From: Octopus sinensis
Lineage: Eukaryota
DNA length: 64,000 bases
Reading direction: 5' to 3'
Assembly (NCBI RefSeq): GCF_006345805.1
Contig: NC_043021.1
Coordinates: 13,020,001 to 13,084,000 of the forward strand
Below, piece by piece: positions 1 through 64,000 of the stretch. The translations under genes were made by a program, and so were the position numbers. The stretch's first letter is position 1; every line of letters starts with the position of its first letter. Under the pieces are notes generated by a model. The model did not search any database. It saw nothing but the letters and a program-made list of their open reading frames with translations, and was not told where the DNA came from.

Positions 1-380
1 GCTAGATATCGCCTGTTTGAATATAAAACATGTAGAATATATTTGGCCGGTTTAAATACTAAAGGGTTAAACCCAATTCATGCTCACTGCTATTGGGGTG
101 AAGATGGCTATCTGCAAGTGTGAGTCAGAGTGGCTTTCCACCAAATCTCCCTTGCCATTCACTGGCACAATACCTCTTCCGTTTTCTCTGCTGGGACCAG
201 GGGGTGGTCTGAATCAAGAGAGCATAAGAATTTTGTAGTTCACTACACATACAATAACCTACTTCATTGTTGACTGATTCACTGAACTAGTCTATAATAA
301 GGATATGTAAATATTCACTCCTCCAGAAACTGTTTATTTTAGCCCTTCAGCATTTAATCCAACCCAAATATTCTTCCTGT

Positions 381-601
381 TTAACCCTTTAGCATTCAGA
401 TTATTCTGTCAAATATGATATTTATTCATCCATATTGTTTTAAGCTAATCATGCTTAATCATTTTGTAGCTTTAAGATTTCGATGATGTTATCACCTGTT
501 TTTTAGATTGACATTTTAGGTTGGTGTGAGATACCAAATCTGGGCAGTTTTAAGAGAAAACAGGTAGATTATTTGGGCCGGTTTAAACACTAAAGGGTTA
601 A
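381..601. mobile_element. piggyBac-like MITE family a (TTAA-CCCTTTAGCATT...CTAAAGGG-TTAA), nested in an oppositely oriented copy (~341-770)
   Basis: CCC/GGG termini flanked by TTAA. Further copies at about 1667-1869, 6006-6222, 42357-42584, 43331-43565, 45037-45264, 46350-46770 and 63576-63894. Confidence 0.8.
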
Positions 602-889
602 TGTTCAAACCAACCGGATCCAACCTCTCACACCTACCATACAATTTTCATTCTAAAATATACAAACACACCTTTGAAATCTGAAAGCTACAAAATGTGT
701 GATTAATTCAAAATTTTATGAATAAATAAGCAATATATTTGACAAAAAAATCAGAATGCTAAAGGGTTAAGAATGGTGATCGGTAGAACAACAGGGAATG
801 TAATGACTTGTTTTGCAGTATTCGTTGATGTTCTGGTGTTAGAAACTGTTATTACGATGCTTTTCATATTCTCCAACAGTTCATTCATT

Positions 890-1159
890 ATGGAAGGAAC
901 AGAGAAAAAGAAGCCTGAGACTAAAGCAGCAGTAGCAAAGAAGGCATCAACCAAGCGCCGGCCTCGTAATCCAGTCATATCTTCAAGTGGTTTGAGGAGG
1001 TTTTCTCGATCTCGGGTGTACAAGAGGAGGAGGATCTTCATCAAGAAGGAACAACCTAAGACAAAAGCAGCTAAGAAGGTCAAACCTGCAAAGTATGTCG
1101 TGAAGCCTATTGGTGGTGAGAAAAATGGTGAAACGAGGAAAGTCCGTGTTAAGCGATTG
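890..1159 (+). CDS. RPL6: 60S ribosomal protein L6 (eL6), coding exon 1
   Basis: Acceptor ctccaacag ends 879, ATG at 890. Encodes MEGTEKKK...PRNPVISSGLRRFSRSRVYKRR...VVKPIGGEKNGETRKVRVKRL, the eL6 N-terminal domain. Donor GTGAGT at 1160, phase 0. Confidence 0.95.
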
Positions 1160-1367
1160 GTGAGTCATTGTATTTTTCTGTTTCCTGTGAGATTGAGTGA
1201 CTACTGGGTTGCTTCAAACTAACATGACATTACTTTCTTTGTCTCTTGGCAAATTATGTTGCTATTTTAGGTCACGTTGGCTTTGGTATAGTTTATTAGT
1301 CATGTTAGTATGTTTAACCTTTTAGCATTTAAACTGGCCATATCCAGCTCAATTTTCTGTTCAAGCT

Positions 1368-1565
1368 GTGAAGGCGCCTGGCTCAGTGGTTAGAGTGCCG
1401 GGTTTGCAATCGTGAGGTAGTAAGTTTGATTTCCAGGCTGGACTGTGTTGTGTTCTTGAGCAAGACACTTTATTTCACTTTCCTCCAGTTCACTCAGCTG
1501 TAGAAATGAGTTGCAATGTCACAGGTGCCAAGCTGTATTGGCCTTTGGGTAACATCGGTAGCATG
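1368..1565 (+). mobile_element. tRNA-derived SINE with V-domain-like core (family D), partial
   Basis: A box tggctcagtggttag, B box-like gtttgatttcc, core gtgttcttgagcaagacactt. Related copies at 43567-43890, 44708-45040 and 48045-48730 (-). Confidence 0.7.
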
Positions 1566-1895
1566 GGAACTTTAAAGGTTCTTACATAATTCTGTTTTGT
1601 TTTTTTTCATTGACCCCTGACAAAAAGACTTCTTGCAAGCAGTGTCTGTGAGATGCTAAGGTATTTAACCCTTTAGCATTTGATTTGGCCAAAATATTCT
1701 GTTTTATGTCCAAACTGACCAGATCTGGCCTCACACCTACCCTATAATATCATTCTAAAAATGAACAGTTACCTGTCAAATTCTCAGTTACAAGATGATG
1801 CATGATTAATTCAAAGCAATGGGAATAAATAATTGCTTTTGACAATAATCTGAATGCTAAAGGCTTTAAATTCTTTATTGGAAGAACCACTAAAT

Positions 1896-2032
1896 TATTC
1901 TGTGTCTGGGGAGAGTCATTTTCTTTTTGTGCCTTATAATTTAACACACTCACTGGTAAAATTTCCACTTATTCCTTATTTATTTTCCTAAAATTTTCGT
2001 TGCGTCTTGCAACCTTTTCAATAGTCTTGACT
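1896..2032 (-). mobile_element. Short repeat family P3 (Penelope-like pLTR fragment with hammerhead-like motif)
   Basis: Near-identical to 25737-25872; partly matches 23226-23372. Confidence 0.6.
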
Positions 2033-2551
2033 TTGTCCGTTATTCACACTGCATTCCTTTTTGTTTGTTTGTGGATCAGCACAATGTTTACAAAATGTTC
2101 CTAACATGGGAAAAGAAATCTGTTTCTTGTACCTGTGTGGTCAGTAGCAAATTTCCATTCTGCTGTTCTTTGTTTCTTTGGACAGTCTGTTTCCCTGACT
2201 ACTGACTTGATTTCAGTGTCTCAGAACTGAAACGAGATATATTTTGTGTAGTGGGAGCTGGATCGTAATCTTCTCCACTTTGTCATATGTAGAAATATTG
2301 ACCCACAACTTCAGGGTTTAAATTTATGCTCCATCCTTTTGTCAGTAACATTGGTAGATTGGCAAGTTACAGCAATTTAGCTGACATTTTACTCAACTTG
2401 TGGTAATGGAACTAAAATTACGGTACCTTGATCGTAGTTTTGATTAGTTGCTTGGTTGTCAACCTTTCTGTAAAATTTTAAAGAATAAATAAATGGTAGG
2501 TGCTGTAGAAGTAACATTGACCTTTATACAGTATGAAATTTTTTCTTCCAG

Positions 2552-2692
2552 CCTCGCCATATTCCAACACAAGAAGGTAGAAAAAGACAGTCGAAACACA
2601 GGAAGCCATTCTCTAAGCATAAGCGTAATCTGCGCAAATCTATTGTTCCTGGAACAGTGCTTATTCTGTTAGCAGGAAGGCATAAGGGAAAG
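2552..2692 (+). CDS. RPL6: RPL6 coding exon 2
   Basis: ttccag acceptor; [47 protein letters not shown] (KOW motif start); GTATGT donor. Confidence 0.96.
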
Positions 2693-4565
2693 GTATGTGT
2701 ATTTCTTCAGTTTTGTGGATGTTAACTAATGTCCATCTGTCTTTTCTTTTCTCTCTCTCTCACTCTTTCCTAATTAGTTGCTGTTTAAATTTATGTGCAA
2801 TAAACTGGTTATATTTCAAATACACAGAATATTTTAACATTTTTTAAATATACAATCCTAATAATATTTAATGTTTAATCATGAAAAATGTATAATAGGA
2901 ATTTTTAAACATCAAATGACCACGAGGGTCCCACCTCCTTGAGTAAAACGGGAGTCGTTCAATATAATCGGTTGGCTTGGGATTGTTAATGCTAAGAAAC
3001 TAACTTAAATCTTCCTGGTCTTGTGCCGGGATTTGCATTTAGCACATTTGTTGCTGTTAATTTTTGTGCCAAAGGTTTAAGATTGTCATGAATTGAAAAA
3101 TTATATAGGACTGAGTGATCTCTTTAACGATATGCCCTAACAGTTTTTTTTTCTCTTGGTGAAACGCTATGCCCTAACAGTTTTTTTTTCTCTTGGTGAG
3201 GAATTACTTTCTGTACAGAATTTAAAATGGTTAATAGTGGAAGAAGCTTGTGGATGGATACATGTTGAATATTAAAGATTAATTTTTACTAACCAACATA
3301 TTGTGATGTTTGGAGCACAAAGAAAGGGCCCATAATCAATTCTGTTGCATAACTTTTGTCTCAAAGTGACCCTAATTACAAGTAAATTCAACAAAATATA
3401 AAAATAAATTTTGTTTAAGCATCACCATAGAAAATGTCAGCTAATATTCAATTTTAATATAGAACTGTGCATATCACTAGATTATTAATTGCATTTAAGG
3501 CACATAAGAACAGGTAAAATAAAAGTGAAATAAACTCACATGCATACATGAATACACAGCCCTAGTCAAACCATCCAGCCCATGCCAGCATGGACAACAG
3601 ACATTAAATGATGATATGTAATAAAGATTTACAAAAGAAATTAAATCAAAACTTGTCACTCACCTGACAGGTAAATAAAAAGTGAAAACGAAGTAAATTT
3701 GAAAAATATTTATAAGATCAAATCATACATATATACACTATTCCCACTATTTCTGTGCTGGTAACTTGTAAAACATCCCACTCTACATAATGCAACCTTG
3801 CAGAATGAACATTGGAAAGCAGTTTTAATTTTGTTTTTTCTATATCCAATGGCAGCCCTTTTCTACTAGCAATAACTGTAGCACACGTATATGTTATCAC
3901 AGCTTCTAAATCCACTGCAAGTTTAACCAAACTAAAAAAAAATTTATCAAAAAATAATATATGGCTGTGGTTACAGTATGGAAGCGATAAATTCCAGACC
4001 ACATCGTACCAGAGGCCATGCTGACTTACCTAGTTGTCCCTTTTCCCTCTATAAAAACTAAAACCACAACAGTACCCTGTATTTGCTTTGCAAATCTTCC
4101 AAACTTTGATCCCCCACTTTGTGGGTTTTCCTGGCATGTATTGTCGGAAATGTAGTCTGCCTTTATACCTCACTATGTTCTCATCAATGGATAAAGGTAT
4201 ATACCAGGGTTGTAAAGTGTTTTATATGCAAATGCAGTTATTGAAGGGTCTTATTTTAAAAAAAGGGAGCTAAGTTTGGTTCTCCTTGTACTGGGGTACT
4301 ACTAGTGTCTCACACGTAAATAGTTTTACAAATCCTGTCTTGATGCTGGAAATGTATTGGACTCCAAAAGGTGCATTACTCCACTTCAATTTCTTTCAAA
4401 AATTGAAATAAAAAGGGAGTATTCTATTTACTTATATTATTGAAGACAGAATGGGTTTGTTAGGAAACGTCCCTTATTTTTGTTTTCATTTAAATGTATT
4501 GTTTCTTCAGTACTGATGATAACAAGAATTGTGAAAACTCTATGATAATTCTTTCTTTCCTCTAG

Positions 4566-4614
4566 CGTGTTGTATTCCTGAAGCAGCTTAGCAGTGGTCT
4601 GCTCCTTGTGACAG
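4566..4614 (+). CDS. RPL6: RPL6 coding exon 3
   Basis: ctctag acceptor; RVVFLKQLSSGLLLVT(G); GTAAGG donor, phase 1. Confidence 0.96.
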
Positions 4615-5155
4615 GTAAGGGCTTTTATAGTATTTCTACCATTTTGGCCTTTCTTTTACCATGATATTCCTGCTGTTGTCTCCTGTTTATTTCTATATTA
4701 GGGTAGTGTTCAGAGCACAGCAAGGAGGTTACTCAAATAAATTTACAAAATTTTCATTTTAGAGTTACTCTAATTACATGAATTAAGTAAAATATACAAT
4801 TTGCCATCCTTTAAAATACCATTTTCAATATTTGGGATAAATAATAATAGTCGACAGTTGTGTGCGTATAAAACTGCATGTGTGTGCAAAGAGGCAACAA
4901 GAGAGCACGAAATATTATTGGAGTTTGGGAAAGATATCCTAGTGAAGGATAGCAACAGAATTTTCTCATGTTATATCAAAGATAAGGTGCATTCTAAGGA
5001 TACATTGTGTATATATACACACACACAGGGAATTGTATTTGTGCCCATATCCATTAGCATCCCTCCCTTGTTTGCAATCAGAATGCCATATGTTTGTTGA
5101 GAGGCGTTCTTTGTGCAACATGTAGTTGAATGTTGTCTTGCAAGAGAATTGGCCT

Positions 5156-5592
5156 GTCTATAAGGGATTGAAACATCAAACCTTGCTGCTAACTCACATG
5201 TAGTTTGAGATGTGTCCACTTCCACTACAGTTTCCAACTCATCATTATCCACCTTGGTCTCGGGTCTACCACGGGGCTGATTTTCAAGAGTAAAGTCACC
5301 AGGCCGGAACTTCTCAGACCATTAACGTACAGTGAGCTCATTTGCCACATCTTCGTCAAATACCTCATTGCTGTTTGGGATGCATTGGTTCCATGACAGA
5401 ACTATTTATAAACAATACGAATTTTTGATCTATCCATGGAATCACAAAAATTGATTTACAAAAGAAAACTCACAATGTAATCAAATACCATGAATTTTAT
5501 AGCGTAAAGTGATGTAACTCTTCAATGCTGTAAAGGAAAGAATTGCCAGGATAGGGGCATAAAGTCTGACATTTCATTCAGAATGACCTGAT
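5156..5592 (-). mobile_element. Decayed mariner transposon fragment
   Basis: Minus-strand translation DNDELETVVEVDTSQTTCELAARFDVS resembles the mariner transposase second HTH. A TA-flanked terminus-like sequence lies near 5590. Confidence 0.65.
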
Positions 5593-5798
5593 AATGTAAA
5601 TGTTCAATTTCCTTCTCTTAAGTTGAGCTCCCGTTAACAAATATAATTCTTTGATCTGTCAATCCTCTGAACTCTCATGTCTATAAATTCTTAGCAAGTG
5701 AAACCTCATTATCAATTTATTTTCCCCAGTCCTTGTGTATACATGTCTCTCTGTGTTTTTTTTTGTGTACTTAATCTTTGCCGATGCGATTGTTTCAG

Positions 5799-5983
5799 GT
5801 CCATTTGCAATGAACGGCTGCCCGCTGCGTCGTGTCAACCAGATCTATGCCATTGCCACCACAGCTAGAGCTAACGTGAGCAAGGTCAAGATACCACCCA
5901 GGATAAATGATAACTATTTCAAGAGGAAGGCCAAGAAGACTAACAAACACAAAGAAGTGGAATTGTTTGAAACAGAGAAGAAG
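5799..5983 (+). CDS. RPL6: RPL6 coding exon 4
   Basis: tttcag acceptor; (G)PFAMNGCPLRRVNQIYAIATT...INDNYFKRK...FETEKK; GTAAAT donor. Confidence 0.96.
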
Positions 5984-6748
5984 GTAAATTCACTTTTGGA
6001 TCTTGTTAACCCTTTAGTGTTCAGAGTAATCTGTCAAGTGTAATGTTAGTTTATATTTTGAATTAATCTTTAGATTATCTTGTTAAGTGATTTTGCTACC
6101 GTGATTGTTTAGTGTTAGAATGACATTTTAGGGTTCAGGTGGGAGCCCAGATCTGGCCAGTTTCAACATAAAACAGGTCAAATGTTTTGGCTGGAGATGG
6201 GTGCTTTGAATGCTAATGGGTGAAGACAATTTACTAAACCATGGGTGGTCTTGAGTATATTTTTTTATCCTTTTTGCCTGTTTCAGTCATGTCACAGTGC
6301 AATGTATATTGCCTTAAAAAATTCAATCCCGTTTTTTTTTTTTTTTTTTTTTAATGCTACTTATTTTATCAGTCTCTTTTCTTGGACTGCTATGTTATTG
6401 GAGACACATATGCACACATGTATATGATAGGCTTCCACTCGGTTTCCATCTATTGATTTCACTCAGACACAACTAGACTGCTTCATCAAATTCATTTCAA
6501 TAATTAGCATAAGTGGTTGGGAACAGAAACAATTATTTGTTTTCTATTTACTATTCAAAATGAGATTTTTAATGTCAGTGTACTTGCTTGAGAAAAGGCT
6601 TCATGAGGTGGTGTTTGTAATATCAAGCTGGTTACCTACTTTGCTGTGGTAATATTATAACCAATAAATGTGAAGACATTTCTTAACAGTAAGTGTTAGG
6701 TGCTTCTGCTCAGCTGAAGTGTAAGCTGGATTGCCATAAAATGCTGAC

Positions 6749-6977
6749 TTAAGCCTTCCGTTACCAACCCGGCTGAAACCACCTCTGGTTTCTGTGTACA
6801 AATGTCTTGTTTTCATAGGTTTTGAATTAAAATCTTCCACCAAACCTTAGTCACAATTTATGTTCCTAAAACTGGCTGAATGATAACTAAGTTATTTTAC
6901 TAAATTCTTTGTTATATTTAAAATAATGGAAAGAAACACAGCACATCTCAAAATAAATACAGTAACGAAAGGGTTAA
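6749..6977. mobile_element. piggyBac-like MITE family b
   Basis: TTAA-(C)CCTTYYGTTAC...GTAACGAAAGGG-TTAA termini. Copies at 29186-29407, 37010-37628 and 63891-64000 (truncated by window). Confidence 0.75.
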
Positions 6978-7328
6978 CATTTTTACTATGCTAAACCTTG
7001 AGGACAGCTTAATGTTATATGTTTCTTTGATGACAGTGGAGATGTAAAGGATATTAGGTGACCATCCACATTGTAGTAACAGTCATAGTGTAAGGAGGTA
7101 CAACTTTTTTTTTCCCCCTAAAACTCCTATTAATGGTTTGTGGTATAGTGTAGGTATTAATTTTAATTTCTGCAGAGACCAGTCTATTTCATGTTTCCAT
7201 TATCAAGTAAGGAGTTATTTTGCATGTTGTGTGTCTGTCTGTCTGTCTGTCTATCTCACAGATTGTCATTGTACAAAAGTGTGGCAACGGTGGACGTTCT
7301 TCTAAATGTTTTATTGTTTTGATTTCAG

Positions 7329-7490
7329 GAGTATACCCTGACAAAAGAACGTAAAGAGGACCAGTTGGAGGTGGATAAGCAGGTTATTGATTCTATCAAG
7401 AGGCATAAGGAGAGGAAACAACTGAAGGGATACTTACAGTCAATGTTTGCTTTGAAAAATAAGATGTACCCCCACAAGATGTTATTCTAA
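7329..7490 (+). CDS. RPL6: RPL6 last coding exon
   Basis: tttcag acceptor; EYTLTKERKEDQLEVDKQVIDSIK...GYLQSMFALKNKMYPHKMLF-stop, the canonical eL6 C-terminus. Joined CDS is 268 aa. Confidence 0.96.
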   Translation, partial: EYTLTKERKEDQLEVDKQVIDSIKRHKERKQLKGYLQSMFALKNKMYPHKMLF

Positions 7491-7514
7491 ACAGTGTACA
7501 AGTTGTTCTTTGGG

Positions 7515-7520
7515 AATAAA
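7515..7520 (+). terminator. Polyadenylation signal of RPL6
   Basis: AATAAA 25 nt after the stop, followed by a GT/T-rich downstream element. Confidence 0.8.
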
Positions 7521-7992
7521 TCTGTACAGGTCATACGGGGTCTTTGGCTGTTTTTTTTTTATTATTTGTTTGAAGAAGTGTGAGGTTTTGTCAGTTTGAG
7601 TCTTGTGACTCTTAGACGTGGTCCTGAAGCAGCAATTAGTTGTGGGAGTGGAAATGGTAAGAATTGATCTTTTTATTTGATGTCCTTCTGTCGTCTTGCT
7701 GGTTTAGCTATTCATCTATTAAATCTTATCTTTTTATGTTTAACTTGTTTCAGTCATTAGACAGGCCATGCTGGGGCACCGCTTTAGATTTTTAGTCGAA
7801 CTAATCAACCCAAGCACACGTTATGGGGATGTAAACACACCGAATCTGGTTTGTAAGCAGTAGTTGGGGACAAGTATACACACACTCACATATATATATA
7901 CATACACACGTGCGCATATATAATGTATATTATATCTTTTACTTGTTTCAGTCATTGCACTGTGGCCGTGCTAGAGCTGGAGCATGTTTATT

Positions 7993-8031
<39 letters not shown>

Positions 8032-10530
8032 CACGCACACACTCTCAACAAAGGGACTGTTGTGAAGAAGGGGTCCCGAGGCATTCTTGAAATAGCAACC
8101 AAATCACCCTCAAATCTTACATCAATAACCAATAATTCCTTGGGCTGACCAAAGCCTTGTGAGTGGATTTGGTAGTAGGTGGCAACTGAAAAGCCCATAA
8201 TATATGTATGTGTCAGTCCCTGTCTTCCCTTGACAACTGGTGCTGGTGTTTACATCCCTGTACCAAGTACTAGACTTACAAAGAATAAGTCCTGGGGTCG
8301 ATTTGCTTGACTAAAGGCAGCGCTCCAGTATGACCACAGTTACATGACAAACAAGTAAAAGAATAAACTAAATTTCCACAGTAAAGCAGTTGCTACTTCG
8401 TTGGCTAGATTGGTAGGAAGGTTTGTTGAAGTTAAATGGTGGTTTTGGGTTTCAATTCCTACCAAAGTTTAAACATTTTTTTATTAACTAAAGTTGTTTA
8501 TAATTGTGGACAAGTGGCTAGAGATGGTCACAACTGGAGTGTCTAAAAGTAGCAGCCAAATTTCCCTCAAAAAAGATTGTGAAAAAGGGTTGCAAGGCAA
8601 CCTTAACGGAGTAACCAAAAAAGTAAATTTAAATATCTTAATTTTCTCATTAAGATTGTTACTGCTTCAGTGGCCCAGTAGGTAAGGGTGTTTAGAAGTA
8701 GTAATGTAATACAGGAGTGGAAGTTTCAAATCTCTGCCAAGGAACTTTTTTTTTTTTTTCTTTTAAATCTTTTGATAAAACAAAAAAAAAAAATCTTTCT
8801 TGCAGGACTTCCTTGAGATTGAACCCTGACCAGGATGTTCAATGTTGTCTGCATAGGCTTCTACCCACGAGTCCACTGGGACCCCCCAATAGTATTAGTT
8901 AAAAATGAGATATTTAAATCTATATCAGCTGAAGATAAATAATCAAATCAACAGACCTGTTTGGATGCCTTTGTGGAATAAGGGTAGTCAGTGGACGTAG
9001 GGATCTAATGCACAGAGGGAGGGTTTGCAGTCGAAGGGAGTTAGATATTTTAATTTTCTTTATTTTTACCTATCTCCATAGGGAATAAAAAAAACTTCAG
9101 ATTTTTATCAAGGCACTGAATGGAACACCTGTGAAGGATTGAATCTTGCTCAGGATCTGTAATATTGCATGTGAAGGTACATACAAGACAACACTAATAC
9201 TGAGATCTGTACCTCCAGTCAGCTTCATGCAAGTTTGTGCCTGTGGCTTCCCTGGTCACCATTCTTGATCAGGCATCAGAAAGACCCTCATAAATGAGAG
9301 TATATGTGTAAACAAATCACTGAAAGGCTCCAGGATGGTGAGTCATCAAAAAACAGATTTGATTTTTGAAATCTATGTTCTAACACCAAAGTAGTCAGTT
9401 ATAGTTAATCAGAAAATTTAATTTGGCATGAGAAATAAACTTTTAGATGTGGAACAAAATCATAATTAACTGATCCTCCTGTATTTTCTTTTAAACAAAA
9501 CCCAAGAATTTTTCAGCACACCCTCATATGTATGTGTGCACGTATATATATATATCTTTGTAAGACCCCTCGTAATTCTGTACCATGTTTTCCGTTCCTT
9601 TTTCTTGTGTTTGTTGCTATACACATCCGCTAGCTTTCTTACAAAGGAGTCTAATGCTCTTAGCTTAGACATCTTTGGGGGCAAACAGATTGAACCATCT
9701 CAAGTGTAATTGTTTGAAATGGTCATGACTTCTAGTACTTAACTGTAGAAAGAAAGCCAAGAATGACCTGTCCTAATTGTTGTTTCTCTCGTCTGCCTTA
9801 AGTGTTGTCTATCTGTCCGAACGTTTTAATGCCTCTATTGCATTTTTTATCCATTTTTCTATTCGTATATATATATATATATATACACACACATGTATAT
9901 ACCTGGCTGTTTATATTAATTTTTAGTATATGCATTAGTATTTCGCTAAATCTATAAATTTCTGTGGTAAATATATTATATGCTGGCAAACGGAATTAGC
10001 TGATCATCAGCTGTCTGTGCAGTCACCAGTCTAGGTGCAATCCTTTGATCGTTCATGATCTTTACCCTTTTACATTATCCTATGTATCAGTGAAGGTGCA
10101 TTGATCAGTGATTAGTGATGGGCTCAGTTATGAAGTTTGATGGTTTATAGAAATATTAGAAAATCCCAGTACTTAACTGTTTTTCATACAAACCAATGAG
10201 GGAGCCTCTAAGTAGTCTTAGTCTTCTATTATAGTTCCATTTACATCTGGGATGTTTTACAGGAATATTAAATCAATCCCAGATGAGGCTATGTTGTAAG
10301 AAGTTTGCTTCCCAACCACATGGTTTTGGGTTCAGTTCCACTGCATGGCACCTTGGGCAACTTTTTTTTTTTTTTTTTTGCTATAGCCTTGGACTGACCA
10401 GAGCCCTGTAAATGGAAACTGCAAAAAGTTCGTTATACCGGGGTTGATTCATTTGACTTAAAGTAAATTGTTCAAAGTGGTGCCCCAGCATGGCTGTAGT
10501 CTAATGACTGAATCAAGTAAAAGATAACAG

Positions 10531-11714
10531 TTACTTTGCTGGCCATTCATTGATGTCTTCAAATAAAAAAGAAGGCAATGAGCAGTCATTGAGATTGGAC
10601 CATTGCAAAGAAGGAAATACGTCTGATATTGGAGTCAATTCACTGTCTTCTATCAATAAAACTTTAACAACTTCTTTTTGGTAAATAACATTATGGCTTT
10701 TGCTGTTTTCTCTGGAAGAATAAGAATGCTCTTGGCCAATGCTCAGGAGGGTCGAATTAATCCTGGAGCAGTTCTTATGCCGCAGTGTATTGCTGTAGTT
10801 AGCAGTGATCTTCCAGTTGTTGGACATCTCTATGTTGCTGTCATCATGTAGAGTCTCAACTATTGGTGTTTGAGTAAATATTGTATTCTGGGGTTGGCTA
10901 AATTCTTTTGGTGCTGAGGAACTTGTTAAAGGATTGTTTTTCTGATTCTCCTCTGACACGAGTTTCTTTGCGGTACTTTTATTCTGTTGACTGCTAAGAT
11001 TGCTCTTACCTGGGACTGAAGTCTGTTGCCGTGCCAAGAACGGTGGAATTGTCATTTGAGGGAAGTCTTCACTGGAAGCTACAGACAAAGGTGGCAAAGA
11101 GTTCTTTGAATTTGGAGCTATAAATGAAGAATTATGTTTGTTTGGATTTGACTTGTTCAATTGATTCATTGGTAGATTAACAATATTCTTAAAGACTTTG
11201 GCAACTTGGTTTGGCGCCTTATCTTGGAGATTTAGCTGCAAATGCTGCCCTTCTATGGAATGCTGATTCATAACATTTCTGTTAACATTCTCTATTGGCA
11301 GTTTATTGTCTTTAATTTCATCTCTGTTTTCTGTTGTAATCTTAACATGTTTCGAAGTTATACTCATAGAATAAACTGTACTGGCTTTATCAGACTGGTT
11401 GTCATCAACATCTACAAGTGTGTCATTTGCTGGAGGCTCTATAGTTTTAGAAGACACTGTTTCAGCAGTTTTTGGCCGCTGTGATAAAGGAAGATTCAGT
11501 TTTTCCTTAGCAATTCGACAAAATACATTGTGTGAGTCAAAGAGGGACTTCAATGTTCTCTGCCGAATTTTAAGTGTGTGGATTTTGCTAAGGAGAATGG
11601 CTTTTGATTGTGCAGTGTGGTTCATTTGCAAGCCCTGTTGTTTCAACAATTCACAAGTGATTGAATTTGTTCTTTTAATAACTGACAATTTCTCTTGTGA
11701 TTCTAGTAGAAGGT
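10531..11714 (-). CDS. Uncharacterised ~734-aa protein, last coding exon (helical segment, then S/N/Q/P-rich disordered tail)
   Basis: Long open frame (415-aa ORF in track). Acceptor ctttctctag just before 11714, phase 1, joins the upstream exon in frame. Ends ...LPSFLFEDINEWPAK-stop. Confidence 0.8.
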
Positions 11715-13095
11715 CTAGAGAAAGACAAAATGAAGAATATAAACATAGAGAAAATTTTTTAAAAGACTGAAAATACAAATTCTATTCCTAATATTAAATC
11801 TCCAAGATGTGAACTTGCCAAGGGACATGATTATAATCATTTAACATCTGCTTTCCATGCAAGCATGGGTTGGACGGTTTGACAGGAGCTAGCTAGGCAG
11901 AAGACTGCACCAGGCTTTAAGCCTTTAACAAAGTGTTTTTCAACAGAAACATGGTAAAATGGTAAAGAAAGGGTTAAATTAAAATGAAATTTTGATATTT
12001 AGATCATTTATGTTTCAAAGACCAGCTAAATAATGCCAGTTATTTTACTAAATTCTTTCAAGCTTTTGAAAATTCATTTAATAAAAGGGAGTGCAGTTCA
12101 ATAAAAATGTGGTAGCGAAAGGGTTAAGTCGTCTTACATTTTATTAGGAAGTGTCTCAAAATTTTCAAAAATAATTTGTGCATTGTAGAAGTAATGAATT
12201 AACAACAAAATCTAGAATGGAAGCCTAGTTGGGGTCCCCTACTATAGAGTAAGGATCAAGTTGGCTTGGAAAGGAGGGCAATACTGATGACCTTTGCAAG
12301 CCTTCAAAGTATGATGTGACTAATGACTATTCTGAACATTTGGTCATTGTCCAAAGAAGAAAAATGGTAGGTATGGAGTAGTCAGATTCAGATAGTAACA
12401 ACAAATGAGCCTTCTTTATCGTATCTTTTTAAGGTATTGTAAAGAGAACTAGGGACAAGGGGATGGTGCTGGATCTACCACACATGTGAGGGAACTAAAA
12501 GTCTGATCCAAATGCTTGGAATAGAATGGAATCTACTAAAAGGCACCCAAATTGTCAGGTGACCGTAGAGTTACACAAGGGAGATAACCAGTGGTATGTT
12601 ATTGATAGAATCCAGCTGAAGTGGATTCTACTAAAAGTAGCTAAGAGCAGGTAGTGGTGGTGGGGCTAGTATTAAACTGGGGGGATTTGTTTAGCCTACT
12701 CCCACCCAAGATGATTTTCAACTCACAGGCGCATGTGTGGTAAGAAATTTGCATCAATAATTTATCTTAATCATTAGACAACAGCCATGCTGGGGCACCA
12801 CCTTGAAGAATTAATTAAATGAATCAACTCCAGTACTTATTCTATCAATCACTTTTGCTGAACCACTAAGTTATGGGGATGTAAACACACAAAGACTCAC
12901 ACATTCGATGGGCTTCTTTCAATTTCCATCTGCCAAATCCACTTACAAAGCTCTAGTCAACCCGAGACTATAGTAGAAGGTACTTGCCCATGGTGTCACA
13001 ACCTGGTACCATGTGGTTGGGAAGCAAGCTTCTTACCACACAGCCATGCCTATATTGTCTCATTTAATTTTGAAAATAGCCAAGAATTCAGTGTC

Positions 13096-13553
13096 CGTTG
13101 CCAGCCTCGCCTGGCCCCCGTGCCGGTGACACGTAAAAGCACCATCCGTTCGTGGCCGTTTGCCAGCTCTGTCTGGCCCCCGTGTCGGTGGCATGTAAAA
13201 GCACCATCCGTTCGTGTCCGTTGCCAGCATCGCCTGGCCCCGTGCCGGTGACACGTAAAAGCACCATCCATTCGTGGCCGTTTGCCAGCTCTGTCTGGCC
13301 CCGTGCTGGTGACACGTAAAAGCGCCGTCCGTTCGTGGCCGTTTGCCAGCTCTGTCTGGCACCTGTGTGGGTGGCACGTAAAAAGCACCCACTACACTCA
13401 CGGAGTGGTTGGCGTTAGGAAGGGCATCCAGCCGTAGAAACACTGCCAGATCTGACTGGGCCTGACGAAGCCTTCCAGCTTCACAGACCCCAGTTGAACC
13501 GTCCAACCCATGCTAGCATGGAAAGCGGACGCTAAATGATGATGATGATGATT
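13096..13553 (+). mobile_element. SINE family B with ~62-bp internal tandem subrepeats and (GAT)n tail
   Basis: About 5 copies of ccgtttgccagc...gtaaaagcaccatccgttcgtg, then gttggcgttaggaagggcatccag...ggacgctaaatgatgatgat. Copies at 13695-14197 (-), 15830-16148, 26184-26426, 28648-28905, 40515-40807, 47080-47363 (-) and 51937-52155 (-). Confidence 0.85.
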
Positions 13554-13694
13554 ATTTAGCAGCTGCTGTTTGCATTATAAATTCACACAAAATTTTGATA
13601 GAAGGCTTTAACTTAGATCACAGGACCAACGACAGTCTCAGGTGGGTTAATCTACAGAAGTTTCCTCGATAACACCATATCTAATAATCAACAT

Positions 13695-14197
13695 CATCAT
13701 CATCGTTTAACGACCGTTCTCCATGCTAGCATGGGTTGGACGGTTCCACCGGGGATCTGGGAAGCCAGAAGGCTGCACCAGGCTCCAGTCTTATCTGGCA
13801 ATGTTTCTACAGCTGGATGCCCTTCCTAACGCCAACCACTCCGTGAGTGTAGTGGGTGCTTTTTATGTGCTACCTGCACAGGTGCCAGGCGAGGCTGCCA
13901 CCGGCACGGAAGCCAGTCGAGGCGGCGCTGGCATCGGCCACGAGTCGGATAGTGCTTTTTACGTACCACCGGACCAGGGATCCTGGCTGGTTCAATTCAA
14001 TTTCGATTTCGCTAGCCCCAACATGTCTTCGCAAGCAAAGGGGGTTGGCATGGGTGCCTGTCGTACGGTCGGATTGGTGTATTTTACGTGCCACCGGCAT
14101 GGAAGCCAGTGGAGGCGGCGCTGGCATTGGCCACGAGTCGGATAGTGCTTTTTACGTACCACCAGACCAGGGATCCTGGCTGGTTCAATTCGATTTG
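13695..14197 (-). mobile_element. SINE family B copy, inverted relative to 13096-13553
   Basis: Reverse complement of the family B tail and subrepeats. Confidence 0.85.
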
Positions 14198-14255
14198 TAA
14201 TAATTAAATTGGCTGGAAATACTTCCCCTTTTAAAAGAATTGGTCTTTCACTTAC

Positions 14256-14352
14256 TTGTCAGGTTAGAATAGAATTTAGTTGACAGTTGCTGCTGTATAG
14301 TCTTGTGAAGTTTTTTAACCCCCGTCATACTGGCTCTCGCTGTCTTTGGTTT
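14256..14352 (-). CDS. Uncharacterised protein, coding exon 3
   Basis: tttctttcaag acceptor (AAG, less common) and GTAAGT donor. KPKTARASMTGVKKLHKTIQQQLSTKFYSNLT; phases 0/1 fit both neighbours. Confidence 0.7.
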
Positions 14353-16457
14353 CTTGAAAGAAATTTATTAGCAAAATTATATGAAAAAAAGTTGATGAGA
14401 GGAAAGAATTAATGTAGTAACTAATTAACGATTAACTGACAGAATTTTTTCTTTTGTTTGTTTTCAATTAAATATACATCTTACACACAAAGGAACATAT
14501 ATATAAGATTAGAAATATTTGACAGTGCATAAGATGCACTCTTGATTAAGGCAAACCTCTACTTTCTTGTGAGAAAAAAAACTTATGCTTCATCGTACAA
14601 ACATATACTTGGTTTTCCATCTGTAATACAGTTGCGTTTGATGTAAGACAAGTTTTTGTTATATACTGGCATATATGGTATGCAACTGGTAGGAATTGAA
14701 CCATTAATTCTCTTAGTTGGCATAGTGATACATTAACAATTATACTACAGTCATTGATACAAGTTATCGGTTTCGCTACATAAGGCAGCAAGCTGGAAGA
14801 ATTGTTACTGTGCCGGACAAACTACTAAGTGTCATTTCTCCATCTTTATGTTCTGAGTTCAAAGGCCGCCAGGGTCGAATTTGCCTTTCATCCTTTTGGG
14901 GTCAATAAAATAAGTACTGGTTGAACTCAATTTTGCCAAAGCAAAATATTGTTATATTTCAGGTTCAAGCATTGCAACGTGATGGTAAAGGAAACACAAT
15001 TATGACATTACCACATTTACTGGATATGATCATCTGTTTCAAATCACAGCCTTAAATCTAAGTGCGAATGCTTCACATATGGCACACTGCTTTTCATGCT
15101 GAATCGAAACCCATTCCTGGTGCAGTTTTGCCATTAGAGAATGAAGCATGAGGAGTACTCAAGAACCCCATCTCCAAAATGGACCAAACAGAAAAATCCA
15201 AAAGGTTGAGATTGGGGCTTTTTGAGGGCCATACATCATTGCCTATGAATGACGGAATGTTTTTCTGAATCTAGTGTTGTATTCATTTGGGGCTGTAGGA
15301 TGGTGTCGAGTCCTGTTGGAGACTCCAAAGTACACTTTGAAAGTGCTCATTTGCTCATAGAAGTAGTTCAGCTTCCAATTGAGGGATAATTTTAATACCT
15401 GAGGGCACAAAAATGTGTGGAAACCTTTCTGTGACTGTTACAGCCACCCAAACCATAAATGACTGGTTTTTGGTGTCAAATCCTCAATGGAGCCGGATAC
15501 ATTCCAAAGTCAGTCATTCTGGTGGTTTACCTCATGTTCAATGTCAAATTTCTTTTCACCAGTGAACACCAGGTTGGGCAGCATGCCTTTGGCAATCTGA
15601 AGCAGGACAAGACGACTGCTCTCCAGTCTCATGGCCTTATAAACTTGAGCCCATGACAGCAAATCCCCTTGTAGGGGTGGGTCCTGAGATCCTCTTTCAG
15701 CGCTCGATACATTGATGTTCAGCTTATTTTTGCTGTGGCAGTCAGTTTTCTAACAGAACAATGAGGGTTTCACCGTATCTTTTCTCTGATACTTTTGATA
15801 AGCTGAGGGGTCCACACACTTGTTGTTGTGGTCCCCATGCTGGTGGTACATTGAAAGCACCATCTGAACGTGATCGATGCTAGTGCTGCATTGACTGGCT
15901 CCAATGCCGGTGACATGTAAAAAGTACCATCCGATCGTGGTCAATGCCAGGCCCCTGTGCCAATGGCACGTAAAAGGGCACCCACTACCCTCTCAGAGTG
16001 GTTGGCGTTAGGAAGGGCAGAAAGCTGTAGAAAGACTGCCAGATCAGACTGGAGCCTGGTGCAACCTCCTGGCTTTCCAGACCCCAGTCGAACCATCCAA
16101 CCCATGCCAGCATGGAAAACAGACGTTAAACGATGATGATGATGATGGTATTCCATCAGTTACAATGGTGAGTATTGCAGTTGATCTGATCAACAGAACA
16201 GCCTGCTCATGAAATTAACTTGTGAATGGTTGAGCACTCCACAAACACATGTACCCTTAATGTAGTTATACAAGAGATTCAGAGTGACACAGACTGTGAC
16301 AAGGCTGGCCTTTTGAATTACAGGTACAACTCATCTAAGTGGACTCAAGCAACATGACATAAAGTGTTTCGTTCAAGGACTTAATATATCACTATGAATC
16401 AGGTTAAGTATGAGAGCCAAGATCTTGCTGGTTAGAACATAAAGCAGGTAGAATATA

Positions 16458-16852
16458 CTCTTTACTCTTTTACTTGTTTCAGTCATTTGACTGCGGCCAT
16501 GCTGGAGCACCGCCTTTAGTCGATCAAATCGACCCCGGAACTTATTCTTTGTAAGCCCAGTACTTATTCTATCGGTCTCTTTTGCCGAACCGCTAAGTGG
16601 CGGGGACGTAGACACACCAGCATCGGTTGTCAAGCAATGCTAGGGGGACAAACACAGACACACAAACACACATATATATACATACATATATACGACAGGC
16701 TTCTTTCAGTTTCCGTCTACCAAATCCACTCACAAGGCATTGGTCGGCCCGGGGCTATAGCAGAAGACACTTGCCCAAGATGCCACGCAGTGGGACTGAA
16801 CCCGCAACCATGTGGTTGGTTAGCAAGCTACTTACCACACAGCCACTCCTGC
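16458..16852 (-). mobile_element. tRNA-derived CORE-like SINE (family A), full length
   Basis: Head gcaggagtggctgtgtggtaag, B box ggttcagtccc, CORE-like ggcatcttgggcaagtgtctt, (TA/TG)n middle, tail ...gactgaaacaagtaaaaga. Confidence 0.85.
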
Positions 16853-17710
16853 ACCTCCTGCTATACGGGCCAGTTTAAATGCAAAAGAGTTAATAGTGAC
16901 CATTTTACACAGTGTACTGAATAAATTTTATTGCGACATCAGTACTATTGGGGTTACCTGTTATCTCACTAAACTAAGACCCCACTGCATGGTACCTAGG
17001 GCAAGTGTCTTTTACTAGAGCCCTTCACCAACCAATGCTTTGTAAGTGAATTTTGTAGGCAGAAGCCCAGTGAAAATCTCTTGTGTATGTATTTACAAGA
17101 GGGTGCTAAAAAGTTTGTCTTTAAGGGTATCATAAAAGGCCTGGTTGGAGGCCCAACATTCTAAGTTCTTTTGCAGGGCTTAGAAAAACTGAAGGACTTC
17201 TGCAATAAGTGTGAATCTGAGAGGGGAATATGTTTAATAAAATCATAATTAACTGATCCTCCTGTATTTTCTTTTACCCTTTAAAAATATTTAATGCCCC
17301 GAAACCAATAGATTTACTCTACAGCAGCCTTTATGCATATTTAGTGCCCTGGAAATAGCATATATACTATATGAGAGGGTGCTGAAAAGTTCCTGACTTT
17401 AAGGGATCACAAAAGGCCTGGTTGGGGGCTCAACTTTCTGAGTTCTTTTTACATTGGTTTTCTAGTATTAGTTTCAAATTTGGCACAAAGCCAGCAATTC
17501 CAGAGGAGGGGGTAAGTTGATTACATTGACCCCAGTGCTCAGCTGGTACTTATTTTAATGATCTTGAAAGGATCACAGGCAAAGTTGACCATAACAGAAT
17601 CTGAACTCAGAACACAAGATAGACAAAATGCCACTATGAATTTGGTCCAGTGTTCTAATGGTTCTACCAGCTTGTTGTTGCTTTTCAGTTCCCTAATATT
17701 GAACACAATG

Positions 17711-18084
17711 GCCCAGTGGTTAGGGCAGCGGACTCGCGGTCGTAGGATCGCGGTTTCGATTCCCAGACCGGGTGTTGTGAGTGTTTATTGAGCGAAAACA
17801 CCTAAAGCTCCACGAGGCTCCGGCAGGGATGGTGGTGATCCCTGCTGTACTCTTTCACCACAACTTTCTCTCACTCTTACTTCCTGTTTCTGTTGTGCCT
17901 GTATTTCAAAGGGCCGGCCTTGTCACTCTCTGTGCCACGCTGAATATCCTCGAGAACTACGTTAAGGGTACACGTGTCTGTGGAGTGCTCAGCCACTTAC
18001 ACGTTAATTTCACGAGCAGGCTGTTCCGTTGATCGGATCAACCGGAACCCTCATCGTCGTAACCGACGGAGTGCTTCCATCCAC
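17711..18084 (+). mobile_element. tRNA-derived SINE (family E), young copy with 11-bp TSD
   Basis: A box ggcccagtggttag, B box ggtttcgattccc. TSD TGAACACAATG at 17700-17710 and 18085-18095. Second copy at 49690-50007. Confidence 0.85.
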
Positions 18085-18151
18085 TGAACACAATGAATCA
18101 AAATCTCTTACAAAAACAATATGAAAATCTTCAATGAAACTAAATACTTAC

Positions 18152-18261
18152 TGTTTGAAAATGCTTTGACTTAGTACTGCGTATCTGTTGGTTTTTGAAG
18201 ACAGGTTCTTCGGTGAAGCTATAGGGGTCGAAATCAGGAGGTTCTGTCGAAAGGATGGAAC
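18152..18261 (-). CDS. Uncharacterised protein, coding exon 2
   Basis: tttttttag acceptor and GTAAGT donor. GSILSTEPPDFDPYSFTEEPVFKNQQIRSTKSKHFQT; phases 1/0 fit. Confidence 0.75.
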
Positions 18262-19189
18262 CTAAAAAAATTTGAGCAAAATAATGATTCTTTTAAAAAT
18301 TCATTTACAATTGTTAGAATCAGGGAGTTTGAATTAGAAATTGCAATGTAGATACACGTATTAATTAAACTGACCCCTTTCTGCTAAAAAAAAAACAACA
18401 GAAACTCCAAAATACCAGCCTTATAATTACATTTGAAACAATTATTAGTGTATTCACATAGTTGGTAGATTTGTGGAATCAATAGAGCATCAAACAAAAT
18501 ACCTTGTGGTTTTTTGTTCTAGCTCTTTACATTCTCACTTCAAATCCTGATGGAAGTTAACACACAAGGTGTGTACAAAATGTATTCGACATTTGAACAT
18601 GAAAAAAAAAAAACAAATCAATTTTGCATGTTTGACAAATCTTATTTAATCATCTTCAAAATACTCCCTTCTGCCACTTCAGGTAACACTTCTGGGTTGC
18701 TATGGAGCTCTGCTGTTGCTTTTCTCATAATTTCTCCTCACAACTCAAATCGCTTCCCTTTCTGAGTGGTGTTTGGCCTGGAGGAAGAGCCAGAAGTCAT
18801 ATGTGGCTATGTAGGGAAGCTGTCCAACGAATAGTGTTGTTCTTGATAAGGAAAGTCAGATTACAGAGTGTGTTCAAAAAGTATCCAACTTTATTTTTTT
18901 GCTGACATCCTATGCATGCATAAACCCTCTGTTTGAATGGAATGCACTGAATCCTGTACTCATTCCCACTCTCCTGGATCGTTACATGACAGTTTTCCAA
19001 GACTATTCGCTGAACCATCTCAATTGGCTCAACAAGTGCTACATAGGTAAACATCACAAGGATGGACAAAAAACAGAAGGGGAAGAATTTTTAAAAGGGG
19101 TTCCCAAAAGAACCCCAACCAAACATTGGAGGTCAGGTCACCTTGAAGGATAAGTAACCCCAATCTTTACCTTTCTCCAATCAACATGG

Positions 19190-19560
19190 CAGACATTAGA
19201 GTAGGTTGCATGTGTGGTACCTGGGATTGTCCTGGAAGCAAGGTCATTTGCTCAATGACCTCAAGTTGCTAGGTTTGGATGTGATAGCTGCCAGTGAGAC
19301 CAGGGTTTTTGATACATGCACACTAGTTCCCATTTTTGACAACTCTGAGATCAATGTATCTCTTAGCCATCCTGGAAAGGGAGGCGGGGTGGTAGTGTTG
19401 GATAGAAAAGTCCTGTATCTTGAGGTATGGATGATTCTCCTGGACCCGGATGGTAAGGTGGTGATTTCAGACTAGTTGCTGAGTATGCCCCAACTGGGGC
19501 AAGGCAGCCAGACTTTTCCAGATGTTTGGCGGTTTTCCATTGGAGGTCTCACTTTTCATT
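19190..19560 (+). mobile_element. Decayed LINE endonuclease (APE) fragment
   Basis: LLNDLKLLGLDVIAASETR...GGGVVVL...DPDGKVV matches APE domain motifs; disrupted downstream. Confidence 0.65.
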
Positions 19561-20406
19561 GCTTGTGGGCGATTGGAACGTCATCTTGGATAGGGAGGCT
19601 GATATGAGAGGAATTGTAATAGTTGCTTTCGACTGGCTAACAGGTACCTACTGATTCGATTCCCCAAGTGTGCCAATGGACACATACACCTGCATATATA
19701 TATATAGAAAAAGTACCAGACTTGGATTAAGACCACAGCCTTAAAGGGTTTAGTGCTCCAGCATGGCTGCGGTCCAATGCCTGAAAGAAATACCGGAATA
19801 AAAGAGTAACAAATAAACAATACAATTTTCCTTATATTGAAGAATATTTCCTACCATTATATAAAACCATCGTCATTTAACATTCACTTTTCCATGCTTG
19901 CATGCAGTGGATAGAGTTTATTGAGGCAGATTTTTCCACAGATGGATGCACTTCCTGTCACCAACCCTCACCTGTTTCCACACAAAGATAATATTTTCCA
20001 AAGGCTAGAGACCAGACATGTTTACTACAGAAGACTTGAAATGAATAATCATGCTTGTATGACAACGGTACTCACTTACAACCCTCATGTGATGTCTGGT
20101 CACACAGATGATGGGCTTCTTTCAGTTTCTGTCCATCAAATCCATTAACAATGCTTTTGTTGCCCAAAGTGTCATGCAATGGGACTGAACCCAAGACCAC
20201 ATGATTGGAACACAAGCTTCTTAACTACACTCTATCTATGTGTGTGTATGTGTGTGTCCACCAGTACTGGTGTGTTTAAGTCCTTCTGACTTAGCAGTTC
20301 AACCTAAGAGACTGATAGAATAAGTGCAGGGGTTGATACATTCAACTAAAAATTCTTCAAGGTGAAGCCCCAGCATATCCGCTGTCTAATGACTGAAACA
20401 AGTAAA

Positions 20407-20449
<43 letters not shown>

Positions 20450-21592
20450 AGTTGGCGTCATAAAAACCCTGGCAGTCAGCTTAGCACTTCTACATATATC
20501 AGGCTAACAGGGGACTCCAAATAAAGGCATAAATATTCTCAGTCAATCTCCTGGTCAATATAACAGTTCTTGGGAAGTTAAACAGTTGTATAATGATCCT
20601 CAACATCTTGTAAATCCATTGAAACATTGCCACATATTACATGATGCAAATATTGTCAAGAAACGAAAAAAAAAAAAAAACAGCTGAAGCAACAGCTACA
20701 TAATTTGCTATACTTGAGAACACACTGTCATCCATACATACAGGCTTGTCCTTTATAGGTGCCGGTGCAGTGTTGAAAGTACCCAGTACACTCTATGATG
20801 TGGTTGGCATTAGGAAGGGTATCCAGCTGTAGAAACCATACCACAACAGATGATTTAGAGTCTCTGAACAGCTCCCTGACTGGTCAGCTCCTGATAAACC
20901 ACACAACCCATACCAGTATGGAAAGAGGGATGTTAAATGATGATGATTTCAATAGCACAGTTATTTATTCAAAAACGCATTATGTTACATGATATTGTAT
21001 AATTTTACATAATTGCATAACCATGCCATCTCATCAGGTAATTCTGAGTCTATTACTGGTAAAATCAAATCAAACTATGAAGGAAAATTTATTTGCAGTT
21101 AAATACATATTGAAAGCAAGATTTATTCTAGGAAAAAATATGTTAAGTCCTCTCAGATGGAGACATAAAATTAGCCTGAACACCCTGTATATTTCCATCT
21201 GATATTCATTTTAGTCATCTCGGATCTTTTCGGTTGAACGGCAGTTTTTTAAAATAATTTCCATGTAACTAAACACTTTTAAACTTCGTATACTGGTAGA
21301 ATGTGTTTATAAAACATCTTTTTCTCTTGGCTTTATTGAGAAAATTCTATAGTTTGCAAGATATTTGTTGTTTTTTTTTCTTCAATTTATGCAATTTCAA
21401 CCAATCAATGACGTCTATTGAGGTAAAAAACATTCTGTGCCATATGAATATGTCCCTCGTTTAAGAAGCAGATTGGGTTTATTTACATTTGTGAAGAAAA
21501 AAAAGATACCCTTCCCCCCACTTCCGATCCTCCCAAGATTGCTGGCCCTGTGTCAAAGTTAGAAAGAATTACTAATGTGGATTTATATTTAC

Positions 21593-22406
21593 CTTGTGTT
21601 GTAGAATGTTTTCGGCCAGGATAGAGAGTAACGTGACATTGACTGTTTTGGATCTCTTGAAATTTATGATGACCAATTGTTGGTGCCTTCTGTGAAGGTG
21701 GAACAGTCATCATTTGGGACAGGCCGGCTGGTTGTGTTGGAGGGACCCGTGACTGACTTGATTCTTTAAAACTGGAATTGGTCTCATTAAAATTAGAATC
21801 AATAGTTTTTGTTTTCCTTGAATCTGTAAGGGTAGCTTGTGACAGGTTTGTACGTGGAAGAGTCACTTGTAACAGATTTGTATCTGGAAGAGTCAACTGT
21901 GACAGGTTTGTATCTGGAAGAGTCAGCTGTGATAGGTTTGTATCTGGAAGAGTCAACTGTGACAGGTTTGTGTCTGGAAGAGTCAACTGTGACAGGTTTG
22001 TGTCTGGAAGAGTCAACTGTGACAGGTTTGTGTCTGGAAGAGTCAGCTGTGATAGGTTTGTATCTGGAAGAGTCAGCTGTGACAGGTTCATATCTGGAAG
22101 AGTCAACTGTGACAGGTTTGTATCTGGAAGAGTAATTTGTGACAGGTTTGTATCTGGAAGAGTCAACTGCGACAGGTTTGTATCTGGAAGAGTTACTTGT
22201 GACTGGCATATCTCTGAAAATGCATTTTGTGACAGGTTTATGTCTGGAAGTGTCATTTGTGACAGGCTTAATTTTGGATCAGTCATCTGTTGGCTTGCAT
22301 CATGTACTGTTGTTTTTCCGTTTCTGATTTCTGTATTCTTATCAATTGTTTCAGCAGGTAAAGTTGGAAATAATATTTCTGAACCAGAAGATGATGCCAC
22401 ATCCAT
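21593..22406 (-). CDS. Uncharacterised protein, first coding exon with (TLPDTNLSQL)n repeat
   Basis: Acceptor ttacttgacag before 22436, in-frame TAA upstream, ATG at 22406 (ACAATGG). Donor CAAG|GTAAAT after 21593, phase 1. Confidence 0.75.
21836..22270. repeat. 30-bp coding minisatellite, about 14 units (12 well conserved)
   Basis: Unit gacaggtttgtatctggaagagtcaactgt repeats at an exact 30-bp period from 21841. Confidence 0.97.
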
Positions 22407-22690
22407 TGTGTTAATTCTGTTGGCAGAGATTTAAAACTGTCAAGTAAAAGAAATAAAGAAACATTTTTTTTTTCATCATTGCCTTCGAAATGATGAGGAG
22501 CGTCTTTTAACAACAACAAAAAAATAATAATAATTTGGTTAAAGTTTACATTAACCAACTTGTTTTTCATAAACTTTGTTGATTCTTAAATTCCAGCAAT
22601 GGACTACACGTGTTACTTCTGTATCATCCTTCCATAAAATGTATTTATGGGGAGAAAAATATTGAAAAACATCAACATATGTGAAAAAAC

Positions 22691-23083
22691 GCAGGAGTGG
22701 CTGTGTGGTAAGTAGCTTGTCTACCAACCACATGGTTCCGGGTTCAGTCCCACAGCGTGGCACCTTGGGCAAGTGTCTTCTATAGCCTCGGGCCGACCAA
22801 AGCCTTGTGAGTGGATTTGGTAGACGGAAACTGAAAGAAGCCCGTCGTATATATGTGTGTGTGTGTGTATATATATATATATTATATATATATATGCGTG
22901 TGTGTGTCTGTGTTTGTCCTCTAGCATTGCTATGTTTTTATGTCCCCGTTACTTAGCGGTCCGGCAAAAGAGACCGATAGAATAAGTACTGGGCTTACAA
23001 AAGAATAAGTCCCGGGATCGAGTTGCTCGATTAAAGGCGGTGCTCCAGCATGGCCGCAGTCAAATGACTGAAACAAGTAAAAG
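22691..23083 (+). mobile_element. CORE-like SINE family A, full length
   Basis: Same head, core and tail as 16458-16852. Further copies at 12770-13050 (-), 29500-29848 (-), 36058-36428, 37709-38025, 45742-46135 and 63035-63398 (-). Confidence 0.85.
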
Positions 23084-23163
23084 AGGAAGGTGGGATGTGC
23101 TAGAAACAAGAGCTAAATCTCCGTTAGATCACACACAGTTTCCTTTGAAAATATTTACATTTT

Positions 23164-23372
23164 TTCTGTTTTCGTTTTTGGATTTGGTTTGCAAGATTCT
23201 TTATGTGAGTTCGTGTGTTGAAGCATATTCTGTTGTGTCTGGGGAGAGTCATTCTCTTTTGGTGCCTTATAATTTAGAAGAATAAAAAAGAAATAAGTGG
23301 AAATTTTACCGGTGAGTGTGTTAAATTATAAGGCACCAAAAGAGAATGACTCTCCCCAGACACAACAGAATA
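23164..23372. mobile_element. Family P3 copy with perfect ~51-bp inverted duplication
   Basis: 23226-23276 is the reverse complement of 23322-23372; tacattt occurs on both flanks. Confidence 0.7.
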
Positions 23373-23762
23373 CATTTCTTTTTCTTTATCGAAAAGGCTT
23401 ATCTCATTGTTTTTAAGTTTCAAACTATTTTTCATAAAAAGATGCCCAACGCCCATCATTTCAAAGGCCGTGGTGAAAAGAAAAATTGGGGAAATACTCG
23501 TCAAAACGAACAAAATCCAACTTATGTGGATATAATGATCCAAAACTCCACAAAAATGTGTGTGAAACCCAGAAGTGAACTTTGGACGAGAAACATTTTG
23601 AGAGCCATCAGAAGAAACAAACATGGCTCTCAATAAACACATTGACAATAAGTTTAGAGATTACAGATATGAAAGAGATAATACTACAGAACTTCAAAAT
23701 ATAGACACTGAACGACAATAAAATAGTATGAACTAAAAATAACAAAACTTAAAATGTAATAC

Positions 23763-24035
23763 TTAGCAACTTTGTAGCGTGGAGCTTTCCTTGGGTTTAC
23801 CGTAAAGCATACGACGTCTTTTTCCGGATCCCGAAGAATTCCGGCTTGGCAGACTCCAACACATGGCAAAAAACAAAATCCTTTTTTTCATATTTTCTTC
23901 AGTGATAAAGCAATATTTTATCAAACGTTTATACTGATAAAAAAAAAATTGGCTCAAATATTGGTAGTAAAAAAAATTCGTTAAATTTCGATATGACCCA
24001 TTTATTTTCTTATAACGCGACATATGGCGGGGTTT
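23763..24035 (-). promoter_or_regulatory. Putative non-coding 5' exon / promoter of the uncharacterised gene, with a 33-aa uORF (ATG 23864, stop 23763)
   Basis: Non-repetitive, locally CpG-rich island upstream of the first coding exon. Candidate donors after 23801 (G|GTAAAC) and 23763. Not confirmed. Confidence 0.4.
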
Positions 24036-24167
24036 TAATCTTGCTGGAATTAACCTGAATTATATTTGTCCAATAAAAATTAAAAAATTGAGATATCGAT
24101 ATAATTTGTGGCAGTTAATGATTTATGATCGATATTTTTAATGTTATTTTCTCTTACGGCGGAAAAC

Positions 24168-24744
24168 GGGGCTAATGCAGTTTCGCACCTCTCCTTGAAA
24201 AATGCATTTTTTCGAAATAAAAGTTTTTCAGATTCCTACCTTTTAGATGTCGGAGATTACGAATATCATAAAAAAAAAATTACCCCCCCGCTTTAAAATT
24301 TTGAACTTTTTCGAAATTTTTCCCGTTTTAGATGACGGAGATTCCGAAAATGCAAGAAACCACGTTTTCAAAATTTTCAATAACCATATAGATTATGTGG
24401 GCATACAAAACTTTATAACATGAATTATTAAACATTGATGTTTGTTTCTCATAAAATGGTGTATATTCAATTTACATTAAATTATTTACGATTAATTTAA
24501 GGCAAACAAGTAAAAAGCTAATTCTTTTCACTTTAATGTTCTTGTCTGTATTTAATTTCCATTTGCATCTGTTCGTCAATTCGCTACGATCTCTTTAAAG
24601 TAAACAATAAAAAATTTAAATGGGGGGGGGGTGCGAAATAAAAAAGAAAATTATTTTTGCATAGTCATAATCTCGTAGGAATTCGAAAAAATTTTTTCAA
24701 AAACATGCATTTTTCAAGGAGAGGTGCGAAACTGCATTAGCCCC
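24168..24744. mobile_element. MITE with ~40-bp TIRs, GG termini and 8-bp TSD (Merlin-like)
   Basis: TIR GGGGCTAATGCAGTTTCGCACCTCTCCTTGAAAAATGCAT at both ends. TSD cggaaaac (24160-24167) / cggaaaat (24745-24752). Confidence 0.85.
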
Positions 24745-24771
24745 CGGAAAATCTTTCACACATCTCTTTTA

Positions 24772-25390
24772 TTCTTTTACTTGTTTCAGTCATTTGACTG
24801 TGGCCATGCTGGAGCACCGCCTTTTAGTCGAGCAAATCGACTCCAGGACTTATTCTTTGTAAACCTAGTACTTATTCTATCGAACTCTTTTGCCGAACTG
24901 CTAGGTTACGGGGACGTAAACACACCAGCATCGGTTGTCAAGCGATGTTGGGGGACAAACACAGACACATGCACACACACATACATATATACGACGGGAT
25001 TCTTTCAGTTTCCGTCTACCAAATCCACTCACAAGGCTTTGGTAGACGGAAACTGAAAGAAGCCCGTCGTGTGTGTATATATATATATATATATGTGAAA
25101 AGTCTGGCTGCATCCCAAAAAATATATTATGATATATATATATATATACATATATATACATATATATATATGTATATGTATATATTTGTGTGTCTGTGTT
25201 TGTCCTCCCCAACATCCTTGACAACAGATGCTGGTGTGTTTACGTTCCCGTAACTTAGCAGTTCAGCAATAGAGACCGATAGAATAAGTACTAAGCTTAC
25301 AAAGACCAAGTCCTGGGGTTAATTTGCTCGATTAAAGGCGGTGCTCCAGCATGGCCACAGTCAAATGACTGAAACAAGTAAAAGAATAAA
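24772..25390. mobile_element. Two 5'-truncated family A SINEs fused head-to-head (palindromic pair)
   Basis: Minus copy ~24772-25040 abuts plus copy ~25040-25390. Confidence 0.8.
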
Positions 25391-25465
25391 GGAATATATA
25401 TATATCGTTTGTAGAAAACATAAATCCGAAAGAAAAAGCACACTCTAAGGTGCAGAGCAGTATAT

Positions 25466-25730
25466 ATATAAAAAAATGGGGAGGACTTGTTTATGGGATT
25501 ATCTTAGGTTTGCCACCCATAAAGGGTTTAACTTTATGGTGTATCATTAGACTTTAAAAACCTGTTGGTCCATGACCTCTGAAAAATATGGAGGGAGGAA
25601 ATGCCTCATTTCCACTTCCATACCTTTAAGAGGTTATGAGCCAACAGGTTTTTGGGATCTGACGATATGCCATATGGATGGGAAACCTAAGGGAATCCCA
25701 TAAACCGGCCTTCTCCATTTTTAATATATA
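25466..25730. mobile_element. Fold-back MITE flanked by (TA)n
   Basis: Imperfect palindrome over its whole length, e.g. gtttatgggatt/aatcccataaac, cttaggttt/aaacctaag, aaaaacctgttgg/ccaacaggttttt. Confidence 0.75.
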
Positions 25731-25736
25731 TATACA

Positions 25737-25974
25737 GTTGTGTCTGAGGAGAGTCATTTTCTTTTTGTGCCTTATAATTTAACACACACACCAGTAAAAT
25801 TTCCACTTATTTCCTATTTTTATTTTCCTAAAATTTTCGTTGCGTCTTGCAACCTTTTCAATAGTTTTGACTCTTATAAGGCACAAAAAGAAAATGACTC
25901 TCCCCAGACACAACAGAATACTTCAACACACAAACACACATAAAGAGTCTTGCAAACCAAAGCCAAAAACGAAA
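25737..25974. mobile_element. Family P3 copy with inverted terminal duplication
   Basis: 25737-25872 matches 1896-2032; 25874-25974 is an inverted, extended copy of its start. Confidence 0.75.
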
Positions 25975-25985
25975 TATATATATAT

Positions 25986-26171
25986 AAATTAGAAAAACTA
26001 CTATTATGCAATTCAAACAATGATAGACGTAAATCATAATACTGTCTATTTATTATTATGTACTTTATTGTGATCTAGGTAAATGCTTTATCATATATTT
26101 TATTTTTTCTATGTAGTATGATTTACGTCTATCATTGTTTGAATTACATAATAGTGGTTTTTCTCTAATTT
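25986..26171. mobile_element. TIR element in a (TA)n tract
   Basis: ~52-bp TIRs aaattagaaaaactactattatgcaattcaaacaatgatagacgtaaatcata and its near reverse complement. Confidence 0.75.
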
Positions 26172-27691
26172 ATATATATATATGGCACATAAAAAGCACC
26201 ATCCGATCGTGGCCATTTGCCAGCCTCGTCTGGCACCTGTGCAGGTGGCACGTAAAAAGCACCCACTACACTCATGGAGTGGTTGGCGTTAGGAAGGGCA
26301 TCCAGCTGTAGAAACACTGCCAGATCAGACTGGGCCTGGCGCAGCCTTCTGGCTTCCCAGACCCCAGTTGAACCGTCCAACCCATGTTAGCATGGAAAAC
26401 GGACGTTAAACGATGATGATGATGATATATATATATATATTTATATTGTGAAATTTGATTTAATACTAAATTGAATTTTTCCCTGTAAGTTTGGATTTAT
26501 ACTCCCTAATATATATATATATATATTAGTAAGAGAAGGGATATAATATCCTGGCTGATACTGAATTCCTCTCAGTAAAAAGCCAAGGCTGGTTCCTTTT
26601 GATGGTGCATTTTTTGTTATATGACATTGCACAAAATGACTTTTTTTTTTTACACACCTGAAAATATTAACTACTAATTCTTTTGGATTTTGCAAAAACA
26701 GCTTAACCCCACCCTGTCACATGGCATTTATCTACATTTATCTTTAAATTTCAAAAATTACTAATGAATTTTCTGCACAGCGATGTCTGTGCTCATAATT
26801 CTCATTTACCTGGTGTGACGTGTGTGACAAAAATAGAATTGAGATTTTCAAGACAAAATATTTTCTGTGTTTCCCAAATAGTGTAGATCTGGAAGAAATT
26901 GTCCCAATATCAATATCTGTTTGAAAATGAAGCATTTCAACAGGTATATAATGATTTGTCTTCTGGGTATTCTAAAAATTTTCAAAAACCTGTTTTGGTT
27001 TACCATTCATAAGAACGACCCCATTTTGTCTTACTATAGTTGACTTTATATTACGTCAAACAACAATGAAGTCTTGAGATGCTATCTAATTGATTGTCCT
27101 GCCCACTCCTCCCTAAATTTGTGAAGCCATGTTTGTGTAAGACAGCAGTTCTCAACCGGGGTCCATAAAAGACTTTGTTGTTTATGAGTAATAAGTTGCT
27201 TATGGTTTTACAATACACAAAGTAGTGTTTTCTTTTATACGTTTCAGTCATTTTAACTGCAGCCATGCTGGAGCACCATCTTAAAGGGTTTTAGTTGAAG
27301 AAATCGACCCCAGGACTTCTTTATAAATCTAGTACTTATTCTATCGGTCTCTTTTGCTATAAAGACACCAAGTAATGGTGAGGGGACAAACACAGACACA
27401 AATATATATATTTAGACAGGCTTCTTTCAGTTTCCACCTACCAAATCCACTCAAGACATTTGTGGAAGGTGTCGTGCAGTGGAACTGAACCTGGCATTAT
27501 GTGGTTGGGAAGCAAGCTTTTTACCACACACCCACAATTCCTAATGTTTAATAATAAAAATACAAGAGGATTTTTTAAAACCTCAAATGGCTAGGAGGGT
27601 CCATTTGAGTAATATAAGAATCCATAGATAAAAAAAAAAATACAGTTGAGGACCACTGGTTTAAGAAGTCCTGATTATTATTTGTATTAAA

Positions 27692-27910
27692 GAAGGCGGT
27701 GAGGTGGCAGAATCGTTAGCACACCAGGCAAAATGCATAGCGGTATTTCGCCTGTTGTTACGTTCTGAGTTCAAATTGCACTGAGGTCGACTTTGCCTTT
27801 CATCCTTTCAGGGTTGATAAATTAAGTACCAGTTGAGTACTGGGGTCAATGTAATTGACTATCTTGCTCCCACCAAATTTCAGGCCTTGTGCCTATAGTA
27901 GAAAGGATTA
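27692..27910 (+). mobile_element. tRNA-derived SINE with Meta-type central domain (family C)
   Basis: aaggcggtgaggtggcagaatcgttag...gagttcaaat...gactttgcctttcatcctttcagggttgataaattaagtacc. Copies at 28920-29140, 52961-53120 and others. Confidence 0.7.
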
Positions 27911-28194
27911 TTAAAGTGCTGAGCTAGCAAAATTGTTAGCATGCTGAACAAAATGCCTAGTGGTATCTCTTCTGGGTTCAAATACTGCCAAAGTTGACTT
28001 TCTTTTCAAGGCTGATAAAATACAAATGAGGTGATGAAAAGTTCATGGCTTTAAGGGTATTGCAAAAGACCTTTTTGGAGGCCCAACCTTCTGAGTTCTT
28101 TTACAGGGCTTAGAAAAAACTGAAGCACTGTTGCAATAAGTGTGTGAATCTGAGAGGGGAATATGTTGAGTGAAACCATAATTAACTGATACCC

Positions 28195-28496
28195 TTATTT
28201 ACATTTGATGGATATTTGTCTTCATCTTGTTTGTTGTTAACACAATGTTTCGGCTGATATACTCTCCAGCCTATTTCAGGTGCCCTGGGAAATTTCGCAC
28301 CTGGGTTCTCATTCCTAAGATACTTTTCGATATTATTATTCTTCAGGTCATTGCCTGGAATCAAACTCGGAATCTTGGGGTTAATAGCCCGCACTCTTAA
28401 CCACCACACCATATGCCTGTGGGCATAACAACAAACAAGATGAAGACAAATATCCATCAAATGTAAATAATTCCTCATCTCTCAAATATAGAACTG
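28195..28496 (-). mobile_element. tRNA-headed SINE with hammerhead-like tail, 45-bp inverted duplication and 12-bp TSD (family P2)
   Basis: TSD TAACTGATACCC at 28183-28194 and 28497-28508. Perfect inverted arms 28195-28239 / 28426-28470. Minus-strand A box TGGTGTGGTGG and B box GAGTTTGATTCC. CTGAAAT-A-GGCTG..CAGCC-GAAAC core. It interrupts an older repeat. Confidence 0.8.
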
Positions 28497-30189
28497 TAAC
28501 TGATACCCCCTTTTTTTTTTACTCAGAACCAGGGACTTTTCAGCACTCCCTTGTAAATACTAGTTGAACCCTGGGGGTTGATGTAATTGACAAGCTGCAT
28601 TCCCCTAAATTTGATGCCTTGTGCTTACAGTTGAAAGTATTATTATCTGATTGTGGCCGTTGTCAGTGCCACCCCAACTGGCCTCCGTGCTGGTGGCATG
28701 TAAAAAGCACCATCCGACCGTGGCCATTTGCCAGCCCCGTCTGGCACGTAAAAAGCACCTACTACACTCACAGGGTGGTTGGCGCTAGGAAGGGCATCCA
28801 GCTGTAGAAACATTGCCAGATCAGACTGGGCCTGGTTTCCCAGACCCCAGTTGAACCGTCCAACCCATGCTAGCATGGAAAGTGGATGCTAAATGATGAT
28901 GATGATCATCATCATCATCAAGTTGGCAAAATTAAGCATGCCAGGCAAAAATACTTAGTGGCATTTTGTCTGTCTTTACATTCAGAGTTCAATTGCTGCC
29001 AAGGTTGACTTATGTCTTTCATCTGCTTTTGGGGTTGATAAAATAAGTACTAGTTGAGACCTGGAGCAGGGTCGATGTAACTGACTTATCCCCTCTTTGC
29101 AAAATTCTGGCCGTGTGCCTGCAGTAGAAAGGATGATTATTACCATCAGGACAGTAAAGTAAAGATGGTGATGACAGCAGATTAGTTAACCCTTTTGTTA
29201 CCAACCCGGTTGAAACTGGCTCTGAGTACAAATGCCTTGTTTTCATAAGTTCTGAATTAAAATCTTCCACCAAACCTTAGTCACAATTTATGTTCCTAAC
29301 ACTAACTGAATGATCACTAAGTTATTTTACTAAATTCTTTGTTATATTTAAAGTAATTGAAAGAAACACAGAGCATCTGAAAATAAATACAGTAATGAAA
29401 GGGTTAATCCTTTAATGTATGAAATTTAATCCCCCCTCCCTCCCATCTCTATTATTTACAGGTGCATGTCAATGTCAGAATTGTTTGCATGTTTTCTTTA
29501 CTTCGGTCATTAGACTGCGGCCATGCTGCAGCACAGCCTTGAGGAATTTAGTTGAATGAATCAACTTAGTACTTTTCTTTTTGAGCCTGATACTTTATCA
29601 GTCTCATTTGCTGAACTGCTAAGTTACAGAGACATAAACACGTGGAGGTGGGGTATCATCGCAGACACAAAAACACACAGACACATACATTTATGATGGG
29701 CTTCTTTCAGTTTCCATCAACAAAATCCACTCACAAGAGTCTGGTTGGCCCGAGGTTATAGAAGACACTCGCCTAAGGTGCCACACAGTCGGACTGAACC
29801 TGGGACCATGTAGTTAAAAAGCTACCTTCTTACCACACAGCCACACCTAGGGCTTTTTACCTGTACATGTTTCTTCAAATTACATCAAGACCAAGTTTGG
29901 TTTTCAGTCTTCCAAGGGGAAGGTAGTAATAAAAAATAAAAAGTACCAGTTGTGGCAGAGTACCGGAGACAGCTGATTGGTTGACAAAATCATGTGACTG
30001 CTCCTCACCCTATCATTTTTTTTTTTTTTTGATGTGAGGATTCATCACAACTCATTTCTAAACAGAAACATTTAGCCCCACCTTTGCCTTGAATAAACAA
30101 ATAAAGAGAAAACAAGAAGTATATAAATAAATAAATAAATAAATTTTAAAAAATTAAAAATAAAGATAAAAAAACATTTTTAAAACATG

Positions 30190-33100
30190 TTTTATTTATT
30201 TATATTTGATGACACCAGTATCTGGGTCCATTTGGTTTTAAAAGTTAGCATGCCATCAAATACAGGTAAAAGTTGTATAGATGTGTGTATGTATATATAT
30301 ATATACATAAATATATATATATATACCTACATAGATATATAACAATTCACCTGCATACATTTGTTATTTTAGATAATTATGAATTAGAATACAAACAATG
30401 TCATTGCTTACATTTAGGTTTGAAGGGGTGTGTGTATGCTTGTGTGTAAGTATGGATGGTTGGAAGTGTGTGTGCATGCATATTTGTTGTGTCAGTTAGT
30501 CTTTAAGAAAGGATTAAAATGGAAGATGGCTGAATAATAATAATAATAATAATAATAATGATGATTTGTTACAAAATAATAATTGTATAATAATCATTCA
30601 TAATTAGGAACAGCCGAAGTAAAAAAAAAAATTAAAACAAAAACAAAAAAAAACTACTAGCACTATCGTTCTTTCCAGAAAATTTCAGCGGATAGATGTT
30701 AGTAAGATGTTTTGTTTTTCAGAGAATTTGGTTCAGTCACATCAAGTGGTACCTCAGGGGTGTTTAGTGTAGCTTCAGTTTTGACTAACACCCCGTGTTT
30801 GATAGATGGAAAGCATACAGAGGAACCACTAGGAATTCTTTTACTGGTTTTAACCTATGGACTATGACCATACTGTAGCTCTGTCATCAAAGCATTTAAT
30901 AGATCATATCGAGTTCAGTACCTATTTCAGTCTGGTAATCATTTTATCAATATTCATTTGTCAAACTGCTTAGTGTTGTTACAAGACATAAAGAGACAAA
31001 TATGCCACACTGGTTTCTAGACTGGTGTAAATAGATAGATGCAAGATGTGTGCACACACACACATACACACTTCTGCAGTGCTTGTCTACCAAATTGCAC
31101 GCAAAATATTTTAAAAGAATTTACCTGAATACATAAAAATATACACTTAGTCTTGCCCTGCCTATAGATCCTCATGGTTGCACAACAGGGCTTCTTTTTG
31201 TGGAAAAAAAAAAAAACAGTTTCACAGGTCATTACAGCTCATCAGGAACTACGACTACTAGTAAAATAAATGCAATGAACCTGTAGTCTATTGTAACTTC
31301 TATACTTGCATACTAGCCTGAATTTTGACATTGCTGGTTACTGTTTATTTTAACTTTCTACACACACACACACACACACAAAATATGAACATTTTTGTTA
31401 TAGACCAAAATTTTATATGCTCTAAAATCAATTATATTTTATTTAATCAAATTAAATCAATTGTTTGCAAAACAACAATATTCCTTATACTAAGCAAAGT
31501 GCTAAGTCAGCAAATTTTCACCAAAAATTTAAATGCTAGTCTTTATTAAAAAGAGAATCTTGCACAGCCCGAATAGAACTCCTAAGATTTATCAGCAGAA
31601 CAGAAGCAGCAGTAAGCTATGCTTTGTCCAAAGATAGAATGAAGTAGATAATTCTAACGAGCTGTTAACGATTGGTAAAACTAGTGCGAGTTATTCTTCA
31701 AACCCATTTGCAATGAGGAGTAGGAGAGAAACCCACGGTTTCCTCAAGAGTCTATTAACACAGCAAGACTAAATGTATATCTATCAAATGTACTTGTGTA
31801 TATTTAGTTTTGAAATTATCCACAAGCACTCATATATACATACATACACACACAAGTGTGAGTACTGGCACAGCACAGACAAAAACCCATGCGAAAAAAA
31901 AAAAAAAACCTTTTCTTTTGTTTCGCTGGAGTTATGTCCCTTGGTGCCACACTTGACTTTTCTCTCGTCCTATCACAAACCATTCAATATCTTCATAAAT
32001 TTGTTATATTTAACCTTTAAGACAACAAGCAAAATTGTTCCAGTGTTATAGCAATAGAATGGTGGGTTTCTTACAAGTCGTAAGGTAGCAATCCAACACA
32101 ATATATGCAAAATAATACACCAGATTTATTTATTTATTTATTATTATTTTTTTTTAAAGTTTAATGAGGATGAATCTCTTATTTGTGAAGAGAAAATAAT
32201 GTAAGAGGACAGCAACATTGAAGATTAAGATTTAGAAACAAGACAAATTCCAAGATCACCCAGCTCCCTACCCCTCCTCTGCACACAAACATTTGGAAGT
32301 TTTTTTGTTTTTTTTTATGAATGCAACTAAAAACAAAATTCTGGGGAAAGATTCGCCAACAGAAAAAAAAAAAAGAAATTTTGGATGTTTTGAATAATAA
32401 TGATAATAGTCATAAATTTTGACACAAGGCCAGTAATTTCGAGGGAGCCATTGAACCCCAGTAGTCAACTGGTAATTACTTTGGCCCCTCAAATTGATGA
32501 ATGGCAAAGTCAACCTCAGTGGAATTTGAACTCAGAACAAAGACAAATGAAATGTCATTAAGCATTTTGCCAGCATGCCACTTTAATAAGGATTTCAAAT
32601 TTTGGCACAAGGCCAGGAATTTGGGGTGGGTGGGATAAGTCAATTACATCAACCCCAGTGCTCAACTGGTTCTTATTTTATTAACCTGGAAAGGTAAAGT
32701 CAACCATGGCCGCATTTAGATAATAATAATAATAATAATGGCTTCAAATTTTGGCACAAGGCCAGCAAATTTAGGTGAGAGGGCTAGCCGATTAGATTAC
32801 CCCAGTATTAGACTGGTACTCATTTCATCAATCCCAAAAGGCAAAATCAACCACAATGCAATTTAAACTTGGAGATTATAAGAAATACCACTAAGCATCT
32901 GATTCTTCCAGCTTGCTGCCTTAATACTAGTAAAGAATTGACAAAGAGGAGGGAAAGAAAAGAGAGAATGTTTATACCATTAAAGGAATCAATTTAATAA
33001 TCATAAGATGGGTTGGGGGAATGTTGCAGATAAAAGAAAATTAGAAAGCAATGACTTAAGCATACATAAATTAAGTTTGTGATTGTTGGTATGGCTGTGA

Positions 33101-34945
33101 ATAGTATAATAACACATCCTTTTGATATATATATATGTATGTGTATATATATATATTTTCATTCAATAAGCAAAAAGCTGATGTAATTTTTAAACTTTTA
33201 TTAATTTTTCTGGATTTTTTTTACAGAAAGAAAAGAAGCTTTATGTAAAATTTTTGAAGCAAGCAACAATCTTTTTCACATTTTTCCCTTTTTTTTTCTC
33301 TTGTATCTCATATATAAACTTCCAAGAGATGACTAGCTACGTATCCCAAGAGTAGCCTGCTCTGAGAGCAGGTAGAGTCAGAGATGACAAGCCAAGTATC
33401 CCGTAAATGGCCCACAAGAGCAAGTAGAGTTCGAGAGATAACAAGCCCAGTATCTCAAGTGTGCACCTCCCCACCAAGAGCAGCTAGTGTTAGAGACAAT
33501 AAGCCAGTTATCTCAAGAGTGGCCCCCAAGAGCAGACAGAATTAATTAGTGTAAAATAAACACCATGAAATATGTAAATAAATGTTGTTTTTTTTCTTCT
33601 TTGTTGAGACAATCACATGTGGAAGCAGAAAAGGAAAAAAAAAAAAATGGCACTAAAAGCAAAACTTCTCAGATAAATCATCATATTATGGTTTGGAATA
33701 ATATGATGGTTTGGAATAAGAAAAAAAAAAAAAGAGAAAGAAATGAGATCGTCTACATTTTGGTTCAAATTCGTTTGAAGTTTGTCTTATAGGAAGAAAC
33801 AAACACTGGCTGTGTACAGAACATTGCTGGATTTGAGTAGATAAAGTCCAACACTGCCATCTCCTCCAACATTGCCATACATCTGTCTCATACACATGAC
33901 CCTTAGTAACCCAACATCCCCCTGCCTTTTCTATTTTCAGAATGAAGGAGGTTTTTGTTTTTTTTTATATATATTTTAGTTGTAAAATAAAAGAAAAAGA
34001 GTTGTAAAATTAAAGAAAATAAGTTGTATGACAAAAGATCAAATAGTTTTAGCGTGGAAACTTCAGTATTTCTTTTAAATTTGAAGTTAGATTCTGTTTT
34101 AATAAAAACTGTGACAAGTAGAATATCTAACAGACACCTATCTTCCATGGACATGGTTGATGGTATTCATCATCCGTGCAGCCACCATGAACAATATCCA
34201 TTGTCCGCATATCCACTGGGAATGATGTCATTCACACAGCCACCACAAATGATATCCAGTTTCCCAACACACACAGGTTGGTAGACCAACTGCTGCCCTT
34301 AGTTTACCATTATCAAAAGGTACCACATAAATAAAAGAAATGGGTCAAATGTAGAAATAAGGGGGCAGGCGAAGCAAAAAAGTGTAAAAAACAAAAAAAA
34401 CTAATTTTGTGGTTTTCAGTGTTGGAAAGTTAGAGGTAGTGTTGGAACAATAAATTATTCCCATAATAAATGGCAAAACCAGAAATTTAAGTGAAGGAAA
34501 AACTCAAATTTTATCGACCTCAGAAGAATGCAAGATAAAGTTGACCTCAGCAGGATATTATGATAGTGTAAAGGAACATTAATTAAATACCACAAAGCAT
34601 TTTGTTTGCTATTATCATCATCATTATGGTTTCAAATTTTGGTACAATTCCAGGAAGTTTAGGAGAAGCTGGGAGGCAGGGGCGCCGATTACATTGCTCC
34701 CCCACTACTTCACTGGTACTTTATTTTATTGACCCCGAAAAGATGAAATGTAAAGTTAACCTGAGTGGTATTTGAACTCAAGTATTTGTAATAATAAGAC
34801 AATGATGAATAAATATTCCAGTGATTGTTTCAAAGAATTCAACAATGATAGTACTCCCATCTTGGTAATTGTAGCACTAATTAAATGAAGTCTCAGAGCA
34901 ATTAATGAAGCCGAGAATCAACTTTCCAGAAATGACCCATTATGT

Positions 34946-34991
<46 letters not shown>

Positions 34992-35861
34992 ACATGACCA
35001 ACCTGACTATCAGATTTTATTACACAATACACTTTGCACTGTTTCAGCATTTAAGTGATGCCACCCCTGTGGCCAGACAACAGGTCAATGCCATACCATC
35101 CACCCATCAAAAGGGAGACTGGAGAAATGTGAAGGAAGTGTTTTGCACAAAAAACAACGGTCTGGGAATTGAACCCATGATCTAGCAACCGTGAGTGCAA
35201 CACCCAAACCACTAGACCATGCACCATTCACTCACACATGCATAGAATATTTAATTCCAGTAGGTATTTAAAAGAAAACACACACACACACAAAGTGTGG
35301 ATTAAAAACACCCTATTAGAATATCTCCCCCACTTCCCAGCGCTAACTGGGGTTTTACTTAAATTTAGTTAGTCATCACTAATGTACATATGTGACACAC
35401 AGACATTCATGTATACACACAAACACATGGTTATTTCTGACCAATTTCAAACTGGATTTTCAATTGCACTGAACAGTCTGACAGTCAAAATAGCCCAAAG
35501 TTTCCACAAGAACGATGATTCGGCAAGTCTAGCTAACAGCGTGACAGATTGTCTACTCAAGTCCAGCAACTTTTTTTCCATTTTTTTTCCATTTTTTTTT
35601 TCCATTATTTTTTTTTTTTTGTTGGAGGGGAGGAATTTCATCTTGTTTATTTGTTTGTTTTATCCACTGCAACTCCAAACCCAAGAAAACCTGGTAAAAA
35701 GTTGCAAAAAGAGAACGTTTAATTAAAAAAAAAAAAAAAAAAAAAATTGGATGGTGAAGAAAATTACAATTGAGTTCTTTATAATTGTTGTTTTTAGTGT
35801 GTTGTTATATATTTTTTTTTTCCGTCTTTTCTTTGTCCACACCAAATAACAGGCAAACTGT
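30190..35861 (-). other. Putative long (~5.7 kb) Cdc42 3' UTR
   Basis: Largely unique, U-rich (minus strand) sequence after the stop. Ends in overlapping AATAAA motifs near 30191-30203, followed by a U-rich tract. The end point is inferred. Confidence 0.4.
33345..33540. repeat. Degenerate ~55-bp tandem repeat (3-4 units)
   Basis: Recurring caagagcag-tagagt-agagat-acaagcc-agtatctcaag. Confidence 0.7.
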
Positions 35862-36044
<183 letters not shown>

Positions 36045-37060
36045 CTAAACATAAGGTTCAGGTGTGGCTGAGTGGTAAGAAGCTGGCGTCTCAACCACAT
36101 GGTTCAGTCCCACTGCGTGGCACCTTGGGCAAGTGTCTTCTACTATAGTCTCGGGCTGACCAAAGTCTTGCAAGTGGATTTGGGAGGCAGAAACTGAAAG
36201 GAGCCTGTTGTATATGTATGCGTGTGAGTCGCCCATCACTGCTTGACAACTAGTGGTGTGTTTATATCCCTGTAACTTAGCAGTTTGGCAAAAGAGACTG
36301 ACAGAATAAGTACAAGGCTTCGAAAAATAATAAATCCTGGGCTTGATTTATTTGACTAAAACCCTTCAAGGTGGTGCCCCAGCATGGCCATAGTCTAATG
36401 ACAGAAACAAAGTAAAAGATGAAAGATAAGAGTATTAATACGACCAATGATTTTCTTTTGTTGTTGTTGTTGTTTAGACAGATTATCTAAATCTTCTTAA
36501 ATTAACAAGAGATCAGAATATGTTAAACAACCAGCTCAAGTAGCAATCAAACTGTAAACAATGAGGATTGCCCACCCATATCCACACACACACACACATA
36601 CACACACACAATCGTTCTAACGTCTACTTTTCCATGCTTGCATGGGTCGGACAATATTTGCAGAGGGAAATTTTTCTATGGTCAGAAGCCCCTTCCTGCT
36701 GCCAACCCGCACCCATTTGCAAGCAAGGTAATATTTCCCCTGGAGATGTTTCCACGGAACATTGGGGGGAAAAAAAAAAAGGACACTGCCTGTATGACGG
36801 TGACACTCGTTTACAACAATCATGCAATGGTGACACAGAAGCACTGATTCACATGCTCGCACATACGATGCCACAAAAAGACATGAAGATTATCCAAAAG
36901 AAAGATCTGGAGAAACTAAAGATAACCATCGATAACGCAGAACATCCAGCAGAACACACACACAGAAAAAAAAAAAAGTGGAAGGAAATCGTCCCTGAAT
37001 AAAGAGTACTTAACCCTTTTGATACTGTACTTATTCTGAGATGCTCTGCATTTCTTTTAA

Positions 37061-37452
37061 TCTATATATATAAAGCTGAAGTTGTCTGTGTGTGGCAGGT
37101 TTGGTAGCCTTCAACTAACACTATCTCCTCCGAGACCCTGCGGCGCAAGTTGACCAAAATTGAGAGTATGATAGAAGAAGGCTTGCTCTTCATTCCGTAG
37201 AAGATAAAATTCAAATTGGACCATGGTAACACCAAAAATTATTTACATAAAAAAGGTGCTTTTTTTTTCCATGAAAATCCCTATTTTTTACGATTTTTTA
37301 ACTGCTGTGTCGCCATTTTTCGGTGTATTTCAACCAGAAAAATGTTCACTTAAAGAGAATAACAAGCTACATAATGCAAAATTTTTACTTTGCAAAAATT
37401 CCAATTCTAAAGGGTCGAAACAAACCCGAGCAAAGCCGGGTGATACTGCTAG
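37061..37452 (+). mobile_element. Non-autonomous Helitron inserted in a piggyBac-like MITE
   Basis: 5' TC(TATATATATAAAG), 3' CTAG preceded by hairpin cccg-agcaaagc-cggg. A|T insertion site, no TSD. Host MITE halves on both sides. Confidence 0.85.
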
Positions 37453-38299
37453 TTAATTCTAAATGTAACAAAGAATTTAGTAAAATAACTTAGTTATCAT
37501 TAAGCTAGTGTTAGGAACATAAATTGCGACTAAGGTTTGGTGGAAGGTTTTAATTCAAAACTTATGAAAACAAGACATTGGTACTACAGAGCCAGAGGCG
37601 GTTTCAGCCAGGTTGGTAAAGAAAAGATTAAGGAAAATGAAGTTAAACCAAAAGGGAACACTTCGAAATTACCCACTGTTTTAAATATTCTTGAAAGTCA
37701 TCAATATTACATGGCTTGTGTAGTAAGAAGTTTGCTTCTCAACTACATGGTTCTGGGTTCAGTTCCATTGCATGGCACTTTAGGCAAGTGTCTTCTACTA
37801 CAGTTGTAGGCCAACCAAAGGCTTGTGAGTAGATTTGGTAGATGGAAACTGAAAGAAGCCCATTGTATGTTTTTGTCTTCAACGACCACTTGACAACCGG
37901 TGTTGGTGTGTTTATGTCTACATAACTCGGCAAAAATGACTGATAGCATAAGTATCAGGTTCCCAAAAATTCAAGATGGTGCTCCAGCGTGGCCGCAGTC
38001 TAATGATTGAAACAAGTAAAAGAGTACACATGATACACATGTATCATTTCCTCTTCATGATTCTTTTACCATTCCCTGTTTGGTCTTTTTGTGTTTTATC
38101 CTATAAACCATGCAAATCCATTTGGTTAGCATTGCTGCTCTGTTTCCTTGTTTTTACCCTTTTCTGAGACAGTTCTAGTGCACCTGAGCACTAAACACAA
38201 TAAACTAAACAACAAAAAGTTTAGTTGGGGGCAGGGTAAGAACCTTTCAACAGTAAGGGACAAACTACTGTGAGGGAAGAGGAACCAATATTTGGTCCC

Positions 38300-39095
38300 A
38301 AATTCTGGCACAAGGCTAGCGAGTTCAGGAGGGGGGATAAGGCAGTTACATCAACCCCAGTGCTCGACTGGTACTTATTTTTATCGACCCTGAAGGGACG
38401 AAATGCAGAGCGGACCTCAGTGGAATTTGAAAGCAGAACATTATGACAGACAAACATCAAGACAGACGAAATGCTGCCAAGCATTTTGTCTGACATGCTA
38501 ATGATTCTTATTTCTTTATTGCCCACAAGGGGCTAAACATAGAGGGGACAAACAAGGACAGACAAAGGGATTAAGTCGATTACATCGACCCCAGTGTGTA
38601 ACTGGTACTCAATTTATCGACCTCGAAAGGATGAAAGGCAAAGCCGACCTCGATGGAATTTGAACTCAGAACGTAATGGCAGACGAAATACCTATTTCTT
38701 TACTACCCACAAGGGGCTAAACACAGAGGGGACAAACAAGGACAGACAAACAGATTAAGTCGATTATATTGACCCCAGTGCGTAACTGGTACTTAATTTA
38801 TCGACCTCGAAAGGATGAAAGGCAAAGTCGACCTCAGCGGAATTTGAACTCAGAATGTAAGGGCAGACGAAATATTTATTTCTTTACTACCCACAAGGGG
38901 CTAAACAAGGACAGACAAACAGATTAAGTCGATTATATCATCCCCAGTGCATAACTGGTACTTATTTAATCGACCCCGAAAGGATGAAAGGCAAAGTCGA
39001 CCTCGACAGAATTTGAACTCAGAACGTAATGGCAGACGAAATACCGCTTAGCATTTCGCCCAGCGTGCTAACGTTTCTGCCAGCTTGCCACCTTC
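38300..39095 (-). mobile_element. Tandem array of family C SINE units (three ~180-bp units plus an older copy)
   Basis: Repeated cccacaaggggctaaac...gactta...gaatttgaactcagaac(g)taa...gcagacgaaata; head at ~39095. Confidence 0.85.
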
Positions 39096-39127
39096 AAAGG
39101 AATCAATATTATAAATCTCTCTCTTAC

Positions 39128-39325
39128 CTGTGTCAGTGCTGAACACTCAACATATTTCACAGCACGTAATTCCTTGGCCAACTTCTCTCCTTGTTCATAT
39201 GATATTGGCTTCTGTTTGTTCTTTGCCAATCTTTCTATTGTACCGGCATCATCTCTCAAATCAATTTGTGTTCCTACCAGCAGGAACGGTGTTTTCTGGC
39301 AATGATGTGTGATTTCTGGAACCCA
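39128..39325 (-). CDS. CDC42: Cdc42 coding exon (aa 97-162)
   Basis: [26 protein letters not shown]...[10 protein letters not shown]; the TQID variant of the G4 box is typical of Cdc42. tgcag acceptor, GTAAGA donor. Confidence 0.97.
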
Positions 39326-39557
39326 CTGCAAAAGAACATACAGATCTTTTAAGAAAATCTTTTTTACAGAGCAAATCATTAATAATGTGAAGGTGGTGGT
39401 GGTGGTGGCGAGTGAGGGTGCAATCTTATCTGAACCTTACAGAGAGGAAGAGAGAGAGACAATAAAGAAAAGATTCCCCATCTGTGTTTTAATTATAGAA
39501 AATAACCAAGGCTATGCTGAATATGTAGAATACATACAAACATACAGACATGCATAT

Positions 39558-39604
<47 letters not shown>

Positions 39605-39642
39605 GCTGAATGAAGAACTGCCCTGATAAATCTTTTAAAAGG

Positions 39643-40075
39643 TGAGAGAGAGAGATGAGATGAGATGAGAGAGATGAGAGAGAGAGATGAGATGAGAGAG
39701 ATGAAATGAGATAGATGAGATGAGAGAGAGATGAGATGAGAGAGAGAGATGAGAGAGAGAGATGAGAGAGAGAGATGGGAGAGAGAGATGAGAGAGAGAG
39801 ATGAGATGAGAGAGAGAGATGAGAGAGAGAGAGAGATGAGATGAGAGAGAGATGAGATGAGATGAGATGAGATGAGAGAGAGATGAGATGAGAGATGAGA
39901 TGAGAGAGAGATGAGATGAGAGATGAGATGAGAGAGAGATGAGATGAGAGAGAGATGAGAGTGAGATGAAAGAGAGAGAGAGAGATGAGAGAGAGAGATG
40001 GGATGAGAGAGAGAGAGTGAGATGAGATGAGATGAGAGAGATGAGAGAGGGAGAGAGAGATAGGGAGAGAGAGAT
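39643..40075. repeat. Compound purine-rich (GA)n/(GAGAT)n microsatellite preceded by (CA)n
   Basis: Seen directly; (CA)n at 39559-39602. Confidence 0.97.
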
Positions 40076-42729
40076 TTGTAGTCCACCAAATCAAATAGTT
40101 TTAAACCCTTCGAGTTGTACCCTAATATAATTAGCAGTATGCCTCCATCCCCAGGAATTTAGCTGCTGCTGATACTGTCACTATGTCGACTTCACTCAGA
40201 AAAACTAAAACATCAGGATGCTTATTTAGTCGAATAAGAGTGGAAATATTCCGGAGTTTAATTGACCTCGTATAATTTGTGTGTGCATGTGTGCACGTGC
40301 GAATACATGAATTATGCGTGTATTTTATTACACGATAAACAGGAACATATTCAAATTCATAGGCTCAAGAGTGGCTGTCTGTTAAGTCTACTTCCCAACA
40401 ACATGGTTCCAGGTTCAGTCCTGCTGTGTGGTACTTGGGCAGTGTCTTGTATTATAGCCCCAAGCCTTGTGAGCAAATTTCACAGACGGAAACTGAAAGA
40501 AGCCCATCGTACATATCCGATTGTGGCCGTTGCCATTGCCAGCCTCGCCTGGCCTCCGTGCCTGTGGCATGTAAAAAGCACCATCTGATTGTGTCCGTTT
40601 GCCAGCCTCGTCTGGCACCTGTGCTGGTGGCACGTAAAAAGTACCCACTACACTCCCGGAGTGGTTGGCGTTAGGAAGAGCATCGAGCCGTAGAAACATT
40701 GCCAAATCAGACTGGGCCTGGTGCAGCCTTCTGGCTTCCCAGACCCCTGCTGAACCGGCCAACCCATGCTAGCATGGAAAGCGGACGCTAAACGATGATG
40801 ATGATGATATGTATGTGAATAACTGGTGTTGCTTTGCTTATGTCCCTGTAATGTAGCAGCTTGGCAAAAGAGGCCAACAGAAGTTCCAGACTCAAACAAA
40901 TATTGTACTGGGGTTTATATGTTCAACTAAACTCCTCAAGGCAGTGCCCCAGCATGACTGCAGTCCCGTGCCTGGAACAAGTTAAAAAAAAAAAAAAAAA
41001 ATCGTTTCTATTACAGGCACAAAGGCAAGGCCTGAAATTCTGGGGAGTGGGGTAGTTAATTACATCAACCCATGTACTTTATTGGTGCCAAAAGGATGAA
41101 AAGCAAAGCCAACTTCAGCAGAATTTCTTTTCTACTCCTAGGAACAAGGACTGAAATTTTGGGGAAGGGGGCCAGTCAATTAGATCGAACCCAGTAAGCA
41201 ACTGGTACTTAATTTATTGACCCTCAAAAGAATGAAAAGCAAAAATCGACCTCGGTGGACAGACAAATTACCGCTAAGTGTTTCTGCTAGCTCATCACCT
41301 TACTTTGGTAGAATTTATACGCATCCCCACAGGCTGATAAGCATTTCGTCCTGCATGGTAACGATTTTGCCAGGTTGTCATCTTTAGATAACTTATAATA
41401 ATGCTATTTAATAGAACAAGTTACTCAGATCTTTTCAGGAATTACAATGCCCATTCCCCTACAGAATTACTGTTTAGCCACGGGTTAGCTCTGGTGGAGT
41501 AGATCTATGACCAAACTATTCCTACATGATCATTCCAATTTATACACACATTAAGTGCATCTCAATTGGCCACATGATCAAGAGTTCAAACGCTATTACT
41601 ACTGCTACTACTATGCTGTGTCTATAAACACAAAACATCTCTATACACTTCCTGCTTGTCTGACTCTTAAGGTCAGATTCTCACCCTCACTTCCTCCTCG
41701 TGAGATTGATATTAGGACGGAAATAAAAACAAAAAAAAAAAAAAAATTAAAAAGCCAACATGACAAAGTGAGCATTTTAAATAAAATACTGAACCAAACA
41801 AAAAACAATAGCTTTGGTAGGACAGACCAAGCATTGTAGTAGATAAGGATGGTGGATTCTTTTAAGGTTTACAATTGGTGGAGTTTACCATATCCGTGAT
41901 CTACAGATGGCAACACTTGACTTGAAACTGCTCCCACTTTAGGAGAGAGTGGTTTAGTTTTAAACCAATAAATGAAATAATGAGAGAAGGCCTGGCGAAC
42001 TTGAGTTCGGGCCACTTTAATAGCAGAAAGGTTTTTGAGGGCTGCTTGTATACTGACAGAATTGGAAGCAGTTTGCTTTCTTATGCTATTATCTCGATAA
42101 TGAATGAATGATCGTGGATTCAACAGGAAATATTATTGCAAAAACAGTAGTATCTTTCTGTTTTAGTTTTCATTACAATTTAAAATTTTTTAAATCTTTG
42201 TTTAAATAAACCCATTTCAAGACTTTCTTGAGTCACAAGAAAAAAGTCTGCGGACCGCATGCAGCCTGCAGGCCTTAGGTTGGCCAGCCTTGCTCTACGG
42301 ACTCACTTGAGCAGCTAGAAATTGCAGCCAAGTCTTCCAAATCACATGCAACTATCTTAATCTCTTAGCATTCTGATTTATTTATGAAATGTCATGCTTA
42401 TTTATTCATATTGTTTAGAATTAATTGTGGATTATCTTGTAGCATCAAGATTTCAATGGTGTGGCTGTGTACTTTTAGAATGACATTGTAGGATAGGTAC
42501 GAGGGGTTGGATCTGGTCAGTTTTAACATAAAACAGGTAGAATATTTGGGCCGGATATGGCCAGATTAAATGCTGAAGGGTTAAGGAAGGATGTATTATA
42601 GTCCCACATATACAAAAAGATGGGATGGGCATGACTAGAACACTGACTATAAATCCCTATTTATATTAAAATACAGTTCTTTTGTATCTATTTTGAAAAT
42701 GAGGAATTTAGTAAAACCACTCATTAACT

Positions 42730-43325
42730 GGTTGTATACTGTCAATCTAACGTGAACGTGACAGTAGGGGATTACACCACCGCTGTTTAGCCCTAGGAAG
42801 CATTGACACTTCCTGATGGCTTCGACACATTTTTTCCTGTGTCCTTATATATTTACGAAGGGGAGACAAACAGCCCCAGCAGCCAGGCCTGCATCTAGAG
42901 ACACGCATGTTTCAGGATCTTTGCCCATCATCGGTCTAGTGTAGCAGACGCCCGCCAGCCGTGGATATCTGTCCCGATTCGCAAATGTATATATCTAATT
43001 TTCAGTGAAGTTTATTCACTGATTACCAAAATCAGAAATATTAAATTTCTAAATATCTCATAGAGATATGTACGGTGGTGGGGCGATAGAATGGTTGTAT
43101 ACTGTCAAACTAACGTGGGGGTGTTTGTCTCCCCTTCGTAAATATATAAGGACACAGGAAAAAATGTGTCGAAGCCATCAGGAAGCGTCGATGCTTCCTA
43201 GGGCTAAACAGCGGTGGTGTAATCCCCTACTGTCACGTTCACGTTAGATTGACAGTATACAACCATTCTATCGCCCCACCACCGTACATATCTCTATGAG
43301 ATATTTAGAAATTTAATATTTCTGA
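42730..43325 (-). mobile_element. Penelope/retrozyme-like non-autonomous element (family P1): 363-nt unit plus inverted partial copy, 11-bp TSD
   Basis: TSD ACTCATTAACT at 42719-42729 and 43326-43336. Unit restarts at 43093. 43117-43325 is an inverted copy spanning the unit junction. Contains a hammerhead motif. Confidence 0.85.
42895..42939 (-). ncRNA. Minimal type I hammerhead ribozyme (U4C core variant)
   Basis: Minus strand reads CTAGA-CCGATGA-T-GGGcaaagatCCT-GAAAC-atgcgt-GTC-TCTAG. Helix I is CTAGA/TCTAG, helix III is short and quasi-palindromic, and the cleavage triplet is GUC. Helix II is weak. Confidence 0.7.
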
Positions 43326-46300
43326 ACTCATTAACTCTTTAGCATTTAATTCCTTCAACATTTAATTCGGCCATATCTGGTCAAAATATTCTACCTGTTT
43401 TATGTTAAAACTGACCAGATCCAATATCTCAGACCTATCTATTCTAAAAACATACGAACATACCATTGAAATATCAAAGCTAGAAGATAATCCAGGATTA
43501 ATTCAAAACAATGTGAATAAATAAGCAATACATTTGACAAAGTAATCTGAAAGCTAAAGGGTTAAACTGTGGTTAGAGCATCAGGCTCACAATCATAAGG
43601 TAGTGAGTTCGATTCCTGGACTGGGCTGTGTGCTGTGCTCTTAAGCAAGACACTTTATTTCATGTTGTTCCAGTTCACTCAGCAGTAGAAATGAGTTACA
43701 ATGTCACTGGTGCCAAGCTGTATTGGTCCCTTTGCCTTTCCCTTGGGCAACATTGGTGGCATCGGAAAGGGAAGCTGGTATGCATGGGTGCCTGCTGGCC
43801 TTCCATAAACAACCTTGCCCAGACTTGTGCCTTGGAGGGGAACTTTCTAGGTGCAATCCCATGATCATTTGCAAGTGACAAGGGTCCTTTAGCAACATGG
43901 AATTTTGATGGAAGTTTTGAATTTAAATCACTTCAAAACAAGAAGTTTGTATCATCATAGAACCAGTGGTGATATCAACCAGACTGATATCAAAAGGGTT
44001 AATCAGGCCTTGTTGACCTGGGGCTAAACAGCAACTCCTTCGAAGATAGACACAACAAAACTGGTGTCCAAGCATGGATACAGTCCACTTGATGAAACTA
44101 GACTCTTGATGACCACCTCCAATAGAAATATGAGTTTCCATTCAATTGCCATTAATGTTATGTACACCAGGAACTGTTGTTTGCTCCACATAAATAAGAG
44201 GGGAGGGAGACTGGATCAAAATGTTAAAAGTGGAACACTTCCTCTACATTAGGATATGTGATAAAATCTTTAAAAAAGCAGTAAAAGCTCAAAATGTTGT
44301 CGTTGCTAAGTTTCTGCCATTACTGCAGGCTAACATTATCAGTGATAAATTTAACCGACGTCCTTGAATGTAGATCTGTATCTATGGTGCTGAAATTAGC
44401 CTAGTTTCCAGTTGCATCCACTTCAGCGGGTGTATTTTTAAACCAGGATGTCTAGTTTAATCCTTTCGTGATCATATTTCTAATGAAACACACGGTCTCA
44501 GCATTTCAATTTTGAAAAATATCGAGAATTTAGAGATTTTACAGAAACAAATGTTTTTTTGGGGGGGTGGGGGGTCTTCATTAAACTTATGTTTGGAACA
44601 TAACAAAATGGTTCAAACAATGAATTATGATGGAAGGTTTTTGAGTTAGGGTTGGGATGGAAGATTTTAGGTTGTGATAGAAGGTTTTAAGTTTTAAGGC
44701 GTATGTCAAGGTGCATGGCCCAGTGGTTAGAGTGTCAGGCTCACAATCATGAAGTAGGGAGTTCAATTCCTGGACCAGGCTGCATGTTGTGTCCTTGAGC
44801 AAGACACTTTATTTCACATTGCTCTAGTTTATTGAGCTGTAGAAATGAGTTGTGATGTCACTGGTGCCAAGCTGTATCAGCCTTTCCCCTAGGTTTCATC
44901 AGTGGCATGGAGTGGGAAGACAGGTATGCAAGAGCAACTGTTGGTCTTTCATAAACGACCCATGTCCACACTTGTGCCTTGGAAGCTAAATTTCTAGGTG
45001 CAACGCCATGGTCATTCATGACTGAAGTGGGGTCTTTAACCCTTTAGCATTCAGATCATTCTCTCAAATGTAATGCTCATTGGCTCACATTGTTTTGGAT
45101 TAATCATGTATTATCTTGTAGCTTGGAAATTTCCATGATGTAATTCTTTATTTTTAGAATGACATTGTAGGGTAGGTGTGAGAGGCTGAAATCCAGCCAC
45201 TTGGAATGTAAAACATGTAGACTATTTGGTTCAGATATGGCCAGTTCAAATAGTAATGGATTAAAACAAATTTTCTATCAAAGAATGAGAAGCAGTCTCA
45301 GGTGGTTTGGATCCAAAACGGATAAGTATCAGAAGAACTACATTTGTTCCCATCATCTCTATTTGAATAGGGGTCAGGCTTTTCTTGGGCCATGTCTATC
45401 AGTGGTACAGAGACCTAATAGTAATACTGCATTTAGAGAAGAAGAAAAAATGATACCCACAAGTTTTTAATAACACAAAGGTCAATGTTTCAACAACAAC
45501 AGTATTAAAGACCACTTCTATTGTAATCACTATTTTAAATGAAATTTAAGCATTATGAAATATTTTACAACTACTTTACAGGGTGGTTCAGAAATGCTTT
45601 ACAATACATTTTTCCTAAATGAAAGACCTAATATTTTAAGCTCTTCTACTTCAATACAGTCCAGTGTCATTAACTACAACTACTACTACTATTGTTTTAC
45701 TTTGAGTAACTTCCTACTAATTCATCACCAAAATTTCCACAGGCGTAGGAGTGGCTGTGTGGTAAGTAGCTTGCTTACGAACCACATGGTTCCGGGTTCA
45801 GTTCCAGTGCGTGGCACCTTGGGCAAGTGTCTTCTACTATAGCCTCGGGCTGACCAAAGCCTTGTGAGTGGATTTGGTAGACGGAAACTGAAAGAAGCCC
45901 GTCGTATATATGTATACATATATGTGTGTGTTTATGTGTTGGGTTTGTCCCCCGCCCCCTTCGCTTGACAACCGATGCTGGCATGTTTACGTCCCCGTAA
46001 TTTAGTGGTTCGGCAAAAGAGAACCAATAGAATAAGTACTGGGCTTACAAAGAATAAGTCCTGGGGTCGATTTCCTCAACTAAAGGCGGTGCTCCAGCAT
46101 GGCCACAGTCAAATGACTGAAATGAGTAAATGAGTATACAATTTGGGTGTGTGGCCCACTAACATTCAAGTCATCACACAGCACAGTTATCTTTCTTGGA
46201 TGAGTCAGATGACACACCACTACGCCATGAGGAACTGATGCGCTGAAGTGAATTACTGATTCTTAAAAAAATATAATCGAAGGCTTCACAAATCTGAATT

Positions 46301-47992
46301 AATTTTTAACCAACTTGTGAGACATTATTACTTTGTACACAACTATGATTAACATCTTTAGCATTCCGATTATTCTGTCAAATGTAATGCTTATTTATTC
46401 ACGTTGTTTTAAATTAATTATGCATTCTCTCATGGTTTTGAGGTTTTAATGAGGTCATTGTTTATTTTTAGAATGACATTGTAGGATAGGTGAGAGACCA
46501 AATCCTGTTAGTTTGAACATAAAACAGAATATTTGGGTGGGATATGGCCACTTTAACCCTTTAGCATTCAGATTACTACCAAATGTAATGCTTATTTATT
46601 CACATTGTTTTGAATTAATCATGTATTATCTTGTAGCTTTAAGATTTTGATGAGTTAACTTAATATTTAGAATGAAATTGTAGTGTTAGTAGTGTAAGAT
46701 CCAGCCAGTTTGAGCATAAAACAGGCAGAATATTTTGGCTGGATACGGGCAGATTTAAATGCTAAAGGATGAATAAAATAAAGTAAGCAACCTTTTTCTA
46801 TGTTTTTTTCTTAGCTTAATTGTAACACCCCTTTGACATCAACATACCTGAGACCATCACTGATTCAATGATGCAAACCTGTTTTAAAATTATCTAAACT
46901 AAAACCTATCAAAATTTTATGCCAATTTATGCTCCAAACACCAGCTTAATAATGACAAAATTATTTAATTAAATTCTTCATTATTTTCAAAATGAATTAC
47001 GATAAAGTTATTGTATTTCAACAGAAATATGGTAGTGAAAGGATTATATTTCTTGTAGACCTTGCATGTGAGATGCACCATCATCATTTAGCGTCTGTTT
47101 TCCATGCTAGCATGGGTTGGACGGTTTAACTGGGGTCTGTGAAGCCGGAAGGCTTCATCAGGCCCAGTTAGATTTGGCAGTGTTTCTACGGCTGGATGCC
47201 CTTCCTAACGCCAACCACTCCGTGAGTGTAGTGGGTGCTTTTTACGTGCCACCTGCACAGGTGCCAGACAGAGCTGGCAGACGGCCACGAACGGATGGTG
47301 TTTTTACGTGCCACCGGCACGGGGGCCAGGCGAGGCTGGCAACGGACACGAACGGATGGTGCTTCCCACAAAATAAAAAAAAATAAAAAAATTGAGAACC
47401 ACTGCTCCAGGCATAGAGCTAATTCATTTGGGCTCAACTAATCTGTCTTGGGTTTGTCTCATACTTCCAAGTTGCAGCCATAAAACACTGTTTTTTTGCA
47501 GTCCTTGTCCCGTATACTCTGTATGGAAATAGCAGGAACAGCCCTGTTACCAAATAGAAGACATTCTCGAAATTTCTTGAGTCTCCTCAAACCTTAAACA
47601 ATTAGGCCATCACCAGCTCCACCCCTCAGAGTTAACCGTGTCATCTGAGAAGTAACAGTATTCAATCTTTGGTTGCTCTATGCTGATACAAACAGAGCAT
47701 ACGACACACCCAAAATTCATTTCCCCACAGTTTATTGTTTGTACATGCATTAGTTGAGACGTCTCGATCACAAGCCTCTCTTCTTTCATATCAATGAAGG
47801 CTATTTCTTAGAAAACCCCGACTCTCATCCTAGCCCAAACTTTCATGCTAGACATCAGAAGCCCTAATCCAAATCAAAGTGAAAGAAACACCAATCTATG
47901 CAACTAGGATGAGGATCCTGCCACACAAACTACTAGTGCCCTCCATACAGTATATAATAGCAACAGAGACAGTATTAATACCAGGAGGTAAT

Positions 47993-48730
47993 ATCTACTC
48001 CCATTTCAATGGGGATGTTCTATTAGAATTACAGTAGTATAGTTGGGGGTAAAGGGTAAAGACCCCCTTCAGTCATGAATGACCAGGGGATTGCACCTAG
48101 AAAGTTCGCCTCCAAGGCACAAGTCTGGACAAAGTTGTTTATGGAAGACCAGCAGTCATCCGTACACACCAGCCTTCCCTCTCCACGCCACTGATGTTAT
48201 TCAAGAGAAAAGCAAAAGGGGCCGATACAGCTTGGCACCAGTGACGTTGCAATTCATTTCTACAGCAGAGTGAACTGGAGCAATGTGAAAATAAGTGTCT
48301 TGCTCAAGAACACAACATAGCCTAATCTACTCCCATTTCAATGGGGATGTTCGATTAGAATTACAGTAGTATAGTTTGTTCTAATCAAACATCCACGTTA
48401 GGTTGGGGGTAAAGGGTAAAGACCCCCTTCAGTCATGAATGACCAGGGGATTGCACCTAGAAAGTTCACCTCCAAGGCACAAGTGTGGACAAAGTTGTTT
48501 ATGGAAGACCAGCAGTCATCCGTACATACCAGCCTCCTCTTCTCTCCATGCCACTGATGTTATTCAAGAGAAAAGCAAAAGGGGCCGATACAGCTTGGCA
48601 CCAGTGACGTCGCAACTCATTTCTACAGCTGAGTGAACTGGAGCAATGTGAAATGAAGTGTCTTGCTCAAGAACACAACACAGCCTGGTCTGGAAATCAA
48701 ACTCACTAGCCACTGAGCCATGTGCCTTCA
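47993..48730 (-). repeat. ~330-bp tandem duplication including a family D SINE and its flank
   Basis: atctactcccatttcaatggggatgttc...ttgggggtaaagggtaaagacccc... starts at 47993 and again at 48325. Confidence 0.9.
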
Positions 48731-48971
48731 CTAGAGGCATAACTAGACAAATTACATATTTATAGCTTTCCTAGCAAATCTTAACCCTTCAGCATTCAAA
48801 TTATTTTCAAAGCTTCAAGATTACAATGATACGAGGTTATATTTTTGGGATAATACTGTAGGGTAGGTGTGAGAGGCAAAACCTAGCAGTTTGGACACAA
48901 AACAAGTATAATATTTGGGCCAGATATTGTCGGTTTAAATGCAAAAGCATTAAGCGTTCTTTTATTATCAT

Positions 48972-49160
48972 TATTAATTCCCTCCGCCTTAGCGAAGGTG
49001 GAGGTATTGTTTTCAGTCGCATTTGTTTGTTTATCCATGGATAAGATATCAAGAACTGCTGGATGGAGTCGGATGAATTTTTTAGGGATGTTTGGCCCTA
49101 TGACTGGTACAAACTGATTAGATTTTGGGATCAATCCAGTACCGGACAAGGATTCTGGAT
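48972..49160 (+). mobile_element. Helentron-associated (HINE/DINE-1-like) fragment
   Basis: ttaattccctccgcctt-agcg-aaggtggaggtattgttttcagtcgcatttgtttgtttatcc: 5' hairpin followed by a GTTT microsatellite. Confidence 0.5.
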
Positions 49161-49400
49161 TATTTGTTATATTTACTTTACTCGATTACAATCTTACGTT
49201 AACTTTCAAGTCTTTCTCAATTATCTCCCTTTAGGCTGTAACTATTTTGAATGCAGAATTTGTTAACTAAGGATAAACTACAGCCACCTTCACATTCCAC
49301 GACTACCATTGGGATCAATCAGGTACTGGACTCATGAGCTAAAAGTCACACTAATTTTCAAAAACTGTTGTTTATGAAGTAGACATCAAGTAGGACTTAC

Positions 49401-49583
49401 CTTTTCTCTGACGTTTTCAAATGAAGATGGCGACACTACAGAAAAACAAACCAAAAAGACATCTGTCTGGGGGTAGCTGAGGGGTCTTAGCCTATCGTAG
49501 TCTTCCTGACCAGCAGTATCAAACAATCCTAAAGTGTATGGCTCACCTCCAATCATTACTGTTACTGCATAGTTATCAAAAAC
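49401..49583 (-). CDS. CDC42: Cdc42 coding exon (aa 36-96)
   Basis: [61 protein letters not shown]. ctctag acceptor, GTAAGT donor. The exon for aa 1-35 was not found in the window. Confidence 0.97.
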
Positions 49584-52264
49584 CTAGAGAAAAGGGAAAA
49601 AACAAAACAAAAACATAATTAAAGTTAATTAACATAGTTAAGTGTTCAATATGAATGTAATTATATTAGTTTAAGTGTTTCTATAGAACAGACCGGGCGT
49701 TGTGAGTGTTTATTGAGCGAAAGCACCTAAAGCTCCACGAGGCTCTGGCAGGGGATGGTGGTGATCCCTGCTGTACTCTTTCACCACAACTTTCTCTCAC
49801 TCTTACTTCTTGTTTCTGTTGTACCTGTATTTCAAAGGGCCGGCCTTGTCACTCTCTGTGTCACGCTGAATATCCCCGAGAACTACGTTAAGGGTACACG
49901 TGTCTGTGGAGTGCTCAGCCACTTACACGTTAATTTCACGAGTAGGCTGTTCCATTGATTCAGATCAACCGGAACCCTCGTCGTCGTAACCGATGGAGTG
50001 CTTCCATTTTCCATAGAGCAGAACTCTCACCATTCAGATTTCCAACCAAATAGTCCAAAACCATGTTTTTCATGTCACAGAAATGAAATATTAAGGGGGG
50101 GAGGGGGAATCATAATGCATGTGGTAGCTCAATGTTCTGGCCATTATTAACTCCTTAGCATTCAAATTACTTGGTCAAATGTAATGCTTATTCATTCATT
50201 TTGTTTTAAATTAATCATAATCATGAATTATTTCGTAGCTTTTGAGATTTCAATCCCATCATTGCATATTTTTAAAATGACATTATAGGCACACTTTCTA
50301 ATGATGATGATGAAGAATCAGTCATATAGAAAGTGACAAGGACCATCAAGAAACTTCAAATACTCAACATTTTAAATGACTTGTTCTAAGTGACCATCAC
50401 TAGGGACCTGAACTTCTAAACAAAGTCTTTTGGAATAGCTAGCCTACAATGATAGGCGTATGCCTGTGCATAAGAGTAACCTTAAAGAGAATGAATGATA
50501 GGTTGAGAAAAATTTATCAATCTGACAGAACCCTCCCCACACATACACCTATCCTGCCACTGATATCTATCAAACTTAGCATGAGGAAGCATTATGGATG
50601 AAATTTGATAAAAGGAAGCAGTGTAAAAGCCAACCAAATGGAATGCATCTGCTCTCGGATAATAGGCTTAATTTATTTAGTTTAACATTTCCACCTGTCT
50701 CTTCCCTTTGAGTACCTTAAGCAGAGCCTATTGCAAATATCTGAACCAGGCCTTTGGTCTCAGGTTAACAAAATATCTTCATGCACAGTTTTTAACTTGT
50801 ATCAACCCTTGTGTCATGGGTTTTTTTTCTCTTCCCACCAATCTTCAAACCCTGAGAACCACTCAGTGTGTTTGATTTAGATATTAACCTTAGCTTTTTC
50901 TAGCAGAGGGCATTTTGGGGCATGTCTTTAGACGATGGAGTTTGAATGATTGGGACTTAATTGAAAGGAAACATTAACTAACGCACATCAATCCTAACTA
51001 TTGTTATTTTTCATTTAACAAGAATTATTGCACATCTTAACTATAAGCAGCATGTAGATGAGACCTTTATGTTTTACACAACAAACAAGAATAAATTGTC
51101 TTCAGATTCTTCTTTCTATATTTGCAGTCTTTCACTCAAAATGTCTCCACAGAGTTCTCAGTCTTGAATGGAAATTTAACCAATGTTTCAATTGTAAGCC
51201 AATGTTTATTAATACCTTTTAGTTTTGTTCTTTAGTCTCTGAATACTGAAACAACCATTATAAAGGGTCCCTTGGGACATCTTGCAACAGAAGCAGCACT
51301 GACTTTAATTTTACCTTCAACAAAATTTATTCTGTTCAGAACTTGTCGGTTCCCATCACCTCCACTGATACCATACTTGCTACCAGTTCCATCAACACAC
51401 AGGAAATTCTGTGAAATATCACAGCTAAATTTACCCCAGTCTGTTCTTCAGAGTCAGAAAGGAAATAAAAATCACTCATTTAGCTGGTAGAATTGGTGAT
51501 AATGTTTAGCCTGCTGAGGATTCTTTAGAATTTAACAGGAACCCCACCAACTTGAAAGAAATTCCCATGTTGACTTTAACTAAAAAGTGATACAGAACAT
51601 GAACTTGTGTACTTTTTGCTACAGTGGTAGTACAACAATTGACTAAAAATACTTTGAATTAACTGGATAGAGGAAATTGCACAGGCACATACATAATATA
51701 TTGGTCTTTGATCCATCAATTCCATGCACAATATACTGTCTTTGATCCACCAAAAATACGCATGATAAATTCTCTCTGACATACAAAATAGATTATCGAT
51801 AAATAACCAAATATATTCTCTTTGATCCGTGAATAGCATATACAATAGATTCTCTTTGATCCTTAATGGTTAGGTAGAAGATAAATTTAAAGCGATCAAA
51901 AACCATTTAAACCTCCAGTTTTATATCTTAGATTTCATCATCATCATCATCATCGTTTAACATCCGCTTTCCATGCTAGCATGGGTAGGACGAATGACTG
52001 AGGGCTGGCGAACCAGATGGCTGCACCAGGCTTCAATCTTGATCTGACAGAGTTTCTACAGCTGGATGCCCTTCCTAACGCCAACCACTCTGAGAGTGTA
52101 GTGGGTGCTTTTACGTGCCACCGGCACGAGGACCAGTCAGGCGGTATTGGTAACGACTTAATGTTTGTCAATAGAGAGGTGGGGAGGTATGTGTGTACTT
52201 ATAAATTTAAGTATACTTTGTAAATACCTCCTTTGAGTAAAACCACCAATAGAAGAGAATATGA

Positions 52265-52525
52265 CGCACCCTCAAAATAAGGGTAGATGAACATTGCAAA
52301 GCTGTGATACGAGGAGATATTGATAAATCGGGTATAGCTGATCATGTATGGAAAAATGGAGACCACTTCCCCCAGTGGGATGAAGTTAAAATAATAGACA
52401 GAGAACACCAATGGAAAATACGAAAACTAAAAGAAGCAGCACATATGCTAGGATACAACAACCTCCTAAGCAGACTGAGTGCAGATATGAACAGCATATC
52501 GGAACCGGTATTAAGGAAGGATAGG
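52265..52525 (+). mobile_element. Penelope-like element remnant (C-terminal part of GIY-YIG endonuclease)
   Basis: RTLKIRVDEHCKAVIRGDIDKSGIADHVWKNGDHFPQWDEVKIIDREHQWKIRKLKEAAHM matches the RxLxxRxxEH...SxIAxH...W...ExxWxxRKxKEA pattern. Confidence 0.8.
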
Positions 52526-53159
52526 CACACAACCTACATGACTTTGCAATAAGAAATTTGATTCTCAATCCCACTGTCCCAGGTTAAGTTCCACTACATG
52601 GTACGTTGGGCAAGTATCTTCTACTTTAACTCTGAGCTGACCAAAGGCTTGAGTGGACTTGGGAACTAAAAGGTGTGTGTGCTTGCTCCTCATCAGTGCT
52701 GGTTTTGTTTACATCCCTATAACTTAGTGCTTCAGCAAAGAAAATAAATAAATAAAAAAAACCAATAGAATAAGTACCAGATTAAAAAAAATATTTAGTA
52801 CTAGGGTCAATTTGTTTGGCTAAAACCTTCAAAGCAGTGCTCCAGCACGGCCACAGTCAGTGAAATCAGTAAAACACACACACTACTGTGGTCAATACAA
52901 CTGACTTATACTTGGGAAATTTAGTGTCCATCTAAGATAAATCAATATTGAATTATTCATAAAGGTGGTGAGTTGGCAGAAACGTTAGCACACCTGGTGA
53001 AATGCTAAGTGATATTTCGTCTGTCTTTACATTCAGACTTCAAATTCCACTGAGGTTGACTTTGCCTTTCATCCTTTCAGGGTCGATAAATTAAGTACCA
53101 GCTGTGTACTGGGGTAGATCTAACAAAGTCAGAAAACAACTGGGGTAGATCTAACAAAG

Positions 53160-53392
53160 TCAGAAAACAACACAGCTCCCATGACTTTCGGAAACATTTC
53201 TTCACGCTCAGAGTTGCTGAAGCATGGAATAAACTGCCTGCGTCAGTTGTTGACTGCCATGACACTGCATCCTTTAAGGCCCTCATGCTTTCCGAAATCC
53301 GTCGAAACTACACCTGATTATATATGCACTTTAGATGAGTTGTAGTGCACCTGAGCACTGTACACAATGTTTATTATTATTATTATTATTTT
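53160..53392 (+). mobile_element. CR1-type LINE 3' end inserted in a family C SINE
   Basis: HDFRKHFFTLRVAEAWNKLPASVV...TASFK, then a short UTR and (TTA)n tail. A 31-bp duplication lies at its 5' junction. Confidence 0.75.
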
Positions 53393-56300
53393 AAACTACC
53401 TCAACTCCCCCGAAATTTTGAGCCTTGTACTTAGAGTAGAAAAGAATATTGAATTATTCATAATATCAAATGGCCTAGATATTTTAATAGCCATAGGAAA
53501 AGTTTTTTTCTTTTGCGACATAAAACTTTTATTCTGTAGCTGGCTCAGCCGCTACCCACAATACTGTAACAGGATTTGGGGCAAACTACAATCACTTCAT
53601 TGCTTTCCATCTTTCTAATGTAATGGAAATCAATCACCACTGTCACCTTGCTTTACGGTAACACAAAGCAAGGACAGCTATGCAGAGACCTTCAGTAAAT
53701 AGCAGAGTTAAACTTAATTCAGACAGAAAACATAAGTTCTGTATTAAACCATATCCCAGATATATATGGATCATGCCTCACCTGTAGTTCACTATAAATC
53801 AAAAATGGGTAAGTATTAACCCATTAGCATTCAGATTCCTCTGTCGAATGTAATGCTTATTATGATCACACTGCTTTGAATTAATGTTGTATTCTCTCTT
53901 GGCTTTGGGGTTTCATTGATTATGCTTACGTTTAGAATGACCAACCAAAGCCTTCTGAGAGGATTTGGTAGATGGAAACTGAAAGAAGCCTGTCATACAC
54001 ACACACACACACGTGTGTGTGATTCTTTGTGTCTGTGTGTCCCCTATCTTCATTTGACAACTGGTGCTGGTGTGTTTACGTTCCCATGACATAGTGGTTC
54101 GGCAAAAGAGATCGATAGAATAAGTACTGGGCTTAAATAAAACAAGTCCTGGGGGTTGATTTGTTCAACTAAAACCCATCAAGGCAGTGCCCCAGTATGG
54201 CCAGTCATGAAAAACAAGTAAAAAAAAAAAGTATTTTAAATGTCATACAACTAAATAGAAAAGGGTTAGCACTGTATACAATAATTTCATTTTTATTATT
54301 TTAAAATAAAAATAGTTCTTTCTTAGAGTTTAAGATAGATATGGAAGTGGGGTAGGGACAAGAAGTTGAACTAATTTTGTTTTGGGCTTGTGGTTAAGAA
54401 AGCTAGCTCATTTTGCAACCTTCAGGTTCAGTCCCAACCTTCAGGCTTCAGGTTCAGTCCCACTGCAAAGCACTTTGGGCAAGTGTCTTCTACTACTCTG
54501 GGCTGACCAAAGTCTTGTGAATGAACCTGGTAGACAGGAATTCCATGCACATGTGTGCATGCGTACGTGTGTGCACACGCGCACGCTCTAGCATTTTGGT
54601 CTTCTCACCATACACCACCAGACAACCAGTATTGGTTTGTTTACACCCCAGTAGCATAGTAGTTCAACAAAAGAGGTTGATAAAATAACTATCAGAACCC
54701 CCCCCCCCCACAAACTAAATACTGGGGTTGGTTGGCTAAACCCTTCAGAGTGGTTGGTGCTTCAGCATGACAACAGTCCAATTACTGAAACCAGGTAGGG
54801 AAAAAAAAAAAAAAGATCCAAGAATTATAACTGTTGTAAATGCCTGTAAACAGAAATGACACCAAAAATATCTAAACTTCCATACTGCAATATTTCAATA
54901 CCCTAACTACAAACCAACGAGAGAGCCTTTTCTGGGAGAGCAAACCTCCCCTTAAATCACGTACTACAGTCTCAAGTTACTGGATGCTAGAGTCTTCTCT
55001 AGTTTTACTTAAAAAATTTTTTTAAATTAGAGTGCTCGTGGGGCTGGGATAGCTTCGATTATAGGTCAATTCTCCAATGGATGACCAAAGGCTTAAACAA
55101 CAGACCAACTCCCAAAAGAAATATCTTATGCAGATATGTTTATAAGGTTACTAAGAGGAGATACACACACACATGCATTGCCTGCTAAACGTATGTGAAC
55201 CTCCTCCCTCATAAAATGCTTCATTTATAAATAATACAAGTTGAATTATTCTGAATTATAGAGATACTGACTCTAGTTGGCCTATGAGGGAAGTATTTCA
55301 GAAAAGATATTTTATAAGAGACAAGCTCGCTTTAACAGACAGACTGACTATGTATCTGTCTGTCCTGCTTTTAAAGCAAGGGTGTGAAGACTGACAGCGA
55401 CTGCTACTACTTATAAATGGGGTAACTAACTACCAGCACAACTAGGTTAGTCTGATATTAAGTAGTTTTTCAGTTCTCCTGGGAGGACAGCATTCAACAG
55501 TCAATTAAGACTTTTTCTTTTTTCTTTCCCTTTCAGTAGAAAACTTATATTAAGTTAATTGATAGACATTCCTGAGTTACTAGTCAACATCAATAACATT
55601 ACTATTAAATACTATAAGAGATGGCCTGGTTTTTCTTTAGTCAACATCTCACTCAAGTGAAGACAGATTGACTGTGGGTGAGTGTGCGAATATTAAAGTA
55701 AGCCATTTTAATAACTACACTCAAGTTTAAAAATAGAGAGAGCTTTTTCTAGCTGTTTAGATCAGGGATAGATTAAGTAAACTAAAATACAATCTAGCTG
55801 GGACCATCCCTTCTTTTTAGGAACATCTACAACTACAGTGTCCAATGTGTCCTTTATTTAAAATGGTAGGTTCTGATTTGAGGAAGAATTGGTTGCTATT
55901 TCTAGTTGGTTGAGCGACTATTTCGAGTAGAAGATCCCTTGTTGGTTTGAATTTTCAAAGTTTGTTGTACATATGTATTAAGGGATTTTGTCATTAATTA
56001 AAACTGGAAATTAGAAACGATTGAATAAAAAAAGTAAAATAAAATCAAATTTCCATATTTGTAGGACAGATGGAAAATATGAGGCATTTGCCAGTAACCA
56101 GAAACTCAAATACTGAAGTTTGAGAAAGAGAGAGATTATTCTTTTAAGTAACAACTGATGCATTTTTAATTAAAAATGTTTGAAGATGATAAGCTAATTG
56201 ATAAAATATCTCTTGGTAAAAAGTCCTAAAATTTTCTTTAAAAAAAAAAATCAGCAAACAGCTAAATTCTAAATATAGTTTGAAATTTTGGATAACTTTT

Positions 56301-57124
56301 GTGTCGAGAAGGGGAGAGTAAAATCAAGATTGTGTGTGATAGTAATATGAAGATTGCGTGTGTGTGTGAGAGAGAGAAACAATTTTATATCCAAACCCTA
56401 GAACAGTTTTGCAATAAAATTTCTGCTGACACAGAAGAAGACCACCATTAGTTTCTGCATCCTGTAGTTGTGCAGTGCTTTAACTATTTAAACAAACCAA
56501 CCTCGACTCCCAAGTTACAGACAGCTGAATTACCAGCCACCCAGAGAAGACAGCAGATATGAAGAAATTAATATTTTAATTAGTTTATGTAATTAGTGAC
56601 ATGTGATCCCCACAGAAAATTCAATAACAGGGCAATTTTAATATCTGAGAGGAATGACTACCATCACCACTACTACTACCACTACTATGAAGTAGAGGTA
56701 CCTAGCAGATGGATGCTCCAAGATAAGCCAATTCAAGGGTAGAGAGTGAGGTGGGGTGTCAAAAACATACACTAGAAGAATGCTGTGAAGTTGGTCAGAT
56801 CCTTTCAACTATATTAACTGATAGAAATATTCAACATTTTAATGTAGAAATTCACAAATTTTTCTGTAGACACTAAAGTGTGTGTGTAATCAACTTAACT
56901 AGTAGCAGAAAGGAAGGCAGCTTTATATCTTACATCAATTAGGCCAGAGAAAGGACAATCGGATTAGTGTGTAAGAGTGTGATGCAAGCAACTGAACTGC
57001 AGTAACCTTCCCAAAAGATAGCTTCTCTCCAGCACCTTATCTGTTCCTCCAAAGAATTTCTCTTGATAACAGACCTATTACACTGACACCTATCATACTC
57101 TCCTACCACATTGCACAGCCTGCC

Positions 57125-57155
<31 letters not shown>

Positions 57156-57989
57156 TATATATATATAAAACAAGCCACATATGACTAAGGTTTAGAGACT
57201 TATAAATAGCCAAAATAATGTAATCAGTTTATTTCTATAAATATAAATATATCTAAATTTTACCCTCAACTAAGGCTTAACAGAATTCTTTTGTTTTTAA
57301 ATCTACAGAAAGCTAAACGGTTTTATCGAGTCTTAAAAAGGTAAAGTATATTTTAGGAATTGCTAAAAGAAATTAAAAAAAAACAAAAAAAAAACATTAC
57401 CTAACAGGATTAATTAAGCAATTAACTGAATAATATTTTTTTCTTTTAAAGTAATTCCTGGAAGGTGGGTAGTGGCCATGATCTTTGGAAGACCTTCTTC
57501 TCAGACTGGTTTAGTTCTTTTATAAAATGTTTATAAATATGATTTCACTGATATAGAATTCAAGATAGAAAATATTTATTTTCAAACTAACTGGCTTTTA
57601 GTTTTAAAATGAAATTATTTCGGTCTACTAAAACGGACTGTCAGTTCCTATCATGTAGTTACACACACTATATAAATAAATAAAATCTGACAACGGAGCA
57701 AGATACCTGGCGCCTAGCCATACTCAAGAAGACCTGTACCCAGCAGCAGAAGTGTTAAGACTGATCCTGCTGGTGGTGTTAAAGCACTCGTAGCAGTACC
57801 ATATAAAAGCACCCAGCACACACTGTAAAGTGGTTGGCATTAGGAAGGGCATCCAACCATTGAAACCATATCAGAACAGACAATAGAGTCTGGTGCAGCT
57901 CCTTGGATTGCCAGCTCTGGTCAAACCATCCCACCCATGCCACGACGAAAATGATGATGAAAATCATCAATTCCATTGAGACTTAGGAC

Positions 57990-58920
57990 AGTGGAGAATT
58001 ATTGCCAGTGACCTGCATCATGCTCTCTATAGTCCATCATAGATGTTACCCAAGGAATGGGAAAACTGAGCAGTTGCCCAGGAACCAAATTCTGATTTTT
58101 GTATAGAGCCTAGTGCATTGATTTGCCCTAAAATGTTGCTAAGACAGCTCTGCGTGTTCCTGTTCAGGAAATCCTTGTTTGATAATACTTATCGCTGATT
58201 TGATACAGTATGTCCCCAATTCTGTATAGCCACTTTATCTCTTCAGCAATTGATAGGTCCTTAACCAGAGATTCCTGTGGCCAATTTTCTTAGCTAGCAG
58301 ATGCAGAGGATTCTTCACAGGCAGCTGTTTATGAAGGTTTGTACCTTCTCAAGTGTGATTTTGGTAGTAAACCTAGACTCTGCACCATAAAGCAGGGCTG
58401 CTTTAGTGTTGGAGGTCAGCCTGATTTTTATGGCTATCGTCAGAAATCTAGATCTCCAGATGTTCTTGAGAATCAGAAAGACTGCCAATTTTTACCCTTA
58501 CATCAGCAGCTCTGTCACCATTTTTATCAGTGCTGTTCTCTAAGATGTCCTTGAGAAGCAGAAAGATTTCAGTTTTTACCAGCAGTGCCACCATTTTTAC
58601 CAGCACTGCTCTCCGGGATGTTCTTGAGAAGCAGAAAGACTTTGCCAATTTTTACCCATACGTATGAAATAGTGCCACCATTTTTACCAGTGCTACTCTC
58701 CAGGTATTTGAAAGGCCTCTACTTCTTCCATTGCTGTGCCAACCCAGTTCTGCACTACTTCAGGAATTTCTTTCATGAATTTGCAGATCAACTGTCTTTG
58801 AAGGGGTTGTCAAACAACTGTTACGAACTGACTGAGACAATCATTGGTAAAATCCAGTACTTCCAGTTGTGTGAGAGATGTGGGTGCCTTCCTTCATGAT
58901 TCAGCCTATAACCAGCAGTT
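57990..58920 (-). mobile_element. Decayed RTE-clade LINE RT C-terminal fragment with internal tandem triplication
   Basis: Minus-strand frames give EEVEAFKYLES, DVRVKIG, LKNIWRS, KAALLYGAES, EKVQTFINSCL, with frameshifts and stops. Confidence 0.75.
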
Positions 58921-59984
58921 TATTTAAAGACTCACAAAAAGAAATAAATGGCAGAGAGATTCGTGGTGGCCAAACAACTAACAGTTTTGGAAAAAATTAA
59001 GACAGGAGTGAGAGAAAGTCACTGGCTATTCTCTTTTCTCTTCTTGCAGATCATAGAATGGATCACACAGTAGATTCAAATTTACAAAGTGTATGTATGA
59101 AAATATTTTGATCATAACGTTCATCACAAAATATACAATACTTCCAGAAAATTGTTCAAACCAAAATCTTTATAAGAGAATCTACAGACACAAACTGAGA
59201 TAGGTAATTTAAGTGCAATGAATTAGTTATACTTCTAAAAATACACAAAATTTAACAATTCCTAATAATATTTATAGAAATATAATAGGGATGAGAGGGG
59301 TCCATCCCAGCGAAATAGGGAAGGGGTCCATAGGTAAAAATGATTGTGAATGGATTTAAAGAATGCAATGGAGTTTCATCTAATTATAGTCAAGGAATAT
59401 TTGCAGTCTTTGGTAGAACAAAACATTTTGTATTTATAAAAGAATAAGCTGTCCATTTTGGATGCACAAGTGAGCCCACTACAAGGGTATCGGACTAGTT
59501 ACCTCAACCCCTTGAAACATAATAGACTACACACTTCCCTACAGTCATGAACTGAGCATTTTAATTCTTTCAATACCAACCTGTCTGGGACTGCTTCTGG
59601 TTTTTGGATGCAAAGCAATACATCTAAAAGTGTTCATCTCTTCATAAATTTAATCAGAGAACTATCTGCTAAGTTGTTCCATACACCTAATAATAATGGC
59701 TTCAAATTTTGGTAGAGGGCCATGTAGAAGAAGTGGATTTCGTTGACCTTAAGACTTGACTGGTATGTCTTCTATTAACCCAGAAAGGACGAAATGCTAA
59801 GTTGATCTCAGTAGAATTTGAATTTAGAAAATAAAAATGTATGAAATGCTAAGCTTTTTGTCCAGCATGCTAATGGTTCTGCTGGCTCGCCATCTCCAAA
59901 TACCTTATAATTGATTTATTTTATTAACTCTGATTTTTTTTTTATTATTTATGGAAAGTCAAGTTCCAGCTTCTGACTTACAGG

Positions 59985-60330
59985 GATGCTGCGCCTCCCC
60001 TCTGTCTTTTCTATGTCAACTATAATGGCCTCTGTTTCTTGGATTTGGCTGATCTTGTACCACCATCACCCTTTAGGCACCTCCAGCCTACTCATCTCCC
60101 TTATCTCTTGCCAACATCATCTCTCCTCCACTTCGAGTACACTAACCACTGTTCCCAGTATGTCAGAACCTTCCCCACTGCTTATGTTTTTCCAATATGT
60201 GTTGACCTACAACAGTTTAAAACAGAACATCAACTTAATTGATCCAACTGAACTGGTCCCAGAGAGCCTGTAAAGGACCATGGACTGTGCTGCTTCCACT
60301 GGACGCAGAGAAAGAAATAAAAATTCCGTT
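59985..60330 (+). mobile_element. Decayed LINE (CR1/L2/Jockey-like) 3' fragment
   Basis: LCLFYVNYNGLC...DLADLVPP pattern resembles LINE ORF2 C-termini; A-rich end. Confidence 0.45.
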
Positions 60331-63300
60331 CAAAATGTTATGAAAGGATTAATGTTTACATGAACTATAATCCTATCTTTTACTGGTTTCATTCCGACTG
60401 CAGCTGTGTTGGGGTAGTGCCCCAAAGGGTGTGGTCAAACAAATTGACCTTAGTACTTTTAGTACTTTTTTCTAAGTCTACCTATTCTATTGGGATCCTT
60501 TTTGATAAATTAAGCTGCAGAGTGGCAAACACACACACAAAAGGCTTTTTTTGAGTTTCCATCTACCAAATTCATTCACAAAATTGACTCAATGCTATAG
60601 TAGAAGGCACTTGCCCAAGGAGTCACAGAGTGGGACTGAACCTGGAACCATGTGGTCAAGAAGCAAGCTTCTCACCATGCAGTCAATGCCTGCACCCTGT
60701 CAAATGCTGAAAGGGGGAAGAAAAAAAATTACTATTTCAAGTTGATTTTCTGTAGCAAGTTCTTTTAGCTGGAGGCAAGGAGAAAAAGAAACTGGATCCA
60801 CAAAGCAGATAAGGAGGACTAAATAAAAAGTAAAACAAAAAATTCTAGGAGGTAAGTAACTGCAATGAGTCATCAGCCATTCATAGAGATGTGAAAACTT
60901 AACACTCCTACATACTTCAACAGCTGTCAGGAAGAAAGAGAAAGAGGGGGGAGGAAGGTGTGAGAGAGAAAGAAAGAGAAAAAAAAGTGGGATAGGTCCA
61001 TGCTAAGCAGTATTACTATCAGGGTTACTAGTACTACTACCACTATTACTCTTTGCCGAAGCTGCTACTACTACTGCTGCTGCTGCTGCTAGATTTAGTT
61101 GTGGCAGTTAGTTAACAGCAATTGATAATAGTATTCAATACTGAACTTGCATAAACCACAGAATAGAGTTGACTGTATAAAGGGTTTAATAATCATTAAA
61201 TGGTTAAATTATTCAACACTAATTTTGGTGTGAGTGTGTGTTTGTGTGTGTGTGTGTGATACCAAGAGAATTGGTGACCTCCTCCCCTACAGCAATCTTT
61301 TCAATGAAATTTCATACCGAAATGCTTAATTAATTACAACCCACACAGTCTTTGCTGGTTTGGCAATCACACCAGGCAACCATGGTGGGCGACACTGAGG
61401 TGGCACATTTAGAGGAAATGCATCAGTAGAAAAATTAGTGTAGGGGGAGTTGACCGAGCCCTGGGGCATTCTTAAAATGATACAAAGGGGATGAGTAAAG
61501 TTCCAGTACCATGTACTGCAATGGGAGTAGCGACCAGAGGAAGGTAGCTAATTTGGCCAGGAGATTTTGGTGACATGTTTGAAGGATTTGGCTGATGTCA
61601 ATTTTTCTTCCTATAAAGATTTTCAAGGGCTCTTTGGTGTGAGTGACACAAGTCCCAAGTACCCAGTATCATTATTGCTTGCTGGGCAGTCATGGGACTG
61701 CAGCCATGCAGGGGCACTGCCTTGAAGGTTTTAGTCAAACAAATTAACCCCGTCCCTGCAACATGTTTAAGCCTGGTACTTGTTTCATCGGGCTTTTGCT
61801 GAACCACTAGGCTATAGGGACATAACCAAACCAATACTGGTTCTCAAGTGATGGAACAAACAAATACAATATATATAACAGGCTTCCACAGTTTCTGTCT
61901 ACCACTCACAAGATACAGATTGGCTCCGGGCCATAGAAACACTTGACAAAAGTACCATACAGTGGGACTGAACCTGAAACCACATGCTTGCAAAGCAAGC
62001 TTCTTAACCACACAGCCATGCTTGCACACACAAATGTGTGTATGTGTGTGTGTGTTACTTGTTTCAGTCAATTGATTGCAGCCATGCTGGGGCACTGCCT
62101 TGAAAATAAAATATGGACCACTTCACAAATTCGCATGTCATAGTATATAAGATAGACTGCCACAGTTTCTGTCTCACCCACAGTTTCTCTGTTCCACAAT
62201 ATCCCTCACAGTTCCTGTTATGTGGGCCAAATTTAAGTTAAGTTGTTGAATTGTGAAGCTAAACAGTTTAAGAAATACTCCTAATTTAAATGCTTATGAA
62301 CAGAATTAAACTAGTAAAATCATAAATCCAGCTATACGAGTCAATGAGTCCCTGAAGCTTGGCAATACTGAGTTGATGAGTCACTGATGCTTTGTTAGTA
62401 CTGTGCTTTAAGTGTAGGTGTGCGGTTGTGTACTAAGTTCACATATTCCATTCATCTTCATAATGCTAAGTAAGTGTATAAACATCGCAAACAACTTTTG
62501 CTATATATGAAAAATATGTAAAATATTAAGACAATTGATGAAAAATATTTATAATGGAATTCTAATTGACAAATATAATTTTTTATTGAAACAAAACACA
62601 CAGGTGAAGTAAATCACGTGGTGTGAGGAATCAACACAAAATGTGTGGGCAAAGTGAAACAACACAACGTGCGGTTGTCATGGTAACATGCTGTTAATGC
62701 CTCACTGTCTGTTGATTGGTTAAAATTACCCAAATTTCCCAACTTTAATTCCAAATAACATCAAATTCTTTAATTTACGAGATAAAGTAATTAGTTGATC
62801 GTGATCAAAATTCAGAGTTGCATCGATGCACCAAAACTGAGAGCAATCTGAGCAAAATTAAAGGGGACTAATTTTGTGAATCAGTTTAACCAGATCCGAA
62901 ATTATACAAGTAGTTAGCAGCATGTTAGTCAGGTCAGCAAGATTACTTTTTCAGGGGTTTGCTATATAGTTGCACACAGTGGAATATTTTGATGGTTTAA
63001 ATATTTACTGTTAACTTGAAAGATTTAACCATTTATCCTTTACCTGTTTCAGTCATTTGAACAAGGCCATGCTGGGGCACTACTGCCTTGAAGAATTTTT
63101 AGCCAAATGAATCAACTCAAGTATTTGTTTAAATTTTTTAAGCCTGGTACTTATTCTATCGGTCTCTTAACTGCTAAGTTACAGGAACGGAAACACACCA
63201 GCACTGGTTGTCAAGCAGTGGTGGGGAACACAAACACTACAGGCTTCTTTCAATTCTTGTCTACCAAATCCACTCACAAGGCTTTGGTCAGCCTGAGGCT

Positions 63301-64000
63301 ATATAGTAGAAGTCACTTGCTCAAGTTGCCATGCAGTGGGACTGAACCCGAAACCATGTGGTTGGGAAGCAAGCATTTTACCACACAGCAACGCCTGTGC
63401 CTGTATTTTTGAACATGTATGATTTATACATGTTTTCAAGCAATTTGAATTTCTTTGCAACAAACCAACCACTTAAACTCATTAAATATTTGATTAATTC
63501 ATATAAAATCATTTCATATATTTAGAACAATAAGACTCAATTAGATCATAATCAGTAGATTGACAGTTACAATTTTAACCTTCTAGCATTTAAACTGGCC
63601 ATACCCAGCCCAAATATTCTACCCATTTTATGATCACCATTGGCCAGAACCTGCTTTCCACTCAACAATGTCATTCTAAAAACTGAAAAAAAAACCCATC
63701 AAAATCTCTAAGCTACAAGAATCTTGTAGCTTAGAGATTTTGAATCTTGTAGCTTAGAGATTTTGAATCTTGTAGCTTAGAGATTTTGATGGGGTTTTTT
63801 TGATAATTTTTTTTTTGATAAATGCTTGATAAATTCAAAATGTGAATAAATAAGCATTACATTTGACAGAGGAATCTGAACGCAAAAGGGTTAACCCTTT
63901 CGTTACTGTATTTATTTTGAGATACTCTGTGTTTCTTTCAATTACTTGAAATATAACAAAAAATTTACTAAAATGACATAGTTATCATTCAGCTAGTGAT

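What the first reader, a model, noticed from the sequence alone, without database searches (positions are those of the whole stretch)
1896..52525. System-level: three unrelated short elements share a Penelope-type architecture with hammerhead-like cores, beside a Penelope endonuclease remnant
Seen: families P1 (42730-43325), P2 (28195-28496) and P3 (25737-25974, 23164-23372, 1896-2032) share no obvious sequence. Each family nonetheless shows a body with a hammerhead-like core (YYGANNN, helix II, GAAA, short helix III) and a partial inverted duplication that extends past the other end. P1 and P2 have 11-12 bp TSDs. A GIY-YIG fragment lies at 52265-52525. Established: Penelope-like elements have pseudo-LTRs often in inverted arrangement and carry minimal hammerheads; metazoan non-LTR retrozymes are thought to depend on them. 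Inference: this genome hosts a guild of small RNAs mobilised by Penelope machinery, one of them with a Pol III head. I cannot tell whether these families are already catalogued.
Basis: partly seen in the sequence, partly recalled or inferred. Interest (0 to 1): 0.8.

Follow-up and report, generated by a model that had tools for sequence, protein, structure and literature searches.

The report
Penelope retrotransposon with tRNA-type promoter
Two of the three short repeats are the cut-off ends of protein-coding Penelope retrotransposons and the third is a non-coding ribozyme repeat of a known kind, but one coding element begins at a tRNA-derived head and has no run of four T's in its whole sense strand, so it is likely transcribed by RNA polymerase III, which I found no report of for a self-mobilising retrotransposon.

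Summary
The architecture is real and genome-wide: type I hammerheads, two fixed 3' ends per family (the Penelope 'tail'), inverted arms and variable 9-16 bp TSDs. The 'guild of small RNAs' reading mostly fails. P2 is the pLTR of the coding Penelope/Poseidon family that left the window's GIY-YIG remnant; P3 is the pLTR of a second coding PLE. Only P1 is non-coding (366-nt retrozyme-type unit, partner not found). All that is known in kind. New: in the P2 family a tRNA-derived head (16 of 16 invariant positions) starts about 30 nt after the ORF stop, 16 of 22 copies that reach it end there, short and coding copies show no separate subfamily, and the 2.85-kb consensus unit has no T4 run (5.3 expected in the ORF; T3 ratio lowest of 40 control PLE ORFs). 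That points to Pol III transcription of an autonomous retrotransposon (about 50%); a TATA-like box upstream keeps Pol II alive, and I have no RNA evidence. In passing: an ORF1-only element with a zinc knuckle sits 22-34 nt behind TATA-like boxes of P1 and other repeats.

The parts
42730..43118 (-). P1 body, just over one 366-nt unit, ending at the inner 3' site (B)
43116..43325 (+). P1 inverted arm, ending at the outer 3' site (A), about 55 nt beyond B
42893..42941 (-). P1 type I hammerhead (CCGAUGA core, GUC triplet, palindromic helix III); predicted cut between 42900 and 42899
42719..42729 (.). P1 left TSD, 11 bp (right copy 43326-43336)
28195..28425 (-). P2 body = pLTR of the coding Penelope family, from the tRNA-head start to the inner 3' site (B)
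28346..28418 (-). tRNA-derived head with A and B boxes (decayed in this copy)
28235..28285 (-). P2 minimal hammerhead; core mutated in this copy; lies inside the start of the ORF frame
28426..28496 (+). P2 inverted arm ending at the outer 3' site (A)
28183..28194 (.). P2 left TSD, 12 bp (right copy 28497-28508)
25737..25874 (-). P3 body with U3-A8 minimal hammerhead (core starts 25861), ending at site B; inserted in a TA run
25874..25974 (+). P3 inverted arm ending at site A, about 60 nt beyond B
23164..23372 (.). P3 copy made of two short opposed arms (one A end, one B end), no hammerhead
1896..2085 (-). P3 copy with hammerhead (core starts 2021), no inverted arm
52222..52525 (+). Remnant of the P2-family Penelope ORF: endonuclease C-terminal half, GIY-YIG motif deleted, 96% identical to the family; ends where another repeat begins

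Best explanation
P2 and P3 are the terminal repeats (pLTRs) of two different protein-coding Penelope-like retrotransposons and P1 is a non-coding hammerhead repeat with the same ends; all three were likely copied by a Penelope enzyme priming at two fixed internal RNA sites, and the P2 element is likely transcribed by RNA polymerase III from the tRNA-derived head in its pLTR. Steps: (1, shown) every family has two fixed 3' ends, and copies with an inverted arm carry one of each, flanked by variable TSDs. (2, inferred from the anole element's biochemistry) the endonuclease nicks both strands 10-16 bp apart, each nick primes reverse transcription at one site, and the two truncated cDNAs join head to head. 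(3, shown) in P2 and P3 the ORF frame begins inside the pLTR, so the priming sites also lie near the 5' end of the RNA; (inferred) priming there yields short copies that run back to the RNA start. (4, shown) for P2 that start is the tRNA head and the sense strand has no T4 run; (inferred) Pol III reads head, hammerhead, ORF and the next pLTR, and the promoter travels inside the RNA. (5, inferred) P1 is a retrozyme-type passenger copied from multimeric or circular RNA by an unidentified PLE. Steps 1-3 about 0.9; step 4 about 0.5.
For: P2 follows the endonuclease stop in 26 of 29 loci; full-length pLTR-ORF-pLTR copy with RT and GIY-YIG. P3 long copies reach RT and GIY-YIG and two full-length copies have P3 upstream. 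Central-arm 3' ends at A or B: 27 of 30, 67 of 70, 25 of 30; A+B pairing in 6 of 6, 20 of 22, 11 of 12 scorable inverted copies; TSD>=9 bp in 6 of 30, 18 of 70, 15 of 30 against 1, 0, 1 in shifted controls. Same signature explained in vitro in PMC11167929. Hammerhead covariation across P1 and two related families: 9 of 13 pairs change on both sides, 96.9% paired, 0 of 500 shuffles. Pol III: 16 of 16 tRNA invariant positions; 16 of 22 arms end at 296-316, 5.7 ends per 100 nt against 0.75 and 0.48 on either side, p 6e-9; T4 runs 0 against 5.3 in the 829-codon consensus, p 0.002-0.004, none in the head/pLTR either; 7 natural copies 1 against 33.6, not independent; 73 other PLE ORFs 568 against 392, 1 of 73 with none; T3 ratio 0.53, below all 40 in-frame controls; the P3 PLE in the same genome has 3 T4 runs in 2.9 kb.
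Against: No RNA data. A TATA-like TTTATAAG lies about 28 nt upstream of the P2 start cluster (consensus), as a Pol II promoter would. A TGCCC-AC-GGGCA hairpin sits at the cluster and could cause fold-back. The one control with no T4 run (L363) is the closest relative and has no tRNA head and a T-rich UTR, so T-poverty may be a lineage habit. A5 runs are also low in P2 (8 against 15.1, p 0.007; 7 of 39 controls are as low) and a Neptune-type ORF in this genome is mildly T4-poor (4-9 against 6.4-10.7). Non-canonical terminator words gave no significant signal (0 against 2.1, p 0.15). ARAGORN calls the head only at a 70% threshold and Rfam not at all; A and B boxes are no better kept than their flanks in genomic copies. 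An uncapped Pol III RNA must still be translated. P3 5' ends also cluster (19 of 30 within 8 nt before the motif used to pick them) without any tRNA head. No partner found for P1.
Confidence: 0.55

Rival explanations
1. Same Penelope origin for all three, but the P2 element is an ordinary Pol II unit: the tRNA sequence is a fossil SINE head in the pLTR, the TATA-like box at the ORF stop sets the start, and the lack of T runs is a codon habit of this lineage.
For: TATA-like word about 28 nt upstream of the start cluster; the closest control ORF also has no T4 without a tRNA head; A5 also low; P3 shows a 5' cluster without tRNA; PLE promoters lie in the upstream pLTR (PMC6765202 passage); a capped RNA solves translation.
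Against: The start coincides with the tRNA 5' end plus a 5-8 nt leader; all 16 invariant tRNA positions survive in the consensus; the P2 UTR is also free of T4 whereas 8 of 8 control UTRs have 1-13 runs in 300 nt; T3 depletion exceeds all 40 controls.
Confidence: 0.3
2. The pile-up of P2 5' ends comes from reverse transcriptase folding back or stalling at the small hairpin at the tRNA edge, not from an RNA start; the promoter is elsewhere.
For: TGCCC-AC-GGGCA palindrome at 302-313; several inverted junctions sit there; some copies run further upstream (6 of 22; 4 full-length loci).
Against: Copies without any inverted arm also start there; stronger hairpins downstream (hammerhead helix II) give no such spike (0.32 per 100 nt); does not explain the missing T runs.
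Confidence: 0.08
3. One reading: P1-P3 are three independent small-RNA families carried in trans, P2 being a free-standing SINE.
For: Most copies are short and non-coding; P1 has no coding partner among the loci examined; a short P2 copy keeps its internal promoter and could be re-transcribed; Schistosoma SINE-like hammerhead repeats are a precedent (PMC6765202 passage).
Against: P2 and P3 are joined to ORFs; 50 short and 57 long P2 arms show no diagnostic column outside CpG sites and the AAT run, and similar divergence.
Confidence: 0.06
4. The elements are MITE-like DNA transposons and the inverted arms are terminal inverted repeats.
For: Inverted arms in 12 of 30, 34 of 70 and 18 of 30 loci.
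Against: Arms are absent from over a third of copies, vary in length, are asymmetric by a fixed tail, TSDs vary from 9 to 16 bp, and two families continue into RT genes.
Confidence: 0.01

Closest known systems
Penelope/Poseidon elements, e.g. Poseidon-Ac of the anole (PMC11167929, parts 1-2 of 4 read)
   Same: Single RT + C-terminal GIY-YIG ORF (39% identity to the Anolis protein P0033), ORF starting in the pLTR across the hammerhead, two RT start sites giving a tail, direct and inverted pLTRs, AT-rich targets.
   Different: P2 pLTR is a tRNA head plus (AAT)n instead of a T-rich UTR; no T4 in the unit; no intron seen in the consensus ORF.
Minimal hammerheads of PLE pLTRs (PMC4209133, parts 1-2 of 4 read)
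   Same: P2 fits the described form (bulge after A9, G10.1-C11.1, palindromic helix III); P3 is the described U3-A8 variant; dual motifs on opposite strands 100-700 bp apart were noted there.
   Different: P1 has the 6-bp/4-bp canonical helices; cleavage not tested here.
Non-LTR retrozymes (PMC7229834 passages; bioRxiv 10.64898/2026.07.22.740005, parts 1-3 of 5 read)
   Same: P1: non-coding 366-nt unit, type I hammerhead, more-than-unit and tandem copies, proposed PLE dependence; the preprint derives them from pLTRs.
   Different: P1 shows the PLE tail and A+B inverted ends directly; mostly dispersed; hosts an ORF1-only element; no octopus case in the passages read.
Schistosoma SINE-like hammerhead repeats (PMC6765202 passage) and TRIMp3 Helenus/Ajax (PMC10886601 passages)
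   Same: Pol III promoter from a small RNA gene inside a retroelement repeat, with a hammerhead in the Schistosoma case.
   Different: Those are non-coding and non-autonomous; PMC10886601 states that autonomous partners must use Pol II because Pol III is weakly processive. In P2 the head is part of the coding unit.
Neptune/Nematis-type PLEs (PMC8557442 passages)
   Same: P3's coding element has a CX4CxxC linker before a C-terminal GIY-YIG and inserts into TA runs in some copies.
   Different: Clade not fixed by a tree; DKS in place of DKG; no database relative at E<=1e-8.

Membership tests
Penelope/Poseidon EN+ PLE (P2 family) | One ORF with PLE-type RT (DKG, YVDD) and C-terminal GIY-YIG | tested here: met
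Penelope/Poseidon EN+ PLE (P2 family) | Direct or inverted pLTRs with a tail at one end | tested here: met
Penelope/Poseidon EN+ PLE (P2 family) | Minimal type I hammerhead in the pLTR | tested here: met
   consensus; 1081 exact matches; cleavage untested
Penelope/Poseidon EN+ PLE (P2 family) | No Zn-finger linker between RT and EN; placement in the clade by tree | tested here: inconclusive
   no linker motif; similarity to Anolis Poseidon; no tree built
EN+ PLE (P3 family) | RT plus C-terminal GIY-YIG joined to the repeat, with an upstream pLTR | tested here: met
   (broken natural copies read by frame)
Non-LTR retrozyme (P1) | Non-coding 150-400 nt unit with type I hammerhead in tandem or more-than-unit copies | tested here: met
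   366-nt unit; tandem units in L254; 14 of 30 arms run into the previous unit; covariation
Non-LTR retrozyme (P1) | Expressed as linear and circular monomer RNA; self-cleaves | not testable with these tools
   needs northern blot, RNase R, in vitro cleavage
tRNA-derived SINE (P2) | tRNA-derived head with A and B boxes | tested here: met
   16 of 16 invariant positions; ARAGORN only at 70% threshold; Rfam negative
tRNA-derived SINE (P2) | Non-coding lineage replicating separately from its partner | tested here: not met
   head is part of the coding unit; no diagnostic columns
Pol III transcription unit (P2 family) | No T>=4 terminator inside the unit | tested here: met
Pol III transcription unit (P2 family) | Pol III/TFIIIC dependence, 5'-triphosphate start | not testable with these tools
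   needs RNA and chromatin data
MITE / TIR DNA transposon | Fixed TIRs and fixed TSD length | tested here: not met

The most novel reading that the evidence does not exclude
An autonomous Penelope retrotransposon swapped its Pol II promoter for a tRNA-derived internal promoter, purged every Pol III terminator from a 2.5-kb RT-endonuclease gene, and spread to thousands of copies as a Pol III-made, uncapped mRNA; its short copies are at once by-products and ready-made SINEs, a direct route from an autonomous element to a Penelope-carried SINE.
Probability: 0.5. Interest if true: 0.82.

Novelty: new variant of a known kind. Interest (0 to 1): 0.6.

Why it matters
The shared architecture itself is textbook Penelope biology, and it warns that short 'SINE-like' or 'MITE-like' repeats in such genomes may be pLTR fragments. 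If the P2 family is really Pol III-driven, it breaks the stated expectation that autonomous retroelements need Pol II (PMC10886601), gives a natural case of a long protein-coding Pol III transcript translated without the usual cap, and shows how a PLE escapes its dependence on an upstream tandem copy for a promoter. The near-strict pairing of one A end with one B end in three families is in vivo support for two-strand, two-site priming by a Penelope dimer. The prediction is cheap to test: one start site, two promoter boxes.

Tried and rejected
Rfam scans found no hammerhead or tRNA; only hairpin and microsatellite noise. Pfam did not name the window's endonuclease piece or three of four P2 ORF pieces. 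Search for a coding partner of P1: no P1 repeat was found joined to a Penelope ORF among 120 P1 and P3 loci plus 10 longer stretches screened with P2-family protein pieces (the one P1 locus hit, L221, was not examined further); all 30 fetched hits of a distant Penelope query were the P2 family; the Neptune-type family has its own pLTR. These probes cannot see every PLE clade. Search for a SINE-only P2 subfamily: none. No sequence relative for the ORF1-like protein or the P3 endonuclease. Four look-ups in earlier findings returned nothing. Literature searches for a tRNA- or Pol III-driven Penelope: (0 papers with all terms); octopus plus hammerhead; none showed such a case, but the library lacks most subscription papers, and Repbase, Dfam and the Zenodo library of PMC13282606 were not seen, so the families may already be catalogued. 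No supplements were read. Rows dropped: 7 of 80 control loci under 1 kb, 40 of 80 without an open frame of 400 codons, 12 of 34, 6 of 18 and 6 of 12 inverted copies whose ends were not both at A or B; three pairs of rows there are one insertion seen twice. The 15 hammerheads were picked by me from 63 to span the variants.
Full report
Setting. The window lies in a 2.72-Gb animal genome. Its repeats look like those of an octopus; that label is recalled, not from a call.

Observation. The five short stretches, their inverted arms and the P1 and P2 TSDs are as described. P1, P2 and P3 do not match each other. Each is a genome-wide family, with 81, 1081 and 610 exact hammerhead motifs and none for the reversed controls. 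Not every window copy has every feature: 23164-23372 has no hammerhead, 1896-2032 has no arm, and the P2 core here is mutated. Rfam sees none of it.

Hammerheads. P2 reads as the minimal PLE form and P3 as the U3-A8 variant described in PMC4209133. P1 has 6-bp and 4-bp helices and a self-complementary helix III. Two related families met on the way (P4, P5) give a covariation test: among 63 distinct motifs picked by core pattern only, helices I and II and the 3-8 pair change together and loop 3 stays palindromic in different letters; on 15 chosen to span the variants, 96.9% of cells pair, 9 of 13 pairs change on both sides, 0 of 500 shuffles reach the covariation score and slid controls fall to 24-51% (relatedness inflates the shuffle test). 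P3's ribozyme has only a 3-bp helix I and no such test; it is the weakest. Cleavage is untested for all.

Insertion signature. In loci picked only by the hammerhead motif, the 3' end falls on one of two sites in 27 of 30 (P1), 67 of 70 (P2) and 25 of 30 (P3); the sites lie about 55, 25 and 60 nt apart. Inverted arms occur in 12, 34 and 18 loci; where both outer ends can be scored, one is A and one is B in 6 of 6, 20 of 22 and 11 of 12. TSDs of 9-16 bp were found in 6, 18 and 15 loci against 1, 0 and 1 in shifted controls (all). This is the Penelope tail and inverted pLTR (PMC8557442 passages), which PMC11167929 traced to two internal RT start sites with nicks on both strands. MITEs are excluded.

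P2 is the end of the coding element. Searching with the window's endonuclease piece gave 3599 candidates; in 26 of the 29 other loci fetched the sequence after the stop codon runs into P2. Longer copies hold the RT, and L251 is inverted pLTR, direct pLTR piece, ORF, pLTR. The majority ORF is open over 829 codons and begins inside the pLTR, across the hammerhead; a relative at 55% identity shows the same translated hammerhead (P0004). Short arms (50) and arms running into the ORF (57) differ in no column outside CpG sites and the AAT run, with about 4% divergence each. So P2 copies come from the same source as coding copies.

P3 likewise. Long P3 copies pass through a CA-rich UTR into a GIY-YIG domain and RT, and two full-length copies have P3 upstream, with the frame again starting in the repeat. 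The linker CX4CxxC points to the Neptune/Nematis type; no tree was built.

P1 is the only non-coding unit: 366 nt, tandem in L254, 14 of 30 arms running into the previous unit. It fits non-LTR retrozymes (PMC7229834 passages; bioRxiv 10.64898/2026.07.22.740005). No coding partner was found; its dependence on a PLE is inferred from its ends.

The Pol III question. About 30 nt after the P2 ORF stop begins a 73-nt stretch with all 16 invariant tRNA positions that I checked (positions recalled) at canonical spacing; an (AAT)n run, the start codon and the hammerhead follow. Of 22 central arms that reach this head, 16 end at its 5' edge (5.7 per 100 nt against 0.75 and 0.48; p 6e-9); 4 of 30 ORF-start loci begin there too, 4 run further up. 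The sense strand has no T4 run in the ORF (0 against 5.3 under synonymous nulls, p 0.002-0.004; 2.8 and p 0.03 on the first 646 codons under the strictest permutation) nor in the pLTR. Other PLE ORFs show an excess (568 against 392 in 73; 1 with none), their UTRs have 1-13 runs in 300 nt (8 of 8), and P2's T3 ratio is below all 40 in-frame controls. In the same genome the P3 element has 3 runs and the ORF1-like genes 1-6. Against: a TATA-like word 28 nt upstream, a small hairpin at the cluster, a tRNA-less closest control that also lacks T4 in its ORF, low A5 runs, a mildly T4-poor Neptune ORF, a 5' cluster in P3 without tRNA, and no RNA evidence. I put Pol III at 0.5. PMC10886601 describes tRNA and 5S promoters only in non-autonomous LTR elements and expects autonomous ones to use Pol II; PMC6765202 describes Pol III hammerhead repeats in Schistosoma as non-coding. 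Searches showed no Pol III-driven Penelope. A curated octopus annotation lists 31 recently active Penelope-like families without such detail (PMC13282606, parts 1-2 of 3); its library was not seen.

Verdict. The system-level pattern is real but is known Penelope biology, and two of the three 'small RNAs' are ends of coding elements. The part worth following is the tRNA-headed, terminator-free coding family, and separately the ORF1-only element listed under passing notes.

Noticed in passing
L261, L262, L256, L257, L263-L312 (inside P1 units at unit position 66-80, and elsewhere): An ORF1-only element of 1.6-1.75 kb (about 450 aa, CX2CX4HX4C knuckle, ZCCHC3-like RNA-binding look-alikes in the Atlas, no RT; ends AATAAAGA plus a few bases; TSD mostly 14-19 bp). 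In 16 of 22 non-tandem junctions a TATA-like word starts 22-34 nt upstream (background 7%; only about five host types, so not independent), in P1, P4, P5 and an LTR-like host with CCAAT and TATA. Looks like a half-LINE (HAL1-like, recalled; search listing only) that targets transcription starts of other mobile elements and can then travel with P1.. Deserves its own study.
   Followed up: partly
L269, L270, L279, L290, L296, L299 (P4); L277, L282, L286, L300 (P5); L264: Further hammerhead-bearing units related to P1 in layout, about 385-400 nt, with compensatory changes; L264 holds another hammerhead with a long loop 2 (read by eye)..
   Followed up: partly
L300:5327-6556 and L473-L502: A young Neptune-type PLE family (15648 candidates, open frames up to 1009 codons) with a C/T-rich UTR and a very small hammerhead; not the source of P1, P3, P4 or P5..
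   Followed up: partly
L134, L138, L145, L146, L166, L175, L179, L189: 25 of 61 P2 arms end in the (AAT)n run; several are preceded by one of three other shared sequences, suggesting insertion into or fusion with AAT tails of other repeats. This may be how the tRNA head was gained..
   Followed up: no
L277 (flank) and window 22690-22782, 45744-45836: Other tRNA-like SINE heads; the one beside L277 aligns by eye with the P2 head at equal spacing and may be its donor class.
   Followed up: no
window 21698-22350: 30-bp minisatellite; many copies of several common SINE-like families across the window.
   Followed up: no
L308:oriented 4533-5753: A second, distant ORF1-like gene (39% identity) with the ORF1-only element inserted just before it, carrying a leader from the LTR-like host.
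   Followed up: no
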